Virus genome (UHGV): UHGV-1519562
Length of the DNA: 64,000 nucleotides
Direction: 5' to 3' (one strand)
Source: a virus
Shown here: in pieces, positions 1 through 64,000 of the stretch
How the letters are laid out: every line of letters starts with the position of its first letter
Numbering within the stretch: the first letter of the stretch is position 1
Program-made: the position numbers and the translations under genes
Notes under the pieces: model-generated
Database searches by the model: none
Told to the model about the DNA's origin: nothing
The model's input: the letters and a program-made list of their open reading frames with translations, nothing else

Positions 1-14
1 TTACCTCGCGCCCG
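1..14 (+). repeat. 3' end of a DGR variable repeat (IMH-like GC box); target gene is upstream of the window and probably stops within 29-50
   Basis: ttacctcgcgcccg at 1-14 is identical to the 3' end of the template repeat at 800-813; GC-rich box in AT-rich DNA; identity stops immediately after. Confidence 0.6.
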
Positions 15-59
15 CTTTCGTTATTGGATAACTGTAAAGTTACACAGTAAAGTTATATT

Positions 60-85
60 GGCATTGGCCCTTTTGGGCCAATGCC
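60..85 (+). promoter_or_regulatory. perfect hairpin (11-bp stem, 4-nt loop) downstream of the VR; DGR homing-enhancer-like, may also terminate
   Basis: ggcattggccc tttt gggccaatgcc, about 45 nt after the VR/TR homology ends. Confidence 0.55.
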
Positions 86-147
86 ATAGTATAAAAATGC
101 TTTCACCTTTTTTGGGAAAAATTTTTCTAAAAAAAAATTTTTTTCTT

Positions 148-176
148 TTGACTTTTTAAAAATTTTCTGATATAAT
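148..176 (+). promoter_or_regulatory. sigma70-type promoter for the avd-like gene
   Basis: TTGACT (148-153), 17-nt spacer, TATAAT (171-176); AAGGAGG then TTG start at 211. Confidence 0.6.
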
Positions 177-210
177 ATTACTTGTACGTTATTTAAAGGA
201 GGTTTTTAAT

Positions 211-675
211 TTGTCAGTAAGAAAAAAAGATAGGCATCAATCTAAAAATGATTATTTAAATGATGCAAGAAAGTTAGTTCATCAAGTATTGATTTTAGTT
301 CGTCCATATCAAGAATTAGATGATGGTTCTCATATAAAACCAGGCATTCTTGGTAATCCATACTATTATTCAGCCTTTGGCGCAGATATTTTAAAATGTG
401 CTAAAAATGCACATGGATATGCTTTCTCTGCTAGTTTAATCAATCTAAAAAATAAAAAAACTTTAGTTGAAAGAGCGGATTACTTTAATAAATCAATAAG
501 ATATTGTGATTCAATTTTAAGGCAATTAGATTTATGTATTTATGAATATGGGTTAAATAATAAAAAGAAAAATAAATCTTTCAAATATGTTGCTAAACTT
601 ACTTACAAATTAAAACAAAATCTTCTTGATAGAATAAATAGAGATAATCTAATTTATTCTCAGCGATACAAATAA
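211..675 (+). CDS. avd: DGR accessory variability determinant (Avd)-like small basic protein
   Basis: 154 aa, Lys/Arg-rich; sits between VR end and TR, the canonical avd position; call is positional, TTG start. Confidence 0.45.
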   Translation: MSVRKKDRHQSKNDYLNDARKLVHQVLILVRPYQELDDGSHIKPGILGNPYYYSAFGADILKCAKNAHGYAFSASLINLKNKKTLVERADYFNKSIRYCDSILRQLDLCIYEYGLNNKKKNKSFKYVAKLTYKLKQNLLDRINRDNLIYSQRYK

Positions 676-699
676 TTTTTTATTCGGTTAAATTCTAAA

Positions 700-813
700 A
701 ATATCGCGGGTCTCGCTACTACAACTCGAACAACACGAACAATGTGTGCAATGTCAACTCTGATGGTAATGCGAACAATACCAACTACAACAACAACAAT
801 TACCTCGCGCCCG
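700..813 (+). repeat. DGR template repeat (TR); 5' boundary approximate
   Basis: Adenine-rich with repeated AAC/AAT triplets (caactacaacaacaacaat), ending in the GC box shared with the VR end at 1-14; directly upstream of the RT. Confidence 0.65.
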
Positions 814-1100
814 ATTAGATGAGAACTCTAACTGTCTCTGGTGATGGAGCCGCAGGCGACATCGGCTGAGACGACTAAGTGTTACCCCAGAAAATTATAA
901 CCTATGTTATAACTCATCTATTTTTGGTATTTTCTGGATGCATTGGTTTTAAAACCAAGAAGGAGAGGAAATATTAAACAAAAGACTTAGATTATAATAG
1001 ATAGCTTTCATTTAAGGAGAATTTAACCTTTTATCTATACAGATAATTAATTAAGATTGCGGATGTGCGTGTCAGAGCACACAATCTAGCACCGCATGAT
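814..1100 (+). ncRNA. DGR spacer RNA region between TR and RT (structured, GC-rich stems)
   Basis: Nested stems gtctc/gagac and agccg/cggct at about 845-883 and a stem near 1059-1097; no ORF; position matches the DGR RNA that primes cDNA synthesis. Confidence 0.35.
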
Positions 1101-1120
1101 AAAAAAAAGGAGAATTTTTT

Positions 1121-2353
1121 ATAGAAGAAAATCTTTTCCAGCGTTTTTGTAATTTTGACGCTTTTTATGATTCTTCTTATTCTATTTGCCGAAACGTAAG
1201 ATGGAAAGATAGTACAGTTAATTTTGAAGAAAATAGATTAAATAACATCTTAACGCTTAAAGAACAATTAGAAAATGACAGTTATGAACAATTAGTTTTT
1301 AACAGTTTTAGTATAATTGAGCGAGGCAAACCTAGAGATATAAGAGCGTGCCATATTTATGACAGATTGGCACAAAATACATTATGTTCGCAAGTTCTTA
1401 TTCCAGAACTAACTCCAAAATTTATTTATGATAATTGTGCTACATTAAAAGGAAAAGGAATTGATTTTGCTTTGTTAGAAGTGCGTAAACATTTACAAGC
1501 AGCGCACAGGACATACGGCTTAGGAAAACCTTTTTATGGTTTAAGAATTGATATTCAAAAATTTTTTGACTCAATAGACCATAATTCTTTAAAACAAATG
1601 GCAAAACATTATATTAAAGAAAAACGAGTATTTAAATTAATTGATTATATTATTGATACCTTTTGTTTTTCAGTCACAAAAGATACAGTTCCTATTCCTA
1701 ATAAACAATACTATATCATCAAAAAACAAAAATATAAGATAATTTATCCTAAACAATTTTATAAAAATTGTACTTATTATGAATTTAATCATAAAAGTTT
1801 AGGTTTAGGTAGCCAAGCATCTCAATTATTAGCTTTATTGGCATTAAATGGAATTGACCATTATGCAAAAGAGCATTTGCATTTAAAATATTATGGACGT
1901 TATATGGACGATATTTATATTTTGCATAATGATAAAGAGTATTTAAAAGAATGTCTTAATAAAATTGAAAATGAATTAAATAAAATACATTTAAAATGTA
2001 ACAAAAGAAAAACTAAAATAATTAAAATTAGCCCAATAAAACTAGATAAAAATAATTATCCTCATAAAAGACGTTCGGATAAACATAATCCATTTAAATA
2101 TTTAAAATGGGATTTTTATTTAACCAATACTAATAAAATTATTCAAACTCCATTTAAAAAGAAAATAAAACGACAATATAGAAAAATGAGAAAAATGCAC
2201 CAGCTTTGGCTACAAGGTAAAATAACTGATATAGAAATTCAAGAATCTTATCGAGGTTTTAGAGAACATATAAATAAAGGTACTACTTTTTATATTATAC
2301 AAAATCTTGATAATTATTTCCATTCATTATTTAAAGGAGTTGAAATATTATAA
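1121..2353 (+). CDS. DGR reverse transcriptase
   Basis: RT motifs: IERGKPRDI, QKFFDSIDH, LGLGSQASQ (DGR-type SQ motif), YGRYMDDIYI (YxDD). RT-like sequence begins about 1121 but there is no in-frame ATG/GTG/TTG before TTG 1367; start uncertain (AUA at 1121 is 8 nt after AAGGAG). Confidence 0.85.
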   Translation: MEENLFQRFCNFDAFYDSSYSICRNVRWKDSTVNFEENRLNNILTLKEQLENDSYEQLVFNSFSIIERGKPRDIRACHIYDRLAQNTLCSQVLIPELTPKFIYDNCATLKGKGIDFALLEVRKHLQAAHRTYGLGKPFYGLRIDIQKFFDSIDHNSLKQMAKHYIKEKRVFKLIDYIIDTFCFSVTKDTVPIPNKQYYIIKKQKYKIIYPKQFYKNCTYYEFNHKSLGLGSQASQLLALLALNGIDHYAKEHLHLKYYGRYMDDIYILHNDKEYLKECLNKIENELNKIHLKCNKRKTKIIKISPIKLDKNNYPHKRRSDKHNPFKYLKWDFYLTNTNKIIQTPFKKKIKRQYRKMRKMHQLWLQGKITDIEIQESYRGFREHINKGTTFYIIQNLDNYFHSLFKGVEIL

Positions 2354-3012
2354 TGTATTTATTAATCAATAGAGAAAATATAGTAGTCGATATCCTTGCG
2401 GAAATCCGCTACATCAAATTACAATCCAACCCAAGTATTGTAATTGCTTGCTCGGAAGGTGAAGCTACAGGGGTAATAGGCTCAGATTGCAATAGCCATT
2501 TTATTTTGGCTAATTCAGATATGACAGGTTCTATTGATGCAGTAAGAATTTTATCTTTTGATGATAATATTCCAGAAGATTATGAACCTAATTTTTATAA
2601 ATATGATAATGAAAAAAATGAATTAACATATTGCTATTCTTTAGAAGAATACCAAAAAATGAAACAAGAGGAAAACAAAAAAGCTTTCGCTAATTTTCTT
2701 GCTAATCATCCTTTAACTTGGATTGATGGAAAGCAATATGGTGTTACAGAAGAAGATCAGGCAGAAATTAGCCTAAATATGAATCAGTATTCTATGGCAG
2801 TTCAGGCTGGAGCAGAGAATCCTAGATTAGAATGGCATGCTCGCCAGGAAGAATGTACATCTTGGACAGTTGAAAATTTGACTGCTTTAACTTTAGCTAT
2901 TTCTGATTTTGTTTATCCTTATTATAGAAAAATGCAACAATATAAAACACAAATTTATACTGCTAAAGATTATAAAAAAATTAAAGCCATAGAATTAAAA
3001 TATGAAAATTAA
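2353..3012 (+). CDS. hypothetical protein, translationally coupled to the RT (ATAATG overlap)
   Basis: 219 aa ORF with start overlapping the RT stop; no recognised motif. Confidence 0.4.
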   Translation: MYLLINRENIVVDILAEIRYIKLQSNPSIVIACSEGEATGVIGSDCNSHFILANSDMTGSIDAVRILSFDDNIPEDYEPNFYKYDNEKNELTYCYSLEEYQKMKQEENKKAFANFLANHPLTWIDGKQYGVTEEDQAEISLNMNQYSMAVQAGAENPRLEWHARQEECTSWTVENLTALTLAISDFVYPYYRKMQQYKTQIYTAKDYKKIKAIELKYEN

Positions 3013-3439
3013 TTCTTTTTTTAAAAATTCTATATTATTTTTGATTGGCGGAAGTATTTACTGGTTAATTGAATTTGTTTACAAAACATATATACATTCA
3101 GGAAATACTCATTGGTCAATGTTTATCTTGGGCGGTTTATCTTTTTTAATTTTAGGTAGTTTAAATGAAAATATTCCTTGGAATTGGTCTTTATTGACTC
3201 AAGGATTAATTGGAACCGCAATTATAACAAGTTTAGAATTTTTATTTGGATATATTTTAAACATTCAATTACAACTTAATATTTGGGATTATTCACATTT
3301 ACCTTTTAATTATAAAGGACAAATATGTTTACCCTTTAGTTGTCTTTGGTTTATTCTAGGTCTAATAGGAATTATTTTAGATGATTTTCTTAGATGGAAA
3401 ATCTTTGATGAAGAAAAACCTTATTATCATATTATATAA
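3002..3439 (+). CDS. small integral membrane protein
   Basis: 145 aa with 3-4 hydrophobic helices; followed by a bidirectional terminator. Confidence 0.45.
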   Translation: MKINSFFKNSILFLIGGSIYWLIEFVYKTYIHSGNTHWSMFILGGLSFLILGSLNENIPWNWSLLTQGLIGTAIITSLEFLFGYILNIQLQLNIWDYSHLPFNYKGQICLPFSCLWFILGLIGIILDDFLRWKIFDEEKPYYHII

Positions 3440-3450
3440 AATAAAAAAAT

Positions 3451-3487
3451 GGGTAAGAGCATTTAGCTCTTACCCATTTTATTTTTT
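3451..3487. terminator. bidirectional intrinsic terminator between convergent genes
   Basis: gggtaagagc attt agctcttaccc hairpin flanked by A-run and T-run. Confidence 0.6.
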
Positions 3488-3489
3488 TA

Positions 3490-4092
3490 TTAACAATTAT
3501 CCACGATAATAATACCTATACTATCAGTAGGTTTTTCTTTTATCTCAAAAGTAACTCCAAAGCCAGGAGTAGCAGTAGCCTTTTCAATTTTAGAATATTC
3601 TTCTAAATTGCTGGTATAAGTAATAATTGGCGGAACCGTACCGTCAGCACCGCACTTCAAAGTTTCAATTAAATAAGACATTTTATAAACTTCTCCATCT
3701 AATGTCCAAGCTCCTACAGATAATGTAGCAGGATAGGCTTTAGAAGTGACCTTATCAGTAGCAGTTTTAATATTATCACTTACTTCTGTTTTACTATAAA
3801 CATCTAAATTGGTTCTTGCTTCAGCCGCAGTTTTACCACCAGTGCCACCATGCTCTATATCAATAATATCAGAATTTAAAACCAATTCTTCTGGATCAAT
3901 TTCTATTTCAACTGTTCCAGCCGCATTAAATTTCCGAAGTTTTTCTGCATATCCCGCATTTAATTTATGTCTGGCATTATTAAAATCGACATACATACAA
4001 TCATTCTCTTCTAGGATATAAGCATAAGACTCCTTTACTGCGACTTGATTCATCTCAGCTTCTGTTCCATAAAAAACTTTAAATAAAGCCAT
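3490..4092 (-). CDS. distal tail or fibre-associated protein
   Basis: 200 aa, last gene of the late operon, own RBS after an upstream hairpin. Confidence 0.35.
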   Translation of the reverse strand: MALFKVFYGTEAEMNQVAVKESYAYILEENDCMYVDFNNARHKLNAGYAEKLRKFNAAGTVEIEIDPEELVLNSDIIDIEHGGTGGKTAAEARTNLDVYSKTEVSDNIKTATDKVTSKAYPATLSVGAWTLDGEVYKMSYLIETLKCGADGTVPPIITYTSNLEEYSKIEKATATPGFGVTFEIKEKPTDSIGIIIVDNC

Positions 4093-4119
4093 AATTTTCC
4101 TCCTTATATAAAAACATAA

Positions 4120-4146
4120 GGGGAAGAATAAAATCTTCCCCTTAGA
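4120..4146 (-). terminator. hairpin plus U-tract between tail-fibre gene and last late gene
   Basis: aaggggaagattttattcttcccctt on the minus strand then tgttttta and RBS. Confidence 0.45.
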
Positions 4147-4163
4147 AAAGAATATCTTATTCT

Positions 4164-6353
4164 TTAGTTTAATAAATCTGAAATTCTACCCCATGTATTA
4201 ATACTATTAATTTGGGTAATAATTTCTTCTATTTTTGTATCCAAAGTTTTAGCATTATATGTTTCTTTATCTTTATCTACTGGACTGGAATTAATTCTAT
4301 TGCCGACAGTAGTAATTAAATTATCTATTACTTTAGCAGTGTAAGTACCTTTTGTTTTATCAGCAGGTTCATCACTGATTAAAGCTGCAACTTCATTTAT
4401 TTTTGTTTGTAATGCTTCATTTTTCTCATTAATAGCTTTTGCGGTATAGGTTTTTCGCTCTAAATCCGCAGCCAAAATTTCATTAACAATTAAGTTATTA
4501 ATATAATTAGCCGTATATGTTTTATTAGTGCTATTATCTATATCATACTTATCTTGTAATAAGCCGGCTACACCACCAGTTAATTGCGCTCTTCCCCAAG
4601 CATTATTTGTATAATAATACCAATATGCGGTATCACCATTTTCAACAGAAGAATAAGTCACTTGTAAAATTTCATCTGAACTTATACCATTAGGATAATA
4701 AGCTTTTAATTTATTTCCAATATTTTCAAGTGTATCAACACCATCTGCTTCAGTAAAAGTATATGAATTTTTAATATTAAGAGCTTTACCAACTGGGCCT
4801 TCTATGTTTTTATTAGTTTTAGTCCAAGCTGTACCATTAAATAAATATATATTACCTCTAAAATCATCTGTCATATCATCAATAGAATAAAGGTAATAGT
4901 CTCCATTTTGAGCGCCTTCAATAATAGTATTTAACTTATTATCATTCACTTCATCGCCTACAAACCAACGTGCGCCGCTAGGTAGTATAAATTTAAAATT
5001 AATAGTATCAGTACCGACAATACTTTTTTCTACTGTTCCTTCATCTGCGGAACCAACATCTTCATAAGTAGAAGTAATGTTTGGAATTGTTGGAAAAATA
5101 AACTTATGAATAGGGCCAGTTTTTTCAATAGGGTCTTTATAACTAGACTCAACAGTAACGTCTACTCTTTCTCCTGATTCAGTAAATGGATCTTTTATAT
5201 CAGTTTGTACTTCAGGAGTTTTACCAGCCAAACAAGCACAATAAACAAAAGTAGTAGAAGTTTCAGTAATCTGACTAATATAATAAATAAAACCAGTATC
5301 TTTATTTATATAATAATCTCCTACTTTCGCATTAGGAACAATAGTACCTAAAGAATAAGTTATATCTTTTGATTGTCCTAATAAATCTCCATAAAAAAAT
5401 TCTGTTGATTCTGGCAAATTAAAAGTAAACTGCGGATTATCGGGATCAGCAGAGATTTCAACTGTTGGTAATTCCGCAGGAGCTAAATGATTAGTAATAA
5501 CATCAGTGCGAAATTTCTGTGAGCGTGGAATTTTTAAATGAATTGTTACTATATGGTCATTATCATAAGTCAAAGAACATTCAGGTGTTTGACCTGGTTC
5601 TAAAGTACTAAAATCAATAGGAGCAAAATCATAACCTTTAGGCAACCACATATTCAATTTTTTTGTTTGTTTATCTTCATCCAAAGTAATCGTTGCTCTT
5701 GGCTCAGAATCCGCAGAAATATATTCAATATTTCCAATTTCAAATTCCCACATTTCTGGCAAAGTAAAAGTAATAATAGGATGATTAATATCATCCTCAT
5801 TATAATTCAATGTAGGAACAACAGTTTCGCCAGGTTTCTTAGTAATTAAATCTGCCATAACCATTACTTGGCTTTGCGGTAAACTAAATAAAACTGAAGG
5901 AAAGTCTGTGTCATTATTATCTACATCTACTGTTGGCTCTTGATCTGCATTAAGAACAGTAGATGGCAAAATAATTTTAATTCTAGGAGTTTCACCAGTT
6001 AAAGAAGTAATTAATTTATAACCAAGACCATAATTTTTGTCTGACAAATATAAAATTTCTATTCCTCTAATTGGTTCTTCTCCCGCATGTTCTTCTTCAG
6101 TAAAAATTTTTTGCCAAAGAGTAGAGTTATAAGCTCTTTTATATTTTGCGGTATCTACATCTTTATTAGCATCATAAATTGCTCGTTGTTCAGGAGTTCC
6201 ACCAGGTAGGCCATAAGAAATCATTACAATTTCTCCAACTCCAATAGGAGATTGCCATCTTTTGTCTAAATCGGCTACCATAGCAACTTTATTTTTAAAT
6301 ATTTGTTTTATCTCAAAGTTTTTTCCTTGCTGTCCACCATAAAAACTAAACAA
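4164..6353 (-). CDS. tail fibre / receptor-binding protein with C-terminal triple repeat
   Basis: 729 aa; three 25-30 aa repeats (KTYTAKAINE.., KGTYTAKVIDN.., KETYNAKTLDTK..) at the C-terminus; position in tail module. Confidence 0.5.
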   Translation of the reverse strand: MFSFYGGQQGKNFEIKQIFKNKVAMVADLDKRWQSPIGVGEIVMISYGLPGGTPEQRAIYDANKDVDTAKYKRAYNSTLWQKIFTEEEHAGEEPIRGIEILYLSDKNYGLGYKLITSLTGETPRIKIILPSTVLNADQEPTVDVDNNDTDFPSVLFSLPQSQVMVMADLITKKPGETVVPTLNYNEDDINHPIITFTLPEMWEFEIGNIEYISADSEPRATITLDEDKQTKKLNMWLPKGYDFAPIDFSTLEPGQTPECSLTYDNDHIVTIHLKIPRSQKFRTDVITNHLAPAELPTVEISADPDNPQFTFNLPESTEFFYGDLLGQSKDITYSLGTIVPNAKVGDYYINKDTGFIYYISQITETSTTFVYCACLAGKTPEVQTDIKDPFTESGERVDVTVESSYKDPIEKTGPIHKFIFPTIPNITSTYEDVGSADEGTVEKSIVGTDTINFKFILPSGARWFVGDEVNDNKLNTIIEGAQNGDYYLYSIDDMTDDFRGNIYLFNGTAWTKTNKNIEGPVGKALNIKNSYTFTEADGVDTLENIGNKLKAYYPNGISSDEILQVTYSSVENGDTAYWYYYTNNAWGRAQLTGGVAGLLQDKYDIDNSTNKTYTANYINNLIVNEILAADLERKTYTAKAINEKNEALQTKINEVAALISDEPADKTKGTYTAKVIDNLITTVGNRINSSPVDKDKETYNAKTLDTKIEEIITQINSINTWGRISDLLN

Positions 6354-6366
6354 TTATAGCACCTCC

Positions 6367-6975
6367 TTAATAAATAAAATCTATAATTACATTATATAAA
6401 TCTTTATATGGATTTTCTGCGTCAAGTTTATATACACCATTAATACCAGTATTATATTGCGCTAACGCCACACGATAAGCTTCATCATACACAGCTTGAA
6501 TCTGATTATATTCAGCCCAGTAAGCATTATTATGTTCAGGATATTTTTTTTCAAGCTCTGCCATAGAAACTTTTCTAGCTGTTTCAGCAGCTTCTAACTT
6601 TTTCTTACCGTCTGAAAGATTTTTTTCTGTTGTTTCAGTATCTAATATGTAATTTTTAGGGCGAAGAAAATATAATCCAGTAATAGCAATATCTTCATCC
6701 AACTCATAAACTCCCGTGCGGCCTATCATAATATTTTTATTAGTATTCATTACTAATTTAGTACCAGGAGGAGCCTGTATTCCTACTTTAGAAAATTGTT
6801 TACTTGCATAAATTTCTACCAGATTACGAGTAAAAATATCTATTTTATTAGTTTCATAATCTGGATCAGTAGCAGAAGTAATAGTTTGAGTAGTATTGCC
6901 ATTAGCTGTAGAAATATATCCGCCACTAGAATTATAATCTTCTAAATTATAAATTATCTGACCAACATTCGCCAT
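6367..6975 (-). CDS. tail / baseplate protein
   Basis: 202 aa, tightly packed in tail module. Confidence 0.4.
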   Translation of the reverse strand: MANVGQIIYNLEDYNSSGGYISTANGNTTQTITSATDPDYETNKIDIFTRNLVEIYASKQFSKVGIQAPPGTKLVMNTNKNIMIGRTGVYELDEDIAITGLYFLRPKNYILDTETTEKNLSDGKKKLEAAETARKVSMAELEKKYPEHNNAYWAEYNQIQAVYDEAYRVALAQYNTGINGVYKLDAENPYKDLYNVIIDFIY

Positions 6976-6990
6976 TTAATTTATTCCTCC

Positions 6991-8886
6991 TTATACTCTA
7001 GTTAGCACTTCTGTAGCTGTAATTGACATTGTGCCTGAATAAGTTAAAGGTAAAGTAATTTGAGAAATTGCATAATTTCCTATAATATTACTTTCCATAT
7101 CTTCTATATAAATAATATTATTTGGTTCTAAATAATACTTAGGTATTCCTTGTATAGTAACTTGAGTATTATAACTTAAATTTTGATATAATAATTCTCG
7201 AATTTGATCAAAAGCACTAGAACCAGTAGAACTACTAGCAAAAATAGATTTATAATTATCGGTAATTCTAAAATATTTTTGACCAATAGAATCATAATAT
7301 TTTCTTTTTTCTACATTTTCCCATTGCTCTTGGGTCATAAAAATAACATCAGGAACTTCTGTATTATATATACAAGTTACTTCAGAACTATTAATAACTT
7401 TTGTGCGACGTCCAATCATATTGACTGAGTATTTGCCGATTGCAGCACCAGTGTCTATAAAATCTAGCCAATAATTTAAATTTCTAGGGTCAGAATAAAC
7501 TTTTGGATTCCAATTATCTGTTGCTTTCCAATCTGCATTCTCAGGGTCATATAAATTGCGCCATTCAGCTAATAATTCCATATCATAATTACTATTTGTT
7601 AAATTATTTAAGGAAGCAATTAAAGCTTGTCTATATAATTCTTCTCGCCATTCTTTACAAGGACTAGCTACTAATTTACCATTAACAGGAGGATTATTTG
7701 TATAAGTAAATTCATATCTTAATAAAACTTCATTCTCATAAATACCCCACATATATTGTAAACAATAATTAAGAATTGGCTTAGCATCAATAGCTAAATG
7801 ATAATGAATATCTATTTCTGCACCATCTGTTGTTTTTCTTTTTCCCCATACAATAAAATCATTTTTAATTTCATCATATTTTGGAGCAATAGCAAGAGAA
7901 GTAATATTATCTAAATCAGTTAAACTATAAGCATATTTTGTGTTTGAATAATTCTGCACATAATCTTCAATATTTAAATCTAACAGCGGACTTCCAGTAT
8001 TTAAATAATTTTTCTTTTCTTGAAAAATAAAACGTCCATCTATATCATAAAAAAATTCAAAATTACCTAAAGTATCGCAAATCTTATTTAATAAAGTAAC
8101 TACACTATCGCCAGCTTTTAAAATCAATTCTCCAGGATAAGTGAAATCTGTTTCTTTATATCCAATATCTTGTCCATTTATAAACATATAAGGATAAGTA
8201 TCTCCAGGAGTATAACTTAAACTAGAATAATTATTACTTAAATATATAGGTTGTTCTCCAATATATTTTACTAAAAGTTTTGCGGTTTCCTCTAAATCTG
8301 TAATAAAAATATTGTTTATTGGCTCTTCTCCCCAATGATTAACTGCTTCTTGAATAATTTGGTAAATAGTAGGGTAATTAACTACTGCTTCTGTTTTATC
8401 CTTATTATACACATATGATTCATGGAAAGTAACAGAAGCAGGTAGCATTCCACCTACACTACCATCTAACATTACCATTTTGTCTTTACCAGAAATACTG
8501 ATAGTCCAACCACCAGTTGCTCTAGTAATACTAGCAGTAGAAACCAAAAAAACTCCACAAGGAAACCAAATAATTTCTCCATATTTTTGATATTCTCTTA
8601 AAGGATTATTATATCCAATTAAAATTTTAATTTTTTTATTTAAAGAAATATCATTATCTAAATTTGTTAAATCATTATTATTTAAATTAGCTAACATAGT
8701 TAAGCTAATAGTTCTTCTAATTGCGGAAGAACCATTAATTGACAATGAACCGGCAGTAATATTACCTTGAATTTCTTTAATAGGTTTTTCATCAAAAGAA
8801 AGAAGAATAAGTTTTGCATATTGAACGCGAACTCGCAATTTATCTAACTTGTTTAAAAAATCATAGTCTTTAAGATATTCAAACAT
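6991..8886 (-). CDS. baseplate / tail protein
   Basis: 631 aa, tail module. Confidence 0.45.
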   Translation of the reverse strand: MFEYLKDYDFLNKLDKLRVRVQYAKLILLSFDEKPIKEIQGNITAGSLSINGSSAIRRTISLTMLANLNNNDLTNLDNDISLNKKIKILIGYNNPLREYQKYGEIIWFPCGVFLVSTASITRATGGWTISISGKDKMVMLDGSVGGMLPASVTFHESYVYNKDKTEAVVNYPTIYQIIQEAVNHWGEEPINNIFITDLEETAKLLVKYIGEQPIYLSNNYSSLSYTPGDTYPYMFINGQDIGYKETDFTYPGELILKAGDSVVTLLNKICDTLGNFEFFYDIDGRFIFQEKKNYLNTGSPLLDLNIEDYVQNYSNTKYAYSLTDLDNITSLAIAPKYDEIKNDFIVWGKRKTTDGAEIDIHYHLAIDAKPILNYCLQYMWGIYENEVLLRYEFTYTNNPPVNGKLVASPCKEWREELYRQALIASLNNLTNSNYDMELLAEWRNLYDPENADWKATDNWNPKVYSDPRNLNYWLDFIDTGAAIGKYSVNMIGRRTKVINSSEVTCIYNTEVPDVIFMTQEQWENVEKRKYYDSIGQKYFRITDNYKSIFASSSTGSSAFDQIRELLYQNLSYNTQVTIQGIPKYYLEPNNIIYIEDMESNIIGNYAISQITLPLTYSGTMSITATEVLTRV

Positions 8887-8900
8887 ATTCTTCCTCCTCC

Positions 8901-11639
8901 TTATCCACCAACGTTTTTAGTAGTTTGCATTGTAGCGCATTTATAATTTATAATTGCATAAGTAGGTTTTTCAAAGCGAATACCTTTTATTAAAGTATCA
9001 GAAGGATTCAAAACATATTTTTCAGTTGCACCAATTGTGATTTGATTAGTTGAACCATCATTATTATCAAGTAATAATACACTACCTTGGTCTGCTTCAA
9101 TTTCCACAGACAATATATCAGTAAAATTATAAAAAATAGTTCCATTATCCCAAGTATCAGTATCTTTATCATAATTAGAAAAACCATTTTCTATATCATA
9201 AATTTCTTCTATTTGAAATCTACTTTTTTCTTTAACAATATCAAAAATATTTTCAGATTTAAATAAATCAAAATTAATATTATTATAGTCCCCATTTATA
9301 TCAGAAATTTGATATTGCTTTATATCATTATATCTAAAGTTATAACTCAATAAAGTTTTATCAGTAGAAGTAAAAATTCCAGCTAATTGACCCCATACCA
9401 AAGAAGTTTCAATAGCTTGAACTGTTTTAGAAATATCTTCCACTTGTGTAACTTTACAAGTATAATTTATAATAATAGGGCCACTATATTTTAAATAGAT
9501 ATTAGATAAATTATCAAAAACATTTTGTAAAACAAAAACTTTATTCTTGCCTAAAGAAAAATCTTTACCATTAATAACTAATGTAATTAAAGGATAAGTT
9601 TGTTCAGTAGTTATAAAATTAATTAACTTATTATATTCAGCAATTTTTTCATCAACTTCTTTTGTTGATAATCCCTGATGTGCTAAATCTGCGCGTTCCG
9701 CATTTAATTCTCTTAATTCAGCTTCAAAAGTTAATACAGGATATTGTTCTACCCAAATTGAAGTTAAATTATTAAATTTATATCTATAACCACCGCCAAC
9801 ATTATATTCAACTTGTTCTTTTATTTTTTCTAAAAGATTTTCTTTAGTATTGTTATTTATAATACTTGTGGGTCTATCAGTATTTAAGTTATTATTTAAA
9901 CTTAAAGTTCCAATATACATTCCACTTAATTGACCAAATAAATCTACAGTTTCTTCAGCAGAAAATTCTTCAAAATTACCTATATTAATAATATTTAAAT
10001 TATTTAAGTTACTTAAATTAAAGTCTGCAACTTCATAAGCAGTAGCAGAAAATTTGTAAATCATTCTGCTCAATGTTTTTTCAGGACTTAAAGAAATATT
10101 CATTAAATTTATAATAATATTTCCTTCTGTCGCAGATTTATATAATTTACTACTTCCATCATTTAAAAATTCTTCTACTTTATCTCTAAAAATTTTTTCA
10201 ATAAAAATATTACTATGTGTTAAATTAGTATCTATTTTTCTTTCAATAGTAGTATCTTCAATATTATCAAAAGGAATAATCAACTTATTTTTATAATAAT
10301 ACCCATCTCTTTTAAGTTCAAAGAAAGTATTATCATCATCCATGTGAAAAGAAATTAATCCTGAAACAGGAAATTCTGCATAATAAGCATGACCATTGCG
10401 GAAAATGGTAGGATATTTAGAACCTAATGTATCACTCTTTGACTCTAAGACACTATGTTTAAAACTAGATAACTCAAAGTTATATTCTAATTTTAATTGA
10501 ACTCCATCTTTATATAAATAACTATGCTCAAAATTAATTCCTCTGGCAGGCTTATCAATTTCAAATAAAGGAGAAGTCCGCAATCTTGCACTATTTTCTT
10601 GTTGAAAAGCATATTTATATTTAATGCCATTTTCAATAGTATAATCAGTATAAATTAATTCATTGACAAAAGTATGATTAGAATATAAGAAATAACTTAA
10701 ATCTTCCCATATCGTATAATTACTTTTTTCAGAAGTTCTAATTAATACATAATTACCACTTAAAGGAGAATCAGAATTTATATATATCTTTAAACAAGCA
10801 TTTTCTATACATGAAATATCTGAATCATCAACATTAAGGGTTACTCCAACTAATTGACTTAAATATGTCTCTCTTGCCTGAAAATTATATCGTGCAGAAC
10901 TAATCTCATAGCCATTTATTGAAATAATTTGATAAATAACACTATAATCTTGTCCATTTTCTAAAACAGTAGAAAAACGATGTGAATCTGTATTATCTGC
11001 GGAAGCATTATGTTGCAACCAACCACTATCTTCAATTTTATCACCATGCGAATTATATAAAATAAATTTATATTTATCTACTGATTCTCTATTACTTGTA
11101 ACAAAATTGCAAGCTCCTATAATCAGTGGCGTTAAAGAAGTTTCAAGATTTTTTGCTGATTGAACGCTTTCTTTCACAGAAGTAGCATTTTTTATTTCAA
11201 TTACTGGTTCATTAATAGCCTTTATTGCCATAACTGTTGACCATTCAGAAAATGCACTTTTTTCTATTTGCTGTTTTTTCCAATTAGCAAAATCTGATAT
11301 GGAGTTATAAAGTGTATTTATTCCAAAACGCAATTGTACCTTATATAATTCTCCAGCACTCCACCCAGATTCTAAATCTTGTAAATTTATAGAAATAGTA
11401 TATTGTGAGCCTTTTTGACCAATTTCATCTTTCGATTTATAAATAATTCCATCTGGATAAATAGAAGTATTTACTATTGTTCTGTTATTAGTTTGTTTTA
11501 CTAATCTAATTTGAATATGTTTTATACTACTTAAAGACATCAAATCAGGTAATGTAAAATAAATAATATAGTCAGAAACATCATAAGTAAAAGCAGGCTG
11601 CGAACTATTTATCAATGGAGGAAAAATACCAGTTGCCAA
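8901..11639 (-). CDS. large tail / baseplate protein
   Basis: 912 aa, tail module. Confidence 0.45.
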   Translation of the reverse strand: MATGIFPPLINSSQPAFTYDVSDYIIYFTLPDLMSLSSIKHIQIRLVKQTNNRTIVNTSIYPDGIIYKSKDEIGQKGSQYTISINLQDLESGWSAGELYKVQLRFGINTLYNSISDFANWKKQQIEKSAFSEWSTVMAIKAINEPVIEIKNATSVKESVQSAKNLETSLTPLIIGACNFVTSNRESVDKYKFILYNSHGDKIEDSGWLQHNASADNTDSHRFSTVLENGQDYSVIYQIISINGYEISSARYNFQARETYLSQLVGVTLNVDDSDISCIENACLKIYINSDSPLSGNYVLIRTSEKSNYTIWEDLSYFLYSNHTFVNELIYTDYTIENGIKYKYAFQQENSARLRTSPLFEIDKPARGINFEHSYLYKDGVQLKLEYNFELSSFKHSVLESKSDTLGSKYPTIFRNGHAYYAEFPVSGLISFHMDDDNTFFELKRDGYYYKNKLIIPFDNIEDTTIERKIDTNLTHSNIFIEKIFRDKVEEFLNDGSSKLYKSATEGNIIINLMNISLSPEKTLSRMIYKFSATAYEVADFNLSNLNNLNIINIGNFEEFSAEETVDLFGQLSGMYIGTLSLNNNLNTDRPTSIINNNTKENLLEKIKEQVEYNVGGGYRYKFNNLTSIWVEQYPVLTFEAELRELNAERADLAHQGLSTKEVDEKIAEYNKLINFITTEQTYPLITLVINGKDFSLGKNKVFVLQNVFDNLSNIYLKYSGPIIINYTCKVTQVEDISKTVQAIETSLVWGQLAGIFTSTDKTLLSYNFRYNDIKQYQISDINGDYNNINFDLFKSENIFDIVKEKSRFQIEEIYDIENGFSNYDKDTDTWDNGTIFYNFTDILSVEIEADQGSVLLLDNNDGSTNQITIGATEKYVLNPSDTLIKGIRFEKPTYAIINYKCATMQTTKNVGG

Positions 11640-11734
11640 AAAATCACACTCCTTTATCTCATTTATCTATTTATTTTAATTTTTTAATTTAAAATATGAA
11701 CTATCCTTGTCCAATAAAAAGAAAAAGAGGACGA

Positions 11735-12094
11735 TTAATCGTCCTCTTTAATAATTGGCATTAACTTCCTTACAACATCAATAGGTAAATTGATATATGA
11801 TATATCCTTTAATCTAACCATATATAAATCAAGCTCTTCTTTTATCATACCTAATTCTCTAAGCTTTTGATTTACTTCATTCATTTTATTAGTTGGTATA
11901 ATATCATTTTCATCTACATAAACTTTAAATAAATTTCTTCTAGCTTCTTCAATAGCCATATACAAAGGTTCTAACTTTTGCATATTTCTAACTAATTGAT
12001 AAGCTAAAGTAACTGGTAAAGAAATTTCATTTTTTTCTTTTAATTCATATAATGCTTCATATAAACCATAAATTTCATCATTTAATAATGTCAT
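11735..12094 (-). CDS. hypothetical small protein within tail module
   Basis: 119 aa, helical; palindromic hairpin at its 3' end (11721-11746). Confidence 0.4.
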   Translation of the reverse strand: MTLLNDEIYGLYEALYELKEKNEISLPVTLAYQLVRNMQKLEPLYMAIEEARRNLFKVYVDENDIIPTNKMNEVNQKLRELGMIKEELDLYMVRLKDISYINLPIDVVRKLMPIIKEDD

Positions 12095-12112
12095 TTTATT
12101 ATCTCCTTTTTC

Positions 12113-15100
12113 TCACGAAAATTTAGCAAAAACTTTAATACTATCATCTATTATACTACCTGCTAAAAGTTTTGTGTAAGCTCCACTACTATTATAATAA
12201 TAACCACTTGATGTAGAAAGACTACCCTTAAAACTACCGCTCATAGTTCCACTCACTGTTATTGTACCAGTCTCTTTACCCACTGGTTGAATTTTATTAG
12301 TCTGTATAGTTGGAGTTGAAATATAACCATTTCCAGACAAACTTAATTTTTGATTAGCAGAAATTGTTACATCTTTTGTAATTGTTGTAGGCTTTTTAAT
12401 AGACATTCCATCATCTTTTAAAACTAACCAAGAACTTCTAATATACAATTGGTCAGCATCTGTCTCTGCACCCAGTCTAATAATTCTATTTTCAACAATA
12501 AATTTTTTATCTAAATTATTAATATTAGAACTATTTCCACAATAAAAACCTTTTCTCGCCATTATATTACCATGCATCCAAATACTACCTTTTCCTGCGG
12601 CTATTGCTATATTTCCTTTAGCCTCAAGACGAGCACCAGTAAGACTATATATACCTATGTTATATGTAGTATCTTTACTGGTAGTACTTCCGTAGACAAG
12701 ACCCATATATCCAATATAATCCCCTATTTGTCCTTCAGCTTGTGGATCACTAAAAATTTGTACTGTATTAGTTTTAATCTGGCCGCCTTTTTGTAATTCA
12801 GTAAATTTAATACCTGTTATTTCAGATACACTCATATTACCTTCATCATCATAAGTAATACTTTGAAATTTTCCTTCAGCACTTCCGTATAAATTAGTAG
12901 AATTAATCTGCCAACCACCAATATCTCCACCACTTGCATACAATTTTTGAGTATAAATTTGTCCACTACTATTTAAAGTAGTACCTGTCCAAGTTGGTAC
13001 TCCTCCTGCCTCAGAAGGCTGATCTACTGAAGCACCAGGACTTTTTAAACTTTGCCCAGTAATTTTCCAACCAGCAATTTCTCCATCAGTGTTAGCAACT
13101 AAATTTCTACAAGTAATTGAACCTCCTCTTAATCCAGTTGAATCAATAGTAAAATCAGCTATCTTGCCACTTTTAGTTGCCGTTAAAGTGGTTGCTTCAA
13201 CATTACCTTTTATTTTAACATTATTGGCATACATATAACCATTATAAGTTACATAAAAAGCAGATTCACCTTTTGAATCATTAATATTAATAGCTTTTGT
13301 ACTACCAGTCATCCGCATATCAGATAAAGTTAATTTCATACTATTTGCGCCATTTTCTGTTAGACCGCCATAAATATCTGCTTTTGTTCCATCAATATTA
13401 ATTCTTCCACTAGTAGAAGCACCAAAAAATGCAGAACCATCTTGCATTAAACCAAAAGTAGTAATACCATTTTGATAACCGTATAAACCAATTTTTTTCT
13501 GTCCGCTATCTTTACCCATAACAACGCCGGTAAATTGATTTTGTTCATTTTTGGTACCCGCGCCAACTTGCGGAGCAAAAACATATTGGCCTTTGTTATC
13601 TATATCTAACTGTGTTCCATCCCAGCCATTAATAGCTTCATTACCGTATGTATCAAGATACATAACAATAGAATGTAATAAATATCTAGTATTATATTGC
13701 GGGTCGGGGCATTTTAAAATACCAATACTACTATTATTTTTAGCAGAATCTCTTTCAAAAATAAAATTAGAAGAAGGTACTAAATATCTATCTATAATTT
13801 CAGATTCCTTTTGCTGTTTATCTTCAATTACTAAAATATCTTTATTCAATGATTCTACTAATTTAGTTTGGTCTATTTCATCAAAAGTGTATTTCAGAGC
13901 GTTACTATAAAAAGAAGGATTTAAACCAGAAGAATTATATTTAATATAAGAAGGAATTTCATTTATGTCAACTCTATTATATTCAAAACCATTAACTGCA
14001 ACATCAATAGGATAAATAGAATAAAGATAAACAGTAGAATCTCCTGCTTTTTCTCTAACAGTTATTTTAATTTTTATATAAAATTCATATTTATCAGAAG
14101 TAGAATAAAAATCTATAACTGGATCACTACTGCCGGAAATACTAATATATTCATCATCAGTCTCTGCTTCAGGCAATTTTATATTTGTTCCAGACCATTC
14201 ATATTTAATAGTATATTTATTACCATTTAAATTATTAATTAATTCTCCATCTTTATAAACATAAACCCTTAATTTTAAAGTATTCCATCCTCTTTTTCTA
14301 ACTTCTAAAATTTGTTTTATCTTTTCTTCATTAGAAAGAGTATTATCATTTCTAATTCTTTCTTGTTCATCTAAAAGTTCTTTAGTTAAAGGATTAAAAA
14401 CTAAAGGTTGTAAACCACTTAATTTAATACCATTATCATCACAAGGACGAATAGCTGCGATATAAGTAGTACCATTAGTACCTTGATCACCATCTTTAAC
14501 AAAAAGAATTTCTTTATTAAAAATATATTCCTTTTGGTCTAAAGTGGTAACTTTAATTTGAATGGTATTATTGTTAAAATTTATTTTATACTTCTGTTTA
14601 ATAGTATAATGTAAAATATTATATTTGTCAACCCAGAGATTTTCTATCATCGAATCAATAGGATTAACTCTTTCACCTGTTGTTAATAAACTTCCATCTG
14701 GACTATACCATGTCATATCATAAGAAGTGCCGACTCCATCTTTCCAGGCAAATTGGCACTCAATGGTACGCTCTTTTTCAGAATCTTCAATAGTTATATC
14801 ACCATTAGAATCATATCTAAAAGAATCTTCTCCAATATACTTTATACTTAAATCTTCTTGTGATTCAGTATTAGTAATTGTATATTCTTCAGTAGCAATA
14901 ATATTTTTTCTATCTTTATCATAAATACTACAATAAAAAGTTACCGCAGAATATAAAAGATATTGCTTAACTTCTATCTCAGATTTTTGCTTACCATTGG
15001 GTACTTCTTGATAACTTCCATCAGGTAAAGATAAATACCAATCACCAACTAATTTATCTTCATCTCTATTATTTTTAATATGTAAATCAATAGTATCTCC

Positions 15101-16432
15101 AACAGTTAATTGCTCTAACCAACAATTATAATCAGTATTATAATTGCTAATAATTATCTCTTCCGACATTACAACATTATCAGAATAAATCACCATTAAT
15201 TTTAATACTTTTTTATATATTACATCTTCATCTTTTAAAACAAGAGTATCAAAATTTGCGGAAATTGGTCGCCATCCAAAACCGGCATTTTTATCATAGG
15301 CTTCATCACCTATCATCACAGAATAATCTCTTTCATACCAATAACAGGTACTATTCTTTTTTGTTAAAACTGAATTGCCATTGTAAATTAATTGTCCTTG
15401 TAAAGTAATTTCATCTATTTGGTCTGTAAACATTTGACCATTAGGTGTTTTAATTCTTAAATAATATAGATTATCTATTAAATTTTTTACTTCTACATAC
15501 TGCACTTGAATATTTTTAACAAAAATATTCGGTGATTTATCATTTATTTTTTCTATTCTATTCTCTTGATTTACAATTATTTTTTCATTATTATCATTTA
15601 AATAATAATATTCATTAGTTTCATTATCATGTATTAATTCTTTGCCTGTTGCTTTATCTAAATAAATATATTCACCATTAGATAAATATTTATCGTATTG
15701 AAATCCTTCTTCAAATAACTTAATACTTTTTAAACCAGTTAAAAATTTTGTTTGTATTTTTACTGTAACTGATTGTGTGCTATAAGTATTAAAAGAATAA
15801 GGGCTACCATTAAAATTTGAAACATCAAGTCTATAAAAAACATCTTCTCCATTAGATGAAAATGCCAATTCTAAGCCATAATTTCCCTCAGAATGAATAT
15901 CACTAAAGAGTGTTAAAAAATCGGCCTGAATTTTAATATATTCATATTTATTAGCATATTGTAAAAAAGGAATATCGGAAAAATTACTTGCAGTTTCTCT
16001 GTTGAAAATCTCTGTAATAGACAATTTATCATCTTTGGGTGCTCCTGCAACTACCCCATATTCTTTTATTTTATCATAATTATAAAAAACATCAAAAGTA
16101 GGCCCAACAGGAGAAACAGAATTTTCTAGCTCATTTAAATTATTTTCAGTTAAAGACTTATCAGTAACTTTATTTTCAATTAATTTTTTATTAGAAAAAT
16201 CTCCTTCTGGAATTTTTATGTAAATATTATCTCCAATTCTATAAGTAGTTTTTAAATCATTACTAAAAGCAGAAAATATATTACCATTATATTTAACTTT
16301 ATATTCACCAGTATTTAAATTAACTAAAGATTCAACAGTGCCTTGAACTGTTATATCATATTTTAATTCGGATAATCTTTTTTGCGCTAAAATATCAGCC
16401 GCTTGAAGAATTTGCTCTGATATATTATTCAT
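12113..16432 (-). CDS. large tail tip protein (Dit/Tal-like by position)
   Basis: 1,439 aa, directly downstream of the tape measure gene; Gly/Ser/Thr-rich C-terminal region. Confidence 0.5.
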   Translation of the reverse strand: MNNISEQILQAADILAQKRLSELKYDITVQGTVESLVNLNTGEYKVKYNGNIFSAFSNDLKTTYRIGDNIYIKIPEGDFSNKKLIENKVTDKSLTENNLNELENSVSPVGPTFDVFYNYDKIKEYGVVAGAPKDDKLSITEIFNRETASNFSDIPFLQYANKYEYIKIQADFLTLFSDIHSEGNYGLELAFSSNGEDVFYRLDVSNFNGSPYSFNTYSTQSVTVKIQTKFLTGLKSIKLFEEGFQYDKYLSNGEYIYLDKATGKELIHDNETNEYYYLNDNNEKIIVNQENRIEKINDKSPNIFVKNIQVQYVEVKNLIDNLYYLRIKTPNGQMFTDQIDEITLQGQLIYNGNSVLTKKNSTCYWYERDYSVMIGDEAYDKNAGFGWRPISANFDTLVLKDEDVIYKKVLKLMVIYSDNVVMSEEIIISNYNTDYNCWLEQLTVGDTIDLHIKNNRDEDKLVGDWYLSLPDGSYQEVPNGKQKSEIEVKQYLLYSAVTFYCSIYDKDRKNIIATEEYTITNTESQEDLSIKYIGEDSFRYDSNGDITIEDSEKERTIECQFAWKDGVGTSYDMTWYSPDGSLLTTGERVNPIDSMIENLWVDKYNILHYTIKQKYKINFNNNTIQIKVTTLDQKEYIFNKEILFVKDGDQGTNGTTYIAAIRPCDDNGIKLSGLQPLVFNPLTKELLDEQERIRNDNTLSNEEKIKQILEVRKRGWNTLKLRVYVYKDGELINNLNGNKYTIKYEWSGTNIKLPEAETDDEYISISGSSDPVIDFYSTSDKYEFYIKIKITVREKAGDSTVYLYSIYPIDVAVNGFEYNRVDINEIPSYIKYNSSGLNPSFYSNALKYTFDEIDQTKLVESLNKDILVIEDKQQKESEIIDRYLVPSSNFIFERDSAKNNSSIGILKCPDPQYNTRYLLHSIVMYLDTYGNEAINGWDGTQLDIDNKGQYVFAPQVGAGTKNEQNQFTGVVMGKDSGQKKIGLYGYQNGITTFGLMQDGSAFFGASTSGRINIDGTKADIYGGLTENGANSMKLTLSDMRMTGSTKAININDSKGESAFYVTYNGYMYANNVKIKGNVEATTLTATKSGKIADFTIDSTGLRGGSITCRNLVANTDGEIAGWKITGQSLKSPGASVDQPSEAGGVPTWTGTTLNSSGQIYTQKLYASGGDIGGWQINSTNLYGSAEGKFQSITYDDEGNMSVSEITGIKFTELQKGGQIKTNTVQIFSDPQAEGQIGDYIGYMGLVYGSTTSKDTTYNIGIYSLTGARLEAKGNIAIAAGKGSIWMHGNIMARKGFYCGNSSNINNLDKKFIVENRIIRLGAETDADQLYIRSSWLVLKDDGMSIKKPTTITKDVTISANQKLSLSGNGYISTPTIQTNKIQPVGKETGTITVSGTMSGSFKGSLSTSSGYYYNSSGAYTKLLAGSIIDDSIKVFAKFS

Positions 16433-16454
16433 TATAAACTCCTTTCTCTCAAAA

Positions 16455-16482
16455 AAATAAAGAGGAGAAAAATTCTCCCCTT
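16455..16482 (-). terminator. hairpin plus U-tract after the tape measure gene
   Basis: Minus strand: ggggagaa tttt tctcctc then tttatttttttgag and RBS; same module as at 32277. Confidence 0.4.
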
Positions 16483-16486
16483 TAAA

Positions 16487-19400
16487 TTATTTTCTAATAC
16501 TAGCATATTGAGCCGCATCATTAACAATATTATTAAGAGCTGCTTCGATTTCTGCTGCACTGGATACACCAGGGAAATCAGCTTGAATATGCACTATCTG
16601 TTCAACTATTTGTCCATCACTAGAAATAGTAGTAGAACTAGCCATACGAGCATTTAATAAATTTTGCCCTGCCATTATATTATTATCCAAAATTCTTTCT
16701 ATTTGTTTAAACAAATTAGGCCCTAATGTTCTAACTGCGGAAACAGCGGAAAGAATATTTTCAGTATCCTCTTGGTTCAAAACTAATTCTTTCTCATGTA
16801 AAAATGCTAATTTGCCATCTTCATTATCAAAAGAACCAGTATATCCTCCTGTTGCGTAACCTATTGTATGACTTTTAACAAAGTCCTCATATTTTCCGGT
16901 TCCGCCATTATCTTTTAGCCATTTCTGAAACTCTGGATCATTTTGCTTATTATAATAATCTTCATTAGAATAAATATACTGTTTACCTTGTTCAAAATTT
17001 TCTCCAAGAATTTTCAAATATCTTTGATATTCTAAACTCTTAAATATTTCATCTCCAACTTGTCCACCTTGGCTTAAATAATCATTCATAACAGAAGAAT
17101 AGTCAATATTAGAATTATACCCTTTCATATCACCAACAGAAGCAGCAACTGTTCTAGTAGTTACAAAATTAGACATTTCATACAAAGTATCTAATGCTTG
17201 ACGTACACATGCTGCATAATTAGACCATTGCTCTGAAGCTTGGCGGACTTCTTCAATTTTCTTCCAAACAGCATCCGCGGCTTGAGTACCCGCAGTAGTT
17301 AAATCTTGAGTAGATTTAGTAGTATCATCAATAATTTGTCTTAAAGTGTCTACATTTGAGCCAGTAGTCTCAGTAACTTCTTCCATAGTGCCATTATAAT
17401 TATCAGCAGCATTTTCCATTTCATCAAGAGCAGTTTCAAAATATGCAGTAAAGTTAGAAGTACCCATTTCCATAATCTTCATTACATCATTATAAGTATT
17501 TCCATATTCTGTAATTATTTCTCCGCCTGCGTCAGTCATATCTTCTAAAGATACTTGATACTCTTGCTGAATATAAAGGATTTTATCATTCGCATTTCTA
17601 CGAATTTCTGCAATCTTTTCTCCACGTTCTTCTTCAGTTAAACTTTCATCTTCATAAACATCTTTAATTTGGTCTAAAGTATCTTGTTTTAATTGCAGAA
17701 TTTCATCCATCATATTTTTAACTTGGTCTTTTGCTATATTATAATAATTATTTGCTGCATCTTCATACTTTTGAGTAGCTTCATCAATTTTAGACTGATC
17801 AGCTGTAAATTGATAATCCCAGTTGCCGGATTCATTGCGGACTAACCGCACTGAATTTTTAGCATTTTGAGCTTCATCCAAGGCATTTTGAGCAAGAGTC
17901 ATTTGATATTTTGCTTCTAAAATATCCAAATCATATTTAGATAATTTATTACCTTCACGTCTTACTTCAATTTCTTTTTGTAATGTTTTTAATCTATTCT
18001 TAGAAGCTTCATTAGTTTCTTCATCTATTGCTTTTTGAAGTTGTCTATTCCATTTACTTACTTCATATGTTTCATTAACTTTATCTAAATATCTTTCTTC
18101 TTTACTAATTAAATTATCATATTTTTGCTGCAATAATTCTAAACCCATTCCGCCACTAATAGCTTGCTCAAAATCATAAGCAGCTTTCTCAATAGCATTA
18201 GTATAATACTCTCTTGCAGTTTCCATGGCTTCTTTAGCTGCATCTAACATAGCTTCTTGAGATTCATTAAATTGTTTTAATAAAGCATCACGATTATTTT
18301 TAAGAGTATCATAAGCTGCATCTTCTTCAGTAACTCCAGCCAAAGCTTTTTCTGCTTCTGCTAATTGTTCCGCAGCTTTTTCCATCCATTGCTTTTGCAA
18401 TTTGGCAGTAGATGTAGCTGTTTCCAATCTTCCTTGAACAGTTTTCTGTAAAAGTTCAAAATTCTTACCAGTTTTATAAGTTATTCCTTGTAAATCTAAT
18501 AATTCTTTTACTGAATCTAATACAGTACCATTATGGTCTAATTGATCAGTAAATTGTGCAAATCTGTCAGCTGCCGCATCAATAACATCAGTTAAATACT
18601 CTCTAAGATTTTCTAACCAATCTTTTAAATCAGAAACAGTATCGGCAATATTGCCATGTAAATCTTCTAAAGAATCTATAACACTTTCAAAATCAGCACT
18701 ATCTTCAGATTCAGACATAAGATTAAATATCTGATTCATATGCTCTTCTAAGTCTTTAGCTTTAGCTAAATTGTCTTGCATACCAAAGAAATCAATTTGT
18801 CCAGGTTTTTTACCCCAATTAACAGCATCGCCAAAAGCTTCAACAACATTTTTACCTATTTCTCTATTAGTATCTTTAAAATCTTTAATCTTTAATTTAA
18901 CTTCTATAACAGCATTAATACTACTTAATTTTTCATCAAATTTCTTTCTAGCATCTTCAGCAATATTTTCTAAAAGTTCAACTCTTTGCTTTTGATCATT
19001 TTCATATTGTTCTAAGATTTCTTTTCTTAAATCAAGTGTTTTCTTTGCGGCATCAAGAGTATCTTTAAAAGATTCCTGCGCGGTTTTAGAACCTAAAGCA
19101 TTATATTTTCTTACTACTTTATTATATTCTTCTATTGCCCATTTTTCTAAATCTTCATAATTTAATAGAGCTTTACTATCAGAATCTATATTTAATTTAA
19201 CACCAGAAAAATTCTTTTGTAAATCAGTTAAATCTTCACTTAAATATTTTTCAGCTTCTTTTAATTTTTCTTTATATAATTCTTGTTCTTTGTTAATTGC
19301 TTCAATTTTTTCTTTATACTTTTCTAATTTTTTAACACCAAAAGCTCTATCTTTAGCAGTATCAATTTTATCTAATAATTGGCTTTGCTCTTCTAATCTA

Positions 19401-22400
19401 TTGTTAATATCGTGGTATCTATCATCAAAAATTTCTTCATCTTCAATTTCAGGAGAATCATCTGAGCCGGAGCCGCCACCTCCGCCTTTTCCTTTTCCTC
19501 CCTTTCCTTTACCACCTTTGCCTTTTCCTCCTCCTCCACCAGAAGGACGATTGTTATCAGTAGAAATACCATGAGGGTTAAGAGTTCTACCGCCAGTTCC
19601 TCCTCCTGAAGGGGCAAAAGCTTTTAAACCTTGAGACAATACAGATTGTTTACCATATTCTTCTAATGCAGAACCGAAAGCAGAAAGGTTTTCTAAAAAC
19701 CCTGGTGTCTCACCTTTACTAGCAGCACCAGTATCTTTTGAACGAATATGATTTGATTTACCGGGGCCATTAACTTTTTTCGCGCTTGCCGAACCAGTGG
19801 TGCTAAACATGGGCGAACCACCAGAACCAGAACCCGTTAAATCAATATGAGCAGAAGGCATGTCCCATTCAAAAGGAATTTTTCCTCCTGTTGTAAGTAA
19901 AGCGCCAATTTTATCGGCTAATCCCCCACCTAAACCAATACCACCAGGATTATCAACAACACCAGTCGCTTGAATAGTATAACTAAAACTACTAATAGCA
20001 CTTGCCAAAGATTGTAATAACTGTCCACCAATTTGACATAAAGTACCAATACTAACCTGACTCTGAGCTGCTAGACCATTAATTGCAGAAGAAGCTACTG
20101 CTGTATTTCCTTGCATAGCACTAGCTAATTGACTTTGAGAAGTAATTAAACTAGAATCAAAACCAGCATTTTCAGCTTCCATGTGGGTCATAATCGCACT
20201 AAAAGCTTCAGCATTTGTATCTTTTAAAGACCAAATATCGGCAGCCATAGTATCGCACATATTTTTAAATTTAGTTGTTGTTGTATCAAAATTATCAGGT
20301 AATTCAAGCCAATTCTTATCATTTAAATAATTTTTAAAATAATCATAATAAGAAGTAATATCATCTATTGCTTTTTTAAATCCTTCAGCTTGATCAACTT
20401 GCTTTTCCCAAGTATTTAAATTTTGAACTTTTTTCTGGGCATCTTTATAATCTTGTGTAGCTTTAGTTGCATCATCAATATTATCAGTAACAACTTTATA
20501 ACCATCTGCTGTTTTAGTGATATATTTATTAGATTTAGCAGTGATATTCATTAAAGCTTTAGTACCTTTAACTGCACCAGCATAATATTCCTGCATATTA
20601 GTGCCGCCAGCTTCAACTTCACTAATTAAATCTTTAAAACCATCAGCCAAAGCAGTAGTAGAGGAAATCATAGTTTTTGCATAATCAGATTCTTTAAGAC
20701 CATCTATACCATCACTTAGTTTTGCAAAATTATCTCCAGTTTTACTAACTCTTTGATTTATTGCATCAAAATATTCACTCGCACTAATTTTTCCCTCTTG
20801 GAACGCTTGAGCCTGTCTTCTAAGTGCTTCAGTATTTTTATCAAAATCTTCTCCACTATCTGCACGTTCTTGATCAGACCAATTTTTACTACTTTCAATT
20901 AAACTACTATAAAGATCAACATACTGCTGAGCATAATCTCTATCAACTTTACCTTTGTTTTGCATAGATTCAATAGCTTGGTCTAATGCCAATTTCTCAG
21001 CTTTTTCCATTTCAGTAAAGTCGGTTAAAGATTGAGTAGTTAAAACATACTCATCTCCAACCTTTTTAATATATTGAGCATATTCACTATTAGCTTTAAT
21101 TAGCTCATAGGTTTGATCCATAGTAAGATAGCCCTGTTCTTTATAAGACATCAAAGCTTTTTCTAATGGTTCTTCATTAGTATTTAAATTGTCTATTTTA
21201 GCTTTTGCTGCGTCTAATTCAGAAGTATCTACCTTAACTTTAAGGTCTGTATTTTTAGCATTTTCAACAGCTTCCATTAATTCTCTAAAAGAACCAATGT
21301 TTTCTAAATCCAAGGTAAGAATAATATCCCAATCTTCAGCAGTTAATTTATTTAATTGCTCTTCAGTTCCACCTATTTCAGATTTAATGGTTTCTCTAGC
21401 TTGAGACATTCTTTCTGCAATTTGATTAAATAAATCATCAACAGAAATTCCCGCAGCTTCAATAGCAGAACGCATTTCATCTGTTAGAGCTAATCCAGCG
21501 CCTTTAATATCTCCAGAAGATAAAGCCCTAAAAATCTTATCTCTTACTTCATCAAAAGATTCATCATCTAATACCGGACGGATAACCATTTCATAATACT
21601 GATTATCAGTAGGATATATTAATTTTCTTAATTCTGCTAATTTGTCCTGCATATCTGCAATCATTGATGGATCGGCCACAATTGCACCAGAATCAACAGC
21701 GCCTAAATAATTAGCATAGTCTTGTTCTAATTCAGCTAAATCTTCTCCTACTTCAGAAGTCATTTGTGCGGTAGCTTCTGCTATTTGTTGCGTCCAATTC
21801 TGATATTGGTCTAATGCTTTTGCTTGTTGGTCAGAATTTAAACTATTATACCATTTATCTAAATCTTCTTGTGTTTTGAAATTAGAGGTATCAGCACCAG
21901 TTTTACCTTTTGGTTCTACTTTATAGGTCTTGTCATATTTTTTGTCAAAATTATCCGCAATAGCATAAGCCATTTCTGCTTGTTTAGCTTTAACTATACG
22001 CTCTCTTAAAGTAGCTTGTCTCTCTAAAGAAGCTTCTTGCTGTTTTAAATTAGCTAACTCATCTTGCTCAACAAGAGATAAAGAATCTTTAGATTCTAAT
22101 TCTTCTATCTTCTGTCTGGTTTGCTCTAAAGAACTATTTAACTCATCTAATTTGCTCTTTTGGTCAGAATAATTTTGAGTAGCATCTGTAATAGCTTGAC
22201 TAGCCTCTTTTTGAGTTACGACTAAAGCATCAACTATTTTTACAGCAGCTACAATTCCAGCCGCAAAAAGTGCCAAAACACCAATGGTTATGCCCATAGC
22301 TGCTGCTAAACTACCTTCAGAAACAGTAAGCAATTTTGTAATTGCAACATTAGCTATTTTTGCGGCTATATTTCCTTCTTCAGCCGCAGTATTTAATTTT

Positions 22401-25081
22401 GTAATAAAAGTAAGAGCTGCTACTGAAGTATTTACACCAGTATAAACTGAAACAAGAGCACCCATTGACTTTGACAAAGCCATGAAAAGACTACTGCCAC
22501 TCATCAAAATCATACCCAAATTAGTCATAATTTGAATGAAAGCTTCTCCCGCAGTAATATTTCCTTCCATAGATTCTTTGAAAACTTTACCCATATTACT
22601 AACCGCGGAAAGAGTCATTCCAAAATTTATAAGATGATTAGACATGCTTACAACAGTTTTTGCCCAACCCGATTCACTTTGAATACTACCAGTCTGCAAA
22701 CTATTCATAAATTTTTTTATTTGTTCATTAATTAATCTTGTATACTCCGCGGCACTATGTTCTTCAGCGGCTAATCTTCTTATCGAATTAATAAATTGAT
22801 CAATAGCTTCAGGAGAATAACTTAATTCCATTAAAGCTTGCTTTAAAAGTTGCATCCCTTTAGAAGCTTCTATTGACTGAGTACCTAAATTATTCAAAAA
22901 TTCTTGTAGTTTAGGAGTAGACCAATTTTGCATTTCTGTTTTCCACAAGCCGGTTTTTTGAATTAACTCTTGTAAAACAGCAGCACTTTCTTTTTGATCT
23001 ATATTTAAATTACTATAAGCTCGTCTTATTACCTCTATAGAACTAGCTTGAGATGCTAACTTTTGCATACTCGCTGTAACTTTTTCTGTAGTTCTTGTTA
23101 TGTCATCTTTTTCATCAAACAAAAAGACAGAATTAAGATTCTTTAATGGCCCATTAACCATATTGGTATTAAACTGTAAAATCTTCTGTCTAAATCTTTC
23201 TTCCCAACCAGGTTTTGGCTCTATATCTAACAATATAGTTGTTTTAAATTCTTCAGCTTCGCCCAACAAAGCAGTTTGCTTTTGAGCAGAAGTCATAATC
23301 TGTTGACGCAAAGCATCAATAACACCTACTCGCTGATTAACTTGCGACATTTGACTTTGGTCATAATTCTTAGTATATTTATTAATCATACCTTGCAACT
23401 GAACTTTTTCTCGCATTAAAGAAATTTCAGTTTCTAAAGCACGATTACCACCAATTATAATATCAAGATTTTCAGCTTCAGTTACAGTCTGTTCTTGTAA
23501 ACCTCTTGTTAATTTTCCTTGAAGTCCAGTCATGATCTGAATATTAGTAACAAAATTTTGTAAACCATTTATTAATTTACCACTATAAACAGAAGTAAGA
23601 ACAGAACCAACAACTAAAGCAATACCTTTTAATCCACCTAAAGCATTAACAACTTGTGCTATTCCGCTTAAAAATGGAGTTAAAACATCATCAATAGCAA
23701 CAATGCTCTCAGGATTCAAAATGCTATCATAAATATCTTCCGCCGCAGCTTTAACTCTTTTTCCTGCGGCTTCCCAAGATTCTGCATAAATATCAGCTTG
23801 TTTATTCAATTCACCTTCAGAATTTTGAGCAATCTTCAAATTATCTTCAAAGAGATCCCAGTTATCCATGAAAGAAACTAGCTGATTATATTGATGAACA
23901 CCAGCTACTGTTTGTGCTAATGCTACTTGCTGATCTTTTGCTAAAGTATCCCATTTTGCGCCCATATCCTCTAAGATTGAATCCATATTACGCAATTCAC
24001 CATTAGAGTCTTTAATTGAAATACCGACTTTGCTTAAAGCTTCCGAATACTTATTTAAATCAGTACCATCTTCAAGAGTTTCCCCTAAATTTAAACCCTG
24101 AATACGAGCAAAGATAGTTTTTAAAGCAGTACCAACAACATCTTCGCTTTGACGAGTTGTGGCAGTAATTGTTGCCAAAGCAGAAGCAGCATAATCAAAA
24201 CTCAATCCAATCGTATCAGCGATTGATGCAAACTTTTCTAAGCCACCTGCAATCTCATCCGAACTAGAAGCAGTAGCAGCACCTAGTGCCACCATCGCAT
24301 CAGCATAATGCTCTAATGATTGTGAACCATCATAGAAGTTATTCCAAACCGCAGTTAATTGGTTAGAAACTACTTGAGCACTTTCATTTGCGGCATTAGC
24401 CATTTTAATAGTAATATCAGTTCTATCAAGAACTTCTTTATCATTTAAACCTTGCTGATAATATATTAATGCTGCATCCGTATAATCTGTTGTTGTTGTA
24501 CTTAAATTTTTTGCAGCACTATTAGCTTGAACTGCAAAATCAGCCATTTGTTCAGCTGATTGTCCAGTAACAATTCTGATAGAATTTAAAGATTTATCTA
24601 AAGCTTTAGAATATTCAACACAAGTATTTAGAGCTCCCATAAATCCATGTAACGCACTTGAAGTTAATTGCCAACGAGCAGTATTTTTCATTGTTGTCCA
24701 CAATTCATCTAATACCTTATTAGTACGTCTCATCGGTAATTCCGCAGAAGTAACTGCTTGCGCAACTTTCATAAAAGCTTGCTGACCAGTAGGGCCTAAC
24801 TGAGATAATTGCTTAGCATAATCACTAATGGTCATCTTACTATTAGCTAAATTTCTATTAAAAGTTACTAAATCTAATTTTCCTGTTTCTTGATTAGTAG
24901 CAGTTTTTAAATTATTAGCTAATTCTAATGCAGATTTAGATGCTTCCCGCATACCCTGAGTCATTTGAGTAGTTGAAGAAGTACCCAATTTTTGTAAAGC
25001 TTTTACAGCATCATTTAAAGACGCTTTTAATTGTGAAGTATCACCAGTAAAGCCTACTTCATAATTAAGTCTTTTAGCCAT
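16487..25081 (-). CDS. tape measure protein
   Basis: 2,864 aa, coiled-coil-rich, internal Gly/Lys linker (GGGGGKGKGGKGKGGKGKGGGGGSGS), hydrophobic segments; canonical position after major tail protein. Confidence 0.8.
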   Translation of the reverse strand: MAKRLNYEVGFTGDTSQLKASLNDAVKALQKLGTSSTTQMTQGMREASKSALELANNLKTATNQETGKLDLVTFNRNLANSKMTISDYAKQLSQLGPTGQQAFMKVAQAVTSAELPMRRTNKVLDELWTTMKNTARWQLTSSALHGFMGALNTCVEYSKALDKSLNSIRIVTGQSAEQMADFAVQANSAAKNLSTTTTDYTDAALIYYQQGLNDKEVLDRTDITIKMANAANESAQVVSNQLTAVWNNFYDGSQSLEHYADAMVALGAATASSSDEIAGGLEKFASIADTIGLSFDYAASALATITATTRQSEDVVGTALKTIFARIQGLNLGETLEDGTDLNKYSEALSKVGISIKDSNGELRNMDSILEDMGAKWDTLAKDQQVALAQTVAGVHQYNQLVSFMDNWDLFEDNLKIAQNSEGELNKQADIYAESWEAAGKRVKAAAEDIYDSILNPESIVAIDDVLTPFLSGIAQVVNALGGLKGIALVVGSVLTSVYSGKLINGLQNFVTNIQIMTGLQGKLTRGLQEQTVTEAENLDIIIGGNRALETEISLMREKVQLQGMINKYTKNYDQSQMSQVNQRVGVIDALRQQIMTSAQKQTALLGEAEEFKTTILLDIEPKPGWEERFRQKILQFNTNMVNGPLKNLNSVFLFDEKDDITRTTEKVTASMQKLASQASSIEVIRRAYSNLNIDQKESAAVLQELIQKTGLWKTEMQNWSTPKLQEFLNNLGTQSIEASKGMQLLKQALMELSYSPEAIDQFINSIRRLAAEEHSAAEYTRLINEQIKKFMNSLQTGSIQSESGWAKTVVSMSNHLINFGMTLSAVSNMGKVFKESMEGNITAGEAFIQIMTNLGMILMSGSSLFMALSKSMGALVSVYTGVNTSVAALTFITKLNTAAEEGNIAAKIANVAITKLLTVSEGSLAAAMGITIGVLALFAAGIVAAVKIVDALVVTQKEASQAITDATQNYSDQKSKLDELNSSLEQTRQKIEELESKDSLSLVEQDELANLKQQEASLERQATLRERIVKAKQAEMAYAIADNFDKKYDKTYKVEPKGKTGADTSNFKTQEDLDKWYNSLNSDQQAKALDQYQNWTQQIAEATAQMTSEVGEDLAELEQDYANYLGAVDSGAIVADPSMIADMQDKLAELRKLIYPTDNQYYEMVIRPVLDDESFDEVRDKIFRALSSGDIKGAGLALTDEMRSAIEAAGISVDDLFNQIAERMSQARETIKSEIGGTEEQLNKLTAEDWDIILTLDLENIGSFRELMEAVENAKNTDLKVKVDTSELDAAKAKIDNLNTNEEPLEKALMSYKEQGYLTMDQTYELIKANSEYAQYIKKVGDEYVLTTQSLTDFTEMEKAEKLALDQAIESMQNKGKVDRDYAQQYVDLYSSLIESSKNWSDQERADSGEDFDKNTEALRRQAQAFQEGKISASEYFDAINQRVSKTGDNFAKLSDGIDGLKESDYAKTMISSTTALADGFKDLISEVEAGGTNMQEYYAGAVKGTKALMNITAKSNKYITKTADGYKVVTDNIDDATKATQDYKDAQKKVQNLNTWEKQVDQAEGFKKAIDDITSYYDYFKNYLNDKNWLELPDNFDTTTTKFKNMCDTMAADIWSLKDTNAEAFSAIMTHMEAENAGFDSSLITSQSQLASAMQGNTAVASSAINGLAAQSQVSIGTLCQIGGQLLQSLASAISSFSYTIQATGVVDNPGGIGLGGGLADKIGALLTTGGKIPFEWDMPSAHIDLTGSGSGGSPMFSTTGSASAKKVNGPGKSNHIRSKDTGAASKGETPGFLENLSAFGSALEEYGKQSVLSQGLKAFAPSGGGTGGRTLNPHGISTDNNRPSGGGGGKGKGGKGKGGKGKGGGGGSGSDDSPEIEDEEIFDDRYHDINNRLEEQSQLLDKIDTAKDRAFGVKKLEKYKEKIEAINKEQELYKEKLKEAEKYLSEDLTDLQKNFSGVKLNIDSDSKALLNYEDLEKWAIEEYNKVVRKYNALGSKTAQESFKDTLDAAKKTLDLRKEILEQYENDQKQRVELLENIAEDARKKFDEKLSSINAVIEVKLKIKDFKDTNREIGKNVVEAFGDAVNWGKKPGQIDFFGMQDNLAKAKDLEEHMNQIFNLMSESEDSADFESVIDSLEDLHGNIADTVSDLKDWLENLREYLTDVIDAAADRFAQFTDQLDHNGTVLDSVKELLDLQGITYKTGKNFELLQKTVQGRLETATSTAKLQKQWMEKAAEQLAEAEKALAGVTEEDAAYDTLKNNRDALLKQFNESQEAMLDAAKEAMETAREYYTNAIEKAAYDFEQAISGGMGLELLQQKYDNLISKEERYLDKVNETYEVSKWNRQLQKAIDEETNEASKNRLKTLQKEIEVRREGNKLSKYDLDILEAKYQMTLAQNALDEAQNAKNSVRLVRNESGNWDYQFTADQSKIDEATQKYEDAANNYYNIAKDQVKNMMDEILQLKQDTLDQIKDVYEDESLTEEERGEKIAEIRRNANDKILYIQQEYQVSLEDMTDAGGEIITEYGNTYNDVMKIMEMGTSNFTAYFETALDEMENAADNYNGTMEEVTETTGSNVDTLRQIIDDTTKSTQDLTTAGTQAADAVWKKIEEVRQASEQWSNYAACVRQALDTLYEMSNFVTTRTVAASVGDMKGYNSNIDYSSVMNDYLSQGGQVGDEIFKSLEYQRYLKILGENFEQGKQYIYSNEDYYNKQNDPEFQKWLKDNGGTGKYEDFVKSHTIGYATGGYTGSFDNEDGKLAFLHEKELVLNQEDTENILSAVSAVRTLGPNLFKQIERILDNNIMAGQNLLNARMASSTTISSDGQIVEQIVHIQADFPGVSSAAEIEAALNNIVNDAAQYASIRK

Positions 25082-25114
25082 AATTAATCTCCTTTCACTC
25101 TTTGTGCATATAAA

Positions 25115-25142
25115 AAATTAAAGCTCTGAGAAATTTCTCAGA
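25115..25142 (-). terminator. perfect hairpin directly upstream of the tape measure gene (attenuator?)
   Basis: aaagctctgag aaattt ctcagagcttt flanked by A/T runs; followed on the minus strand by AAAGGAG and the tape measure start. Confidence 0.45.
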
Positions 25143-25199
25143 GCTTTAAAAAAATTCTCTATAAAATTTTAATATTTATTAGAAATATATTATCTTAAT

Positions 25200-25748
25200 T
25201 TAGCCAACAATATTCTTAATTTCAGAAAGAGTCTCTAAACCTTCACCATTCTTAATTTTCTCTAAAATTTCAGTAAACTGTTCATCCATGCCACCTGCAT
25301 TATCAGAAATCATATTCAACATTCCGGCAAAAGAATTATTAAATCTTGCAATATCAGCAATAGTTTTACTAACGGCATTAGTTAAAAAGTTAAACTCAGA
25401 TTCAGGAATAGCACTCATAATTCTAGTAAAAACTCCATTACTTTCTAATACATCATAAATTTTAGCAGCATTTTCAATTTGCTTGTCAGTAAAAGTAATT
25501 CCTGCATAATACTTAGCAATAGCAAGAGCAAAATAAGTTTCAATTCTAATCTCACTAAAACAACCAGTCTTTTCATCAATCGCGTTTTCCGCGACAAAAG
25601 TAATCAAAGCAGCCTTCTGCTCAATTGGCAAATATTGACGCACTTCTACTTTAAGTTCCTCATCAAGTTCTAGATTAAGATAAATAGTTGCATATTCATC
25701 TTTCATCTTCATTTTCATATTTAATTTACTAAAAGTAACTTTAGACAT
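25200..25748 (-). CDS. tail assembly chaperone-like protein
   Basis: 182 aa acidic helical protein immediately upstream of the tape measure gene. Confidence 0.4.
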   Translation of the reverse strand: MSKVTFSKLNMKMKMKDEYATIYLNLELDEELKVEVRQYLPIEQKAALITFVAENAIDEKTGCFSEIRIETYFALAIAKYYAGITFTDKQIENAAKIYDVLESNGVFTRIMSAIPESEFNFLTNAVSKTIADIARFNNSFAGMLNMISDNAGGMDEQFTEILEKIKNGEGLETLSEIKNIVG

Positions 25749-25812
25749 TTTTAAATCTCCTTTTTATCATTTCTACTTTTATTATACTATTTATTTAATA
25801 AAAAAGCAAATT

Positions 25813-27219
25813 TTAAATAGGTATTCCATTCACCGCTGTTAAATATTTTCTTAAATTAGAACTAACATATCTACCACTAATATGACCTTGCATTGCAATA
25901 CTATTAATTTGATTATAAGCTCTTTTTACACGAACAGCTTTATTTGCTTTATTTGTTATATCTTTTTGACCAACCCAACTGTTATCAACAGCACTTTTAG
26001 TCAAAGAAATACTAAATAAATCACCACTACTTAAAGAACCATATAAATTTCCTTCTCTAACTGCATTTTTAGCATCATTAACTATATCAGCTAATATAGT
26101 TAATACTGGATATGCTCTAAAATTATATACTAATACTCTTTGTGCTTCAGCCGTATTAAAACCAATTAAAAAGTTTTCTGCAAATTTAGCGATTAAATCT
26201 TGTCGAATAATTCTAAAGTTAGTATCCAATGCTCCTGATTCTTGTCCGGCGCTAAAAGCTAAAGTGTTATATATTTGATAATCAATTGAGTTTCCACCAC
26301 CATACAATTGATGTAAAGCTGGAATTAAAAAAGAATTTTTTCCAGAATAACTTGTTAAAGACAAACCATCCGCTGTTCTATAAGTCTTTACAGTAGCAAA
26401 AGTTTCTACATCAAAAGTATCATAAAGTTCAACACCTTGGCTACCTTGTGAACCGCCCATATTATAAGAAAAATATGAATTTCCTAAACTAATATCTGCG
26501 GATTTAGATTGAATTTCTTTAAATTCTCCACTAAAACTTACTCTAATATTTTGTGATTGAGTACCAAGTAATAAATCTTTTACTTCTGTGTCACTTTTTG
26601 CTTCAGCATATGTTCCTATTAAGGCCGCTAAAGCTTCTGAAGGTTTAGTCAAAATTGAATTTAAAGTATTTCGATAATTTTCTCCATTCATAGCAGCTTC
26701 AATGACTTTCATAAAAGCTTGAACATTAATTAATTCATTTATAGAAATATCAGAATAAATTTGTTGAGGATTATCTTTTAACATTTCATATAAAGCAACA
26801 GCATCTTTATTTTGGTGAAAAACAGCTATTATTTGAGCTAATGATTTTATTGCCCCATCTTTGTCTCCTGATTTTAAGGCTGCAACATATCCATCAACTC
26901 CCATATTATATCCACCAATATTTCCTCCCAATTTGCTTGCAGCTTTATTATATTCTTCAACAATTTTATTTTCTATTTGTTTTTCCATTTTTTCAAATTT
27001 TGCTAATTCCATACCTTCTATAAAAGCTTTCTTTTTAGCATCTGTTTGTTGACTGGAGAGTTGTGCTTTCATCATATTTAAATATCTTGTTTTAATAGCT
27101 GCCATTTTATTTGTTGTTTGAGCATAAGGAGTTAAAGTTCCTCCTATATAATGTTCAGGTTTACTATGAATATTAGGATAGCTAGTTCCATCATATTCAA
27201 AAACAAAATCACTACTCAT
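25813..27219 (-). CDS. hypothetical structural protein
   Basis: 468 aa between major tail protein and chaperone-like gene. Confidence 0.4.
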   Translation of the reverse strand: MSSDFVFEYDGTSYPNIHSKPEHYIGGTLTPYAQTTNKMAAIKTRYLNMMKAQLSSQQTDAKKKAFIEGMELAKFEKMEKQIENKIVEEYNKAASKLGGNIGGYNMGVDGYVAALKSGDKDGAIKSLAQIIAVFHQNKDAVALYEMLKDNPQQIYSDISINELINVQAFMKVIEAAMNGENYRNTLNSILTKPSEALAALIGTYAEAKSDTEVKDLLLGTQSQNIRVSFSGEFKEIQSKSADISLGNSYFSYNMGGSQGSQGVELYDTFDVETFATVKTYRTADGLSLTSYSGKNSFLIPALHQLYGGGNSIDYQIYNTLAFSAGQESGALDTNFRIIRQDLIAKFAENFLIGFNTAEAQRVLVYNFRAYPVLTILADIVNDAKNAVREGNLYGSLSSGDLFSISLTKSAVDNSWVGQKDITNKANKAVRVKRAYNQINSIAMQGHISGRYVSSNLRKYLTAVNGIPI

Positions 27220-27237
27220 ATTTTCTCCTTAAAACAA

Positions 27238-27265
27238 AAAATAGGGAAGAGTAAAACTCTTCCCT
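27238..27265 (-). terminator. hairpin plus U-tract after the major tail protein region
   Basis: Minus strand: tagggaagagt ttta ctcttcccta then ttttttgtttt and RBS. Confidence 0.45.
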
Positions 27266-27272
27266 ATTTTTA

Positions 27273-27661
27273 TTAATCAGTTAATTTAGAACCATCAATA
27301 ATATATTTAGTATCATTAATAGTAACTTCCGCAGTAGAACCAATCTTAATTAACAAAGCGTAATCAGAATCAGTTCCATCATATTCCTTAGTCTTGGTAT
27401 AAACGCCACCAACTTCAGTGATATTAACATCACCTTTATTATAATAATATTTTAAAGCTTCATTCTTTTGAATAATAGTAGCACCATTTTTAGGAATAAT
27501 ATTATTTAATCTAACAAGCACATACTTATTTAAAGTATCTTCTGTTGCTATATCCCCAAATAGCCCTTGATATTCTGCGGGAATATCAGTTTTATCTACA
27601 GTGCCAACTAAAGAATAGGTATTCCCTAGTTGACTAATTTTAATATTACTATTTGGGGTAA
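27273..27661 (-). CDS. -1 frame extension of the major tail protein (beta-rich, Ig-like candidate), probably made by frameshifting at the major tail protein stop
   Basis: This frame is open from the base after the major tail protein stop to 27273 with no start codon for 46 codons; junction GCU UUU UAA lets P-site tRNA-Phe slip -1 on U5. Confidence 0.5.
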
Positions 27662-28603
27662 TTAAAAAGCCGCCTTACAATTCTCGCGGTAAGCGGTATC
27701 TTCACCAGTGCTATCTTCAATTACCTGAATAGCAGCAAGAACCTTTTTAGTAGGATCAAACTTAGTGTATCCAGGGAAAGCGTCCATAGTAAAGGTAAAG
27801 GTAGAAGGATCGCCAGAGCTTGCCATAGAGAAAGTAAAGTTAGACTGAATCTTACCATTAGGAATGATGAACTCAGCAGGCATGTCAACACCATCGGACT
27901 CTCTACGGAATAAAGTAGAACCTTCTAGGTAATAACTACCAGCAAATTCATCAGGAGTAATCTCAATCATCTTAGCATTGCCGATCTTCTTAGCATAATA
28001 GTCAACAAGAACAACAGAACCTTCAGCTAATTTCTCAACACCTTCAGCATCAGCGTAACAAACAATAGTAGTTTTCTTCTTAGTGTCATCATAAGTCATA
28101 GAAGCAGGGACACAAGGCTCAACTTTAACTTCACCGGCGTCATCAAGAGCCATGCAGAAAACATCTGCTTCCTTATGGAAATCATAATTTGTTCCTGACT
28201 TGTCCCCTTCTTGCGCACGTCCGCCATTCCAGCAAATTTTACCATCAACAGCAAATTTGCCTTCAGCATCAACCTGCACTTGAGAAGTAGTATGAACATA
28301 AATAGGGGCTTCCGCAGAAGCATCCATCAAACCAGCACCGGAAAGAATTGCAAAACTTTCAGGGGAAAGCAATGCATCTTCCATTGTAAATGTAAGAGTC
28401 TTCTCACCTTCCCAGGCAATTAATCTAGAGTTACCACGTCCGCCTTGAGCATAAACTGTGGTAGCTTGACCTTCTAGGCTAGAAGTCTTTAAAGTATCAA
28501 AATAAAGAACAGGCTCATTCTTATAAAAAGTACGAGCACCTAGAGTTTGCTTTGCTTTAGCACGCAACACAACATCACAGATCTCGCGTACACCAAATCT
28601 CAT
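27662..28603 (-). CDS. major tail protein
   Basis: 313 aa, elevated GC and C/T-ending codons (highly expressed); upstream of chaperone and tape measure genes. Confidence 0.6.
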   Translation of the reverse strand: MRFGVREICDVVLRAKAKQTLGARTFYKNEPVLYFDTLKTSSLEGQATTVYAQGGRGNSRLIAWEGEKTLTFTMEDALLSPESFAILSGAGLMDASAEAPIYVHTTSQVQVDAEGKFAVDGKICWNGGRAQEGDKSGTNYDFHKEADVFCMALDDAGEVKVEPCVPASMTYDDTKKKTTIVCYADAEGVEKLAEGSVVLVDYYAKKIGNAKMIEITPDEFAGSYYLEGSTLFRRESDGVDMPAEFIIPNGKIQSNFTFSMASSGDPSTFTFTMDAFPGYTKFDPTKKVLAAIQVIEDSTGEDTAYRENCKAAF

Positions 28604-28624
28604 GTTTAATTTCCTCCTTATAAA

Positions 28625-29359
28625 TTAATGAATGTTTTTCATCCAATTTTCCGCATCTTGTTTGGGGTCTCCACCTGCAAGCTTAACCCGCAAATTTAAA
28701 TCCCATTCAATAAACAGATTATATCTTTCAACTAAATCAAATAGTTGATATATTGTTAAAGCCAGACAACTTTCTAAAGACATAGAGGAAATCCCTATCG
28801 TTAAAATAGAAACGTATCTGCTTAACACGCTTTCTTGATTTTTTCCCTTTAATTCTGCAACTCTTTTTCTGCCTTTCATTAATTTATCGGCAATTTTTTT
28901 TGCAGCTTCATTTGCAGGATTATAAACAACATTATCTCCCTGAAAAATACTACTTATACAAAACATTTGTTTTAATATTTCTTGTAAAAAAACATAATTA
29001 TTATCATCTATTAAAATAGTTTGTTTTGTTTGCAAATTATTAAGAATAATGCTCTTTGGAGTAATTATTGGTTTAAATCCTGGAAACAAAAGAGAAAGTA
29101 AAGTTATTAAAGCTATTTTTTTCTCAGCGTCTTCTGATTGTTCAATAACTTTCATCAATACTTGAAAATTTGTTAAACTCTGTAAAAGACTTTCGTCCTC
29201 TAATAGAGCTTCTTTATTTAAACATAAATAATGAATTGCCATAAAAAAATTTTGTTCACCCATCCTCGCAATTTCTTTTAATTGCGGTTGATGAATAATC
29301 GCTTGCAGTTCAGGTATAGGAATATCTACACCTGCCATTAATGCTAATTTAATATCCAT
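28625..29359 (-). CDS. neck / tail-completion protein (positional)
   Basis: 244 aa between capsid and tail genes. Confidence 0.35.
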   Translation of the reverse strand: MDIKLALMAGVDIPIPELQAIIHQPQLKEIARMGEQNFFMAIHYLCLNKEALLEDESLLQSLTNFQVLMKVIEQSEDAEKKIALITLLSLLFPGFKPIITPKSIILNNLQTKQTILIDDNNYVFLQEILKQMFCISSIFQGDNVVYNPANEAAKKIADKLMKGRKRVAELKGKNQESVLSRYVSILTIGISSMSLESCLALTIYQLFDLVERYNLFIEWDLNLRVKLAGGDPKQDAENWMKNIH

Positions 29360-29360
29360 A

Positions 29361-29897
29361 TTAACTTAAAGGATTAACCTTATCTTCATTACCTCTAACG
29401 GCCCAATATCTTAAATTAATTCCTGCAAATTCATTATCTATGAGAATTTGTTCTGCACTAAGAAACTGTAATTCTCCAATTCCTGTTAAATGTTGTCCAT
29501 CTAAAATAGAATCTAACTCCCCAGCTATGCGATAAGGTCTTAACTCAAAATCTCCTAAATCCCATGAATCATAATGGCAAATAATTTTAATATCTATCAT
29601 ATGATTTCTATAATAAGGATTAGTATCATTTGGAACAAAATCATCATAACTAATTCTTAAATAAGTAGCTTTATCTGGAAAAACAGTAATCTTAGGTATA
29701 TTAGATATTTGTTTATTTTCAAATAATTCTTTTATTTGTTGACTATTTAAATCAGGTTTATCTTTCCAATCTTTAGAAGTATAATAAATTAATTTTAAAA
29801 TATTTTTATTGGTTAAAATTTTATTTATAATCAAAGCTGTATCTTTGGCCATACCTAAAAAACTAGACTTTGGAAATTCATATAAATTTTTTTTCAT
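29361..29897 (-). CDS. neck / head-tail joining protein (positional)
   Basis: 178 aa. Confidence 0.35.
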   Translation of the reverse strand: MKKNLYEFPKSSFLGMAKDTALIINKILTNKNILKLIYYTSKDWKDKPDLNSQQIKELFENKQISNIPKITVFPDKATYLRISYDDFVPNDTNPYYRNHMIDIKIICHYDSWDLGDFELRPYRIAGELDSILDGQHLTGIGELQFLSAEQILIDNEFAGINLRYWAVRGNEDKVNPLS

Positions 29898-29916
29898 TCC
29901 TTTTTCTCCTTTAGCT

Positions 29917-30882
29917 TTAGAATAATGATTCTACCACTATTGTTTTTGTTTCTACAATATGGTCTTTATACCATTCTAAAGTAAATTGTCCACTAACCGA
30001 TTTTTGCCAAATCACTTTAACCCGCAAATCATCAATAGGAATCAAACAAACTGGATAATTTTCAACAACTTTCCATTTTCCTCCCACATCTGGAGCTTCA
30101 TATATTTCAGCAATATTAGGTTTAATAAAAGTTTCTCCCTTTATAATTGTATCAGGAGACGGATCAACAGGCTCTATAACTAAACCATTTTTAATTTCTT
30201 CTATTTTATCATCTGTTTCTTTATTAATATAATATTCTTCAGCATTAACTTCAATAATATTCTTCATTGAAATCGAATCTGGGGCTTGTACTTGCCAGCA
30301 TTTTCCAGCAAATAAAAATTCTGAATATCTATCAAAAGCAAATAAAGTTTGTTCATTTTTAGGTAATAAAATATTTAAACTTAAATTTGGTTTATCAACT
30401 CGAACTTGTCCTTTTTGAATAGACTCAATTTGTGTTTCTACGGGGCCTCTAATCGCCGCCCAAGTAGAACAAATATTTCCTTTTTCATCCTTAAATTTTA
30501 TTTTATGGCGACAAAGCCTAATTTCACCTCTAAAATAAGCGTCCTCTGTTAAGGCTCTTAAATAAATAATCCAATTAGTATCAGTGCCAACCCACTTAAA
30601 AATATCTCCTAAATCATAATTATATTTATAATCAATAGAAAGAACTTTATCATCATAGTCTTGTTTTAATTTATCAGGATTAATCAAAGCTCTATATTGC
30701 GGTTGAATCTCTTCTAATTCAAAGCAATCTGTATATTTTTGAACTAATTCTACATTACAACCTTGATAAGAATATAATAAACTTTTTAAGAAAGCTCTAT
30801 ACTTATCATTTATCATTCTGTCCTCTTGCTTTAACCCACCAAAATATTCAAGACGTTTGTGCATTAATTCTAAATTATTCAT
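29917..30882 (-). CDS. head-tail connector region protein (positional)
   Basis: 321 aa. Confidence 0.35.
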   Translation of the reverse strand: MNNLELMHKRLEYFGGLKQEDRMINDKYRAFLKSLLYSYQGCNVELVQKYTDCFELEEIQPQYRALINPDKLKQDYDDKVLSIDYKYNYDLGDIFKWVGTDTNWIIYLRALTEDAYFRGEIRLCRHKIKFKDEKGNICSTWAAIRGPVETQIESIQKGQVRVDKPNLSLNILLPKNEQTLFAFDRYSEFLFAGKCWQVQAPDSISMKNIIEVNAEEYYINKETDDKIEEIKNGLVIEPVDPSPDTIIKGETFIKPNIAEIYEAPDVGGKWKVVENYPVCLIPIDDLRVKVIWQKSVSGQFTLEWYKDHIVETKTIVVESLF

Positions 30883-31180
30883 AAGGCATTAACCTCACTA
30901 ATAAATCTATACAACGAAAAACTGTTTTTCTATATATCATAAAATCATCACAAACTTCAGATTTTAATCCTTCAAGTTTAGATAATAAAACTAAAAAATC
31001 AATTTGATTTTGATATATTTCATTTAATCCACTAATTTCTTCTATCATTACTGATAAATGTGTATCCCAAGGTTCATTATTTTCTCTCATTGGAATTAAT
31101 TTCCATAATTGATTAACCAATCTATGAGTGTCTGCTTTAATCACTTTTTTATCAAACTCAAAATTATATTTATTAATCAT
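30875..31180 (-). CDS. head-tail adaptor-like small protein (positional)
   Basis: 101 aa, overlapping start/stop with neighbours. Confidence 0.35.
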   Translation of the reverse strand: MINKYNFEFDKKVIKADTHRLVNQLWKLIPMRENNEPWDTHLSVMIEEISGLNEIYQNQIDFLVLLSKLEGLKSEVCDDFMIYRKTVFRCIDLLVRLMPYE

Positions 31181-31667
31181 TAAAGGTACTTATCTCCGCA
31201 AGAGTAGACCAATTAGATTTAATTGATCCCTTAGAATCAATAATTTTTCTACGTTTATATAAACGTTGCATGTGGCGATCCTGTCTTTCGCCTTCTTGTT
31301 TAAGTTTGATAAGTTTATCTAAATGATTAGCTTGACTGGTCATTTTAAAATCAGAACCTGAAAATTTTTGCCTAGTATTTTCAATAGAAGCTACTTGTCT
31401 TTGAAGCCAAGTATTATACATTAAAATAGCGAGGATATTTATTTCCTCGCTAGTTAAATGACAATTATAAGAATCTTCATTGTAATCATATAAAGGAAAA
31501 CGTGGAAATTCAAAACCAGGAATAGCGTCAATTAAAATATTTTTTACATCTTTTTCAGTATCCTCTTTTGTCCATTCCACATACATATCATCAGTAATTT
31601 TGCCAAAAAATCTATCATAAATTTCTTTAAAAGTAGTATTTGGCCCAGTGATAGGATAATCTGACAT
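31173..31667 (-). CDS. head completion / connector protein (positional)
   Basis: 164 aa. Confidence 0.35.
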   Translation of the reverse strand: MSDYPITGPNTTFKEIYDRFFGKITDDMYVEWTKEDTEKDVKNILIDAIPGFEFPRFPLYDYNEDSYNCHLTSEEINILAILMYNTWLQRQVASIENTRQKFSGSDFKMTSQANHLDKLIKLKQEGERQDRHMQRLYKRRKIIDSKGSIKSNWSTLAEISTFND

Positions 31668-31687
31668 AATAATGTCCTCCTTTATAT

Positions 31688-32245
31688 TTACTCGTCTTTC
31701 TTTACAATCTTTTTATAAGTAGGATTAGAGCGACGCTTAGTTGTCTCTATCTGCTGACCAGGAACGACAGTCTTTCCATCTTCTGTTTCAACAGAAGCAT
31801 TAATAATCGCTTTGTCAACATCAAATTTTAACTGTTCTTTTAAAGCTTCTCTTTTATCCGCAGCATTAAGAGGAACCTCAACTGCGTACTTCTTGATTAA
31901 ACTAATGATTCCTTCAGGAGCAAAATCAAGAGCATCCTTGAACTCATTAAGAGAGCAAGAGTTAATCCACTTAGGAATATCGCTTTCCTTTAACCAATAT
32001 TCAGGTTGTTCTTTAATATTTAAAGCACTTTCTAAAGCTTCTGCATTTTGAACAAATAAATAATTATAAATTAATTCTCTACCTCCAGGTTGCTGTGCTA
32101 AAGCAAGAAGCTCACCATAAGGAATTTTTTTAGTTTCTTTGCGGTTAAACTCTCTGCTTACATGCATGTCTGGAACAGAATAAATCACAATACCATTACT
32201 ACGATTTGTTACCTGTAAAATAGTATCTTTATTAAAATTTTCCAT
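31688..32245 (-). CDS. hypothetical head-associated protein
   Basis: 185 aa, first gene after the capsid-gene terminator. Confidence 0.35.
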   Translation of the reverse strand: MENFNKDTILQVTNRSNGIVIYSVPDMHVSREFNRKETKKIPYGELLALAQQPGGRELIYNYLFVQNAEALESALNIKEQPEYWLKESDIPKWINSCSLNEFKDALDFAPEGIISLIKKYAVEVPLNAADKREALKEQLKFDVDKAIINASVETEDGKTVVPGQQIETTKRRSNPTYKKIVKKDE

Positions 32246-32276
32246 TATAAATTCTCCTTTTTCTCAAAAAAATAAA

Positions 32277-32304
32277 GGGAAGAAGGGAAAATCCCCTTCT
32301 CCCC
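32277..32304 (-). terminator. hairpin plus U-tract after the capsid gene
   Basis: Minus strand: gggagaagggg atttt ccccttcttccc then tttatttttttgagaaaaaggag ATG. Confidence 0.45.
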
Positions 32305-32336
32305 TATTATTATTATATCTTATTTTTCAGAAATAA

Positions 32337-33374
32337 TCAAGGTAGATCAACCTTATTATCAAGTTTACCAGCAAGAGTGGTATCAACATAGGAGCAAATG
32401 TTATTAGTCAACATAACACCCACGCCAACCTTACGATAAACCTGGATATCACGAGACCAATCTTCATTCTCGCGCTCACGAACATGAGTAACACCCTCAA
32501 AAGCAATCTTGACAGGACGGCTATCTGCACCTGCAGGAATCACCCAAGCATAACCAGGATCAATGACCTTACGGCTATTGGTTTCATCCTCAAAAGACTG
32601 AGGAAGAACAATAACTTGGCAACCCTTGTAATTACCAAGATAACCTTGGCTCCACATCTCATCACGCATATTATCAGAAACCCAACCAGTAGCAGGGATC
32701 ATTTTAACGGCGAACTCATAAGTACAATAAATAGTAGGCTTACCATAAGCAGAAGCAGTCTGAATCAAATGATCCATACCAACCTCATTAAAACCATTAG
32801 TCTGAACAGTATTGGCTTGAGGCAACTGAGAAATAGAACCCATTAGAGCTGCGGCAATCTCACGATAAATCAGCTCATCCATACCTTCCATAATAATATT
32901 GGTTAGCTCTGCAAAATCAGCACGACCATCTAAAAATTCCTCAAAACCGATCTGAGCAGCTCCGCCGATAGCACTTGTCTGAACTTCAAAGCTCTCTTGG
33001 CCAAGCTTAAAGACTTCATACACGCCAGCTAGACCAACACGAGTGACGAACTGCTTAGCTCTCATGGTACCCATCTTACGAGTAAAGACAGGACGATCGC
33101 CCTGTTTAAAAGTCTTAGACTCAGCAAATTGACCATAGCGCTCTAAAACACGAACAGGAAGAACTTCATTCATAGTCTCTTCTAATAAAGAGAAAATTAA
33201 ATTCTTATTTTCACGATATAAAGAATAAGTACCAGCAAGAGCATTTAGCTCATCACGCAAAGTATTATTCATTTCTTCATAAGTCATAGAAACTTTTTGA
33301 AAACTATAAGTCTTTGAAGGCTCACTCTTAGCAACAGCCTTCATTAAAGCTAAAAGATCATTCTTCTGTAACAT
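32337..33374 (-). CDS. major capsid protein
   Basis: 345 aa, highest GC and codon bias of the late operon; follows portal/scaffold genes and is followed by a terminator. Confidence 0.65.
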   Translation of the reverse strand: MLQKNDLLALMKAVAKSEPSKTYSFQKVSMTYEEMNNTLRDELNALAGTYSLYRENKNLIFSLLEETMNEVLPVRVLERYGQFAESKTFKQGDRPVFTRKMGTMRAKQFVTRVGLAGVYEVFKLGQESFEVQTSAIGGAAQIGFEEFLDGRADFAELTNIIMEGMDELIYREIAAALMGSISQLPQANTVQTNGFNEVGMDHLIQTASAYGKPTIYCTYEFAVKMIPATGWVSDNMRDEMWSQGYLGNYKGCQVIVLPQSFEDETNSRKVIDPGYAWVIPAGADSRPVKIAFEGVTHVRERENEDWSRDIQVYRKVGVGVMLTNNICSYVDTTLAGKLDNKVDLP

Positions 33375-33392
33375 TTACACTTTCTCCTTTCA

Positions 33393-34055
33393 TCAAGCAA
33401 TACGCTGTAATTTAACTGCGGGCTGATTATCAGCTAAAGTATAAACCTTAACAACAATCCACTTCATATCGCCAGCACCGGCAGAAGCAGCAGAAGCCTT
33501 ATTCAAAAAGCCCTTCTCGTTAGGAGCTAATTCATCGCCCTCTCGTAGGCTAGTTTCATCAACACCATTGGTAGTATAAATATCGCCGACATTAGTCTTG
33601 ATGACACGAGGAACCATAGTAGTGCCATCAGCCATATTCTGAGGATAACTTAACTTAGGAATATCCCAAGTAAAGCCCTCGCTGGAACCCTCACGGAAAG
33701 CAGCCTTACTATAATCCATCACATGTTCTAAATCAGAATTACTCTGACCAACAGGACTATAAACACGAGCATTATAATTCTGCTTAATCATAGCAAAATC
33801 TTCATAAGTCTCACGGTCTCTGTAAGTCTTAACTTCATTAAAGACCATCATCCACTCGCCCTTACCAGTGAAATTAACTTCTTTATTCACATAGTCATAC
33901 TTCACAAACTGGCCATTTTCCAAAACTTCAATATCACTCTTAGCGGGAAGCTGTGCGTAAATCTGACCAGTGCGCTGAGCAGATAAATGGTTAGGCTCAA
34001 CCTGGCTATAACCACGCTTAACAAACTGAGCACCGCTTAATCTTTTAATTGCCAT
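33393..34055 (-). CDS. capsid-associated protein (decoration or second capsid component?)
   Basis: 220 aa, GC-rich codon usage, between scaffold-like gene and capsid gene. Confidence 0.35.
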   Translation of the reverse strand: MAIKRLSGAQFVKRGYSQVEPNHLSAQRTGQIYAQLPAKSDIEVLENGQFVKYDYVNKEVNFTGKGEWMMVFNEVKTYRDRETYEDFAMIKQNYNARVYSPVGQSNSDLEHVMDYSKAAFREGSSEGFTWDIPKLSYPQNMADGTTMVPRVIKTNVGDIYTTNGVDETSLREGDELAPNEKGFLNKASAASAGAGDMKWIVVKVYTLADNQPAVKLQRIA

Positions 34056-34072
34056 TTGTTATATCCTCCTTA

Positions 34073-35371
34073 TTACATTCCTTTTACAGCTTTCACCCAA
34101 TCAGGTAAAGCATTAGTACCTTCCTGCTTAGCAATATTATTTAAATTAAAGCTAGTAGGAGCAGAATCATCTTTTTTAGAAGCATTATCAGGATCTAAAT
34201 CAAAATTAACTTTCTTGCGGAAAGCAATAACAGATAACTTAGATTCAATATCTTCTAAACTATATTTATCAATATTTTCAGAAACATCTTTCTTATCTTC
34301 GTCAGAAAGCATAAAGAATTTACTAATAATATCTTCCTTACTCTTTCTGTCAGCTTTAAGCTTAAAATCTCTTAAAGGCTCAATTTCAGCAGTTAAATCC
34401 TCATTTGTTTTCTTTAAAACTGCAAAATCTGTAGCAAGATTATCATATTTAGCTTTTAGCTCAATATATTCTGTAATTTCAGATAAGTTATATTCCTTCT
34501 TCTTCTTATCCTCATTTTCATCCTTATTTTCTTGCTCAGAATTGTCCTCAGACTTTTGATTTTTCTTAGAATCATCAGGTTCATTAGTAGTTTTATTCTG
34601 ATCCTGGTTCTTCTCAGGCTCTTCATTCTCTTTATTTTTAGCATAAGAGTTATCAGGTTCAACAATCTGATTCTCAGGCTCATTATTTAAATTCTTGTTC
34701 TCAGCCATTTGATTTGCCAGACCTCCTTTTATATTATCAAGTAATGTATATATATTTTGTCGTAATTGCGTAATTTGACCTAAAGCAAACTCTGACATTA
34801 TTTGAGCGCCTTCAAAACAAGGTTCAAAATTTTCACCTAAAATACAGAGTTTATCAATTACCGCTTCATTGATAATAAAGAATCTCTCATTAAAATTGTT
34901 ACTTCCTGTCCAAGAACCTTGAACTTTTCCTAATTCCATAGATTGATTATTACCTTTCTCTATAATTCTTTGACTTTCTGGATAAATACCTGTCCAAATT
35001 TGTCCTTCAGTCATTAAATATTCTCTAATTACTCCATCAGCATCTTGAAATTTTTGAAACCAAACCTTAGCTTGTGAGTCAATATAACCATAAGGCTTAG
35101 TCATATCAATTAAAGCAAAAGTACCATTATCATTAATTTGAATATCTCGATTATGCTCTTCAAAATCCTGAGAGTCAAAATTATAATATCCAACAATAGG
35201 CGAACCAGGTAATTTACTACCCATTTTCCAAGCTACTTCTTTAGATATGCTAGTATGATTGCGGTTATCGCCCACATATAATACTTTTATTTGACAATAA
35301 GAAACATTAGGATTATCTTCTCGAATATTAATAAGCTCGACTGAATTTTCTATTGGTATACTTGTATACAT
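34073..35371 (-). CDS. scaffolding protein (N-terminal globular domain plus acidic coiled-coil C-terminus)
   Basis: 432 aa; C-terminal half very acidic and Lys/Glu-rich; directly downstream of portal gene. Confidence 0.45.
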   Translation of the reverse strand: MYTSIPIENSVELINIREDNPNVSYCQIKVLYVGDNRNHTSISKEVAWKMGSKLPGSPIVGYYNFDSQDFEEHNRDIQINDNGTFALIDMTKPYGYIDSQAKVWFQKFQDADGVIREYLMTEGQIWTGIYPESQRIIEKGNNQSMELGKVQGSWTGSNNFNERFFIINEAVIDKLCILGENFEPCFEGAQIMSEFALGQITQLRQNIYTLLDNIKGGLANQMAENKNLNNEPENQIVEPDNSYAKNKENEEPEKNQDQNKTTNEPDDSKKNQKSEDNSEQENKDENEDKKKKEYNLSEITEYIELKAKYDNLATDFAVLKKTNEDLTAEIEPLRDFKLKADRKSKEDIISKFFMLSDEDKKDVSENIDKYSLEDIESKLSVIAFRKKVNFDLDPDNASKKDDSAPTSFNLNNIAKQEGTNALPDWVKAVKGM

Positions 35372-35386
35372 ATTATTTTTTCCTCC

Positions 35387-37015
35387 TTAATTCATAGCTG
35401 CTCTATTGGCTATTGTTTTATCACTTTTCTGTTCATCTGCTTTTTCAGGTCTGCCAGCTCCAGTTTCTTGCTGTTGTTGTATTTTAGCCTGAGCATTATT
35501 ATTATTATTATCTTTATTATTATTATTAAGGTTTTTACTACTCATAGTAGAACTCATCATAGGAGGAATCATAATATCAGAAAGCTTCAATATATCATTC
35601 TCAAACTGAATAGAAGCTAAAATACTTGATTGAGAATGCCCCAAAGCAATTTGCGGTAACATTTTTGAATAACCAATTTGAGTTTGTTCTTTATACATTT
35701 TAGACAAATCTTTATAATTATAAATAGTTGTCTCTAAAATACAAACTTTAAAATTATAAGAATTTTTATTAAACTTTTTAATAATTCTATTTAAAAGATT
35801 TTGATATTGATAAATCAAATCTCTCATTACTGCTTCATCATTAGCTATTGATTTTTCCAAAGATAAATTACCATCTGTATTAAATAGATTTTGAGAAACA
35901 CCCAAATTATTATAAACAGTACGTTCAACTTTTTCTAAATCATCAGTTTTAGTTGTACTATTAGAATCTTGCATATCTGCAACATCAATATCAGCAAAAG
36001 TAGTAAGAACATCCACTCCCACTGCCCGACGAAGCATCGCAACCGCATTATTATGTATATCTTTTGCTTCATCAACGTCAAAAATTAAATCACCATTTTT
36101 ATCTAATGGTAATTTTTGAATAACAATTTTTAATAATTGCTGCATAGTTTTTTTTCTATCTAATTCTTGCGCCTGATCTAAATCTATAATTGAAGGAATT
36201 GCTCCTACCAACATAGGAAAATCATTATCGCCTAAATTAAATTTTACAGTACAATCTGGGTCTAACATTGCCCAACCCATTGAATCTCCAGGATAGTCAC
36301 CTTTAAGTCTATTTTCTTCATAATCTACATAAGCTTTTTGAATTTCTTTAGGAAACATTTTTAAAACTTTTATTCTATATTGCGGATCAGTAAAATAAAC
36401 ATTAAAAAAACTCATATGTAATTCAACAACAGGATCAATACCTCTATTAAATCTACTGCGGCAATACTTTGCGGGCAACTGTTGTATACTAAATTTATCA
36501 TTAAATTCTAAAATATAACCATAGTAAGAACCACATTTAATTACTTCTAATGCAATATTTCCAAAAAGACGTTTAATATCAGAATTATCTAAATAATCCA
36601 AAGCTTTCATAAAATCATTTAATACTTTTTTTGATTCTTTAGCTCGATTATTATTAACAAAAGAAGTAGTAACAAACCAATCATATTTATACAATAGAGC
36701 TAAATATTTACACATTCTTTGATAAATACCACTAGCCTCATAAAAGTATTTAGAAACTTCTCTTAAAGTTTCGTAATCATGTTTATCAATAGCATTAAGA
36801 ATAAAAGCCTTATCGCCATAATTGCGGTTTACTTTTCTATAAATACCTAAATTCATTACCGCATCATCTAAAGTTTTTAAGCCTACTCGAATTTTTGAAA
36901 AATCTTCTGGTACGCTATCTTTTCCAAATTGAGCTTCATATTCTGATTTAGTAATAGGATTTCCATGTAGCATATTAAAACCTTTATTTTTAATTTCTAC
37001 TTGTCTATCTCGCAT
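35387..37015 (-). CDS. portal protein
   Basis: 542 aa, downstream of terminase, Asn/Gln-rich acidic C-terminus. Confidence 0.6.
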   Translation of the reverse strand: MRDRQVEIKNKGFNMLHGNPITKSEYEAQFGKDSVPEDFSKIRVGLKTLDDAVMNLGIYRKVNRNYGDKAFILNAIDKHDYETLREVSKYFYEASGIYQRMCKYLALLYKYDWFVTTSFVNNNRAKESKKVLNDFMKALDYLDNSDIKRLFGNIALEVIKCGSYYGYILEFNDKFSIQQLPAKYCRSRFNRGIDPVVELHMSFFNVYFTDPQYRIKVLKMFPKEIQKAYVDYEENRLKGDYPGDSMGWAMLDPDCTVKFNLGDNDFPMLVGAIPSIIDLDQAQELDRKKTMQQLLKIVIQKLPLDKNGDLIFDVDEAKDIHNNAVAMLRRAVGVDVLTTFADIDVADMQDSNSTTKTDDLEKVERTVYNNLGVSQNLFNTDGNLSLEKSIANDEAVMRDLIYQYQNLLNRIIKKFNKNSYNFKVCILETTIYNYKDLSKMYKEQTQIGYSKMLPQIALGHSQSSILASIQFENDILKLSDIMIPPMMSSTMSSKNLNNNNKDNNNNNAQAKIQQQQETGAGRPEKADEQKSDKTIANRAAMN

Positions 37016-37033
37016 TTAATAATTCACCTCCTA

Positions 37034-37390
37034 TTAATATCCAGCTTTTTTCATAATATAATCATAACTGATTAAATTTTCTTCGGTATAGGGAATTTCT
37101 ATCAAATTTATATTTTTTAATGCACAAAATCTACGTTTTTGTTTATCATTATAATTCTGTTGATGTAATCCTCTACTACCACCAAATTTACTAACTGGCA
37201 TATAATGCTGTTTTCCTTGATATTCAATTAAAAAATCCAAATTATCATCATCATCAAAAACAGCAAAATCAAATCTAAGAGGTCTTCCATTTGAACTTGC
37301 TAAACCAGGAAACTCATATTCTTCTTTAAAATTAAGATTATTATTTCTTAAAATTTCTTCAATTTTAATTTCTGCTCTTGAAGCCCTCAT
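37034..37390 (-). CDS. small restriction-endonuclease-fold (DUF559/Vsr-like) protein, possible free-standing homing endonuclease
   Basis: 118 aa; RFDFAV ... FLIEYQGKQH resembles the D...ExK nuclease core; inserted between terL and portal. Confidence 0.4.
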   Translation of the reverse strand: MRASRAEIKIEEILRNNNLNFKEEYEFPGLASSNGRPLRFDFAVFDDDDNLDFLIEYQGKQHYMPVSKFGGSRGLHQQNYNDKQKRRFCALKNINLIEIPYTEENLISYDYIMKKAGY

Positions 37391-37434
37391 TGTTTCACCA
37401 CCTTTTAAATTTATGAACTAAGAGTTTTTTACTC

Positions 37435-38892
37435 TTAGTTCATAAACATCAAATCTGCTACCTTAAAATGTTTGCGTTTACGTCTATTATCTTCCTCTTG
37501 TTTAATGTAGTATAAACCATATTCTAAAGAAGATACTTTATCTTTTCTAATTTTTCTATTTACTTGTTTGAGAATAATATTAACACCTTCGTTTTCTTCT
37601 CGAAGGTTAGTTAGCTCTTCTTTAAGTATGGAAGTTAGACTAAATGGAATAACATATTTTGACCTTTCTTGTGGAGTCATACCTTGGCCCAATTTAGTTT
37701 CCATTAATTTCATCATTGCTTCACGTTCATCAAGTAAAAATTTTACTTTACCAGCATTTAACTGTGTTTGCAAATTAGCATGAGCTTCAGTATTAATTGT
37801 AGCATTTGCTTTAATTAAATACATTGCTTCATCTTCTGTATCATCAGTTCTAAATTTTTTATAATAATTTTCTTCATCATTATAAACACCAAAAGGTGGA
37901 TAATATTCACCTGTTTTATCATCTTCTTGAACTTTTATCATATAATCAATAAGCCCAATACCCAAACCATTCGCATCTATCACCAAGCGTTTTGCTTTAT
38001 ATTTATAATATAATTTTTTCAACATAATAGCTTGATTTTCAAAATGTTCATCTTCCATAGTTACTATATTAACTAATGATTTAATGGATGGGCCTTGTGG
38101 TTGCGGGATAACCTTTAAAATGCAGGCAACTGTATCGCAACCTTTACGTCCAACGTCCACAGAAACTACATAATAAGAAGAAGCAGACGATCTTCCAGAA
38201 TATTCATATTCTGGCTTTTGAATTTTTCTATTTCTATCAAAAACTTCACTATTAAAGAAAGCATCTTCGACTGTTCCACTCCAGATCGACTCATACTCTC
38301 GACCAAAAGAAGCTTCATTAAAAGTAGGGTCACGTTTCAAATTAATTAAGAAATCAGAATCTAATAATCCAACTAATACAGGTATACGCCAAGAACCACC
38401 CATAACAATGCTTTGTCCTGGATCAACTACCATACGAACTAATAAAGTAATAAGTTTTTCGTAGGGAAATGTATTCTTCCAACCTGCCGTTGTAACGTAT
38501 ATCTGTGACTTATTTAAAGATTCTTCAGGGTGGACAGAACCATCCATGCATCTACGTGAAACGTTCATTGTAGGGATTATCACTTCATTTAATATAGTTC
38601 CATCTACACCAACGCATTCCTCAACTAGTCCACCATGCCTACGTTTACCACGTGAACTTTCTTTAGCCGCTACAATATCAAAATAACTACCACTTTTAAA
38701 TTTATATATACAATAATCTTTACTAATTTGAGTTTGTCCTCTTCCCCAATCAATTTCTTTTTTAAAGGCTGGTACAAGTTTGCATATTTCTTCTACCTTT
38801 TCTTTCACAATTGTAGCTGCCTGCTCTTTACCGCCAGAAGTAACAAACAATTTTGCACCAGGATAAAGTACACAACGACACATCAAAACCAA
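37435..38892 (-). CDS. terL: terminase large subunit, exon 2 (rest of ATPase plus nuclease domain)
   Basis: 485 aa ORF that begins inside the ATPase domain (no Walker A); true exon start is probably about 38900-38910, after an intron ending in G. Confidence 0.7.
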   Translation of the reverse strand: MVLMCRCVLYPGAKLFVTSGGKEQAATIVKEKVEEICKLVPAFKKEIDWGRGQTQISKDYCIYKFKSGSYFDIVAAKESSRGKRRHGGLVEECVGVDGTILNEVIIPTMNVSRRCMDGSVHPEESLNKSQIYVTTAGWKNTFPYEKLITLLVRMVVDPGQSIVMGGSWRIPVLVGLLDSDFLINLKRDPTFNEASFGREYESIWSGTVEDAFFNSEVFDRNRKIQKPEYEYSGRSSASSYYVVSVDVGRKGCDTVACILKVIPQPQGPSIKSLVNIVTMEDEHFENQAIMLKKLYYKYKAKRLVIDANGLGIGLIDYMIKVQEDDKTGEYYPPFGVYNDEENYYKKFRTDDTEDEAMYLIKANATINTEAHANLQTQLNAGKVKFLLDEREAMMKLMETKLGQGMTPQERSKYVIPFSLTSILKEELTNLREENEGVNIILKQVNRKIRKDKVSSLEYGLYYIKQEEDNRRKRKHFKVADLMFMN

Positions 38893-40095
38893 AATTGAAA
38901 GGAAAGATTTACTGTCTTTTTATTCATATAAATTCGCAAAATTTATATCGTTTCATCGTAAAACTGCTTATAGTTTCCTATAAGAATAGACTATATCACA
39001 TTTTATTATAAAAATAAAATCTTCTCTTTTCGATTTAAAGGATTTTCACCTACTCCATATGCTTGAGCCCTACTCCTATTACTTCTATTTTTATTCCTCG
39101 GAAGCTTATTTCAGGATAGTCGTTAAAGATTTATAAATTTTAAGCATAATGAAAAATAAAATTACCAGTTGTTTTTAATTTTCCTTTACAGCATTTTATA
39201 ATACTGCTACTATCTAATCCAAGCTGTCTACCTGCTTCACGACTAGAAGGATAAGTAGCAATAAAATTATTATCTAAATCATATTGTGAAACTGGTTTAA
39301 TATTAGAATTTAATTTTTGTTCATAATAAGCTTTTTGAACATTATCACTTATTGAAATTTTTCTTAAATTATTTAAACAATTATTATGTTTATTGCCATC
39401 TATATGATCTATCACAAAATTTTTATCAATATTTATCTCATTATTAAAAGAACAAAATACCAATTTATGAACTAACCAATCAGAAGTTTCTCCATTTTTA
39501 CTTAATCTTACTTTATGATAGCCAGAAGTTTCAGAAGGTGATAAAATATTATTATTTGTAATATTCCATACTCTTCCATAATTAGATACTTTATAATTAG
39601 AATTATTTATAGTTTCAATCCATATTTCTCCTTCTAAATCTCCATTATATTTTTGTATTTTTTTATTTTTAGAATTTTTTTTAATTGTACTATGAAAATG
39701 TTCCATATTTTCACTATAAGAAACCCATTCTAAATTATCTACGTTATTATTAAGTTTATTTCCATCCTTATGATTAACAACAGGTAAATTATCAAAATTA
39801 TCAATAAAATATTCAGCTACTAACCTATGAGCATAAAACATTTTTTTTGTATTTTCTTTAGATAATCTATAATATTTATAACCATTTTTACCAATAGAAC
39901 CATCTAACATTTTCTTTGTTTTTATATTAAAAACATCTCCATTATCATAAATATAATAATTATCATAATTTTTAATTTTTTTTCTCATTATACTTCTCCT
40001 TTATATTTACTCTGGATTTTCATGTCCATAATTATGAATTTAGAATTCCCACAATTAGAGAAGTTTGTCCAAAATTTTCCACAAACTAAGAAAAT
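38893..40095 (-). mobile_element. group I intron interrupting terL at the Walker A region, carrying an HNH homing endonuclease ORF; boundaries approximate
   Basis: terL split into two ORFs flanking a free-standing HNH gene; R-like (cgACTATcc, plus 39115-39124) and S-like (gATATAGTC, plus 38990-38998) P7 core elements downstream of the endonuclease ORF. Confidence 0.6.
39140..39988 (-). CDS. HNH homing endonuclease (NUMOD4 / HNH_3 / C-terminal helix-turn-helix)
   Basis: 282 aa; duplicated YKVSNYGRVWN-type modules, VNHKDGNKLNNNVDNLEWV and IDHIDGNKHNNCLNNLR HNH motifs; own RBS. Confidence 0.85.
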   Translation of the reverse strand: MRKKIKNYDNYYIYDNGDVFNIKTKKMLDGSIGKNGYKYYRLSKENTKKMFYAHRLVAEYFIDNFDNLPVVNHKDGNKLNNNVDNLEWVSYSENMEHFHSTIKKNSKNKKIQKYNGDLEGEIWIETINNSNYKVSNYGRVWNITNNNILSPSETSGYHKVRLSKNGETSDWLVHKLVFCSFNNEINIDKNFVIDHIDGNKHNNCLNNLRKISISDNVQKAYYEQKLNSNIKPVSQYDLDNNFIATYPSSREAGRQLGLDSSSIIKCCKGKLKTTGNFIFHYA

Positions 40096-40377
40096 TTATT
40101 GGCGCCAACTCGACGCTCGAGGAAAGGTCATGTATACATATTTGTAACGCATCGCAGCCCTAAGGAAGACACGCTGATAGTAGTAAAATTCTAGCTGTTT
40201 TTTACGAGAACTATCTCCTCCGTCCTGTAAAAAATCCACAAATAAATCTGGATATTCTCGCCAAAAAGAAACATATTGACGAGCAACAGGCAAGATAGCT
40301 CTTATTCTCTCTTCTGAAATACCTATTTTCTTTCTATTATTAGATAATTCTAATAATTGTTGTAATGCCATTATCAT
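40096..40377 (-). CDS. terL: terminase large subunit, exon 1 (N-terminus up to Walker A)
   Basis: 93 aa ending ...YYYQRVFLRAAMRYKYVYMTFPRASS.., the typical terL N-terminus just before the P-loop; ORF stop lies inside the intron. Confidence 0.6.
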   Translation of the reverse strand: MIMALQQLLELSNNRKKIGISEERIRAILPVARQYVSFWREYPDLFVDFLQDGGDSSRKKQLEFYYYQRVFLRAAMRYKYVYMTFPRASSWRQ

Positions 40378-41678
40378 TCTCCTCTCTCAAGAGAAGCATA
40401 GAAAGCATCATCCTCTTCTTGCTGTTTTTGTTCCATTTTCTTAAATTCTAAATAATCTTCATCTTTAATAGGTTCAGCTTCATCTTTGAATAATTGTTTT
40501 TCAAAAGTTTCTTCTGAATCTACTTCATCTGTATTTGCTAATGCTTCTCTTTCTTTATCTCTTTGAATTTCTTTCATAGAAGCTTCAATCATATTACCCA
40601 AATTAGTTTCTTCCAAAACTAAACGTCTTGTATAATTTTGAATATCTTCTAATGTTCTATCAACTTTATCTTTTGGCTGATCTACATAATACTTAGGAAT
40701 AAAACCATCTTTTTCACAAATACTAACTAACTCACCGATTGAATCAATAAATTCTCCATCTGCTTCTTTATTCTGAGCAGCAGTAAAACGACCACTCTTC
40801 ATAAGTGAATCATATACTTTAGATATTTTTTGAAATCCTTCAACATCATTAACATCAATAAGTTGATTAGCTTTCAAAGATGCTTTGCAAATCATAATAA
40901 GAGTATCTTTATGACCAGCACTTTGAATATCATAAGAAGCCATCATATCTTCATACAACTGTTCCATTTTAATCCATTCTTCTGGTCGATAACCTCTACC
41001 CCATTTTAATCGCAAATAAGTTTTATCTTCCTCAGTAAGTTTATCAGAAAAGTCATCTTCTTCTTCAGGAAAATCAGAAGAAGAAACATCAGTACCTTTA
41101 GAATCTAAAATTCGTGTAAGATCCGGTTTATCTGGTCGATGATCTACTTTAAGTTCTTTTTCAATCTCTTCTCCTGATAAACCCGCAGCTTGCATTATTT
41201 TAATTTTTTCTTGCCGATTTTCTTCTTGAAGTTTTTCTGTATCTTTCCAATGACAATTTTTCCATTGCTTCATCCTCATTTTAGAAAGATAACGCCCAAG
41301 AATAGTAGTACCTGTAAGTTTTTTAGGGTCTGCACTATATTTTTCTAATACTTTATTCCATTCATCTTCAACATATGGTACATCAATTTCTTCTAAAATC
41401 CACTTGAAAGTTTCTGGATCCCAGTTATCTACATGCATGGTGAGACATTTTTTGCACTGTCTCATCACACCGCCATTAGGATATTTTTCAAGATTTTTAG
41501 ACAAATAAAATTGATTAACTGACATAGTGCGACCACATTTTTCGCAATAAGCTGTTTCTCCCGCCATAATTTTAACCTCTTTTCTTGTTTCTACAACATT
41601 TACATATACTGTACCAACCATCTTTACTTGTTTTATTTTTTGAAAAGAAATCATTATGAGCTGGTTTAAGTTGACCAC
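40374..41678 (-). CDS. zinc-ribbon protein upstream of terL (terminase small subunit candidate by position); likely true start is ATG near 41566
   Basis: CEKCGRT...CKKC zinc ribbon, acidic C-terminus; start overlaps terL exon 1. Confidence 0.35.
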   Translation of the reverse strand: MVNLNQLIMISFQKIKQVKMVGTVYVNVVETRKEVKIMAGETAYCEKCGRTMSVNQFYLSKNLEKYPNGGVMRQCKKCLTMHVDNWDPETFKWILEEIDVPYVEDEWNKVLEKYSADPKKLTGTTILGRYLSKMRMKQWKNCHWKDTEKLQEENRQEKIKIMQAAGLSGEEIEKELKVDHRPDKPDLTRILDSKGTDVSSSDFPEEEDDFSDKLTEEDKTYLRLKWGRGYRPEEWIKMEQLYEDMMASYDIQSAGHKDTLIMICKASLKANQLIDVNDVEGFQKISKVYDSLMKSGRFTAAQNKEADGEFIDSIGELVSICEKDGFIPKYYVDQPKDKVDRTLEDIQNYTRRLVLEETNLGNMIEASMKEIQRDKEREALANTDEVDSEETFEKQLFKDEAEPIKDEDYLEFKKMEQKQQEEDDAFYASLERGE

Positions 41679-42618
41679 ACTTTGAACATTTTTTCAAAGG
41701 TTTATTTAAAAGTTTATATTGCCAAAAAATAAAATCTTCTTTGGCAGCTTGCGCTATTAGCTTAGGAATTTTATTCCGCCATAAACTAGAAATATATTCT
41801 AAGCTATGTTTAATGCCAAATTCTGTTTGTAATAATTGCTGAATTTCAATGTTTTGCTTTCCATCAATTTTATATTCGACTAATCTTTCATACAAGGGAA
41901 AATTAGCTAAAGCTAACTCACTAATTTCATCAAAAGACTGAATTAAGTACCAAGTATCTCCTTCAAAATTATCATAACTATCTTGCTTTAATCGTGAATA
42001 GTTACATAAAATTGCAGAACATATTTCAGGGTTCATTAATGAAACTCCACTAATATGTACTTCTCCATTTTCATCAATAGTAGAATTATCCTCTAGTTTA
42101 ATAAAACCACTTAATGAACGAGTTAATTTATTAAAAATAATTGGACGTTGATATGCTTGTTTTATTATATATTGGTCTTTCCGCATATCTATTAAAGCCT
42201 TTTTCATAATATACGCATTTCTACCTGAAGTGCGTTTAAGGACGGCATCCCAATCATTAATTGTATTTCTTAATTGTTGCAAATAAGGTATATTTTCTAA
42301 ATCTTTTTTAGTAATTGAAATTTTAGGTTGAAAAATTGTATTTTTATTTTCAGAAATTAAATTATAAATGCCGTCTTCACCATTTTCTAACTGGCTGACA
42401 AGACCCTCAAAAGAAGTTTCACGTTTATTAACTGTAGTTAAACGATTTTCTGTTAAAATTTTCTTTTCTTTTTTCTCTTGTTTTTCCATACAAAGAATTA
42501 GATAATCCGCGAGCACTTCTAAATAAGAAGAATTTAGATCAGGGTTTTCTGCGATTATTTTTTCAACTAATTCTTTACGCTCTTCAGGAGATTCTAATGT
42601 ATAATCTAATTTAATCAT
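41572..42618 (-). CDS. first gene of the late operon, C-terminal zinc-ribbon protein
   Basis: 348 aa; CSKCGQL...CKCC at the C-terminus; preceded by RBS and the late promoter. Confidence 0.35.
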   Translation of the reverse strand: MIKLDYTLESPEERKELVEKIIAENPDLNSSYLEVLADYLILCMEKQEKKEKKILTENRLTTVNKRETSFEGLVSQLENGEDGIYNLISENKNTIFQPKISITKKDLENIPYLQQLRNTINDWDAVLKRTSGRNAYIMKKALIDMRKDQYIIKQAYQRPIIFNKLTRSLSGFIKLEDNSTIDENGEVHISGVSLMNPEICSAILCNYSRLKQDSYDNFEGDTWYLIQSFDEISELALANFPLYERLVEYKIDGKQNIEIQQLLQTEFGIKHSLEYISSLWRNKIPKLIAQAAKEDFIFWQYKLLNKPLKKCSKCGQLKPAHNDFFSKNKTSKDGWYSICKCCRNKKRG

Positions 42619-42652
42619 ATTATAATAATCATCTCCTTTATCTTATACTATT

Positions 42653-42682
42653 ATTATACTACATCGCAACTACAAAAGTCAA
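42653..42682 (-). promoter_or_regulatory. late-operon promoter (minus strand)
   Basis: Minus strand TTGACT, 18 nt, TATAAT, then AAAGGAG and ATG of 41572..42618. Confidence 0.5.
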
Positions 42683-42726
42683 AAAATTTTTAGATATATT
42701 AATTAAAAATGAAAAAAAATTTTAAT

Positions 42727-42749
42727 AAAACTCGCCAAAGGCGAGTTTT
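42727..42749. terminator. hairpin between the divergent late and early promoters
   Basis: aaaactcgcc aaa ggcgagtttt with T/A runs on both sides. Confidence 0.4.
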
Positions 42750-42765
42750 ATTAAAAGTAATTATT

Positions 42766-42794
42766 TTGACAAAACAGAAAAATAATGTTATAAT
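42766..42794 (+). promoter_or_regulatory. early-operon promoter
   Basis: TTGACA, 17 nt, TATAAT; AAAGGAG and ATG at 42844. Confidence 0.55.
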
Positions 42795-42843
42795 AATTTT
42801 AAAGATTAAAGAAAATAACTTTTTAACAAAAGGAGAATTAACA

Positions 42844-43191
42844 ATGACTTATCAGGGTTTTGTCAAAGAAGATTTTCCGCAAGGAACGCATTTTTACTAT
42901 GGAATTGATATAGTAGAAATTATTTATAGAAAAACAAAAGATCAAAGAAATAAAATAATTGACTATTGGGATTTATCTAAAATTACTTCATTCGAGCCTT
43001 TTGCTGTTCATATGCGACAAGCGGATGATTCAGAATTCCGCAAACCTAATAAATTAATTAATGTGATAGGAAAACCTTTAATGGTTTTAGTTATTTATCC
43101 AGATAATTCTATAAATTATTTTTATCCAGAAGAAATTGAAAGTTCTTCTTTTGAAGAAGAGAATGAGGAGGATTTTGAAGATTATGAGTAA
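42844..43191 (+). CDS. hypothetical acidic protein
   Basis: 115 aa from the ATG after promoter and RBS (track ORF 42709 starts too early); acidic C-terminus. Confidence 0.5.
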   Translation: MTYQGFVKEDFPQGTHFYYGIDIVEIIYRKTKDQRNKIIDYWDLSKITSFEPFAVHMRQADDSEFRKPNKLINVIGKPLMVLVIYPDNSINYFYPEEIESSSFEEENEEDFEDYE

Positions 43192-43735
43192 ACCTATTCC
43201 AACTTATCGCAATATTTTTCTAAGCGAAGATATTAAAGCAGAATCAGTTAAAAATATTATTGAGACAATTATGAAAATTAATTATGATGATGATTGTAAA
43301 GAAAAAGATTATAAAGACTGGAAGAGAGAACCTATTAAACTCTTTATCAACTGTTTTGGCGGTAGTGTTTATGATGGACTTAGCTTAGTAGATGTCATTA
43401 AGCAGAGTAAAACCCCAGTACATACTATTTCTATTGGTTCTAGTATGAGTATGGGTTTTTGGATTTATCTTGCAGGCCATAAGAGATATGTGGGTGAACA
43501 TTCAACTTTAATGTTCCATGATATTGCTTCGTGGATTTGGGATAAAACTGCGGGCATTAAGCAAGAGTTAGATGAAACACTAAGATTACAAAAAATTATT
43601 TGTAAAGAAATTACTTCTACTTCTGCTATTGAGCAAGAGACATTAGATGATTATATTAATAGAAAAGCTGAATGGTATATTCCTGCGGATAAAGCCATTG
43701 AGTTAGGCTTGGCTAACGGTTATTATAAAAATTAA
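43184..43735 (+). CDS. ClpP-like serine protease (S14 family)
   Basis: FINCFGGSVYDG, catalytic Ser in GSSMSMGF, His in LMFHDIAS, C-terminal Asp region; RBS GAGGAGG. Confidence 0.75.
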   Translation: MSKPIPTYRNIFLSEDIKAESVKNIIETIMKINYDDDCKEKDYKDWKREPIKLFINCFGGSVYDGLSLVDVIKQSKTPVHTISIGSSMSMGFWIYLAGHKRYVGEHSTLMFHDIASWIWDKTAGIKQELDETLRLQKIICKEITSTSAIEQETLDDYINRKAEWYIPADKAIELGLANGYYKN

Positions 43736-43748
43736 AGGAGAGAAATAA

Positions 43749-44321
43749 ATGAAAAGAAAGTTTCGACGATGCGGCCTCATTGCCGCGAGTATTTTTTGTA
43801 TTTTAACTATGTGCAGTTTCACTACTGCTGAAAAAGCAGCGCAATTAGATAAAGCACACAATATCGCAGAAACCGCACGTTCTATGGGATTGCCAGAAAG
43901 CGACCCCATTATAACAAGAGCCAAAGAAATTTGGTGGGAAGTATATAACACTAAAACTTATTCTGATGAAGATTTGCGGATTCTTGCCACTGTTATTCAT
44001 TATGAAGCCGGCAATTGCCCGGATCGCCATCAGCAATTAGTGGCGCAAGTAGTTTTGAATAGAGTTGCAGATTCCAGATTCCCCAATACTGTTAAGGCTG
44101 TTGTTATGCAGCCTCGGCAGTATGCCGCATGGTACGTAACTGCAAGACCGCAAATTTCGCAAAGATGTTATGATAATGCTAGATTGGCGCTTGAAGGCAA
44201 AGTTAATTGCCCCAAAAATGTAATTTATCAAGCGCAATTTCGCCAAGGAAAAGGAACTTATGAGGTGAGTAAAGTTGACACAGGTTGGTGGAAGTCTACC
44301 ACGTACTTTTGTTATGGATGA
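43749..44321 (+). CDS. SleB/CwlJ-like cell-wall hydrolase with N-terminal signal/anchor (lysis enzyme candidate)
   Basis: N-terminal hydrophobic segment with Cys; Hydrolase_2-like core ILATVIHYEAGN...QQLVAQVVLNRV...FPNTVKAVVMQPRQYAAW. Confidence 0.75.
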   Translation: MKRKFRRCGLIAASIFCILTMCSFTTAEKAAQLDKAHNIAETARSMGLPESDPIITRAKEIWWEVYNTKTYSDEDLRILATVIHYEAGNCPDRHQQLVAQVVLNRVADSRFPNTVKAVVMQPRQYAAWYVTARPQISQRCYDNARLALEGKVNCPKNVIYQAQFRQGKGTYEVSKVDTGWWKSTTYFCYG

Positions 44322-44357
44322 AGCAAAGAAAGCTAGTCAATTACATTTATTAATGAC

Positions 44358-44809
44358 TTAGCTGTATTGTGGTGGAAAAATTAAAAGTCTTAAAGAATGG
44401 GAAGAAATTGTTAAGGAAAATAGTGCTAAAATAAGTATGTACTATAATAAAAATATTCAGCAAGAAAAATTAAGATTGATTAATGAAAGAATCAAAAAAC
44501 ACAATAAATCTATTTATGATTCTAAGGGAAGATTATTAAATATGACGATTAATAATATACTAAATTTTGCAAATATCTGATGAAGCTAGAGATGAATTAA
44601 TTACTATGCTTATTTTAAATGATAAAACTAAATTTAATACTACTCCTAATTAGGGCCAAGTGATAATATCATACAGAAAAATTTAAAATTATTATTACAA
44701 GGAAAAATGCCTTCTGCTAAAACTCAATTAGAAGGAGTTACAATAGCTTCATATGGATATAATAATGATAGACTGGCTGGAATTCTTTGTTTGAAGGATA
44801 GACTATGAA
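44358..44809 (+). pseudogene. decayed or frameshifted ORF: three protein-like fragments in different frames
   Basis: Fragments of about 73, 24 and 50 codons separated by frame changes and stops; no consensus promoter/leader. Confidence 0.3.
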
Positions 44810-45092
44810 AATTATTTATAGATTAGAAGATTCCGCAGGCAATGGGCCATTCTTTTATAGAAATGGCCAAAATAGAATTTTTCCTGATTTATTTTTTGAA
44901 GAAGATAGAGGATTACATGGTTTTATTAATAAAAATAGATTTAAAGAACCAAGTTATATAGAATTTTATAAGAGTTCTGATTTTTATTTATATAAAATAA
45001 AAATATCAAAAAGTTTGTATGAAAATAAATATGGAGAAATTTTATTTAATGAAAATGATATAATAAGCAAAAGGAGAATTAGAAAATGGTAA
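44805..45092 (+). CDS. hypothetical protein
   Basis: 95 aa ORF, AT-rich. Confidence 0.45.
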   Translation: MKIIYRLEDSAGNGPFFYRNGQNRIFPDLFFEEDRGLHGFINKNRFKEPSYIEFYKSSDFYLYKIKISKSLYENKYGEILFNENDIISKRRIRKW

Positions 45093-45502
45093 TATGTGGT
45101 TTTCCAGGAATAGGAAAAACTTTTACAGTTCAAAATTGGATTTATTCAAATATAAAAATTTATGATTCAGATAGTTCAAATTTTTCATGGATTGATAAAA
45201 ATGACCACTCCAAAGATTTTCCCACAAATTATATCGAGTATATTAAATCAATAGGTAATGAAAATAGCGTTGTTTTAACAAGTTCGCATAAAGAAGTGCG
45301 GGATGCCCTTAAAGCCGCAGGAATTAACTACTATGTTGTGTACCCCAATTTGGAAAGTTTTGGCAAAGATTTTTATTTAGATAGAATCTGCGGAAGGGAA
45401 AACGGCATTTATCCTGGAGACATTCGTTTTAAAGTAAATGATTGTTTTTGTAAAAGAGATAATGTAATTTGGATAGAAAGGGGGAGTTTTGATGAGGGAT
45501 AA
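45086..45502 (+). CDS. small P-loop NTPase (nucleotide-kinase-like)
   Basis: N-terminal Walker A GFPGIGKT, then hydrophobic strand with DSD. Confidence 0.5.
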   Translation: MVICGFPGIGKTFTVQNWIYSNIKIYDSDSSNFSWIDKNDHSKDFPTNYIEYIKSIGNENSVVLTSSHKEVRDALKAAGINYYVVYPNLESFGKDFYLDRICGRENGIYPGDIRFKVNDCFCKRDNVIWIERGSFDEG

Positions 45503-45848
45503 TAAATATTTTAAAAATCTTAAAGAAATTCCTTTTCCCTATGCGGAAAAAACTTATGCAGGACTAGACCAAAGAGATTGTTTTAATTTGGATACTTCTT
45601 TAATTGCTTGGCTTTATGAACATTTACAAGCTTATTATGATGAGGCCAATGTTAGTATTGATTTAATGGAGCATAAATATAATATTAATGGTGAAGAACT
45701 GAATGAGAAAGAGTGTATTTTTAGAATGATTGAAGATTGTAAAATTATTCTTGACACTTGGGAATATGAAAATTTTGCTGAAAGGAACGCAGCAAAAAAT
45801 GATTTATTTGATGTTTTGAAGGAATGTATTTGGAGTTTATGGTATTGA
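45489..45848 (+). CDS. hypothetical protein
   Basis: 119 aa ORF overlapping the previous stop. Confidence 0.45.
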   Translation: MMRDNKYFKNLKEIPFPYAEKTYAGLDQRDCFNLDTSLIAWLYEHLQAYYDEANVSIDLMEHKYNINGEELNEKECIFRMIEDCKIILDTWEYENFAERNAAKNDLFDVLKECIWSLWY

Positions 45849-46279
45849 TTTTAAATTTCTGCGAAATTTAAAATCAAAAAGAAAATTCGTTTTTTAAATT
45901 TAAAATTGACTTAACTCGTTGTTCAAATTTAAAAATGGTTTAGAGAGGGAAATGTCCAGGCCAAATGGTTTTTAATAACAAATATAATTTTTTTCCCGAA
46001 AACTACCCCGGAGTACGCCAAACCATTAAACTATCTTTCATTGGTAAATATCCATTGACCCCACAAAGGCCCCATCAAACAGCATCTTTTGTAAACAACC
46101 ATTCATTAATCAAAAGAGAAATGGTCTTGTCAATAGGCAAATTAAACAAAATTATTTTTCAGCAAAACGCATAAAGAAGAACTCTTAATTTCTTTTTCTT
46201 TTGTTTAATGCGTCAATAGACAAAAGACTATCTCAATGGTATAATAAATACAGAAATTAAGGAAAGGGGTCAATGACCT

Positions 46280-46627
46280 ATGAAAAAGTTCTTCTCTATC
46301 ATCGCTGTTCTGGCAATCGCTATCTCTGCTCTCACTACTTCTGCTTGCGCTCTCAACACTCCTGCTGAAAATGCCAGATACTGCGCAACAAACAGCATCC
46401 ACTATGGTATGAATACTGTTCGTCTGGTTCGCGCCACTGTTACTGCAACTCATGATGATGGATGTGTGACATTGAAAGACATGCGTGATGGCAACCTGTA
46501 CGCCATTGATGATGATGGCCTTGTGAAAGGTGAGGACGTTCTCATTGCTATTGACGACAATGCTACACCAGGTTTTGTCTATGATGACATGATTCTTGGC
46601 TTCTGGAATGGTTCTGCTCTTAAATGA
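46280..46627 (+). CDS. secreted / lipoprotein-like small protein
   Basis: Signal peptide MKKFFSIIAVLAIAISALTTSACA; GC-rich codon usage; consensus promoter/leader upstream; terminator downstream. Confidence 0.6.
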   Translation: MKKFFSIIAVLAIAISALTTSACALNTPAENARYCATNSIHYGMNTVRLVRATVTATHDDGCVTLKDMRDGNLYAIDDDGLVKGEDVLIAIDDNATPGFVYDDMILGFWNGSALK

Positions 46628-46648
46628 GCAGAACCATTTTCTTTTTTT
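46607..46648 (+). terminator. intrinsic terminator
   Basis: atggttctgctc / gagcagaaccat hairpin then T-run. Confidence 0.55.
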
Positions 46649-46733
46649 ATTTTATAAATAAATAAATGAAAAAGGTATTGACATTCTGGTTGAAGTATGG
46701 TATACTATAAATAACAAAAGGAGGAAAGATCAA

Positions 46734-46937
46734 ATGAAAAAGACTTTTGAGTTCTATGCTTGCTCACCTGTTAAGACATGGCGGAACAACTACCAGGGAG
46801 AAAGTTGGCAGTGGGCTAAAGTTCAATGGTTTCGCTTCCCTTCTGGTCTGCGCAAGTGTTTAGTCTTTCCTGATGGTCAGGCAATCAAGATTGAACTTTG
46901 TAAGGTTAAAAACAAAAGAGAGGTTAAGAAAGTATGA
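46734..46937 (+). CDS. hypothetical protein
   Basis: 67 aa; promoter TTGACA-17-TGGTATACT at 46678-46706, RBS AAAGGAGG. Confidence 0.55.
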   Translation: MKKTFEFYACSPVKTWRNNYQGESWQWAKVQWFRFPSGLRKCLVFPDGQAIKIELCKVKNKREVKKV

Positions 46938-47164
46938 AAGAGTTGTACATGATGTATAATAAACGCTATGCAACAGGTATAAGTTTTTATACAAATTATG
47001 AAACTGCTTTGTTAGCAAGATACATTGCTTGTATAAAGATATCTAAACATGAAAAAGACAATGTAATGACAGAGTTTAGCACAAAAGAAGTAAGACAAAA
47101 ATATTGTAAAGATTGGTTTAACATTCTTAATATTAAACAGTTGATGTTGGTAGGAAGGAGATGA
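46934..47164 (+). CDS. hypothetical protein
   Basis: 76 aa, start overlaps previous stop (ATGA). Confidence 0.45.
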   Translation: MKELYMMYNKRYATGISFYTNYETALLARYIACIKISKHEKDNVMTEFSTKEVRQKYCKDWFNILNIKQLMLVGRR

Positions 47165-47390
47165 AAAACTTCATCTCTTTCCTTTTGTTTAACATACTTG
47201 TTATAAACGAATGTCTTCGTTTTACAAGGCAACTTTCCGAATCAGTATACCACAAAGTCTGCTCAAAATCAATAGTCAAAATAGCTAAATTTAGAGGGAG
47301 AATTGGGATCCCGAATTGTGCAGTATGCCTATTGACCTATTGCGGCAAGTGTGTTATTATATAATTACAAAAGGAAAGGGGATAAAACAA

Positions 47391-47576
47391 ATGAAGAACA
47401 TCAAGAAGATCATTGGTGTCAAGATGGACAAAGCTAACAAGGCGATCCTTGACAAGTGGAAGGAATGGATCAAAGAAGAGGGCCGCGATGAAACCAGTAA
47501 GAATGACTTCGCTAACTATTACGCCAACTCTTATGAAGAGTATCAGCAGATTTGGGAAGTGGTTGAATGTTTGTAA
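47391..47576 (+). CDS. hypothetical protein
   Basis: 61 aa from ATG 47391 after promoter and AAAGGAAAGGGG leader. Confidence 0.5.
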   Translation: MKNIKKIIGVKMDKANKAILDKWKEWIKEEGRDETSKNDFANYYANSYEEYQQIWEVVECL

Positions 47577-47642
47577 AAAAGTCTTGACAAGAAGCTCAGT
47601 CTGTGGTATAATAAGACCATAACAAAAGAAAGGATGATTTTT

Positions 47643-48008
47643 ATGTTGAAAAAGACAGTCTACTTCTGTGAGTATTGCAGTGAGGTTTTTGAGGACTATG
47701 ACAGCTGCAACTTGCACGAGATGGAAGAAATGGCGAAGCGTTGTGAGGATAGCTTCAAGCTGTATGATAAGCTCGGCGAAGTCAAGCTCAACCTTAAGCT
47801 AATCCTGCACCTATTATTGCTATCTTGTGCGATGGTAATAAAGAAGCCGTTGAATTGCTCAAGCGCTATTTCATTAGCTTCGACCATAAAGCCCCTTCTC
47901 TTGCTCCGGGAGAAGAAGCCCTCTTGGTGCTCAATGAACGCACTGGTAACTGGTGCAATATTGATGAAGCCATTCAACAGCTTCAAGATTTGTTCTAAAC
48001 AGCAATGA
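47643..48008 (+). CDS. hypothetical zinc-finger-like protein, possibly frameshifted near 47795 (downstream part looks better in another frame ending 47997)
   Basis: N-terminal CEYC...C..H; promoter TTGACA-17-TGGTATAAT at 47584-47612; alternative frame 47798-47997 is open and protein-like. Confidence 0.4.
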   Translation: MLKKTVYFCEYCSEVFEDYDSCNLHEMEEMAKRCEDSFKLYDKLGEVKLNLKLILHLLLLSCAMVIKKPLNCSSAISLASTIKPLLLLREKKPSWCSMNALVTGAILMKPFNSFKICSKQQ

Positions 48009-48089
48009 AAAAGGAAAGTTTTGCGGCCTTCCTTTTTCTTTTATTTGTATTGTGTAAGTTTTTATTCTTAATTTGTGCATTTTTACCTA

Positions 48090-48123
48090 TTGACATCTTC
48101 CCAAAATTATGTTATTATATAAT
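48090..48123 (+). promoter_or_regulatory. about 45-bp promoter module (copy 1 of 2 near-identical copies; second at about 55852)
   Basis: ttacctattgacatcttcccaaaattatgttattatataatca versus ttacttattgacattttcccaaaattatgttattatataatca. Confidence 0.5.
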
Positions 48124-48149
48124 CAAGATAAAGAAAGGGGAAACAAAAG

Positions 48150-48482
48150 ATGATTAACAAGGAACTGTTCGACAGCCGGTACACCACAACCTACTATGAA
48201 AGCGCTTATGTGCTTCACGATGGAGACTTGACTCTCTACTATCCCAACTGCGGTTATGACCCTGAGAAAATCATGGTCTGGAAGATTACTGCTGAGGATT
48301 ACCGCTTTTATGGCAAAGGCGCTCTGAAAGAACTGCTGGAAGTTCTTTACAAGGAAGCTGCTCCTGAGTTGGTGGCTCTGGTTGATAGCAAACTCCGATT
48401 GGCAACTAACGACGAGGAATGTGCTACGCTTGTTAAGCACAAGTATCCCAACGACAAACAGCGCTACATTGACATGTGGTAA
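48150..48482 (+). CDS. hypothetical protein
   Basis: 110 aa, GC-rich codon usage, RBS AAAGGGGAAA. Confidence 0.55.
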   Translation: MINKELFDSRYTTTYYESAYVLHDGDLTLYYPNCGYDPEKIMVWKITAEDYRFYGKGALKELLEVLYKEAAPELVALVDSKLRLATNDEECATLVKHKYPNDKQRYIDMW

Positions 48483-48503
48483 AAAGTAAAGGAGCTGATT
48501 AGA

Positions 48504-48725
48504 ATGATAACAATCTTTCACAAAGCAGGTATTGCTTTCAGGGGAGAATATCTCCGGGAAGCTTGCAGGAAGAACTACGATTGGCTTACTTTAATGTATG
48601 CCGTTGAAGATTATAACCGCGCTGTGAAGCGTTACTACAAGTATGTTTCTCGTCACCACGCAGTTATCCTTAACAAATATCCTTCTGGCGATGTTATCGC
48701 TCTTGAAGAAGGAGTAATTCTATAA
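48504..48725 (+). CDS. hypothetical protein
   Basis: 73 aa, RBS AAAGGAG, terminator downstream. Confidence 0.5.
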   Translation: MITIFHKAGIAFRGEYLREACRKNYDWLTLMYAVEDYNRAVKRYYKYVSRHHAVILNKYPSGDVIALEEGVIL

Positions 48726-48750
48726 GGGCCGCAAGGCCCTTTTTCTTTTT
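48724..48750 (+). terminator. intrinsic terminator
   Basis: aagggcc gcaa ggccctt then T-run. Confidence 0.6.
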
Positions 48751-48854
48751 TGCTATATGCTTATATAGTGAAACTTCTAGGCTTCTAGCGAAAAAAAAAT
48801 AAATAAAAATTTTTTTGTTTAATTTACCTATTGACACCAAAGAAAAAGTATGGT

Positions 48855-48930
48855 ATAATAATTGCGGCGGCGCGCACACGACCATGGCTTTCCAATGCGC
48901 GCCGAAATTCTGTCAATACGCAAATTGCAC
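48855..48930 (+). repeat. GC-rich stem-loop intergenic element, copy B (directly downstream of a promoter)
   Basis: cggcgcgc ... gcgcgccg stem (48858-48894), then aaattctgtcaatacgcaaattgcacaa box. Confidence 0.5.
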
Positions 48931-49092
48931 AAAAATTTAGAGGAAAGTTTGGTGATTTTGCCCAGAAGTATTCATCCCGAAATGGTATTTGTTTATAAAA
49001 AGTATAGCGGCAAAACATTATCAAAATTGATTATTGAATTTCTTAAAAAATTTTGTTATAATAATTACAGAAAACAAAAGGAGGTCAAAAGT

Positions 49093-49254
49093 ATGGCTGA
49101 ATACCGTGACTGGCTGGTAGTTTTCCCCAATGGTGGGCAGATACATTTTGATAACAAGGGTATCGCAATGCAGAACGCAACCCGCAAGAAAGGCTTTGTC
49201 TATGAGTGTCATCTGGAAGAGAATGGGAATGAAACTCTCATTCATATCTTTTGA
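49093..49254 (+). CDS. hypothetical small protein
   Basis: 53 aa from ATG 49093 after promoter and AAAAGGAGG; the longer track ORF from 48862 runs over promoter and repeat. Confidence 0.5.
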   Translation: MAEYRDWLVVFPNGGQIHFDNKGIAMQNATRKKGFVYECHLEENGNETLIHIF

Positions 49255-49269
49255 TAGGAGGTATTGCGT

Positions 49270-49449
49270 ATGAAGCAGACTTATTCTATCTATCATGCAG
49301 GCGATGAAGAAATTATCGGGCCTTTTGATTCCTTTTCATTGGCAGAGGATTTCTTTCATAGGTTAGCTCAGTATGCTACTACAATGTATTACTTGGTAGA
49401 TGATTCTACTGGTGAAATTCTTCTTGATATTGAAGAAATTAAGGCTTGA
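49270..49449 (+). CDS. hypothetical small protein
   Basis: 59 aa from ATG 49270, RBS TAGGAGG. Confidence 0.5.
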   Translation: MKQTYSIYHAGDEEIIGPFDSFSLAEDFFHRLAQYATTMYYLVDDSTGEILLDIEEIKA

Positions 49450-49507
49450 CATTTGGGCCTTACCGTGGTATAATTACCATAGAAACAAAGGAAAGAGGTT
49501 GATACTT

Positions 49508-49963
49508 ATGACTGACAAAATGTTGGCTTTTGATATGGACGGCACTATTGCTGACCTGTATGGGGTTAATGGTTGGCTGTCTAAGCTGCGGAAGGAAGAT
49601 GCAAGCCCTTACCTGGAAGCTAAACCCATGTGGGATGTGGATAAGCTCAACGAGCTTATCAATAAACTAAAGCAGGCTGGTTGGGAGATTGCAATCATCA
49701 CTTGGCTTTCTAAAGAAAGCAGCCCTGAGTATGCAAAGACTGTGCGAGAAGCTAAAAAGGCTTGGCTCTTGAAATGGGGTTTCCCCTATGACCACTTTCA
49801 TGGTCTAAAGTATGGAGCCACTAAAGCGGATGCTGTTCGTAGAAAAGCATCTAAGGCAATTCTTATTGATGATAATAAGAAAGTTCGTGACAGTTGGCAT
49901 TTAGGAGAAACTGTTAATCCTGAAACTTGTAACATCATTGATTTTTTGGCTTCCCTGCTTTAA
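49508..49963 (+). CDS. HAD-superfamily 5'(3')-deoxyribonucleotidase-like hydrolase
   Basis: Motif I AFDMDGTIADL (DxDGT) and motif IV ILIDDN; promoter and AAAGAGG leader upstream. Confidence 0.65.
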   Translation: MTDKMLAFDMDGTIADLYGVNGWLSKLRKEDASPYLEAKPMWDVDKLNELINKLKQAGWEIAIITWLSKESSPEYAKTVREAKKAWLLKWGFPYDHFHGLKYGATKADAVRRKASKAILIDDNKKVRDSWHLGETVNPETCNIIDFLASLL

Positions 49964-50045
49964 GCAGGGAGTCAAAAAAGTTCTTGACAAATGAGAAAAA
50001 ATCTGGTATAATGAGTACAGAAATTAAGAAAGAGGTAGATGCAAC

Positions 50046-50741
50046 ATGAGTATTGACAAGCGCAGACATTACGTTCTGCTTCTGGACACTGAGACAGCAA
50101 ACACCATCACTGACCAAAAAGGCCGATTAGACATGACCTCAGTTCTTGTCTATGATTGCGGGTGGTGTGTTATGGACACAAGAGGAAATATCTATAAGGA
50201 ACAATCCTTTGTTAATCGAGATATTTTCTTTGATGAAAGTGAGCTTATGAAATCCGCCTACTACGCGGAAAAGATTCCCCAGTATCTGGAAGATATTCGA
50301 CAGGGCATCCGACAAGTAGCTAACACTTACCAGATTCGACAGACTATGCTTGCAGACATGGCAGAATATGGTATTACAGAAGTAGTTGCCCACAATGCAA
50401 GATTCGACCTGAACGCATTGAATTTACTTCAACGCTGGACTACCAAAAGTAAATACCGCTATTGGTTCCCCTATGGTACCGATTTTTGGGATACTCTCAA
50501 AATGGCAAGAGATGTTATTCTAAAGATGCCTACCTATAAAAGGTTCTGTGAACAACACGGTTTTTTAACCAAAACTGGTAAACTCTCAGCAACAGCAGAA
50601 AATCTGTATAGATTCATCACCAAAGACCCTACTTTTCAGGAAGAACATAAAGGTCTTGACGATGTGCGGATTGAGCGGGAGATTATGATTTACTGCTATC
50701 GGCAAAAGAAGAAAATGCGGAAAAAACTTTTTGAAAATTAA
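50046..50741 (+). CDS. DEDDh (DnaQ-like) 3'-5' exonuclease
   Basis: Exo I LLLDTETA, Exo II VAHNARFDL, Exo III HKGLDDVRIERE; promoter at 49984-50012. Confidence 0.7.
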   Translation: MSIDKRRHYVLLLDTETANTITDQKGRLDMTSVLVYDCGWCVMDTRGNIYKEQSFVNRDIFFDESELMKSAYYAEKIPQYLEDIRQGIRQVANTYQIRQTMLADMAEYGITEVVAHNARFDLNALNLLQRWTTKSKYRYWFPYGTDFWDTLKMARDVILKMPTYKRFCEQHGFLTKTGKLSATAENLYRFITKDPTFQEEHKGLDDVRIEREIMIYCYRQKKKMRKKLFEN

Positions 50742-50749
50742 AAAACCGC

Positions 50750-50778
50750 TTGACAAAACAAAAGGAAAATGATATAAT
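50750..50778 (+). promoter_or_regulatory. promoter with about 85-nt structured leader
   Basis: TTGACA-17-GATATAAT; leader has a hairpin (gaggg...ccctc) and the motif tagggtagcgacctaccgcacagaaagg. Confidence 0.5.
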
Positions 50779-50862
50779 ATAAGAGAAGTGAGGGAAAGAA
50801 AACCCTCTCCACTTCCTTAACAATTAGGGTAGCGACCTACCGCACAGAAAGGAATTGATATT

Positions 50863-51219
50863 ATGACTAACGAGAAGAAGATTACTAACAAGGGCGCCCT
50901 TCAGTATGTTCTGGACAACTGCGAGATTCCTGCCGACGTTCGTGCCAAGATTGAGATTCTGCTCCATCAGCAAGAGAACAAGAGCCGTGGTAGTGGTAAG
51001 CCTACTGCAACTCAGACTGAGAACGCACGTCTGATTGAAGTGATTGCCGACACTCTGCCCAAGGGCGAGGCTTTCACCATCTCCGACATTACCAAGACCA
51101 TTCCTGAGCTGAACGGCTTTACCCCTCAGAAGGTTGGCCCCATGCTCAAGAAGCTGGTTGAAACTGGCCGAGCCACCCGTGACACTAACAAGGGCAAGGC
51201 ATATTATACTATGGTGTGA
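50863..51219 (+). CDS. hypothetical protein, paralog family 1 (copy 1)
   Basis: 118 aa; shares TQTEN..LIE and IPEL.GFTPQKVGPM motifs with 54200..54616; GC-rich codon usage. Confidence 0.6.
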   Translation: MTNEKKITNKGALQYVLDNCEIPADVRAKIEILLHQQENKSRGSGKPTATQTENARLIEVIADTLPKGEAFTISDITKTIPELNGFTPQKVGPMLKKLVETGRATRDTNKGKAYYTMV

Positions 51220-51229
51220 TAATTGAATA

Positions 51230-51258
51230 AAGAGGGGCATTAAGCCCCTCTTTATTTT
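51230..51258 (+). terminator. intrinsic terminator
   Basis: aaagaggggc atta agcccctcttt then T-rich. Confidence 0.5.
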
Positions 51259-51278
51259 CTCAAAAAGGATGGTGTTTA

Positions 51279-51641
51279 ATGATAGATGAAGCTAGGGTTA
51301 AACATCTTCAAAAGGTGTTAGACCTTGATAGAAAACAAGCTTTAGCGGTTATTGCCGATGATGAAGCAATAGATAAAGGTGCAGACCTTTTCCCACTTAC
51401 TGATGAACAAAAGAAAGTAGAAAAGAAAATGCGGTTATCCGGCAAAGAGAAAGGCAAGTACACTATGAATGCTCCCCGACAGCGCAAGGTTGACAATGAC
51501 AAACATCGCTTGATTGAGATTATTGCGGAATCTCTTGAACAGCTTGAAATTGAAACTACCATCAATAACCCAGAGCGAGAAATTGAGATAGTTTTTAATG
51601 AAAGACGTTTCAAAATTACATTAAGCGCTCCTAGAAAATAA
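51279..51641 (+). CDS. hypothetical protein, paralog family 2 (copy 1)
   Basis: 120 aa; C-terminal NPEREIEIVFNERRFKITL matches NPERQIAFSVDNNAFELTL of 54647..55030. Confidence 0.6.
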   Translation: MIDEARVKHLQKVLDLDRKQALAVIADDEAIDKGADLFPLTDEQKKVEKKMRLSGKEKGKYTMNAPRQRKVDNDKHRLIEIIAESLEQLEIETTINNPEREIEIVFNERRFKITLSAPRK

Positions 51642-51645
51642 TAAC

Positions 51646-51683
51646 AAAACCGGCTTATTTTTTATAAGCCGGTTTTGTTTTTT
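51646..51683 (+). terminator. intrinsic terminator
   Basis: aaaaccggcttat / ataagccggtttt then T-run. Confidence 0.6.
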
Positions 51684-51699
51684 GTCTAATACTTCTTAA

Positions 51700-51800
51700 T
51701 GACAAATGTTTGGCGGCCCGCGCATGGTCAAGCGCTGCCGCATTTCAATTATACCAGGTAATCCGACTTTTGTCAATGGGCAAACCGCACAATTATTTAA
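51700..51800 (+). repeat. GC-rich stem-loop intergenic element, copy C
   Basis: tttggcggcccgcgc atggtcaa gcgctgccgc, then aattatacc and ttttgtcaatgggcaaaccgcacaa box; promoter follows. Confidence 0.5.
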
Positions 51801-51894
51801 CCTTTTGTTTTCCCAAAATTGGTGATTCTACCTATTGATTTTTTTATTAAAATTTTATATAATATAATTGTTCCAAGGGAAAGGAGAAACAAAA

Positions 51895-52089
51895 ATGAAG
51901 ATTAATTACAAATCTTTCAGCGTGGAAGTTTTTGGTGAGAACATTTGGGGCCAAACCTATCTGAACAGAGTGGGCTTTGATTCTGAGGAAGAAGCCGATA
52001 AGTTTATTGAGTCTCTGGAAGAGGAAGAAGGAGTTTATTCGGCAATTAAAATTGTAAATACAAGTTATAATTTCAGAAAAAACCCTTGA
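51895..52089 (+). CDS. hypothetical small protein
   Basis: 64 aa from ATG 51895 after TTGATT-17-TATAAT promoter and AAAGGAG. Confidence 0.5.
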   Translation: MKINYKSFSVEVFGENIWGQTYLNRVGFDSEEEADKFIESLEEEEGVYSAIKIVNTSYNFRKNP

Positions 52090-52146
52090 CAAACAAACCA
52101 AGACGTGTTATAATAAATACAGAAATTAAGAAAGAGGTTGACAATT

Positions 52147-52257
52147 ATGAATGAAAATAAGACTACTCCTTGGTATATCTATCAGCCGGGCAAATGGAGC
52201 TACTTCTTATTTCTAGTTCCCTTGATTCTTCTCATTCTTATCTTTATAAGTACCTAA
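52147..52257 (+). CDS. small hydrophobic peptide (single TM helix), below the ORF-track size cutoff
   Basis: 36 aa MNENKTTPWYIYQPGKWSYFLFLVPLILLILIFIST with consensus promoter/leader (aatacagaaattaagaaagaggttga). Confidence 0.45.
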   Translation: MNENKTTPWYIYQPGKWSYFLFLVPLILLILIFIST

Positions 52258-52292
52258 AAGATACTTATAAAAATCTGGATTGTCTTCAAAAA

Positions 52293-52312
52293 GGCTTGAC
52301 AAACGTCAAGCC
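52293..52312 (+). promoter_or_regulatory. palindromic operator overlapping -35 (GGCTTGACAAACGTCAAGCC)
   Basis: Perfect 20-bp palindrome containing the TTGACA box; second copy CTTGACATACGTCAAG at 52750-52765. Confidence 0.5.
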
Positions 52313-52348
52313 GAGTGGTATAATAATAACAGAAAGAGGTTGATATAA

Positions 52349-52492
52349 ATGATTTCTACTATTGCTCTGGCTTCCCTGGCTGCCATTATGATGGTGAAGG
52401 TGTTCGTTGCGGTTGAGCGTGAGGATTACCGCAAAATGTTTGTCAGCGGATTTGAGTTTGCTCTTCTGCTTCTGACTTTAGCTAATATTTAA
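52349..52492 (+). CDS. small membrane peptide
   Basis: 47 aa MISTIALASLAAIMMVKVFVAVER...FEFALLLLTLANI; RBS and promoter. Confidence 0.45.
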   Translation: MISTIALASLAAIMMVKVFVAVEREDYRKMFVSGFEFALLLLTLANI

Positions 52493-52505
52493 GGAGGTAA
52501 ATATA

Positions 52506-52754
52506 ATGAGAATTTATTCCATTAAACATCTGTTCGACAAAGAAGTTGCTGGTTTTTATCGAGAAATGAAAGAAAGCGTTGAAACAAAAGAAGAAGTAGA
52601 AAATGCTGTTTATCTGGTAACGGGTATGCAGGTTATGGCAAGTATTATTGCCGAAGGAAGTGATGAAGAGGTTCTTGCCATTGAACATGAAACTTGGGAT
52701 TATTGGGTTCCAAAGTTTAAGAAACTTCTGGAAAATCTTCCTGAAAAGGCTTGA
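52506..52754 (+). CDS. hypothetical protein
   Basis: 82 aa, RBS AAGGAGG. Confidence 0.5.
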   Translation: MRIYSIKHLFDKEVAGFYREMKESVETKEEVENAVYLVTGMQVMASIIAEGSDEEVLAIEHETWDYWVPKFKKLLENLPEKA

Positions 52755-52810
52755 CATACGTCAAGTTCTATGATATAATAAAGCCATAATAAAGAAAGGA
52801 AGTCGATACT

Positions 52811-53011
52811 ATGACTAAAGAGGAATTCTTAGACACTTTGCAGGAGGTCGGCTATGAATGGAGCAGAACGCTCAATGAGCACAAGTATGACTACTCGGAT
52901 TTCGAGTGGAAGATGCTTGGTTGGTTAGCTGGTGAATTGATTGACCATTTCGACCAAGCAATTGATTCAATTCGTGATGAACTTCAGGAGGAGGAGGAAG
53001 AGGAAGAATGA
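52811..53011 (+). CDS. hypothetical acidic protein (poly-Glu tail)
   Basis: 66 aa ending EEEEEEE; promoter with palindromic -35 at 52750. Confidence 0.5.
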   Translation: MTKEEFLDTLQEVGYEWSRTLNEHKYDYSDFEWKMLGWLAGELIDHFDQAIDSIRDELQEEEEEEE

Positions 53012-53256
53012 GAATGATAGAAAAGATTGAGAGATTCTTTCTTCTTGATGAAGAAGAAAGAACAATTCTCAAGAAAGCTGGAAGCATTTTGTATGACATG
53101 GGAGAAGCTATTGATAGCTCTGGAAGAGTTTCCTTATTCTATGCAAAATTTACTGAGCCGATTGAAAAAATCCGAAACTACGATGAAGGAAACTTTTATG
53201 ACCTTTCAGATTTATTGACTGTTCTTTCTAAAAAAGAAAGAATTGATATTGAATAA
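53008..53256 (+). CDS. hypothetical protein
   Basis: 82 aa, overlapping start. Confidence 0.45.
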   Translation: MRMIEKIERFFLLDEEERTILKKAGSILYDMGEAIDSSGRVSLFYAKFTEPIEKIRNYDEGNFYDLSDLLTVLSKKERIDIE

Positions 53257-53271
53257 AGAAAGGATAGATAC

Positions 53272-53430
53272 ATGGAAAAGTATTGTTTTGTAGTTATGAC
53301 TACTGACGAAGGTATTGATGCTCCAGAGATGGTTTATCTTAATAAAGAAGCGGCTATAAAAGCGGCTGAGGCTCTTCAAAACGAAAGAGAAGAAGATTGT
53401 TGGGTAGAAAAAGTACAGTTTATTAAATGA
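53272..53430 (+). CDS. hypothetical small protein
   Basis: 52 aa MEKYCFVVMTTDEG...; RBS AAAGGA; terminator downstream. Confidence 0.4.
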   Translation: MEKYCFVVMTTDEGIDAPEMVYLNKEAAIKAAEALQNEREEDCWVEKVQFIK

Positions 53431-53438
53431 TATTAAAA

Positions 53439-53464
53439 ATAAGGGCCTTTGGCCCTTATTTTTT
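53439..53464 (+). terminator. intrinsic terminator
   Basis: aataagggcc ttt ggcccttatt then T-run. Confidence 0.6.
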
Positions 53465-53520
53465 ACTTGACAGATTTTTCTTTCTATGTTATAATAACAA
53501 TAGAAAAGGAGTGAAGCAAA

Positions 53521-53724
53521 ATGACAGATTTTGCAAGAGCTGAAATTCTTCTTAAAGCTTTACAGGAAGCAGGAAGATATATGCGGAAATATTTACCCGC
53601 AGAAATGCCTCTGGGTGAAGATGCCGATATTACAAGATACTGTTTGATAAATGGTAATCAAGACCCAGAAGGCTCTAAGTTTGTAGAATACTTCATTCTT
53701 AAAGCATTTGACAGTTACAAGTAA
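53521..53724 (+). CDS. hypothetical protein
   Basis: 67 aa; promoter, leader and RBS AAAAGGAG. Confidence 0.5.
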   Translation: MTDFARAEILLKALQEAGRYMRKYLPAEMPLGEDADITRYCLINGNQDPEGSKFVEYFILKAFDSYK

Positions 53725-53747
53725 GGGCTAAAAGCCCTTACTTTTTT
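53721..53747 (+). terminator. intrinsic terminator
   Basis: gtaagggct aaa agcccttac then T-run. Confidence 0.6.
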
Positions 53748-53754
53748 ATTTTTA

Positions 53755-53880
53755 TATTTGTTATAAACAAAAGTCAAGTGATAGCAAAGTTTGGCGGCGC
53801 GTTGATGGCTGACATGCGCCGCAATTTAATTATACCCCAAGCCACGCCTTTTGTCAAGAGTTAAACTGCACAAAATCTAT
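53755..53880 (+). repeat. GC-rich stem-loop intergenic element, copy D
   Basis: ttgttataaacaaaagt..tttggcggcgcg ttgatggctgacat gcgccgc aatttaattatacc ..ttttgtcaag..gcacaa. Confidence 0.5.
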
Positions 53881-53940
53881 TTGAGGAAAATCCCGCTTTT
53901 TGTATAATTTGCCTATTGCAATTTGGGTGAAATCTGATAT

Positions 53941-54110
53941 AATAAATAATGTCAGGAGGGAGTAGCCCAAGAAATCCTAGGGCGGCCGACCTGTGAGAAA
54001 GTATAGGAAGTAAACGAAATACATCAAGTGGTAAGTCTTATATCATGTGGTAATTGTTATTGCCCAACATGCTCTGGAAGCCGTAAATCTTGTGAAAAGT
54101 TTGCGAAACC
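53941..54110 (+). ncRNA. promoter-proximal transcribed non-coding segment (leader or small RNA) with the conserved tagggcggccgacctgtgagaaag motif
   Basis: Between promoter about 53905-53940 and promoter 54113-54141; no ORF with start and RBS; holds a Cys-rich 48-codon frame without RBS. Confidence 0.3.
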
Positions 54111-54199
54111 TCTTGACAAACCCCAAGAAACGTGCTATAATAAGCATGTAATCAAGAGAAGGACAAACTCTTAAAAACCAGAAAGCGAGATAGGTGTTT

Positions 54200-54616
54200 A
54201 TGGAAAATACTAACAAGAGAATTACTAAGCGTGAGCGTTTCCAGTCTCTGATTGAGCTGGTGGAACTGTGCGAAGGCCGTGAAGACGAAGGCTTTGACTT
54301 TGAGGGTCTGACCGATTTCCTCTCCAACGAGATTCGCCTGCTGGAAGCTAAGAAGGGTTCCAATTCCCGCAAGCAGACTGTTCGCCAGACTGAGAATGAG
54401 CATTTTAAGGCTCTGATTGCTGAGCAGTTGACCGAAGAGGGCATGACCATTGCAATGCTCCGCAAGGCCATTCCTGAACTGGAAGATTTAACTCCCCAGC
54501 GTATTGCCCCTATGTGCAAGGCTCTTGTTTCTGAGGGCATTGCTTACAAGGATACCCACAAAGGTATTGCCCACTTTTACAAGGCGCAGGCCGTGGTAGA
54601 AGAGGAAGAGGGCTAA
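54200..54616 (+). CDS. hypothetical protein, paralog family 1 (copy 2)
   Basis: 139 aa from ATG 54200; paralog of 50863..51219; ends EEEEG with stop inside a hairpin. Confidence 0.6.
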   Translation: MENTNKRITKRERFQSLIELVELCEGREDEGFDFEGLTDFLSNEIRLLEAKKGSNSRKQTVRQTENEHFKALIAEQLTEEGMTIAMLRKAIPELEDLTPQRIAPMCKALVSEGIAYKDTHKGIAHFYKAQAVVEEEEG

Positions 54617-54646
54617 GGCCCTCTTCCCTAGAGGGGAGGTATATTT

Positions 54647-55030
54647 TTGGACAAAGCAAAAGAAGCAATCGCAAGAATCCAAGCCGGCATCAAGTGCAGT
54701 TATGAAAAAGCAGTAGAAATCTATAAGGCAGATTGCGAGGTTGATAAAGGCATCCCGCACGAATGGGATTTGACCGAGGAACAGCAAAAGGTAGCAAAGA
54801 AATACACCATTACCGGACAACACACCAAAAAGCATGACCGCAAGACCCCTATTAAAAGAGAAAGGAAGGAAAACCCCACTAAGGCAAATTTGATTGCGGA
54901 ACTTGCAGGTTTTCTTGAATCTTTGGGGATTTGTGACGTAAAAATTGCAAATCCTGAGCGACAGATTGCTTTTTCTGTTGATAATAACGCCTTTGAGCTG
55001 ACTTTAGTTCAGAAAAGGGCCAAAAAGTAA
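54647..55030 (+). CDS. hypothetical protein, paralog family 2 (copy 2)
   Basis: 127 aa; paralog of 51279..51641; RBS GAGGGGAGG. Confidence 0.6.
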   Translation: MDKAKEAIARIQAGIKCSYEKAVEIYKADCEVDKGIPHEWDLTEEQQKVAKKYTITGQHTKKHDRKTPIKRERKENPTKANLIAELAGFLESLGICDVKIANPERQIAFSVDNNAFELTLVQKRAKK

Positions 55031-55087
55031 AGTTTTTAGCCCTTTTCACTTAAAAAAGAGCTAATTTTGACGAAAAAGGTGATGTAA

Positions 55088-55432
55088 ATGCAACAAAAGA
55101 AAGAGTATTTGTATGTAGGCCACTATTTTGATATAGAGGGTAACTACATTCTTAAAATAGGTACTACTAATGATTTAGCCAGGAGACAGCAAGAGCATAC
55201 CAGAAATTATAAGCATTCACCTAAGTTTACTATGCCGAAATCCGCAAAGTTTGTCTATGATTGGTATCTGCCTTTGTCTAAATATTCGACTTTGCGGTAT
55301 GAGGATAAGAATCGTGCGGCATGGCAGGAATCTTCTATCGGTGAATTTGTCCGCAATGACAGATTTTGCTGTAAGCAAAAGCCCAAGAAAGTAAAGGTTA
55401 CTATCCGCAAAACCTATGAGATCGAGCTATAA
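55088..55432 (+). CDS. GIY-YIG / T5orf172-like domain protein
   Basis: YLYVGHYFDIEGNYILKIGTTNDLARRQQEH resembles the GIY-YIG/T5orf172 core. Confidence 0.45.
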   Translation: MQQKKEYLYVGHYFDIEGNYILKIGTTNDLARRQQEHTRNYKHSPKFTMPKSAKFVYDWYLPLSKYSTLRYEDKNRAAWQESSIGEFVRNDRFCCKQKPKKVKVTIRKTYEIEL

Positions 55433-55445
55433 GGAGGAAGAGAAC

Positions 55446-55667
55446 ATGATTGTTATTAAAAAGCAATGCGAGGTTCGCTTATCCCAAGAAGAAATTGATC
55501 GTCTTGAGCAAGCCTCTGACATTCTTAATCAAATTTGGGAGGTGATGTCTGCTAGTAGTTATATTGGCAAATACGAAACCATTGATACCGCAAAAGTGGG
55601 AGAAGCATCAGATATTTTGCAAAACTTAGCAGAGATCGGCGAAAATATCGTAATTGAAGATGCTTGA
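55446..55667 (+). CDS. hypothetical acidic protein
   Basis: 73 aa from ATG 55446, RBS AAGGAGG. Confidence 0.5.
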   Translation: MIVIKKQCEVRLSQEEIDRLEQASDILNQIWEVMSASSYIGKYETIDTAKVGEASDILQNLAEIGENIVIEDA

Positions 55668-55675
55668 TTATTAAA

Positions 55676-55706
55676 GGATAGTGGTTATTAACCACTATCC
55701 TTTTTT
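55676..55706 (+). terminator. intrinsic terminator
   Basis: ggatagtgg ttattaa ccactatcc then TTTTTT. Confidence 0.6.
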
Positions 55707-55719
55707 ATCCCTATACTTG

Positions 55720-55830
55720 TTATAAGCAAAAGTAAAGTAATAACAAAACTCGGCGGGCCGCGCTTGGTGGATGCGGCCCGAATTCGCGTCAATATACATT
55801 TTCCACAATTTTTCTGCTTTTGATTTGTAC
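55720..55830 (+). repeat. GC-rich stem-loop intergenic element, copy E
   Basis: cttgttataagcaaaagt..cggcgggccgcg cttggtggat gcggcccg aattcgcgtcaatatac..ccacaa; perfect 8-bp stem cgggccgc/gcggcccg. Confidence 0.5.
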
Positions 55831-55987
55831 AATTTTACTTATTGACATTTTCCCAAAATTATGTTATTATATAATCACAAAAGGAAAGGAGATTTAAAAA
55901 TTTCAAAAAAAAAATAAAAAAAGGTCTTGACAAACCAGGGCAAAGATGCTATAATGAATACAGAAATTAAGGAAAGAGGTTGATAGT

Positions 55988-56263
55988 ATGAATGAACGCA
56001 GAGACTTCATCGCAAAGAACTGGGGTGAGGATGTTCTTGAAGCTATTGATAGCTGTGAGCCGTTAAACATTACCTTTGGTCAGTTTTTGGACAAGTGCGT
56101 TGCTTGCGGTGGCAACTGGGACGGTATGCTTCTAACTGGCCTGAAGAAGTTGCGGCCTGAGATTTGGGAAGCCATTCCCCAAAATATGGGTCTTTATGCT
56201 TGGCAGTGCATCTGCAACACTTTAATTCTTGCTGGTGTAGTTATGGAAGAAGAAGAGGGCTAA
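55988..56263 (+). CDS. hypothetical Cys-containing protein
   Basis: 91 aa; ends EEEEG with stop inside hairpin gaagagggc taaaaa gccctcttc; promoter TTGACA-17-TATAAT at about 55929-55957. Confidence 0.55.
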   Translation: MNERRDFIAKNWGEDVLEAIDSCEPLNITFGQFLDKCVACGGNWDGMLLTGLKKLRPEIWEAIPQNMGLYAWQCICNTLILAGVVMEEEEG

Positions 56264-56296
56264 AAAGCCCTCTTCCATAGAGAAAGGAAGGTAGAA

Positions 56297-56578
56297 ATGG
56301 AAATTAGAAAACCTACGAACTGGTTGAATGCTAAAGGGATGCTTGACAAAACACTACAAGCAAGATCTACAGTAATCACTGAAGCCCTTGGGCGAATTAT
56401 GTTTAATCTTCTAAATGCCGCGGAAGAAGGAAAATTTGCTACTACTATTAATCTTCGAGAAGATACAAAAATTATTACTCAAATACTTGAGGAAGCAGGC
56501 TATAAGGTTCAATTTCTTAAACCAAATGGTGAATACTCACAATATATTGTTTGCTGGGAAAAGGAGGATGAAGAATAA
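56297..56578 (+). CDS. hypothetical protein
   Basis: 93 aa, RBS AAAGGAAGG. Confidence 0.5.
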   Translation: MEIRKPTNWLNAKGMLDKTLQARSTVITEALGRIMFNLLNAAEEGKFATTINLREDTKIITQILEEAGYKVQFLKPNGEYSQYIVCWEKEDEE

Positions 56579-56772
56579 TGATGAAAATCAAAATTGTTGA
56601 CCGCTATAATGGCGATTTCGCGAAGTTTGATTCTTTGCAGAAAGCCTATGACTACTTCATGGACTATGACAAAGAATGTGAGGGAGATTGGTGGCCATTG
56701 ATTACTATTGATGGAGCTTGGGTTCCTCTGGAAGAGTTCTTTGTGATGTGTAAAGAAAGGGGGTGTAAGTAA
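56578..56772 (+). CDS. hypothetical protein (tandem paralog A)
   Basis: 64 aa MMKIKIVDRYNGDFAKF... Confidence 0.5.
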   Translation: MMKIKIVDRYNGDFAKFDSLQKAYDYFMDYDKECEGDWWPLITIDGAWVPLEEFFVMCKERGCK

Positions 56773-56885
56773 TGATGAAAATCAAAATTACTGAACTGTA
56801 CAAAGATGATGTGGCGGAATTTAAGTTTCCGCCAGAAGCATGGGCTTATTTTTGCTATCGGGAAAAGGAATCTAAAGGAAAATGA
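56772..56885 (+). CDS. truncated tandem paralog B of the preceding gene
   Basis: 37 aa MMKIKITELYKDDVAEFKF...; DNA repeat taatgatgaaaatcaaaatt at both starts. Confidence 0.4.
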   Translation: MMKIKITELYKDDVAEFKFPPEAWAYFCYREKESKGK

Positions 56886-56963
56886 TTCCCATTGATATTC
56901 ATCAATAGAAAGATGATATCACCTGAAACGTTGCATAAAATGTGTAGAAAGGTGGGTATTTAA

Positions 56964-57431
56964 TTGTCTTTGCTCTTGTTATTCATTGGTCTTTCTATTG
57001 CCAATGTGGTTTTTTCGACAATCAAAAGCATTGTAACTATTAACGGCACACCATTTTCCGCAAGCATGATTTCTGCTCTGTACTATGGTTATTATAACAT
57101 AGTTCTTATTTACACAGTGGCGGATTTCCCTTTGTGGCAGAAGGTATTAGTTACCTTTGGCTGTAATCTGGTTGGCGTGTATGCGGTTAAGTGGGCGGAA
57201 GCAAAAGGAAGAAAAGAAAAGTTGTGGCGAATTGAGGTTACTGTCCCCGGTGAATTTACAAAACAACTTCACGAAAGACTAAACCCAATTCCGCACAACT
57301 ATATTGAAAATGTAGGTAAATATTCAATTTTTAATATTTACTGTGGTACACAAATGGAGAGTAGTCAAGTCAAGAAAATTTTGGTGGATTACAATGCCAA
57401 ATACTTTGTGACAGAAACTAAAGAACTCTGA
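56964..57431 (+). CDS. membrane protein (two to three N-terminal TM helices plus soluble domain)
   Basis: 155 aa, TTG start; strong terminator downstream. Confidence 0.5.
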   Translation: MSLLLLFIGLSIANVVFSTIKSIVTINGTPFSASMISALYYGYYNIVLIYTVADFPLWQKVLVTFGCNLVGVYAVKWAEAKGRKEKLWRIEVTVPGEFTKQLHERLNPIPHNYIENVGKYSIFNIYCGTQMESSQVKKILVDYNAKYFVTETKEL

Positions 57432-57459
57432 GAATACTCAGAGTTCTTTTTTGTTTTTT
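57421..57459 (+). terminator. intrinsic terminator
   Basis: aagaactctgag aata ctcagagttctt then T-run. Confidence 0.65.
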
Positions 57460-57511
57460 CTAAAAAATTATGTTATAATATATATAGAAATTAAGGAAAG
57501 GAGCTTTTCTA

Positions 57512-57628
57512 ATGACCTGTGAATTATTAAAGGCACTTGCGGTGATTATTGAATACTGTTTAAAGCAGGATAATTACAAAGTTTGTGTTATGCGTGATTT
57601 CTGTTCTAAGATGCCTTGTGAGTGGTAA
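57512..57628 (+). CDS. small Cys-rich peptide (38 aa), below the ORF-track cutoff
   Basis: MTCELLKALAVIIEYCLKQDNYKVCVMRDFCSKMPCEW with consensus TATAAT / leader / AAGGAAAGGAG upstream. Confidence 0.45.
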   Translation: MTCELLKALAVIIEYCLKQDNYKVCVMRDFCSKMPCEW

Positions 57629-57714
57629 ATTACTTTAAAGATTTTAGAGATAGAAAGGCCCATTTTAGGGTCGAAATTTCGCACGTCTAGGTCATCAAAA
57701 AAAAATATCTGGAT

Positions 57715-57915
57715 ATGTTGAAAACTGAATTTGCCAGAAAGCTGGACTCGACTGGTCGATTAGTTATTCCTTCTAAGCTAAGAGATTATCTAGGAATGGA
57801 AACCGGCCAGTTGTTTACTTTTTATGTTCAAAAAGAAGAAAATGGAGATGTGTATTTGTGTGTGAAGTGTCCTAGTAATAAAATAAAATTTACTTTTGGT
57901 GAAAATGCCGATTGA
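57715..57915 (+). CDS. AbrB/MazE (SpoVT-AbrB) family DNA-binding protein
   Basis: ARKLDSTGRLVIPSKLRDYLGMETGQ matches the AbrB N-domain signature; no obvious RBS. Confidence 0.6.
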   Translation: MLKTEFARKLDSTGRLVIPSKLRDYLGMETGQLFTFYVQKEENGDVYLCVKCPSNKIKFTFGENAD

Positions 57916-57940
57916 CATAAGGCTGGTTTTATGGTATACT
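57912..57940 (+). promoter_or_regulatory. consensus promoter driving a non-coding GC-rich region
   Basis: TTGACA, 17 nt, extended -10 TGGTATACT. Confidence 0.55.
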
Positions 57941-57946
57941 ATATAT

Positions 57947-58091
57947 AAGGAGTGGCGGGCTGTGGACAGTGGTCACAGCCCGAAATCCCCTTTCCACTAG
58001 CATATGGCGATTTTTCTAGACTTCTAGCGACCCTTCATATGGCCGGGGTTTTTCCCGAAAGTGGCTCACCCGCTCGGAAAAAATTTTTTTT
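57947..58091 (+). ncRNA. candidate structured small RNA (GC-rich, about 145 nt)
   Basis: Perfect stem gggctgtg/cacagccc (57957-57981), ccgggg and gcggg/cccgc pairing, ends in a hairpin plus A/T run; no ORF with usable RBS spacing; GC far above local background. Confidence 0.4.
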
Positions 58092-58148
58092 AATTTGTCA
58101 AGTCAAAGTCCGCATTTGACTTTTTAAAAATTTAAGGCATAAAAAAAA

Positions 58149-58199
58149 ATCAACTTGACTTTTCAAAAAACAAAAGAAAAAAATAAAAGTCAAGTTGAT
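58149..58199. repeat. inverted repeat atcaacttgactttt / aaaagtcaagttgat in a cluster of TTGAC/GTCAA motifs
   Basis: 15-bp perfect arms with a 21-nt spacer; additional gtcaagtc and tttgactt at 58097-58122. Confidence 0.5.
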
Positions 58200-58293
58200 T
58201 AATAATTAAAATTATTATATAATATTTATATAAACAAAAGGAAAAAGAAAAGAGAAGCACATATGCCCGCTCGGCTTGTTGAAAGTGGGAGTG

Positions 58294-58926
58294 TTATTTA
58301 CACTTCCATTTTTTAACTAAAACCGGTATATCATTATACTTTTCTTTAAATCTATTCATTGCGTTCTTGTAGAACTGCAGTTCGGTAGAGATATCTTCTC
58401 CTTGCGCTTGGCGGTAAAAAGCATTGGCTGCTTCTTCTTCACCAATCTTCTCTTCAGAGAGAATTGCGCGCCACTCAGTAACGATTGCTTCATCCATAAC
58501 CTCATAGGTTGAGTAAAAACACCAATACTGATTTCCATCGCTAATGCCAAATTTATTAAATGGCTCTTTGATGTATCTTTCAGTTACAGCTTTATAGGAT
58601 GTATGATTATATTTTTCATAACCAAAATCCGCAATAGCATCTCTAGCGATTTTACTCTTACTATTAGGTTTAAATTCAGTACCTAAAGCGGCAACAGTGA
58701 ATTTTTCGTAATCTTTTTTCTTTTGTTTAGTTTGGGCAGTTCTTAAAGAAGGGATTATATCGGGCATTTCACCTTTAATTTCATAAGTATATCTGCCTGT
58801 ACTGGACTTAGTTTCAGTTATATCCATATATTCTTGAAGATGAAGCATTAATTCATCATGTTTGTTAGCCCAAACATTATGTGAGATAGAATATCTTTTA
58901 TTAAGTTCTTTTCTAGTAATTATCAT
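58294..58926 (-). CDS. hypothetical protein on the opposite strand (regulator or replication-protein candidate)
   Basis: 210 aa with RBS AAGGAG; only minus-strand gene in the early region; flanked by about 0.4 and 0.65 kb of non-coding repeat-rich DNA. Confidence 0.55.
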   Translation of the reverse strand: MIITRKELNKRYSISHNVWANKHDELMLHLQEYMDITETKSSTGRYTYEIKGEMPDIIPSLRTAQTKQKKKDYEKFTVAALGTEFKPNSKSKIARDAIADFGYEKYNHTSYKAVTERYIKEPFNKFGISDGNQYWCFYSTYEVMDEAIVTEWRAILSEEKIGEEEAANAFYRQAQGEDISTELQFYKNAMNRFKEKYNDIPVLVKKWKCK

Positions 58927-59130
58927 TTTTGTTAAATCTCCTTAAATAAAATTTATAGAATTTTCATTCTACTACTAATATATAAATTTTAAATAAGAAA
59001 GATTTAACAGAAATGATCTAAAAAAATTGATCTACTTTTTGTGTATGTGGTTATATATATTGGTATACACAAAAAATAGATCAAAAATCTTGTACTCATT
59101 GATGAACAGTACATTAAAACTGAACTAAAA

Positions 59131-59182
59131 TTAGCTTCATTTTTATCCTACCACTTACACAAAAATGAAGCTAATTTTTTTT
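59131..59182 (+). terminator. long hairpin plus T8 tract
   Basis: ttagcttcattttt / aaaaatgaagctaa arms with 16-nt loop, then tttttttt. Confidence 0.45.
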
Positions 59183-59335
59183 AAATACTTGTCTACCAAA
59201 ATTTACTCTAGTATATATACACAGTAAATTTTCGTAGATAACTTTGCCTTCTCAGATAATAAGTACACAATATTTAATTAAAAAAATGAATTTCTATTAT
59301 TTATTTCACTTCACTACTCTACTTATAATAACGTA

Positions 59336-59400
59336 AATAAGTCATCCTTTGGATGACTTATTTACTAAGGAATAATAAATCGACCTTTGGTCGATTTATT
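59336..59400. promoter_or_regulatory. twin 27-bp perfect palindromes (operator-like)
   Basis: aataagtcatcc ttt ggatgacttatt and aataaatcgacc ttt ggtcgatttatt, 11 bp apart. Confidence 0.5.
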
Positions 59401-59578
59401 ATTCCATTAACTTTTCTCTCTCACTTTCAATTTTCCCTTCAGAAATTGTGAGTTCCATTCCCCAATTTTTTCCAAATGAAAATTCAAAATAACCACTCCC
59501 CTATATCCGCAATTGAAAATATTAAAAAATTATTATATAATATATATAGAAAAACAAAAGGAAAGGAATTAAAAATTT

Positions 59579-60115
59579 ATGTCTACTTATAAGATTAATG
59601 ATTGCTGTAACGCCTCTACTGCCGAGCTTAACTCCTCTTGTAACTGCAAGACTACTATGAAGTTTGAGGATTATATCATGGATGAGCTGCGCAAGGGCAA
59701 GTCTATGGATGAGATTATGAAGTATATCTCTGAGCGAGTCAATGCCGTGGAGTCTACTTTTAAGGCAGAGCAGAATAAGAAGAAGAGTTTTTGGTTGGTG
59801 AAGACTCCTGTTGAGGGTGATAGAGATTTCATTTTTGGTAATCTGCATGTAAAGATTAATGATGCTCTTGTTCATTTGAGTAATGGTAAGATTACTACTG
59901 AGGATTTTATTATTCTTTTTATTGAGGGTCTTTATCAGATTGCTCCTGCTATGCGCCCTATGCTTGATGAGATTAGTCTTGATGATGATAGTATTAGTCT
60001 TTTGACTGAAAGCATGGATAAGGTGAATAAGCTTTTCTCTGTTGCTAAGGCTTTTAGCAATGAGATTGATGATGACGCAGAAAGAATTAATAAGTTTTTG
60101 GATTCTCTACTGTAA
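59579..60115 (+). CDS. hypothetical protein with N-terminal Cys cluster
   Basis: 178 aa; DCCNASTAELNSSCNCK near the N-terminus; consensus promoter/leader; terminator downstream. Confidence 0.55.
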   Translation: MSTYKINDCCNASTAELNSSCNCKTTMKFEDYIMDELRKGKSMDEIMKYISERVNAVESTFKAEQNKKKSFWLVKTPVEGDRDFIFGNLHVKINDALVHLSNGKITTEDFIILFIEGLYQIAPAMRPMLDEISLDDDSISLLTESMDKVNKLFSVAKAFSNEIDDDAERINKFLDSLL

Positions 60116-60133
60116 AAGGGGATAACCCCTTTT
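60114..60133 (+). terminator. intrinsic terminator
   Basis: aaaagggg ataa cccctttt. Confidence 0.55.
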
Positions 60134-60236
60134 ACAGAGGTTGAAAATAAGCGAAAATTGAAGATTGGTGAATACATTAAGCGGGAATTAAAAAATTGCA
60201 TAGTGAGTTAGATGAGTGTTGCGCAGAGCACATCTC

Positions 60237-60390
60237 TATTTTTAATTATTTTATCTATATTTTATCTATATTTTAATTATTTTTAATAAAAAGCACATCT
60301 CTATTTTTAATTATTTTTAATTATTTTATCTCTATTTTTAATTATTTTAAGATATTTTAATTATTTTTAATAAAAAGCACATCTCTCTAA
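60237..60390. repeat. AT-rich tandem repeat array (iteron-like)
   Basis: Units starting gcacatctct at 60237, 60293 and 60376, filled with sub-repeats tttttaattatttt and ttatctatatttta. Confidence 0.6.
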
Positions 60391-60694
60391 TTCGTAAACC
60401 CCTTCCTTTAATCTTCTTTATTTCCATTGAAAAAATAACTTTTAAGGTGATTTTAAATGAATAAAATAGTAATTTTCCCCACTAAGCCATTGCAAAAAAT
60501 CTTTCGATGAAGAAAAACGTTATATCACGAACCAACCGAGAGAATAAACATAAATACACCAATCCCATTCTACTAATGCAATTAATTTCCATTCTAAATA
60601 ATTAATTCTTAAAGACTTCTCAAAATGAGAAGTCTTTATTTTTTTAAAAAAATATTATATAATATATATAGAAATTAAGAAAGGGTTGAAAAAT

Positions 60695-60889
60695 ATGCGG
60701 GATGCACTATTTGGCGCTTATGCAAAACATGAACAAGAGAAAAAAGAAATTATTCAAATGATGGTTGCGGATTTGCGGGAAGGTAATACTTATTTCTCCT
60801 ATGGGTTCGATGATGATTTTTCCGAAGAAGAAGTCACGGAAATGATTAAAACCGCAAAGTCTATTTATAATGAATGGAGATATAGATAA
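60695..60889 (+). CDS. hypothetical protein
   Basis: 64 aa from ATG 60695; consensus promoter/leader. Confidence 0.5.
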   Translation: MRDALFGAYAKHEQEKKEIIQMMVADLREGNTYFSYGFDDDFSEEEVTEMIKTAKSIYNEWRYR

Positions 60890-61173
60890 TGAATATTGAT
60901 GCCTATATTAACGAATACTTTGCCTATAATCCCAATGCAAGATATGTTCACCTAAATTTCCGCAATCACTACACAACCCTCGACCAAATTCGCCAAATCG
61001 CCAAAGAATACACTTACCACGGTTGGAGTTCTGTTATCGGCGAAACCTATAATTCTGCCTATACAGACCTTTGGATGTTTTGGAATAAAGCTCTTTATCA
61101 ACACTGCAAAGATTCTGCAAAACCTTTTAAGACTTGCGATCGCTACTATTATTATACGGAGGTAGATAATTAA
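60889..61173 (+). CDS. hypothetical protein
   Basis: 94 aa, overlapping start. Confidence 0.5.
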   Translation: MNIDAYINEYFAYNPNARYVHLNFRNHYTTLDQIRQIAKEYTYHGWSSVIGETYNSAYTDLWMFWNKALYQHCKDSAKPFKTCDRYYYYTEVDN

Positions 61174-61382
61174 TGATGTACTATACTGCTGAATGGGTTT
61201 TTGACGATAAAACGCAAACTGACACTGGCCTAATTTCCGCCAATAATATGCGGGAAGCCGGTGAATGGGCGCAAAGCTTCTACGGTGATGATCTTATTTC
61301 CATTTGCTTTACTCCACTTGAAGACCCTTTTATGTTTCCTGACAAAGCCACCGCAGAAACTATTTTAAATTCTCAAGTTTAA
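61173..61382 (+). CDS. hypothetical protein
   Basis: 69 aa, overlapping start. Confidence 0.45.
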   Translation: MMYYTAEWVFDDKTQTDTGLISANNMREAGEWAQSFYGDDLISICFTPLEDPFMFPDKATAETILNSQV

Positions 61383-61665
61383 AGGAGATTATAATGGATA
61401 AATGGTATAATATTAATAAATAATTGTTTTTACATAACAGAAAAAGAATTAATTACTAATTATATACATTGGAACTATCATTTTGGTTTTACCATAAATA
61501 TTAATAAGGAGAAAAATATATGAAGAAAATCTTAATTGGACTTGGGATTCACTTATTATTGAACCAATCGCAGTTTTCTGGATATCATATTTCTTTGGCT
61601 GGATTGCTTCTTTTGTAATTGGTAATTCTCTTTGCTACGCCCTAAATGCTGCTTTTACCAAAGAT

Positions 61666-61962
61666 ATGATTCCTCTAATTGCCGGAGCTATTGGTTGGAT
61701 TGCTTCTTATTTTGCAATTTTCATTGGAATCCATAATAAAAAGGACAAAGCTATTAAAACTACTTATGATAATAATAATATAACACAATCTTATTATCTT
61801 GTTTGCCGAAATGGTGATAATAAATATCAATTAGTAGCTATTCCTTGGAGTAGAATTGATAATAGAATTTTTGATTCAGAAGAAGAAGCTTTTAATTATC
61901 TTACGCAAGTACTAATACAGAGAAATTGGGAAACCAATATCTTGGCGAGAACTAGAAGATAA
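61666..61962 (+). CDS. small membrane protein
   Basis: 98 aa with N-terminal TM helix; 61585-61615 is a degenerate duplicate of its 5' end. Confidence 0.45.
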   Translation: MIPLIAGAIGWIASYFAIFIGIHNKKDKAIKTTYDNNNITQSYYLVCRNGDNKYQLVAIPWSRIDNRIFDSEEEAFNYLTQVLIQRNWETNILARTRR

Positions 61963-62006
61963 TCAATAATCGAATATTATATTAGTAAAATTGAAGGAGA
62001 ATAATA

Positions 62007-62177
62007 ATGATTTATTGCGCTTATGATACAATTAATCCTACTCTTGATTTCAAAACAAAAGAAGAAGTACATCATTGCCGAAAATGGGGTACCTATTTCT
62101 GTAATAAGTGCGCTTCTAGGTATGACGGCGATCGCGTTAAAACCTGTTCCAAGAAAGGAAAATTAAATGACTGCTGA
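62007..62177 (+). CDS. small Cys-rich (zinc-ribbon-like) protein, below the ORF-track cutoff
   Basis: 56 aa with Cys/His pattern C..HHC...C..C...C; RBS GAAGGAG. Confidence 0.4.
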   Translation: MIYCAYDTINPTLDFKTKEEVHHCRKWGTYFCNKCASRYDGDRVKTCSKKGKLNDC

Positions 62178-62349
62178 TAATGGTATTTTTTATTGGAATG
62201 CTAATGTTCCATTTTCTGTAAATAAAAAGAAATTTTTGAGATTTATCGTAGAGAATGTAGAGGAAATTGAAAATTATCCCGATGTTTATGACAACTTATA
62301 TTTTAATTCAAGAAGGCAAAAGTCATCGTTGAACCAAATACACATTTAA
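62167..62349 (+). CDS. hypothetical small protein
   Basis: 60 aa ORF. Confidence 0.4.
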   Translation: MTADNGIFYWNANVPFSVNKKKFLRFIVENVEEIENYPDVYDNLYFNSRRQKSSLNQIHI

Positions 62350-62548
62350 TCGCCAAAGATAAAGATGGACATTTTTATACAAGGAGAACTGAGAAACATG
62401 AGGGCTATTATTAATTATTTTCATTCTCTATTCTGCAAGCATGATTTTGAATTAATCTTGCCGATTCCGCAAAAGCTATTATATAAAAATTTATAAATGT
62501 AAAAAGTGCGGCTATGAGAAAAAATATAAATGTATTTAAGGAGATATA

Positions 62549-62893
62549 ATGTGTAATTTATTTATTGTTGCTCTTGTTGGTATTATTAGACTGGTTTTAA
62601 TAGATAAAACTATCGTATATATAGATTTTTGTTATATTTCCATAGCTGGTTTTTTAATTGCTTTTCTTTTTATGCTCATTGGTTTTTTGCAAATTTTAGA
62701 ATATAATTGTTTTTATGCAGATAATTATGAACCTGCAAGAATTACTATTGCGGAAAATTATAAAACAGTTGAAAATTTAAATGAAATTAATGACAATTTA
62801 ATTCGTTTCAAATCTATAAAAACCGCGTGGGGAAATTGGTCACCAGTTCCAGATTCGGTCTTTGAACTAAAACTCTTAAAAAATAATAAATAA
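62549..62893 (+). CDS. membrane protein (two TM helices)
   Basis: 114 aa, RBS AAGGAG. Confidence 0.5.
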   Translation: MCNLFIVALVGIIRLVLIDKTIVYIDFCYISIAGFLIAFLFMLIGFLQILEYNCFYADNYEPARITIAENYKTVENLNEINDNLIRFKSIKTAWGNWSPVPDSVFELKLLKNNK

Positions 62894-63034
62894 TTTATAA
62901 GACTTAATGAGAAATCATTAAGTCTTTTTTATACTCAAAACCGCAATGCTCCAAAATCTTTTAATCAAAATTGAAAAAATAAAAAAAATATATTATAATA
63001 TATATAGAAAATAAGAAAGGAAGTTGAATTTTAT

Positions 63035-63754
63035 ATGATTCCTGGTCTTTATGCAAACTATCAAAAACAATGGGGTCAAAACACCATTTGGATTATTTCT
63101 GACCTTCACTTTGGCGATAAAGAATTGCGGAAAGGTATTGCTAAACGTCCTTCTGACGAACAGCTTTTAAAGAATATTAATTCTTGCGTTGGCAAGAAAG
63201 ATACTCTTATTGTTCTAGGTGATGTAGGCGACTTATCTTACGTCCGCAAACTTAAAGGTTATAAAGTTCTTATTAAAGGAAATCATGATGTAGGTTCTTC
63301 CCTCTATCAAAGAGAAATTTTTTATAAGCGTTATCCGCAAGACTACATTTCTTATGAAGGTGTAAAAGCAGAAGTAAGAGAAAAATTCCCTGAATATTCT
63401 TTTTCTATTAATGAAGGTCTTGGTTTTTACAGTCCTTTTGAATGGTGGGAAGTAACTTTAGATAATAGACTTTTTGATGAAGTTTATGAAGGTGCATTAA
63501 TTATTGGCGAAAAGCTCATTCTTTCACATGAACCTATTGCTGATATTAATTGGGCGCTAAACCTGCATGGCCACAATCATTTTGGTATTCCGCATCCTGA
63601 TAAATATCATTATAACTTCAATGCAGATGTGATTAATTACAAACCCATTAATCTAAACAAATTTATGAAAGAAGGTTACTTATCCAAAATTCCTTCTATT
63701 CATAGACTTACTATTGATTCAGCTATTGAAAAAACAAAAAGAAAAAACAAATGA
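63035..63754 (+). CDS. calcineurin-like metallophosphoesterase (protein phosphatase / phosphodiesterase family)
   Basis: Motifs ISDLHFGD, LGDVGD, KGNHD, LHGHNH in canonical order. Confidence 0.75.
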   Translation: MIPGLYANYQKQWGQNTIWIISDLHFGDKELRKGIAKRPSDEQLLKNINSCVGKKDTLIVLGDVGDLSYVRKLKGYKVLIKGNHDVGSSLYQREIFYKRYPQDYISYEGVKAEVREKFPEYSFSINEGLGFYSPFEWWEVTLDNRLFDEVYEGALIIGEKLILSHEPIADINWALNLHGHNHFGIPHPDKYHYNFNADVINYKPINLNKFMKEGYLSKIPSIHRLTIDSAIEKTKRKNK

Positions 63755-63840
63755 TTACAAGATTTTATAATCAAAATTGAAAATTTAATAAAAATATATT
63801 ATAATATATATAGAAAGTTAAGGGAGGAAGAAATATTACT

Positions 63841-64000
63841 ATGAAAGAAAAGAAATGGTATATCGTAAATCAAAGTGCAGGTCGTGAAAGTAATCTATTC
63901 TATTTGATTAACGCGACTGAAAAAGAAGTGACAACCCTTCAATGTTTAATTGATAATGATGCCGATGAAAGTCCATATTGTTTGTACAGTGATTATCATT
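63841..64000 (+). CDS. hypothetical protein, 5' partial (continues beyond window)
   Basis: ATG 63841 after consensus promoter/leader; open to window end. Confidence 0.4.
   Translation, partial: MKEKKWYIVNQSAGRESNLFYLINATEKEVTTLQCLIDNDADESPYCLYSDYH

Follow-up and report, generated by a model that had tools for sequence, protein, structure and literature searches.

An AUA codon as the probable start of the reverse transcriptase in a phage DGR

The window, the 64,000-nucleotide stretch of phage DNA that was analysed, opens on a DGR whose parts are listed in Table 1. Window position 1 is also the first base of JGI contig 3300045988 Ga0495776_163692 (130 kb, 32% GC, uncultured phage). The phage uses the standard genetic code at a coding density of ~94%, and its host is likely a member of the Bacillota. 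A blastn search with positions 1-2700 gave no match among cultured and INPHARED phages; a 15-mer scan of IMG/VR returned 36 loci, 35 of them chance matches; and a scan of genome contigs gave no match, hence neither host nor prophage was found. The target gene is cut by the start of the contig and window, and the same 14 nt that open the window close the template repeat (TR) at 800-813. The 154-aa product of the ORF in the Avd position had no match in Pfam or PHROG; the collection indexes an identical protein in 145 blocks. Given the promoter at 148-176 and a search of 1-2600 that found nothing terminator-like, Avd-position ORF, TR, spacer and reverse transcriptase (RT) would be carried on a single transcript.

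Table 1. Features of the DGR and of the RT start region (window coordinates)
Feature	Position	Strand	Remarks
Invariant VR 3' end of DGR target gene	1-14	+	TTACCTCGCGCCCG, at 1 and again at 800 (TR end)
Perfect 10-bp hairpin, GCATTGGCCC-TTTT-GGGCCAATGC	61-84	+	Downstream of VR; direct reading
Sigma-70-like near-consensus promoter	148-176	+	TTGACT-17-TATAAT with TG extension; 11/12 matches; ahead of Avd-position ORF
154-aa ORF in Avd position	211-675	+	AAAGGAGG-N9-TTG start
Template repeat (TR)	709-813	+	VR/TR mismatches at TR adenines across strains
Non-coding spacer, TR to RT	814-1095	+	Blocks conserved across ten lineages; second AAGGAGAA at 1014-1021
Conserved RNA hairpin closing the spacer	1058-1096	+	Outer helix 1058-1062 (UGCGG) with 1092-1096 (CCGCA)
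ATG, probable non-start, within A(T/C)GA(T/C) motif	1096-1098	+	No Shine-Dalgarno upstream; frame 0, 1 or 2, or ACG, in relatives
A-run in 5' leader	1101-1108	+	A8 here; A5, A7, A8 or A9 among strains; AA in relatives
Shine-Dalgarno AAAGGAG	1106-1112	+	Core AAGGAG 1107-1112; kept in nearly every lineage
ATA, proposed RT initiation codon	1121-1123	+	8 nt past AAGGAG; invariant in 13/13 strains
DGR reverse transcriptase CDS	1121-2353	+	410 codons plus TAA; RVT_1, phrog_1423
TTG, first canonical start in RT frame	1367-1369	+	Chosen by gene callers, giving a 328-aa product

As the window holds just the last 14 nt of VR, full VRs were taken from related contigs (L063-L073). Across ten strains, 187 VR/TR mismatches fell at TR adenines versus 15 at other bases, and most of these 15 reflect misalignment at 5' indels in L065 and L069. 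Pairwise VR differences among ten contigs ranged from 14 to 41 of 105 nt; the median for the TRs was 4. Each strain compared has a VR of its own, the only identical pair (L063 and L072) being two assemblies of one strain. The locus is thus a DGR with adenine-specific diversification of VR. What the VR diversity records is that the DGR has been active in the past of this lineage; it does not single out the A8 state described below.

The RT matches Pfam RVT_1 over residues 69-328 counted from ATA 1121 (E = 6e-15) and phrog_1423, 'Reverse transcriptase' (E = 6e-76), and its translation contains GRYMDD and LGLGSQASQ. DGR-type RTs are defined by YMDD and (I/L)GxxxSQ motifs together with an RVT_1 fold. 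No RT from cultured or INPHARED phages is more than 32% identical to that of the window; the cultured-phage matches include Roseburia and Faecalibacterium phages, from which the likely Bacillota host is deduced. The nearest protein cluster holds products of 418, 371 and 328 aa.

An earlier, sequence-only reading had remarked that this gene has no canonical start codon, and the positions it gave for ATG 1096, the A8 run, AAGGAG, ATA 1121 and TTG 1367 were all confirmed by direct reading. The RT frame has a TAA at 1100-1102 and from there no ATG, GTG or TTG before TTG 1367 (codon 88 when the stop-to-stop frame 1103-2353 is counted, codon 83 from ATA). AAGGAG is followed by an 8-nt spacer, AATTTTTT, and then by the in-frame ATA. 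From the stop at 1100 as far as codon 20, this ATA is the sole near-cognate codon of the RT frame. The frame of ATG 1096 ends after 18 codons (MIKKRRIFYRRKSFPAFL*). An RT begun at TTG 1367 would lose the conserved N-terminus (CRNVRWKDS) and 14 residues at the beginning of the RVT_1 match; TTG 1367 is a gene-caller start, and the biological start lies elsewhere.

For comparison within the lineage, 16 assemblies representing 13 strains (0.5-5% divergent in the flanks) were gathered via identical neighbouring proteins and DNA patterns. The ORF read from ATA has 410 codons in 12 of the 13 strains; in the remaining one, which carries A9, an indel in a T-run changes the last six RT residues. Pairwise dN/dS averages 0.067, and 0.063 among the non-A7 strains, in which ATG 1096 is out of frame. 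Judged from these alignments, the RT is functional and under purifying selection. Within the first 82 codons, ahead of TTG 1367, 7 of 11 variable codons differ synonymously only. Because variation upstream of TTG 1367 is mostly synonymous, translation must, as far as these codons indicate, begin at or near 1121.

AAGGAG occurs 58 times in the window versus 31.5 ± 5.7 times in shuffles, and half of the copies are followed, after 4-10 nt (mode 8-9), by the ATG or TTG start of an ORF with 50 aa or more. The ribosome-binding sites of the phage are of AAGGAG or GGAGG type. Because of this enrichment over shuffles and the typical spacing before ORF starts, the AAGGAG of the RT is recognized as the usual ribosome-binding site of the phage, at its usual spacing. 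The A:U hairpin that can form around it is weak (-1.4 to -2.5 kcal/mol). A candidate second AAGGAG-ATA start at 61516 was rejected; comparison with a relative showed that a 10-nt deletion in the window shifts a normal AAGGAG-N8-ATG out of frame there.

The start region was compared across ten RT lineages, with ~52-66% identity to the window's RT for those with listed values. At the DNA level, all ten conserve an A(T/C)GA(T/C) motif with a Shine-Dalgarno behind it, AAGGAG in most cases. In two lineages (L039/L083, L044/L088) the ATG of the motif falls in RT frame 0, in one (L103/104) in frame 1, and in five in frame 2 (L077-82, L085-87, L109/110) or out of frame (L124-126); two lineages (L120-123) read ACG, not ATG. 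In every lineage compared, the codon 5-8 nt past the Shine-Dalgarno is in the RT frame. This start codon is ATG in L077-82 and L103/104, GTG in L124, TTG in L039/L083, L044/L088, L120/123, L121/122 and L125/126, and ATT in L085-87. Thus, eight lineages have a canonical ATG, GTG or TTG at the homologous place, one has ATT, and the window lineage has ATA. The closest parallel in wording is L121, which reads AAGGAG-AAAGTATA-TTG-GAA-GAA-AAT against AAGGAG-AATTTTTT-ATA-GAA-GAA-AAT in the window, and in this alignment ATA 1121 appears as the direct homologue of the L121 TTG start. Within the window lineage, ATA 1121 does not vary among the 13 strains, which at a dS of ~0.1 is weak evidence on its own. 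In most of the 120 clusters listed, 21-27 residues precede the invariant CRNV motif; the corresponding numbers in the window are 22 from ATA and 30 from ATG 1096.

Some sister lineages have two or three TAG codons straight after the RT start. In the RT genes of these lineages, 17 of 26 aligned TAG codons stand opposite Q of the window's RT, and by this alignment the TAG-bearing lineages are recoded from TAG to Gln. Recoding of stop codons in the window phage itself was considered and rejected, given its coding density of ~94% under the standard code and an RT with no in-frame TAG.

The spacer holds no ORF behind its AAGGAG copies at 960 and 1014, and ends in a hairpin that ATG 1096 closes with its A, the last base to pair. 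Across 11 distinct sequences, every cell of the outer helix (100%) is paired, and two-sided compensatory changes affect three of its five pairs. The entire hairpin is 93% paired, versus 20-51% when the partners are slid, and has 20 double-change cells versus 6.2 in shuffles, none of 500 shuffles reaching 20. A single-sequence MFE fold of 1040-1135 did not recover this covariation-supported hairpin and was not used, and no Rfam family matched the spacer. Avd and bRT of the Bordetella phage DGR bind RNA from downstream of TR, and this RNA primes the synthesis of cDNA (PMC6182149; bioRxiv 10.1101/2023.10.23.563531). By analogy, the hairpin at the end of the spacer would belong to an RNA equivalent to the Bordetella DGR spacer RNA. 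ATG 1096 is a poor initiation site, with no Shine-Dalgarno ahead of it and its A paired in a helix supported by covariation.

The A-run between this ATG and the Shine-Dalgarno varies in length. Three of the 13 strains have A5, four A7, five A8 and one A9; the window's own strain has A8 in all three of its assemblies (JGI, Logan and ENA), and a metagenome scan yielded one further strain, carrying A7. ATG 1096 is in the RT frame solely with A7, that is, in 4 of 13 strains, close to the one-third expected without constraint. On a neighbour-joining tree of the 13 strains, the run has changed length at least seven times and frame at least five times. As an internal control, homopolymers of 6-7 bases within four ORFs, including three A7 runs (among them those of the Avd-position ORF) and a T7 in a 145-aa gene, were constant in length across the 13 strains. 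The homopolymers that vary are intergenic, namely A9 at 129, T6 at 676 and the A-run of the RT leader. Because intergenic runs change length and runs within genes do not, the A-run behaves as non-coding DNA. In an A7 relative that is 98% identical, ATG 1096 is in frame and opens a 418-aa product (P0001), and A7 strains may make a minor, longer RT product from the in-frame ATG.

The RT is most probably translated from ATA 1121 by Shine-Dalgarno-directed initiation, with ATG 1096 a non-start and the A-run part of an untranslated leader, as the conserved layout of the lineages suggests. In such a mechanism, (A)AAGGAG at 1106-1112, 8 nt upstream, would position the 30S subunit and initiator tRNA on AUA, and the product would be a 410-aa enzyme beginning fMet-Glu-Glu-Asn-Leu-Phe-Gln-Arg-Phe. 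The weak AUA codon would hold RT synthesis below the level that AUG would give, and a low RT level is the likely consequence. ATG 1096 would have quite another role, its A closing the spacer-RNA hairpin and UGAU joining the hairpin to the Shine-Dalgarno. The A-run would be a lineage-specific expansion of the AA in an ancestral GATAAGGAG; because it would lie in an untranslated leader, its length could drift through replication slippage regardless of reading frame. We infer both the actual use of AUA for initiation and attenuation as its purpose.

The same leader might do more than drift. The A-run presumably lengthens complementarity to the Bacillota anti-Shine-Dalgarno from AAGGAG to AAAGGAG, and it would move the ribosome-binding site away from the spacer hairpin. 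Its length could conceivably tune RT translation and so act as a heritable rheostat on the rate of DGR mutagenesis, which we consider unlikely. Tuning might operate by setting the distance from the spacer hairpin, a possible binding place of RT-Avd, to the Shine-Dalgarno, by extending Shine-Dalgarno pairing to AAAGGAG, and by forming a weak A:U hairpin with the invariant U6 that holds AUA. Were this so, sister lineages would reach the same end by weak TTG or ATT starts or by TAG codons that depend on a suppressor tRNA.

Two other explanations keep ATG 1096 as the start. In phase variation, the A-run would be a hypermutable coding tract, with RT and DGR ON at A7 and OFF at A5, A8 and A9. The tract does vary between close strains, with at least seven changes among 13, and A7 restores an in-frame ATG and the 418-aa product. 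We nevertheless hold phase variation to be quite improbable: no Shine-Dalgarno precedes the ATG, a conserved helix engages its A, most lineages have the ATG of the motif in another frame or lack it and plainly start past the Shine-Dalgarno, and just 4 of 13 strains are in the ON state, as would be expected without a frame constraint. The RTs of non-A7 strains are under equally strong purifying selection (dN/dS 0.063), and the tract resembles other intergenic homopolymers, sits between a non-start ATG motif and the Shine-Dalgarno, and has all three frames populated. Programmed recoding would likewise begin at ATG 1096, and would reach the RT frame by ribosomal frameshifting (+1 at AAA-AGG for A5 and A8, -1 at A-AAA-AAG for A9) or by slippage of the RNA polymerase. 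Slippage is known to occur on A-runs of 8-9, which favors recoding, and a slippery context can be written for each tract length, but each allele would require a separate mechanism and A5 is too short for transcriptional slippage. There is no correctly placed stimulator, the upstream ORF has no ribosome-binding site, and the ATG is base-paired. Relatives, without an A-run (tract length 2) and without an in-frame ATG, nonetheless have the same layout of Shine-Dalgarno plus start, and the RT of non-A7 strains is under purifying selection, all of which makes recoding very unlikely. Slippage on the A-run, which the sequence-only reading had offered as one way to reach the RT frame, is unneeded, since the ATG lacks a Shine-Dalgarno, is part of a conserved helix, and in relatives stands in any frame or is missing.

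That reading had also allowed for a defect, either in the sequence or in the gene. An indel error in the homopolymer, with A7 in the true genome, could appeal to the 98%-identical relative that has A7 and an in-frame ATG. It is scarcely credible when A8 occurs in five distinct strains and in three assemblies of the window's strain, when A5, A7, A8 and A9 recur in independent assemblies, and when homopolymer runs within genes of the same contigs (A7, T7 and others) never vary. The expectation that finding A7 would expose an assembly indel was mis-set: A7 genomes exist, yet they do not make A8 an error because ATG 1096 is, on the evidence above, not the start codon. An RT inactivated by a start-codon or frameshift lesion would leave the DGR a fossil, and both the missing canonical start and the shortened 328- or 371-aa proteins given by gene callers could be taken that way. 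Such a loss is highly improbable for a 410-codon ORF that is intact in 12 of 13 strains and differs in the thirteenth in its last residues only, with dN/dS of about 0.07, YMDD kept, TR intact, and an adenine-mutagenised VR that differs in each strain compared. Comparing RT 5' ends among relatives, as the sequence-only reading had suggested, places the start 5-8 nt past the Shine-Dalgarno in ten lineages. Its proposal of AUA initiation is the one backed by this comparative evidence, although its qualifier 'very low-level' may be too pessimistic, S. aureus reporters reaching about 10-30% of AUG.

The start of this RT has practical consequences. Gene callers shorten or mis-start the gene, so that databases hold 328-, 371- and 418-aa versions, and 387-aa versions in relatives; because of this, DGR surveys built on called proteins may score such elements as defective. 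Relatedly, a homopolymer 'frameshift' beside an ATG can be an artefact of taking that ATG as the start. That one RT family has starts of ATG, GTG, TTG, ATT or ATA, or a recoded TAG run, hints at selection for a scarce or conditional error-prone RT. The few AUA starts known from nature would also gain an example from a phage.

In S. aureus, ribosome profiling mapped initiation to AUA in infC, ccpN and citZ and to AUU in cvfC1, each behind a strong or extended Shine-Dalgarno (PMC13009471). With the ccpN, citZ and cvfC1 sites, reporter expression was about 10-30% of the AUG level (PMC13009471); in E. coli, AUA gave 1-2% of AUG (bioRxiv 10.1101/063800). The window's site is like these four in having a near-cognate AUH codon at optimal spacing behind a strong Shine-Dalgarno, no canonical start, and a codon conserved among strains; attenuated translation is expected here too. 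It is unlike them in that the gene is a phage DGR RT with a predicted AUA start, and in that the weak codon varies among sister lineages (ATG, GTG, TTG, ATT, ATA) instead of being fixed family-wide. The infC gene of E. coli starts with AUU; no IF3-type feedback logic is evident for the RT of the window. An AUA start with a strong Shine-Dalgarno is therefore best read as an already known kind of translational attenuation, here in a phage DGR RT.

The run of short-tract length changes between close genomes is like that of homopolymer contingency loci (phase-variable poly-A or poly-G), but the comparative evidence puts the window's tract upstream of the start codon, and it shows no frame preference. 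As for the element as a whole, the order of target with 3' VR, small accessory ORF, TR, structured spacer and RT is that of the BPP-1 DGR (avd-TR-spacer-brt), as are the adenine-specific VR/TR differences and a GC-rich invariant VR end followed by a hairpin. The hairpin at 61-84 resembles the target-recognition hairpin of the Bordetella phage DGR (PMC3240598), a likeness of form only. The element departs from BPP-1 in an accessory ORF without detectable homology to Avd, in a spacer length of ~280 nt, and in a terminal spacer hairpin that adjoins the ribosome-binding site of the RT.

The reverse transcriptase (RT) leader (window 1099-1122), in which an A-tract of strain-dependent length precedes the proposed ATA start, can be drawn as a weak 8-bp A:U hairpin, with AU-A(n) and an invariant U6-AU flanking GGAGAA. 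The predicted structure could form at each observed A-tract length (−1.4 to −2.5 kcal/mol), with the Shine-Dalgarno sequence in its loop and the AU of AUA paired. In three relatives examined in the same way, the corresponding stretch was essentially without structure.

In public protein collections this one RT gene (window 1096-2353; cluster of P0001, the RT product of an A7 relative) appears as products of 328, 371, 418 and 436 aa, the 371-aa form being labeled 'hypothetical protein' (NCBI DAQ93853.1). Related RTs are deposited as 387-aa truncations because gene callers ignore ATA or ATT, or skip a TTG adjacent to the Shine-Dalgarno sequence. At the other end of the gene (equivalent to window ~2328-2353), the A9 strain, L069, has a T5 run in place of T3, which alters the last 6 residues, where a SLFKGVEI motif is otherwise conserved in the family; the L069 RT may be slightly damaged, or the L069 assembly may be error-prone at homopolymers.

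Sister lineages of the RT family (the L088/L044 group, L083, L120 and L123) belong to phages with TAG-to-Gln recoding. L088, L120 and L123 each have nine in-frame TAG codons in the RT gene, and the window RT has Q opposite 17 of the 26 aligned TAG codons of the sister genes. The window phage itself, whose RT (1121-2353) served for the comparison, uses the standard code. The RT gene of the L088 group opens with TTG-AGT-TAG-TAG-TAG, so that its TAG codons would make RT synthesis suppressor-tRNA-dependent.

Features outside the RT gene
Feature	Window position	Strand	Detail
Perfect 10-bp GC-rich hairpin, TTTT loop	61-84		~45 nt past VR end
Second spacer block, TTTCATTTAAGGAGAATTTAACC	1004-1027		AAGGAGAA at 1014-1021
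Small membrane-protein gene, frameshifted	61498-61962	+	ATG at 61520

The membrane-protein gene was considered as a second case of an ATA start. Its ATG lies in an AAGGAG-N8-ATG arrangement, in a frame different from that of the long ORF, and in the relative L129 ten additional nucleotides, CTTGCCCTTT, put the ATG back in frame; the ATA start was therefore rejected. The L129 gene has a separate frame break farther downstream.

The TR-RT spacer of the window has a further AAGGAG at 960. The second spacer block is kept in most of the ten RT lineages compared, and L120 and L123 have AAGGAAG at its position. No ORF follows the block in the window, and it may therefore be a DGR-spacer RNA element rather than a ribosome-binding site.

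In three independent contigs (the window and L118, both A8, and L001, A7), position 1 coincides exactly with the invariant 3' VR end, which suggests that within-sample heterogeneity of the VR causes assemblies to break inside it. The GC-rich hairpin beyond the VR resembles the target-recognition hairpin of the Bordetella phage DGR, which likewise lies downstream of the VR.

Follow-up and report, generated by a model that had tools for sequence, protein, structure and literature searches.

The window, which is the whole stretch of 64,000 nt analysed here from the virus genome UHGV-1519562, carries on its minus strand a gene for a 313-aa protein (27662..28603) that ends in a TAA stop and is preceded by a strong Shine-Dalgarno sequence (AAGGAGG, -11.1 kcal/mol). 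Its product is the tail tube (major tail) protein, of the YomU/SPbeta type, of a siphophage of ~137 kb from human gut metagenomes. The initial annotation had called it a major tail protein, and the following evidence agrees. The 313-aa protein matches phrog_2729 (E 1.5e-55), and the Pfam family PF27173 (YomU_Tube) is precomputed on tube homologs that are 96-97% identical to it; our local Pfam search of the protein itself, presumably run with an older copy of Pfam, gave no match. Used as a tblastn query, the protein finds annotated major tail or tail tube proteins of Tsamsa-like Bacillus phages, as well as unnamed proteins of 949-group Lactococcus phages, Enterococcus EF1-like phages and the gut phage Phass-1. 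Next to the homologs with PF27173, YomW and YomV (YomV_2nd) lie on the upstream side, and on the downstream side come a YomO-like gene and a PhageMin_Tail tape measure; this order is shared by the window, where it ends in a tape measure of 2864 aa, so that both a family profile match and the conserved tail-module neighbourhood of YomU_Tube are present. Since a phmmer search of PDB with the tube protein (E <= 1) gave no match, its relation to the solved SPR tube is a distant one.

Some features of the surrounding genes can be recorded here. A 468-aa ORF (25813..27219, minus strand) with no Pfam or PHROG match separates the tube gene from the YomO-like chaperone candidate (25200..25748) and is kept in all close relatives at 468-545 aa. 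The gap from the 182-aa ORF to the tape measure is only 118 nt, which leaves no sign of a classical overlapping chaperone frame of the G/GT type. The tape measure itself (16487..25081, minus strand) contains a Gly/Lys low-complexity tract, GGGGGKGKGGKGKGGKGKGGGGGSGSDD. The Phass-1 tube homolog (L003, OQ749652.1 42820-44436) is longer, at 538 aa, with a large insertion in its middle, in the decoration domain region, and a C-terminal tail of ~94 aa. Its record belongs to the 'code 15' clade, in which TAG is reassigned; the late genes of the window show no sign of reassignment, and at the junction described below the matter is irrelevant, the stop there being TAA and the 2864-aa tape measure being free of in-frame stops under code 11. 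The tube gene is intact in the window and interrupted in certain relatives (L086:1954-3860, L090:1772-4022, L093:904-3022, L096:35-3022 and L099:777-3022), where an ORF for a homing endonuclease (HNH or LAGLIDADG) stands between a short exon-like 5' ORF (e.g. 66 aa) and a 3' part of 240-265 aa. This arrangement points to mobile group I introns, or else inteins, within the gene for the tail tube.

On the minus strand the tube ORF ends with GCG GCT TTT TAA, the stop being at 27664..27662 and a run of five T at 27668..27664, within GCT TTT TAA. The -1 frame opens at 27674, with a 10-nt overlap with the tube ORF, and closes at the stop 27275..27273. The two frames are open together only from the -1 TAA at 27677..27675 to the 0-frame TAA (27662..27677); a frame change is possible solely within these four codons, and the U5 run is located there. 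Read from TTA at 27665..27663, the -1 frame adds an extension of 130 codons (LITPNSNIK...GSKLTD) before its TAA (27273..27665), which fused to the tube protein gives 443 aa. The predicted tryptic peptide of the fusion at the junction is AAFLITPNSNIK, in which AAF, following the tube's ...ENCK, is joined to LITPNSNIK and then ISQ.... Both the +1 frame and readthrough past the tube stop meet stops within a few codons. A strong intrinsic terminator with a 16-bp stem and a T-run (27237..27271, minus strand) stands directly after the extension stop, and no terminator was found after the 313-aa tube stop. The first ATG, GTG or TTG in the -1 frame is GTG 27521, at codon 49, which leaves 48 start-less codons. 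The initial annotation had thus read the locus correctly in reporting a -1 frame open for ~130 codons at the tube stop, start-less for its first ~46 codons and without a ribosome-binding site, and a GCU UUU UAA junction with a U5 run.

The window was scanned for frames remaining open for at least 80 codons past the ends of its ORFs. Over the 122 ORF-end/frame combinations the median open length was 10 codons (window GC, 31.6%), and the tube junction was the sole long open frame abutting a stop that began with a long start-less stretch (47 codons) and was not simply the next gene. A second frame was flagged, after the ORF 6353..4164 (24 start-less codons), and was rejected as an ordinary downstream gene: at 4092..4164 on the minus strand a terminator hairpin is followed by AAGGAGG and the ATG of that gene at 4092. 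The downstream ORF at the tube junction has the form expected for a -1 frameshift, with its 10-nt overlap, 48 start-less codons and no Shine-Dalgarno sequence.

Gene callers nevertheless annotate separate proteins of 82, 135 and 154 aa at this locus or its counterparts, and the extension could be such a protein, made by independent initiation at GTG 27521, at the near-cognate AUU 27662 or at an upstream TTG/GTG. The GTG (27519..27521, minus strand), taken as start of the 82-aa ORF, is residue 49 of the extension and probably an internal Val codon: its Shine-Dalgarno pairing is 0.0 kcal/mol, compared with -6.6 to -11.7 kcal/mol in nine of ten neighbouring genes, and a start there would cut the predicted fold and drop its most conserved motif. 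AUU 27662 overlaps the tube stop in a way that would allow termination-reinitiation, the sequence UAAUU is conserved in both clades of relatives described below, and a weak SD-like AAGG precedes it (-6.6 kcal/mol, 5th percentile of background), but this AAGG is lost in the relative L088. The upstream TTG/GTG arises from a Cys codon that is conserved in the tube frame, and a TAA comes at once in four of the five window-clade variants; in L085 the upstream TTG of the -1 frame is exposed by the replacement of TGT with TGC, which is synonymous for the tube protein. Other relatives do carry, at this position, a small ORF that is unrelated to the extension and coupled to the tube stop by UAAUG, but those ORFs have an ATG. 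With an in-frame fusion in another relative (L091, below) showing that the attached form is functional, we regard independent initiation as unlikely.

The small ORFs just mentioned are found in L031-L040, L056 and L067 (e.g. L032:5008-5160), where a Lys/Glu-rich ORF of 50-64 aa lies between the tube stop and the terminator and starts at an ATG overlapping the tube stop (TAATG). They were considered as counterparts of the window's extension and found to be unrelated to it. What occupies the space from the tube stop to the terminator varies between relatives.

The out-of-frame junction recurs in 16 contigs from many separate samples, which rules out a sequencing artefact; six of the contigs are in the window's clade (clade 1) and ten in a second clade (clade 2), so that conserved arrangement and trans-frame coding are both present in two clades. 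The clade 1 contigs give five distinct sequences that are 85-97% identical, and all five distinct relatives keep the junction as yTTTTTAATTACCCCAAATAG. Clade 2 extensions are 40-50% identical to that of the window and again lie in the -1 frame, overlapping the tube stop. All lineages read (L/I)I(T/S)PN(S/K)N(I/V)KI past the shift; upstream of this convergent peptide, the peptide encoded in the -1 frame is variable and the tube frame is conserved.

In both of these diverged clades, only the -1 frame of the start-less stretch shows purifying selection. For the 48 start-less codons of clade 1 (five sequences), the -1 frame has a pN/pS of 0.21 and the other frames 2.3 and 0.51; the 82-codon part that gene callers recognise has a pN/pS of 0.40, so the start-less part is at least as constrained. 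Clade 2 (four sequences) replicates this, with 0.35 in the -1 frame against 0.90 and 0.53 elsewhere; the figures for both clades come from small samples of phylogenetically related sequences. They bear on the possibility that the extension is an unexpressed, decaying remnant of a domain once in frame, cut off by a 1-nt deletion. In-frame versions do exist, and loss of one T from a T6 run gives exactly the window sequence. Decay, however, does not fit a frame that stays open for 130-150 codons in nine distinct sequences of two clades only 40-50% identical, a pN/pS that is below 1 and lowest in the -1 frame, or a -1 offset conserved across the divergence of the clades, and we hold this explanation to be extremely improbable.

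An exhaustive profile search found one relative where the two parts are joined without a change of frame. P0010, on contig L091, is a single ORF: its tube part, 61% identical to that of the window, is followed in the same frame by a sequence homologous to residues 12-129 of the extension (44% identity, E 1e-21), the start-less part included. The linker of P0010 is 7 residues longer, so the fusion is not a 1-nt assembly error. This clean in-frame fusion rests on one contig of 2.2 kb, P0010 being a singleton cluster, and no more in-frame L091-like loci turned up among the viral and JGI metagenome contigs searched. A further group of seven contigs (L008-L012, L014 and L030; 4001-5392) has tube proteins of 463-464 aa with an in-frame C-terminal tail of ~160 aa. 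These tails are probably homologous to the window's module, judging from an hhalign comparison with the extension profile (E 2e-4 with a deeper profile, E 0.32 in the first comparison).

Three kinds of shift site occur among the relatives: the U5 run at the stop, G_GGG_GAA, and the canonical G_GGA_AAA. The clade 2 tube genes end in GTG GGG GAA TAA or, in L096-98, in GTG GGA AAA TAA; the latter places the canonical heptamer G_GGA_AAA in phase directly before the stop and nearly matches the G_GGA_AAG of the lambda G-T frameshift. Since the G5 run of clade 2 also ends the tube genes of extension-less relatives (L015-L029), it did not evolve for slippage; in those relatives a -1 frame is start-less and open for 36 codons after GGG GAA TAA, and was judged a chance opening. 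The window has no slippery heptamer of the form X_XXY_YYZ. Whether its site is read as G_GCU_UUU or U_UUU_UAA, only tRNA-Phe can re-pair, and the site is in either register a non-canonical one, with a single tRNA able to slip. Single-tRNA slippage on a homopolymer run beside a stop is a recognised non-canonical alternative, reportedly described by Weiss et al. (1987). Counting against a shift here, the context UAA-U favours strong termination in E. coli. The site of Lactobacillus phage A2 is said to be a C_CCA_AAA-type heptamer with a simple stem-loop; the A2 shift and the one proposed here are both -1 and near a 3' end, but the window has U5 at the stop and, downstream, a larger two-hairpin element with a long-range helix.

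This element is a candidate frameshift-stimulating RNA of ~105 nt (27554..27658, minus strand) in which a long-range helix, H1, encloses two hairpins, H2 and H3. H1 pairs 27658..27648, CCCCAAAUAGU, with 27564..27554, GCUAUUUGGGG; it starts 3 nt past the stop and 6 nt past the UUU codon and encloses 83 nt, holding H2 (27634..27603, 14 bp) and H3 (27588..27568, 7-8 bp). Across the clades H1 has 11-12 bp and starts 5-6 nt after the last sense codon; stimulatory structures are expected about 5-9 nt 3' of a shift site. Its clade 2 counterpart, at the same positions, is UCUCCAAAUAAA paired with UUUAUUUGGAGA, and clade 2 has inside it a 15-17-bp hairpin of its own, in another register and with several compensatory changes, and a longer second hairpin. 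In a joint alignment of nine sequences from the two clades H1 is 100% paired. Three of its 11 pairs vary, each by replacement of both partners: one is C-G or U-A, another G-C or A-U, and the third occurs as four types. The covariation score was reached by none of 500 shuffles, and slid registers drop to 35-50% pairing. H2 has two compensatory pairs within clade 1, where its shuffle statistics are weak (47/500, five sequences). As a classical stimulator on its own it was rejected, as it lies 29 nt from the shift site, which is too far, and so it makes sense only within the larger element.

The arms of H1 also encode conserved residues (TPN and LFGD). Coding alone yields about 7 bp, and the 11-bp helix has P = 0.045 under synonymous resampling. 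The in-frame lineage (L091) keeps a weaker helix of 12 bp with three G-U pairs and is therefore not a clean negative control. Folding energies were compared with a synonymous-codon null, giving z of -4.4 at the window junction, -5.1 in clade 2 and -1.6 in the in-frame lineage. For a control segment taken from within the tube gene z was also as low as -4.05, so this test is not specific and we did not rely on it. From the helix and its covariation, the H1-closed two-hairpin domain can be put forward as a candidate three-way-junction stimulator. Such a stimulator of -1 frameshifting is known from IS911 (PMC5009743); branched RNA lies downstream of the shift site in both systems, but the window element is a candidate one, and its site is non-canonical.

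The same homopolymer runs could act at the level of transcription, RNA polymerase stuttering on the T5, G5 or A4 run and inserting one base in some transcripts. There is a homopolymer run at the junction in every lineage, and one added nucleotide would give the same protein. Productive runs in bacteria, however, are typically 7-9 or more A/T, and those here are shorter, at only 4-6; a covarying helix at the spacing of a ribosomal stimulator, together with a canonical ribosomal heptamer in L096-98, also points to the ribosome. We judge transcriptional slippage to be very unlikely.

A -1 ribosomal slip at the end of the tube gene, with most ribosomes stopping at UAA, is the explanation that we consider very probable on the comparative evidence. 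The majority of ribosomes would terminate at UAA and yield the 313-aa tube protein. A fraction, we infer, shifts by -1 on the U5 run, in the two codons that precede the stop (GCU UUU), the exact codon and the efficiency being part of the same proposal, reads UUA AUU ACC... and goes on for 130 codons to give the 443-aa isoform, and the ~105-nt two-hairpin domain closed by H1 probably acts as stimulator. Two models can be considered for the slip. According to the first, which the initial annotation had proposed, the P-site tRNA-Phe would slip on UUU with UAA standing in the A site. This works for the window and for GGA AAA UAA, and fails for the GGG GAA UAA of relatives, where a P-site slip is impossible, GAA being unable to re-pair on GGA. 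According to the second, the shift would take place as the last two sense codons are translocated, a step delayed by the helix, and this fits the 5-6-nt spacing; both tRNAs could then re-pair in L096-98, only the A-site one in the window (UUU) and only the P-site one at GGG GAA. For the window the product and the junction residue (Phe313-Leu) are equal under the P-site and translocation models.

The extension itself has no match in Pfam or PHROGs, and tblastn against 50,697 annotated phages found none either. AlphaFold2 run with only 5 sequences gave a pLDDT of 55 and was unusable; with 17 sequences the pLDDT was 78.6 and the pTM 0.75. In that model residues 1-14 form a disordered or flexible linker and residues ~15-127 a beta-sandwich with one helix. 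A strand at 17-22 is predicted with lower confidence (block pLDDT 53-64), the helix at 30-42 confidently (block pLDDT 80-84), and the mainly beta domain after the helix at a pLDDT of ~90. The strand and the helix are both upstream of GTG 27521, as is the most conserved motif of the module, TDIPxEYQxLFGD (residues 26-38), and an 82-aa product would thus be a truncated domain. Foldseek against PDB and BFVD returned nothing significant, and a sequence search of PDB found only non-significant antibody chains (best E 0.088). The beta-rich nature first suggested for the extension, for which structure prediction had been the proposed check, is thus borne out in the model; of the suggested Ig-like domain, the beta-sandwich stands, and the FN3/Ig-like similarity is weak and comes without a Pfam or PHROG family.

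The isoform would consist of the tube domain, the linker of ~14 residues and a beta-sandwich of ~115 residues displayed outside the tail. Both isoforms would co-assemble into a partly decorated tail, as in SPP1, and the module would probably mediate weak, reversible binding to cell-surface polymers. Appending domains to tail proteins by frameshifting had been described in the initial annotation as frequent among phages, and there are indeed several precedents. In Bacillus phage SPP1, recoding at the end of the major tail gene adds an FN3 beta-sandwich of ~10 kDa to a fraction of the gp17.1 subunits, giving gp17.1* at a ratio of 3:1; infectivity does not require the extension, for which transient binding to cell-wall carbohydrate has been proposed (PMC8718954). 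The likeness is in a decoration appended where the gene for the major tail protein ends; the SPP1 shift, however, is +1 (PMC4759559) and the one required in the window -1, and the window's tube is of the YomU type and its module without a recognisable Pfam family. Lactobacillus phage A2 uses a -1 frameshift for an Ig-like C-terminal extension, on a head and a tail protein (PMC5009743). In the Listeria phages A118, A500 and PSA, tsh is shifted +1 at CCC_UGA, at the last sense codon of the major tail gene (PMC5009743), and the MTP-TpeX of the lactococcal 936 group is a major tail protein with a carbohydrate-binding/decoration module added by frameshift (PMC4759559, PMC6669499). In the Listeria phages and the 936 group alike the shift lies at the last sense codon, beside the stop, and the added part carries a carbohydrate-binding or decoration module, but these are +1 shifts at a 'shifty stop' (CCC_UGA or CCC.UAG), unlike the -1 shift required in the window. 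Fraser et al. 2006, as far as represented in PMC5009743, place Ig-like domains on phage structural proteins either in frame or by frameshift, and the window's module is likewise found on tube and major head proteins, in and out of frame.

The frameshift-extended tube is thus a well-supported new example of a principle already known from other phages, and leaves the present understanding of phage biology unchanged. Our literature search found no description of a frameshift in this phage lineage. What is locally new is the YomU-type tube, the unclassified module, the varied shift sites and the branched candidate stimulator. The example extends frameshift-appended tail decoration to the SPbeta/YomU-type tubes of large uncultured gut siphophages. 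For annotation it means that pipelines split such a locus into a tube gene and a spurious "hypothetical protein" of 82, 135 or 154 aa, where the correct product, if the frameshift reading holds, is the 443-aa tube isoform. The relatives also form a convenient comparative system for recoding: close relatives differ in their shift site, of which there are three, have a downstream element in common, and include an in-frame lineage as a natural control. A broader proposal, which we advance tentatively and think less likely than not, is that the ~105-nt branched RNA drives a -1 shift that tolerates three sites, and that the module is an unclassified virion-surface adhesion domain shared by phage heads, phage tails and surface proteins of gut bacteria. 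If true, this would be a natural series in which the place of recoding is set by the stimulator and not by a tandem-slippery heptamer.

The distribution of the module is that of a portable domain: it is in the -1 frame after the tube gene in the window's clade and clade 2, in frame after it in L091, and fused in frame at the C-terminal end of the major head proteins P0006 and P0007 (phrog_544). It is also found in proteins with signal-peptide-like or membrane-anchor-like ends. This pattern marks it as a new portable surface module, which may contribute to adherence to the host or to mucus. Another candidate carrier, P0005 (21 repeats), was rejected; it looks like generic Ig-like repeats, and the HMM that we built for the module did not recover it. 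P0015 (WP_412310841.1) is a 320-aa protein with the module at its C-terminal end, encoded on a 366-kb contig of a MAG of Agathobaculum desmolans, which belongs to the gut Clostridia. The protein may be a structural one from a prophage, and would then give a hint on the host range of the phages that carry the module.

Follow-up and report, generated by a model that had tools for sequence, protein, structure and literature searches.

A probable mobile group I intron with an HNH endonuclease gene at codon 89 of a large terminase gene in an uncultured phage

Group I introns of phages are found in several types of host gene. The orf142 gene of phage Twort contains the self-splicing introns I1–I3, and the crystal structure of the I2 ribozyme is deposited as PDB 1Y0Q. 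In Staphylococcus phage K and in SEP1, an intron of the same lineage interrupts the endolysin gene (lysK) and encodes the HNH endonuclease I-KsaI. HNH-carrying group I introns have also been documented in the gene for the large terminase subunit (terL): in Kayvirus, the spliced protein was observed by mass spectrometry (PMC5618024), and in Bastillevirinae, splicing of the terL introns was shown in vitro and in vivo, with PHROG 59 HNH endonucleases among the intron ORFs (PMC11878797). The locus described here accordingly introduces no new mechanism or principle. No paper combining these features emerged when the literature was searched for a terL intron at the Walker A motif.

We analyzed a 64-kb stretch of phage DNA from an uncultured source (hereafter, the window) and consider it very probable that codon 89 of its terL gene is interrupted by a mobile intron, assigned to the IA2-like group I introns of phages (Twort/phage K lineage), for which splicing and homing would be expected. 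Three consecutive ORFs of 93, 282 and 485 aa lie on the minus strand of the window (Table 1). The two outer ORFs matched PHROG 15503 at positions 26–95 and 104–215 of one 245-residue profile, and we therefore regard them as two parts of a single protein. An earlier note on this DNA, made from the sequence by a model, had described a terL N-terminus and a terL remainder parted by ~1.2 kb, and both ORFs were recovered as described. Its second exon, drawn from 38892, does correspond to an ORF, but the exon proper begins at 38915 and not at the TTG codon; likewise, the range that it gave for the interruption (38893–40377) contains the intron but takes in exon 1 and 23 nt of exon 2 as well. If unspliced, the terL frame meets a stop 6 codons into the intron, and no Shine–Dalgarno sequence precedes the TTG at 38892. 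Promoter and terminator scans around the intron gave counts no higher than those of shuffled sequence, and no claim is therefore made regarding separate transcription of the endonuclease gene. When 24 kb of the window was compared with GenBank phages by megablast, no match was obtained; the phage is therefore not a deposited isolate.

Table 1. Reading frames, exons, predicted intron and its helices at the terL locus
Feature	Position	Strand	Description
93-aa ORF	40377..40096	-	ends ...MTFPRASSWRQ, stop (...YVYMTFPRASSWRQ, stop)
terL exon 1	40377..40113	-	ATG at 40377; the Tyr89 codon begins with T40113, the last base of the exon
Group I intron	40112..38916	-	1197 nt; starts CGAGUUGGCGCC..., ends ...AAUAAAAAG; omega-G 38916
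P1	40116..40102	-	exon GCGU (40116..40113) with internal guide GCGC (40105..40102); U.G at the splice site
P2 hairpin	40097..40072	-	AAAUUUUC/GAAAAUUU; 4 pairs with compensatory changes
P3 5' strand	40063..40057	-	CUUCUCU; pairs with 39027..39021 across the ORF, 7/7 pairs
P4 enclosing P5	40054..40011	-	P4 UU-(G bulge)-UGGG/UCCA-GA; P5 UUCAU/AUGAA
P6a 5' strand	40005..40000	-	UAUAAA; pairs with 39137..39132; ORF in the P6a terminal loop
Predicted HNH homing endonuclease gene, 282 aa	39988..39140	-	(NUMOD4 + HNH) x2 and a C-terminal NUMOD1/I-HmuI-like helix-turn-helix
3' catalytic domain	39137..38964	-	P6a', J6/7-P7, P7.1/7.1a, P7.2/7.2a, P3', P8, J8/7 + P7', P9
P7	GACUA 39121..39117 with UAGUC 38993..38989	-	J6/7-P7 and J8/7 + P7'
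P7.1/7.1a	39116..39074	-	every pair canonical; covarying
P7.2/7.2a	39071..39038	-	every pair canonical; covarying
P3'	39027..39021	-	partner of 40063..40057
P8	39020..39000	-	helix coordinates
P9	38984..38967	-	GAAA loop
P9.1 and P9.2, then 3' splice site	38964..38916	-	GUUU/AAAC; AUAUAAAUU/AAUUUAUAU
terL exon 2	38915..37435	-	starts AC AGU AAA UCU = (Y)SKS; stop TAA 37437..37435
485-aa ORF	38892..37435	-	TTG start at 38892

Joining T40113 to A38915 removes 1197 nt, a stretch that follows a U and terminates in G, and gives a product of 581 aa that reads ...TFPRA-Y-SKSFLSILVLM... across the junction (predicted spliced sequence, ...CCUCGAGCGU/ACAGUAAAUC...). This spliced terL aligned without a gap over the junction with the uninterrupted proteins of MT836163 (TFPRAYSKSFLSMMVLM), Enterococcus phage H1 and Geobacillus E3 (TFTRAFSKSF). 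A single unbroken match across the junction point was found in 89 GenBank phage records (tblastn), and the motif [FY][TPS]RA[YF]SKSF was uninterrupted in 80 related loci (77 from IMG/VR and three from GenBank phages), none of which was occupied at the codon-89 site.

Close relatives of the window also provided intron-less alleles. A search with the exon-2 protein retrieved full-length proteins of 579–581 aa that were 99–100% identical to the query. The product of one uninterrupted gene, P0123, matched the predicted spliced protein at every one of the 581 residues (100% identity). The metagenomic contigs L105, L106 and L107, which encode P0123 and a near-identical variant, shared 96–97% identity with the window on either side of the insertion; their DNA alignments to the window ended at 40113 and restarted at 38913/38915. 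Compared with a naturally occurring intron-less allele, the 1197 nt are therefore an insertion defined to the base, and the flanking bases allow no shift of its boundaries. Intron-plus and intron-minus alleles accordingly form a presence/absence polymorphism among phages that are 96–97% identical. The splice proposed in the earlier note (after a U, to AC AGT AAA TCT) proved exact: it restores R-A-Y-S-K-S-F gap-free relative to uninterrupted homologues, and the same junction, T40113/A38915, is exactly where alignment with the intron-less alleles breaks off.

The interrupting RNA can be folded into a group I structure in which the hallmarks of this class are present, namely a U.G wobble in P1, an omega-G end, the P3–P8 and P4–P6 domains, and the P3/P7 pseudoknot (Table 1). 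The R and S core elements that had been proposed from the sequence, AACGACUAUCC (39124..39114) and GAUAUAGUC (38997..38989), were both found, and they pair as P7. P1 comprises just 4 bp. P4 contains a G bulge or a G.G mismatch, a feature that was the same in three orthologues. An alternative P2 pairing, AGUUUGU/ACAAACU, was considered and dropped, as GGACAAA is kept single-stranded in the orthologues. The loop of P6a (39999..39138) is 862 nt in length and contains the 849-nt endonuclease ORF. A P10 helix was sought by eye and none was convincing, the only possible pairing being CA/UG, of 2 bp. P7.1 and P7.2 are present between P7 and P3', and the intron is therefore placed with the IA2-like phage introns.

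This structure was evaluated in orthologous introns. HNH homologues with 56–80% identity are present at this terL site in other metagenomic phages, in which the gene order is a YonG_N gene, an ORF of 85–105 aa (where called), the HNH gene and the terL remainder, followed at most of these loci by a 118-aa ORF. Seven of these introns share the boundaries of the window intron, with a 5' end directly following ...GCGU, a terminal G, and an exon 2 that restores Y-S-K-S-F. We aligned them with the window (n = 8) after excising the ORF and overlaid the proposed structure. Standard pairs occupied 93.1% of the cells, compared with 39–51% when the partners were slid, and 41 of 78 pairs exhibited compensatory changes, compared with 9–14 for slid partners; none of 500 shuffles attained any of the observed pairing or covariation values. 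Helices P2–P9.2 were backed by covariation, including P3 (93% of cells paired, 3 pairs with compensatory changes) and P6a, both of which bridge the ORF; 3 such pairs were found in P9.1 and 8 in P9.2. Because P3 and P6a covary across the ORF, the whole 1.2 kb can be regarded as a single RNA structure whose P6a loop contains the ORF. P1 (GCGU/GCGC(C)) and P7 were invariant in all eight introns, and covariation is therefore silent on these two helices. The intron has been kept with compensatory changes though the endonuclease has diverged to 56% identity, which implies selection on the fold.

We further searched the window using covariance models of known introns. A model of the 3' domain (R1; P7, P7.1, P7.2, P8 and P9), built from eight known or annotated phage introns with the window excluded, matched positions 38964–39131 of the minus strand over its full length with all 33 pairs canonical (133.9 bits, E = 6e-32 in the 64-kb window), and the next-best match in the window had E = 0.07. 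The match is thus far beyond chance. A model of the 5' domain (R2; P2, P4 and P5), built from eleven introns, found its best match in the window at 40005–40105, directly after the 5' splice site, although this match is weak alone (22.3 bits, E = 0.073). At the sequence level, the 224 nt downstream of the HNH ORF showed 74–78% identity over 134–174 nt to the phage K lysK and SEP1 endolysin introns (blastn), and the matching part of those introns likewise lies just downstream of their HNH ORFs.

The standard Rfam scan behaved differently. With cmscan, no group I match was obtained at the gathering score in the whole window, nor at E ≤ 10 in the region; for the 3' part by itself, the Intron_gpI model (RF00028) gave a local P7'–P9 match (17 bits, E = 0.03). 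In control searches, the same model scored the ORF-less Twort orf142 introns at 64–101 bits and two ORF-less Enterococcus phage EF1 terL introns at 52–88 bits, but entirely missed the ORF-containing introns of phage K lysK, the SEP1 endolysin gene and Quidividi mre11. The negative Rfam result therefore says little; it reflects a limit of the model with a loop of ~860 nt and is not evidence against group I membership. Thus, the covariance-model search that the earlier note had suggested as a check succeeded with R1 and fell below the gathering score with Intron_gpI, and its reading of the locus as a group I intron with an HNH endonuclease agrees with the U and G at the ends, the R1 match and the covariation among the eight introns.

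The 282-aa ORF within the P6a loop is preceded by a ribosome binding site, AAGGAG (40001..39996), 7 nt upstream of its ATG, and its translation matched Pfam HNH_3 (6e-18, two stretches), NUMOD4, NUMOD1 and I-HmuI_NUMOD-like, as well as PHROG 59 'HNH endonuclease' (2e-70). The HNH assignment and the separate ribosome binding site that had been noted for this ORF thus both held. Residues 3–104 aligned to I-HmuI (PDB 1U3E; E = 1.5e-17), as did the C-terminal helix-turn-helix, weakly. Residues ~7–113 and ~128–235 form an internal repeat (35% identity, E = 2e-12), and the protein therefore contains two NUMOD4 + HNH modules, with the catalytic His kept in both; the HNH motifs are NHKDGNKLNNNVDNL and DHIDGNKHNNCLNNL. 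These matches support the identification of the ORF as an I-HmuI-family HNH homing endonuclease gene with predicted activity. Metagenomic homologues numbered 3764 at E ≤ 1e-10, and nearly all were full length among the 120 listed; the two-module HNH architecture is common in metagenomes. An identical protein is encoded on two contigs (up to 134 kb), and five more variants, 97–100% identical, were found elsewhere. In recoded relatives, the orthologous ORFs contain in-frame TAG or TGA codons.

Several observations support the identification of the host gene as that for the large terminase. Uninterrupted homologues in Enterococcus phage H1, Geobacillus E3 and Bacillus phages are annotated as the terminase large or ATPase subunit, YonF, and the split gene sits between a YonG-like gene and a portal gene. 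No Pfam or NCBIfam match was obtained for the terL pieces or the spliced terL, and PDB sequence and profile searches with terL gave nothing meaningful; PHROG terL matches were weak and located in the C-terminal part (3.5e-4). The AF2 model of P0123, the intron-less allele, is of low confidence (pLDDT 48), so that only the Foldseek matches of its C-terminal domain are usable. The top matches were the terminase nuclease domains of herpesvirus, T4/RB49, G20c and SPP1, which were retrieved by the best-modelled C-terminal part (probability up to 1.0, E~1e-3) of this pLDDT 48 model. The terL identity given in the earlier note is therefore supported by homologue annotation, synteny, weak PHROG matches and a low-confidence model that finds terminase structures.

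The insertion site falls in a conserved motif of this protein. R-A-[YF]-S-K-S follows a hydrophobic strand, and a Walker B-like motif, GL[VI][ED]E, lies ~95 residues further downstream; by eye, PRAYSKS and GLVEE fit Walker A and Walker B, respectively. PRAYSKS may accordingly be the Walker A motif (P-loop), and codon 89 would then encode the Tyr of R-A-Y-S-K-S. The split at Walker A that had been proposed for this locus fits this motif, the label being drawn at the motif level.

We propose the following course of events, in which splicing, the activity and target of the endonuclease, and homing are all inferred from the sequence. terL would be transcribed as a 2.9-kb precursor, and the intron RNA would fold from P1 to P9.2, with P3 and P6a uniting a 124-nt 5' part and a 224-nt 3' part around the P6a loop. 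Exogenous guanosine would attack after U40113, at the U.G wobble in P1; the freed exon 1 would next attack after omega-G 38916, and exon ligation would produce an mRNA encoding the 581-aa terminase. Translation of the P6a-loop ORF from its own ribosome binding site would supply the I-HmuI-like endonuclease with two HNH modules. In a mixed infection, this enzyme may cut or nick an intron-less terL near the insertion site, and repair by recombination with the intron-carrying genome would then transfer a copy of the intron. Indirect support for such homing comes from the intron-plus and intron-minus alleles among 96–97% identical phages and from the occupation of this site in diverged phages. An argument from necessity can also be stated for splicing: terL is essential, its unspliced frame soon meets a stop, and exon 2 lacks a ribosome binding site.

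A further reading concerns the role of the enzyme. The duplicated HNH endonuclease might have been derived from the nickase design of I-HmuI as a double-strand cutter in which each HNH module acts on one strand, and the intron might serve as a competition weapon. Intron-plus and intron-minus strains, 96–97% identical, are both present in public metagenome assemblies, and mobile-intron-mediated interference has reportedly been described for jumbo phages; we nevertheless consider this reading rather unlikely. If true, the enzyme would, in a mixed infection, cut the essential terL of an intron-less strain, spreading the intron and suppressing the competitor, and the in-frame TAG and TGA codons of the orthologues would tie enzyme expression to a late, recoded phase of infection.

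We also weighed explanations that do not involve a functional intron. Some T4-like split genes give a working protein from separate pieces, and a free-standing HNH gene could similarly have split terL into two genes whose 93-aa and ~485-aa products assemble without RNA splicing. The gene callers of public assemblies do list the two terL pieces as separate ORFs, and the HNH ORF does possess its own ribosome binding site. However, the break lies inside a codon and inside the putative P-loop, so that the exon-1 product would end in PRASSWRQ without the Lys–Ser, and an exon-2 product initiated at the TTG would lack SKSF as well as a Shine–Dalgarno sequence. Moreover, the ORF is flanked by a complete group I core with strong covariation, which a free-standing gene does not need, and we consider this explanation extremely improbable. 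An intein, a group II intron or an insertion sequence might be suggested by the mere presence of an endonuclease ORF within a gene, but the early stop and the separate ATG of the HNH ORF are incompatible with an in-frame intein; neither a reverse transcriptase nor a maturase is present, and Rfam gave no group II match; and the boundaries are explained, with an insertion precise to the base, without terminal inverted repeats or a target duplication. Both sequence and structure agree with group I introns, and we give no weight to these other elements.

A non-splicing, decayed remnant is a different matter, in which terL would be a pseudogene on a defective phage genome or the contig would be mis-assembled. 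The uncultured source, the short P1 and the absence of a clear P10 by eye are compatible with this possibility, which we nevertheless regard as very unlikely. All core helices are intact, those of the 3' domain consisting of canonical pairs throughout, and the endonuclease ORF and both exons are likewise intact. The occurrence of the identical endonuclease on two contigs and of five close variants on others is not expected of a remnant, nor is the persistence of an intron at the same site with compensatory helix changes while endonuclease identity has fallen to 56%. Both flanks are collinear with the intron-less relatives, which argues against mis-assembly. A spliced group I intron thus remains by far the preferred interpretation of the locus.

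With respect to annotation, the 93-, 282- and 485-aa ORFs should be read as one 581-aa terminase and one intron-encoded endonuclease. Since the standard Rfam scan does not flag such introns, metagenomic phage genomes probably hold more ORF-containing introns of this lineage than have been called. The locus adds a well-documented homing element that would be directed at an essential packaging gene and, within it, at the most conserved motif, and the natural intron-plus and intron-minus alleles, together with eight orthologous introns, constitute a comparative data set on homing and spread in an uncultured phage clade.

Among the described systems, the phage K/SEP1 lysK intron (I-KsaI; Kayvirus, Sepunavirus) is similar to the window intron in having P1–P6 with the HNH ORF in the P6 loop and, after the ORF, R/P7, P7.1, P7.2, P3', P8, S/P7' and P9. 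Its 3' domain shares the 74–78% identity over 134–174 nt noted above, and a bulged A in phage K lysK P4 (sequence read by eye) matches the geometry of the P4 bulge in the window. The Quidividi mre11 and phage K lysK introns both carry their ORF in the P6a loop, as does the window intron. I-KsaI belongs to the I-HmuI-like HNH family, as does the enzyme of the window, although the K endonuclease has ~166 aa and one HNH module (ORF 1270–1770 in L005), compared with 282 aa and two modules here. The sequences of P2, P5 and P9.x also differ, and the lysK intron resides in an endolysin gene of a Herelleviridae myovirus, whereas the window intron resides in terL of an SPbeta/H1-like phage. The Twort orf142 introns I1–I3 share the IA2-like core, including AACGACUA...GAUAUAGUC, P7.1/P7.2 and the P9 GAAA hairpin, but are ORF-less and shorter (about 250–330 nt) and lie in a structural gene, not in terL.

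As for the enzyme itself, I-HmuI, the HNH nicking endonuclease of the SPO1 DNA polymerase intron (1U3E), shares the N-terminal beta-sheet DNA-binding element and the HNH module, to which the window protein adds the second NUMOD4 + HNH module (residues ~128–235). The D-H of I-HmuI is replaced by N-H in module 1 of the window protein and is kept in module 2. The function of the host gene is shared with the introns of Kayvirus (I-MsaI), Bastillevirinae (e.g. SIOphi TerL) and Enterococcus phage EF1. The terL of EF1 belongs to the family represented in the window and contains three introns that Rfam detects, near residues 203, 247 and 295, compared with codon 89 in the window; other relatives in this terL family are interrupted at about residues 183 and 347. 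These positions indicate that terL is an intron hot spot, in which codon 89 represents one more site.

Phages of this clade have a packaging module that mobile endonuclease genes have heavily colonised. Within the terL family to which the window belongs, the sites of interruption differ from one member to another (table below). Three group I introns were found by Rfam in Enterococcus phage EF1, for which the GenBank entry gives terL as separate 'hypothetical protein' fragments with no other annotation.

Endonuclease-related ORFs and terL interruptions in the window and in related loci
Feature	Locus	Coordinates	Strand	Remark
Homing endonuclease ORF	window	39143-39988	-	NUMOD4+HNH module in tandem duplicate
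118-aa ORF	window	37034-37390	-	between terL and portal gene
GIY-YIG/NUMOD3 ORF	L102	906-1550		adjoins YonG-like gene
Additional HNH ORFs	L103	4667-5431 and 5824 onward		inside terL
DUF723 ORF	L104	3872-4618		
terL interruptions	EF1 (L004)	5555-7180		residues ~203, 247, 295
terL interruption	L081	2717-4001		residue 183
terL interruption	L085-L088	5035-5349		residue 347

We compared the terL exons of the window with those of the intron-less contigs L105, L106 and L107, and counted 2, 2 and 9 mismatches, respectively, in exon 1 (265 nt) and 9, 10 and 8 in exon 2 (first 100 nt, window 38815-38915); all mismatches with L105 and L106 were synonymous. These counts hint weakly at a co-conversion tract 3' of the insertion site, although the excess in exon 2 is not significant as it stands, because comparable densities were found elsewhere in terL.

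The 118-aa ORF matched the nuclease part of PHROG 9084 'homing endonuclease' (1e-28). It also matched PHROG 559, whose members are described as VSR-like and as intron-encoded in the terL of Bastillevirinae. The same position is occupied by this ORF in the intron-less relatives L105, L107 and Enterococcus phage H1. Because its position is thus conserved in intron-less relatives too, the ORF resembles a small nuclease gene fixed beside the terminase rather than a sporadic mobile element.

Under translation table 11, in-frame stops were observed in both the terL exons and the HNH ORF of five related metagenomic loci (L095, L097, L099, L102 and L104), and in the HNH ORF of L101, where TGA occurs twice in frame. 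The HNH ORFs of the other orthologous loci contain 1-5 in-frame TAG codons. In terL, the stops of the relatives coincide with Q or E positions of the window protein (for example, KS*IYITTAG in a relative and KSQIYVTTAG in the window), and the terL and HNH ORF of the window contain no in-frame stops. A PCRF/RF-1 release factor is encoded close by in L097/L098 (1-226). Judging from these sequences, stop codons appear to be recoded in the related phages, with their intron-encoded endonuclease adapted to this recoding.

The window corresponds to a large phage's packaging and structural module (16487-25081 on the minus strand and the surrounding minus-strand ORFs); the longest contig bearing a copy of the identical HNH protein is ~134 kb. 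The module holds a 2864-aa ORF and SPbeta-like genes, namely YonG, a YonF-like terL, YonD and YonB, as assigned by Pfam on the relatives. Megablast of 24 kb of the window against GenBank phages returned no matches. Further homing-endonuclease-type ORFs lie within and around the packaging genes of the relatives.

The intron-encoded endonuclease has a 282-aa form that is very common in metagenomes, and its two halves share 35% identity. Compared with I-HmuI, the first module has N-H in place of D-H, whereas D-H is retained in the second.

Follow-up and report, generated by a model that had tools for sequence, protein, structure and literature searches.

Why does a phage place nearly the same promoter, leader and ribosome-binding site before one small gene after another? 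A sequence-only reading of the window, a 64,000-nucleotide stretch of the virus genome UHGV-1519562, had described about 20 copies of a stereotyped early unit between 46240 and 63840. This interval is the small-gene region in the right third of the window, which belongs to a large uncultured tailed gut phage (human or animal); its small genes are probably early or host-takeover genes. The host is most likely a Clostridia-class Firmicute, as judged from portal relatives (Firmicute phages and phAss-1; PMC10607447) and from four MAG-binned contigs with the same promoter unit (two Acutalibacteraceae, one Clostridia and one binned as Paludibacteraceae).

Promoter census and architectures

TTGACA-N17-TATAAT with at most one mismatch occurred 26 times on the two strands of the whole window, against 1.38 ± 1.27 in shuffled sequences, and 0/100 shuffles attained 26. 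Nearly all of these matches carry a TGn extension, and 21 of the 26 lie on the + strand from 46217 to 63805. Thirteen promoters within 46-58 kb are perfect (12/12), 12 of them with TG ahead of the -10; two perfect promoters are on the - strand (Table 1). With weaker members included, curation gave 26 + strand units in 46240-63840 and one more at 42766. All nine positions offered as examples by the sequence-only reading fell on a real -35/-10 box, and the repetition it described was borne out.

An ATG with a strong Shine-Dalgarno (SD) sequence lies downstream of 21 of the 26 units in the flagged interval. The -10-to-ATG distance is 21-37 nt in 19 of these gene-linked units and 58 and 84 nt in the other two; a 22-row curated table of gene-linked units also includes the 42766 unit, at 49 nt. 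The remaining five (units 6, 16, 18, 21 and 22) drive non-coding sequence. The units are real, but the 21 gene-linked ones give just about half of the ~45 + strand genes a promoter of their own, not most of them as claimed. Likewise, the upstream gene ends on the TGA that forms part of the -35 TTGACA in four units (8, 12, 14 and 21) and in 16% of cases across the family, so that 'sometimes' fits better than the original 'often'.

In 79 related viral contigs or loci (1.45 Mb) we counted 780 perfect promoters where 0.7 were expected, strongly co-oriented and with TGn in 81%. A short SD leader and an ORF follow 55% of 1234 unique family promoters, with the -10-to-ATG distance peaking at 29-34 nt. 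The statistics, the orientation, the position before ORFs and the conservation in the 79 related contigs support a reading of the units as housekeeping-sigma (sigma-70/sigma-A) promoters that have an extended -10 and are linked to a short leader and ribosome-binding site. Start sites and strength are predicted from the sequence, and 'early' timing is suggested by analogy. The perfect promoter at 42766 precedes a probable lysis cassette, so that agreement with the consensus is not in itself a sign of early expression.

The sigma-A design was recovered, but in three or more promoter architectures and with several types of leader rather than as one stereotyped unit. Class A is AAAAnnCTTGACAA-17-TGnTATAAT. 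Class C, TTGTGCA-N-CCTATTGACA, has an additional conserved TTGTGCA box 5' of the -35 and sits behind terminators. Class B, right of 57.4 kb, combines a weak -35 and an A-rich spacer with TATAATATATATAGAAA, and its units (57.4-63.8 kb) have neither a good -35 nor a TG extension. Across the family, class B is represented by 63 unique copies at 37 loci, with TG in only 5/63, a variable -35, a conserved spacer and discriminator, and a conserved downstream block of its own.

These differences raise the possibility, which we think somewhat doubtful, that the flagged units form two or three temporal or regulatory classes rather than a single early one. On this view, classes A and C, which have an exact -35 and TGn (46.2-57.9 kb), would act immediate-early through the host sigma factor, and class B (TTGaaa, A-rich spacer AAAAAATAT, invariant TATAATATATATAGAAA, no TG) would be a delayed or middle class that depends on a phage factor or has different kinetic properties. 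The separate, family-conserved architecture of class B speaks for such a split, as do its location in an AT-rich part of the genome (GC 0.29-0.31 versus 0.36-0.40), the enzyme genes that it adjoins (e.g. a phosphoesterase), the extra box of class C and the gene for an AbrB/MraZ-like DNA-binding protein among the units. However, class B keeps a perfect TATAAT, usually a TTG at -35 and the 17-nt spacing, which is enough for sigma-A, and leader variants are common to classes A and B. The window yielded neither a phage sigma factor nor a phage RNA polymerase. Class B units may need another factor or belong to a different temporal class.

Table 1. Promoter units and associated elements (12/12, perfect promoter)
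Feature	Position	Strand	Description
Unit 1	46217..46282	+	-35 TAGACA, TGgTATAAT (46240-46245), leader AATACAGAAATTAAGGAAAGGGGT, ATG 46280; 115-aa signal-peptide protein
Unit 2	46678..46736	+	TTGACA-17-TGgTATACT, polypurine leader, ATG 46734; terminator 46605-46640 upstream
Unit 3, class C	47332..47393	+	TTGTGCA box, CCTATTGACC-17-TGtTATTAT, ATG 47391
Unit 4, class A	47584..47636	+	12/12; ATG 47634
Unit 5, class C	48090..48152	+	near-duplicate of unit 18 (55842); ATG 48150
Unit 6, R-type	48831..48935	+	12/12; GC hairpin 48868-48904 directly downstream, then vestigial reverse -35 box TGTCAATA and GCACAA; no ORF
Unit 7	49034..49095	+	TTGAAT-17-TGtTATAAT; ATG 49093
Unit 8	49446..49510	+	12/12; stem-loop around -35; stop of ORF 49264-49449 is TGA of TTGACA; ATG 49508 (HAD-like phosphatase)
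Unit 9	49984..50048	+	12/12; AGAAATTAAG leader; ATG 50046 (DnaQ-like exonuclease)
Unit 10	50750..50865	+	12/12; structured leader, 84 nt; ATG 50863, gene 1 of paralogous two-gene cassette
F-type element	51712..51776	-	perfect promoter 51776-51748; transcript begins with GC hairpin 51741-51712; left edge of cassette swapped versus L015
Unit 11, class C	51835..51897	+	weak -35 TTGATT; ATG 51895
Unit 12	52086..52149	+	12/12; AGAAATTAAG leader; upstream ORF stop is TGA of -35; ATG 52147
Unit 13	52296..52351	+	12/12; 8-bp stem GGCTTGAC/GTCAAGCC around -35; ATG 52349
Unit 14	52751..52813	+	12/12; stem-loop across -35; stop of 52506-52754 is -35 TGA; ATG 52811
Unit 15	53467..53523	+	12/12; terminator 53435-53463 immediately upstream; ATG 53521
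F-type element	53793..53857	-	perfect promoter 53857-53829 and GC hairpin 53822-53793; right edge of swapped cassette
Unit 16, class C	53916..54035	+	16-nt spacer; drives conserved non-coding RNA, ~53950-54035
Unit 17	54113..54202	+	12/12; leader 58 nt; ATG 54200, second paralogous cassette
Vestigial GC hairpin, fourth intergenic module	55754..55780	.	no intact F or R promoter
Unit 18, class C	55842..55870	+	ORF-less near-duplicate of unit 5; reads on into unit 19
Unit 19	55927..55990	+	12/12; full leader GAATACAGAAATTAAGGAAAGAGGTTGATAGT; ATG 55988
Unit 20, class B	57451..57514	+	weak -35, TATAATATATATAGAAATTAAG; ATG 57512; terminator 57420-57449 immediately upstream
Unit 21	57912..58092	+	TTGACA-17-TGgTATACT; -35 TGA is stop of AbrB/MraZ-like gene 57715-57915; drives ~150 nt without ORF
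Unit 22, class B-like	58195..58223	+	TTGATT; only 17-codon ORF and hairpin downstream
Unit 23, class B	59513..59581	+	ATG 59579
Unit 24, class B	60635..60697	+	AGAAATTAAG leader; ATG 60695; terminator 60610-60638 upstream
Unit 25, class B	62971..63037	+	ATG 63035 (metallophosphoesterase); terminator 62899-62926 upstream
Unit 26, class B	63777..63843	+	ATG 63841
Perfect promoter outside flagged range	42766..42846	+	before probable lysis cassette (endolysin-like 43749-44321)

Leader and ribosome-binding site

The leader, which had been called conserved, is so in part: its strict form (TATAAT-NNN-TAYAGAAATTAAGRAAAG, at most three mismatches) occurs in 8 units where 0 are expected, and the exact A(C/T)AGAAATTAAG in only 6-8, at a fixed offset, but elsewhere the leader is a generic polypurine tract. 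Family leaders have a purine content of 0.77 against a background of 0.52. The leaders lack structure, with an MFE of 0 to -5.4 kcal/mol and z-scores of -0.7 to +0.9. SD duplex energies are -9 to -13.5 kcal/mol in all units except that at 47607 (-1.5). This strength is equal to that of internal and late genes, and the idea of the ribosome-binding site as a special part of the unit did not hold. We also observed that a generic ribosome-binding-site explanation does not need strong conservation of the exact AGAAATTAAG block.

The 21-nt leader has 14 exact matches in IMG/VR, and each of them stands in one and the same context, CTTGACAA-17-TGnTATAAT-4 nt-leader-7 to 9 nt-ATG; neither the spacers nor the genes that follow are related. 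The contigs that carry them are relatives, with exonucleases 39-68% identical, and the leader is identical (21/21) even where the exonuclease is merely 39-42% identical and the promoter spacers differ. It lies at offset 4 past the -10 in 23/23 family instances, which are 23 of ~1500 family promoters.

Such a leader, A(C/T)AGAAATTAAGRAAAG(A)GGT, might be a recognition site for a regulator, beyond its role as start site and ribosome-binding site. The site would be DNA at +1 to +20 or the mRNA 5' end, and a regulator of phage or host origin would use it to exert coordinate control over a subset of early genes. This regulator could be a repressor for early shut-off, a repressor of translation such as T4 RegA or, as with T4 RegB, an RNase directed to the SD. 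The identity in diverged relatives and the invariant offset favour this idea, as does the sharing of the leader by class A and class B promoters; because the genomes concerned also have units that function with another polypurine leader, a plain SD would not need the exact one. We nevertheless consider such a site unlikely. The leader serves a small minority of family promoters, and the genes behind it share nothing evident; a search of both strands of the window gave no complementary RNA, and no candidate regulator is linked to the leader. Promoter escape alone could conserve the initial transcribed sequence, as it does in strong phage promoters such as T5 N25.

The T5 early promoters PN25, P25 and P26 are reportedly very strong, are used by the host polymerase and are said to share conserved blocks beyond the hexamers, one of them an initial transcribed region rich in purines that runs into the SD. 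The leader of PN25, ATAAATTTGAGAGAGGAGTT, presumably resembles AGAAATTAAGGAAAGAGGTT here, which we treat as a lead only. Unlike the units here, these promoters of an E. coli phage reportedly have an imperfect consensus and no TG extension.

A strong SD-like polypurine tract close to the 5' end of phage early mRNA also recalls the mRNA stabilisers of Bacillus (SP82 early RNA, Hue et al. 1995; STAB-SD), in which ribosome binding at the tract lengthens mRNA life (reviewed in PMC7509114). The tract here differs in being the genuine ribosome-binding site of the first gene, and stabilisation is putative.

Hairpins, cassette exchange and copying

Terminators lie immediately upstream of many units. 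Stem-loops around the -35 were found in 27/158 cases against 11.6 ± 3.3 expected; they span the -35 in 10-17% of units and lie past the -10 in 16%. A conserved promoter-proximal RNA follows unit 16. The R/F promoter-hairpin modules, several per genome, are convergent promoter pairs that flank a covarying GC hairpin, with -10 boxes 36-38 nt apart. The face-to-face pR and pL of coliphage 186 are reportedly also convergent and close enough for transcriptional interference, but are said to be a single-copy lysis-lysogeny switch with start sites 62 bp apart, unlike the multiple, hairpin-containing modules here.

Units this similar had been proposed as substrates for recombination. Homology breakpoints between close relatives were 2.3-2.7 times enriched at units: 25% lay within 30 nt of a unit (9.3% for random positions) and 33-35% of units bore a breakpoint (14.7% of random windows), where related loci are treated as independent and HSP ends are approximate recombination joints only. 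One exchange, of a 2-kb cassette (51784-53816 here versus 11738-14530 of the related L015), is bounded by two copies of the F-type promoter-hairpin element. These results support the proposal in part; 75% of breakpoints are not at promoters.

The resemblance between units could also stem from recent copying, as a mobile promoter cassette or by segmental duplication, rather than from independent selection toward the host consensus. The two promoter copies reported as nearly identical are indeed so (48082-48119 and 55834-55871, 95%), and the likeness extends into spacer and flanks (48059-48125 versus 55811-55877, 87% identity across 67 nt). In addition, the two-gene cassettes 50863-51641 and 54200-55030 are paralogous, there is a tandem duplicate at 56578-56885, and the promoter-early stem-loops (PeSLs) of T4-type phages have been described as mobile cassettes (PMC2839356). 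However, nearly all other pairs have unrelated 17-nt spacers and upstream flanks and match only in the functional boxes and leader, and the cassette duplications are old, because the paralogous proteins are just 32-45% identical. We therefore find recent copying quite improbable as the general cause. That the matches are non-functional artefacts of an AT-rich composition can be dismissed almost entirely: weak matches are common in such DNA, since a generic scanner gave 107 weak sites against 68 expected, but the shuffle controls refute this origin (26 versus 1.4 in the window, 780 versus 0.7 in the family), and strand bias, intergenic position, TGn, fixed ATG spacing and conservation in relatives are all contrary.

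A familiar, probably early design

The explanation that we favour, and regard as probable as a whole, is a small-ORF region of ~21 short host-sigma units with SD leaders, kept by selection and acting as exchange joints as a by-product. The interval would be split into very short transcription units of one or two genes each. Each would begin with an A-tract or TTGTGCA box, TTGACA, a 17-nt spacer and TGnTATAAT; given this near-perfect housekeeping-sigma consensus, host RNA polymerase would presumably transcribe the units with no need of a phage factor. Transcription would start ~7 nt past the -10, at the A of A(C/T)AGAAA, and the resulting 5' UTR (~15-30 nt, 77% purine, unstructured) would be hardly more than a long SD. 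An initiating ribosome would cover nearly the entire leader, giving high translation, and may also shield the 5' end from decay, by analogy with the SP82 polypurine leader and STAB-SD in Bacillus. Many units would be insulated by terminators or by stem-loops overlapping the promoter. Selection, rather than recent copying, would maintain promoter and leader, since the spacers differ and the -35, the -10 and the -10-to-ATG stretch are conserved in distant relatives. Repeated units and promoter-hairpin modules would then be preferred joints for cassette exchange between related phages.

The early promoters of the Bacillus phage SPO1 lie in a 'host-takeover module' located in the terminal redundancy (Stewart et al. 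1998, cited in PMC6873191). This module resembles the present region: its genes are small, clustered and mostly of unknown function, and they form short operons, each headed by a stereotyped sigma-A promoter (A-tract, TTGAC(T/A), 17-nt spacer with TG, -10). Leader segments recur, and the ribosome-binding sites are strong. The same script found 12 units of this design in SPO1 1-14000. Their -10 is mostly AATAAT or CATAAT and none is 12/12, unlike the 13 perfect promoters here, and the SPO1 leaders are longer and often hairpin-first; the present phage is not related to SPO1, a myovirus of the Herelleviridae.

The PeSL cassettes of T4-type phages (Arbiol et al. 2010, PMC2839356; Comeau et al. 2014, PMC4122927) are similar composites, in which an upstream stop in A-rich sequence is followed by a sigma-70 promoter of consensus type, an SD and an ATG, with a stem-loop that covers the -35, falls within the spacer or comes shortly after the -10. 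They too are concentrated beside ORFans in plastic regions, where indel or replacement joints occur between close relatives. The present units belong to another phage lineage with a Gram-positive-type host, only a minority carry such stem-loops, and many of the hairpin modules are convergent promoter pairs, which are not described for PeSLs. The repeated-promoter design is real but familiar, being known already from SPO1 and T4.

Promoter units of the plus-strand block

A search for TTGACA-N17-TATAAT with up to one mismatch returned 26 sites in the window (13 perfect, with exact TTGACA and TATAAT, and 13 further) against 1.38 expected, and no shuffle came close. Twenty-one of these sites are on the plus strand, between 46,217 and 63,805; the 39-kb late block has three matches, every one within an ORF and without TG. 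TG precedes the -10 box in 12 of the 13 perfect (12/12) sites that an independent scanner recovered at 46-58 kb. The units are housekeeping-sigma (sigma-70/sigma-A) promoters with an extended -10; TGn directly upstream of the -10 box is typical of Firmicute promoters. A perfect promoter at 42.77 kb precedes a probable lysis cassette.

Within the interval 46240-63840 we curated 26 plus-strand units (named by the first coordinate of the -35 box), and a Shine-Dalgarno (SD) sequence, an ATG and a same-strand ORF follow 21 of them. The distance from the -10 box to the ATG is 21-37 nt in 19 of the gene-linked units, and 58 and 84 nt in the remaining two; the five gene-less units are 48831, 53916, 55842, 57912 and 58195. 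The region comprises about 45 small ORFs and 21 promoter-led units. Since terminator-like hairpins lie immediately upstream of about ten units, it is cut into one- or two-gene transcription units. The annotated products are a HAD-type phosphatase, a DnaQ-like exonuclease, a T5orf172 protein, an AbrB/MraZ-like DNA-binding protein and a metallophosphoesterase; all others are ORFans.

The sequence-only reading had proposed about 20 copies of one stereotyped early promoter/leader/RBS unit. The observation is real and highly non-random, every example coordinate falls on a box of a real unit, and the interpretation is essentially right, but it over-unified three promoter architectures. The "early" timing of the units is suggested by analogy. 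The three architectures were separated by repeat families and upstream consensus. Class A consists of an A-tract, C-TTGACA-A, 17 nt and TGnTATAAT, and frequently overlaps the preceding gene at its end. Class C has a TTGTGCA box followed by (T)TT(G/A)CCTATTGACA and follows terminators, where a new block starts. In class B (57.4-63.8 kb) the -35 box is reduced to TTG, conservation extends to the spacer ttTTtaaAAAAaTATta and the block TATAATATATATAGAAA, and TG occurs in only 5 of 63 family copies. The proposal that the -35 box often overlaps the preceding stop codon applies to four units, in which the TGA of TTGACA is the upstream stop, but to only 16% of promoters family-wide. A specially selected stop at this position was rejected, as its frequency is scarcely above that of the other two phases (160 vs 118 and 143).

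The TTGTGCA box is conserved about 10 nt upstream of the -35 box in class C promoters and in the F and R promoters of the hairpin elements described below. The boxes are sometimes inverted copies (GCACAA ... TTGTGCA) about 35 nt apart, and the box is a possible operator. The AbrB/MraZ-like (swapped-hairpin) protein, of 66 aa, is encoded at 57715-57915 on the plus strand (PF02381, 24.2 bits vs a cut-off of 23) by a gene whose stop codon lies within the -35 box of the next promoter; it is a candidate regulator of the units. The GC content of the class A and C region (46000-58000) is 0.36-0.40, compared to 0.26-0.33 in the remainder of the window (late genes and class B region), with the exception of one 2-kb bin (32-34 kb, 0.39). 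A different origin could account for the higher value, or the first-expressed genes could have adapted to host codon usage.

Leaders and their conservation across the family

To the claim that a conserved leader precedes most genes we can give a divided answer. Using a strict definition, (A/T)ATA(C/T)AGAAATTAAGRAAAG with up to 3 mismatches, the leader was found in 8 units vs 0 expected; it is genuine, but most units lack it. Class A and class B promoters alike can be followed by the AGAAATTAAG leader. The leaders are short, purine-rich and unstructured, and a role as RNA structure was rejected on their folding energies (MFE 0 to -5.4 kcal/mol, with no z-score below -0.7). Their predicted pairing with a generic Firmicute 16S 3' end is -9 to -13.5 kcal/mol, the sole exception being the unit with its -10 box at 47607 (-1.5 kcal/mol). 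Early units do not have a stronger SD than other genes (-11.7 vs -10.3 and -10.4 kcal/mol in internal and late genes, p = 0.2); what sets the units apart is therefore their promoter, their discriminator and start region, and their fixed geometry. No antisense partner of the leader was found on either strand of the window. An origin as a copy of a conserved host gene was also rejected: among 11 bacterial or metagenome-assembled genome (MAG) matches, four are the phage-type unit on short MAG contigs and the others are unrelated coding sequence.

From this arrangement, host RNA polymerase would be expected to transcribe the unit genes without phage help, starting at the A of (C/T)AGAAA. The initiating ribosome would then span nearly the entire 5' UTR, giving high translation and protection of the 5' end. 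RBS-dependent stabilisation has been described for SP82 phage mRNA and other Bacillus mRNAs (PMC7509114), and the protection proposed here may, by analogy, match that role. If transcription starts about 7 nt past the -10 box, the units have by sequence the hallmark of a 5' polypurine STAB-SD: an SD-like polypurine tract no more than about 20 nt from the 5' end of the mRNA.

An exact IMG/VR search with the 21-nt leader identified 14 contigs, and in all 14 the context is CTTGACAA, 17 nt, TGnTATAAT, 4 nt, the leader, 7-9 nt and ATG. The spacers and downstream genes of these contigs are unrelated, and their DnaQ-like exonuclease is 39-68% identical to that of the window. A profile search with the window's exonuclease defined a family of 79 loci on contigs of 100-197 kb. 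Across 1.45 Mb, the family carries 780 perfect promoters vs 0.7 expected from composition, with TGn in 81% and strong co-orientation with genes. Allowing up to one mismatch gave 1234 unique promoters, 55% of them followed by a short SD leader and an ORF. The distance from the -10 box to the ATG has a sharp peak at 29-34 nt and a second mode at 49-51 nt, and the purine content of the leaders is 0.77 vs a background of 0.52. Only 23 units in 17 loci have the exact AGAAATTAAG block, and in every one it sits at offset 4 after the -10 box.

Since boxes and leader are conserved across relatives in which the spacers are unrelated, the targets of selection are the boxes and the transcribed leader rather than the spacers. 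This pattern argues against simple recent copying of the units, for which there are exceptions in old duplications and in the promoter pair at 48.08 and 55.84 kb, correctly noted from the sequence as nearly identical (95% over 38 nt, 87% over 67 nt). Two two-gene cassettes on the plus strand, 50863-51641 and 54200-55030, are paralogous (45% and 32% aa identity). Each follows a perfect promoter whose leader is unusually long (84 and 58 nt) and partly conserved in relatives, and the first protein of the cassettes has, by eye, a winged-helix-like C-terminus. Paralogous proteins of 118 and 138 aa are further candidate regulators of the promoters. At 56578-56885 (+) there is a tandem duplicate of a small ORF, both copies starting MMKIKI, with 70% DNA identity; the second, truncated copy is missing from the related locus L015, which is 95% identical to the window.

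Promoter-hairpin modules and a conserved RNA

A GC-rich hairpin directly follows 201 of the 1234 family promoters. The R-type elements (95/95 on the plus, gene strand) have the form ttttGCCTATTGACA-17-TATAAT-GG-stem, and the F-type elements (75/75 on the minus, opposite strand) the form cttttCTCTTGACA-17-TATAAT-GGWAAATTC-stem. In 81 cases R and F face each other with the hairpin between them and their -10 boxes 36-38 nt apart. The stems are GC-only, 8-12 bp, multi-copy and intergenic. Their sequence varies from copy to copy and the pairing is kept (89% paired vs 27-47% when slid; covariation score 0.48 vs at most 0.12).

Coordinates of the promoter-associated features (rc, reverse complement)
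Feature	Position	Strand	Sequence
TTGTGCA box	47310-47330		
TTGTGCA box	48068-48080		
TTGTGCA box	55822-55832		
TTGTGCA box (rc)	51785-51792		
TTGTGCA box (rc)	53866-53873		
Stem embracing -35	52290-52309		GGCTTGAC/GTCAAGCC
Stem embracing -35	52749-52764		
F-only copy	51712-51776	-	
F-only copy	53793-53857	-	
R-only copy	48831-48935		
Vestigial hairpin	55754-55780		
Module in related locus	L068:8960-9100		
Module in related locus	L068:11160-11290		

In T4-type phages, PeSL cassettes combine a consensus early promoter with a stem-loop in variable register, between an upstream stop and an SD and ATG; they cluster beside ORFans and mark the indel joints of close relatives (PMC2839356, PMC4122927). 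The combination of promoter and stem-loop occurs here in a subset of units, and stems of 6 bp or more enclose the -35 box in 27 of 158 cases vs 11.6 +/- 3.3 expected. The PeSL stem-loop is a terminator or attenuator, and PeSL cassettes form mini-circles.

For the hairpin modules we considered putative roles as an insulator, an interference device or a source of short hairpin RNA. F transcripts would start 1-2 nt ahead of the stem, and a U-tract comes right after the stem in many relatives; R transcripts would start within the stem or at its foot. The most economical reading of these sequences is a PeSL-like insulator, which would halt incoming and antisense transcription while R re-initiates. 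Against this, canonical terminators are already present just upstream of the modules. CRISPR-repeat mimicry was rejected, as the stems vary between copies in one genome with pairing kept, and so were N4-type hairpin promoters, since ordinary promoters flank these 8-12 bp stems and no virion RNA polymerase was identified.

The gene-less unit 53916 drives a non-coding RNA of ~85 nt (53950-54035, +). Across 32 loci this RNA keeps 86-88% identity, against only about 58% for their proteins, and it has a hairpin with three covarying pairs and conserved single-stranded, purine-rich tracts. Its 5' end, AATGTCA(A/G)GAGG, is common to other units in relatives. Rfam gave zero matches at gathering thresholds in the whole window, this RNA included, and in 46000-60600 relaxing E to 1 added only matches far below threshold. 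A transcript at 57935 was rejected as a structured RNA (z = -1.35, not significant) and is conserved in the closest relative only.

Recombination, host and known systems

The similarity of the units had suggested that they are substrates for recombination. The window and L015 are about 95% identical with several replacements between them, the largest of which exchanges 51784-53816 for 11738-14530 of L015. This replacement is flanked on both sides by one repeated element, a GC hairpin with a minus-strand promoter, and the switch from homology to non-homology falls around the TTTTGTCAA box of the flanking element. From 224 locus pairs sharing at least 6 kb at 85% identity or above we collected 1648 homology breakpoints. 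Of these, 25% lie within 30 nt of a promoter core vs 9.3% of random positions, or 32% vs 20% (1.6x) when restricted to non-coding positions. Conversely, 35% of plain and 33% of hairpin-type units carry a breakpoint vs 14.7% of equal-size random windows. The suggestion is therefore borne out in part: breakpoints are enriched 2.3-2.7x overall at units and there is one explicit swap, but three quarters of breakpoints are not at promoters. Given the shared phylogeny of the loci and the approximate nature of HSP ends, these statistics are supportive rather than conclusive.

The window comes from the genome of a tailed phage. In its minus-strand block (3.5-42.6 kb) large genes are densely packed; they include the portal (phrog_2739, 1e-82), a terminase-like protein and ORFs of 2864 and 1439 aa. 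The plus-strand block begins at 42.7 kb. At the divergent junction between the blocks (42618-42800), a near-consensus minus-strand promoter, TTGACT-18-TATAAT (~42686-42658), lies ahead of the first minus-strand gene and is kept in the related loci L017 and L018. The nearest database phages by portal are an unannotated faecal contig (53% aa) and then phage phAss-1 (40%); large Enterococcus, Bacillus and Lactococcus phages reach at most 31%. phAss-1 is uncultured, from the human gut, with hosts assigned as Clostridia-type, and the paper makes no mention of promoters (PMC10607447). Although phAss-1, the nearest named relative, uses code 15, stop-codon recoding in the window was rejected: code 11 already yields a dense late module and TAG recoding adds almost nothing. 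A megablast of 46000-64000 against 50,697 phage records gave zero nucleotide-level matches. No tRNA was found in the window or in 10 related loci, so that the GGGTTCAAATCCC stretch in L068 is not a detectable tRNA.

The perfect sigma-A promoters with TGn, together with the long SD sequences, argue independently for a Firmicute (Clostridia) host. The same promoter-leader unit is present on four short MAG contigs (L021, L023, L025 and L027), which have as many as 17 perfect promoters in 8 kb. They were binned as Acutalibacteraceae (2), Clostridia (1) and Paludibacteraceae (1), and are probably phage DNA co-binned with its host, a weak host clue.

Two further regions of the window deserve mention. 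A reverse transcriptase gene at 1367-2353 (+) (RVT_1, E = 2.8e-14) is next to the late block at its tail-fibre end. A promoter-like site is at 148-176, and no template/variable repeat pair for the reverse transcriptase was found in 1-12500. At 60220-60400, inside a 530-bp gene-free stretch, is an AT-rich iteron-like array with units TTTTAATTATTTT and GCACATCTCT, a possible replication origin or genome end. Two adjacent strong hairpins (59333-59405) lie 800 bp to its left, and the closely related IMG/VR contig 3300045988_145614 stops near the array (~60.4 kb), which is no proof of a terminal redundancy there.

The phenomenon belongs to a known kind. The host-takeover module of SPO1 consists of small early genes with promoters and RBSs typical of highly expressed genes (PMC6873191). 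Scanning SPO1 1-14000 with the present script gave 12 stereotyped units with an A-tract, TTGAC(T/A), 17 nt with TG, and (A/C/T)ATAAT; repeated leader segments end in AAAAGGAGAG, and none scores 12/12. The small-gene cluster, short operons, repeated strong promoters and strong RBS are all found here. The SPO1-type module is sited in the terminal redundancy and expressed in the first minutes of infection, its products shutting off host functions; most products here have no family match. With PeSL cassettes the units share joints of indels or replacements, seen as the breakpoint enrichment and one explicit case among loci that are not independent. PeSL cassettes occur in T4-like myoviruses, whereas the portal relatives here are phAss-1 and large Firmicute phages, which makes the units a PeSL analogue and not a member. 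The units are thus an analogue of both the SPO1 module and PeSL cassettes in an unrelated phage lineage.

None of the findings on the units overturns current understanding. What interest remains attaches to the promoter-hairpin modules, to the over-conserved leader and to the conserved RNA. It is conceivable, if rather unlikely, that these three form a second regulatory layer in the promoters: a phage regulator dedicated to timing early expression would target or produce at least one of them, or they would have another role. The modules would then make hairpin RNAs of about 40 nt or act as bidirectional insulator or interference devices, and the 20-nt leader would be conserved far beyond RBS needs; an alternative role could be as priming or decoy RNAs.

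For a large, uncultured and apparently common family of gut phages, the units now map at sequence level what is probably the first transcription programme. Some 1200 distinct natural variants of promoter and 5' UTR offer ready parts for expression in gut Clostridia. The breakpoint analysis carries the PeSL idea of regulatory cassettes as joints of gene shuffling from T4-like phages of Gram-negatives to an unrelated lineage.
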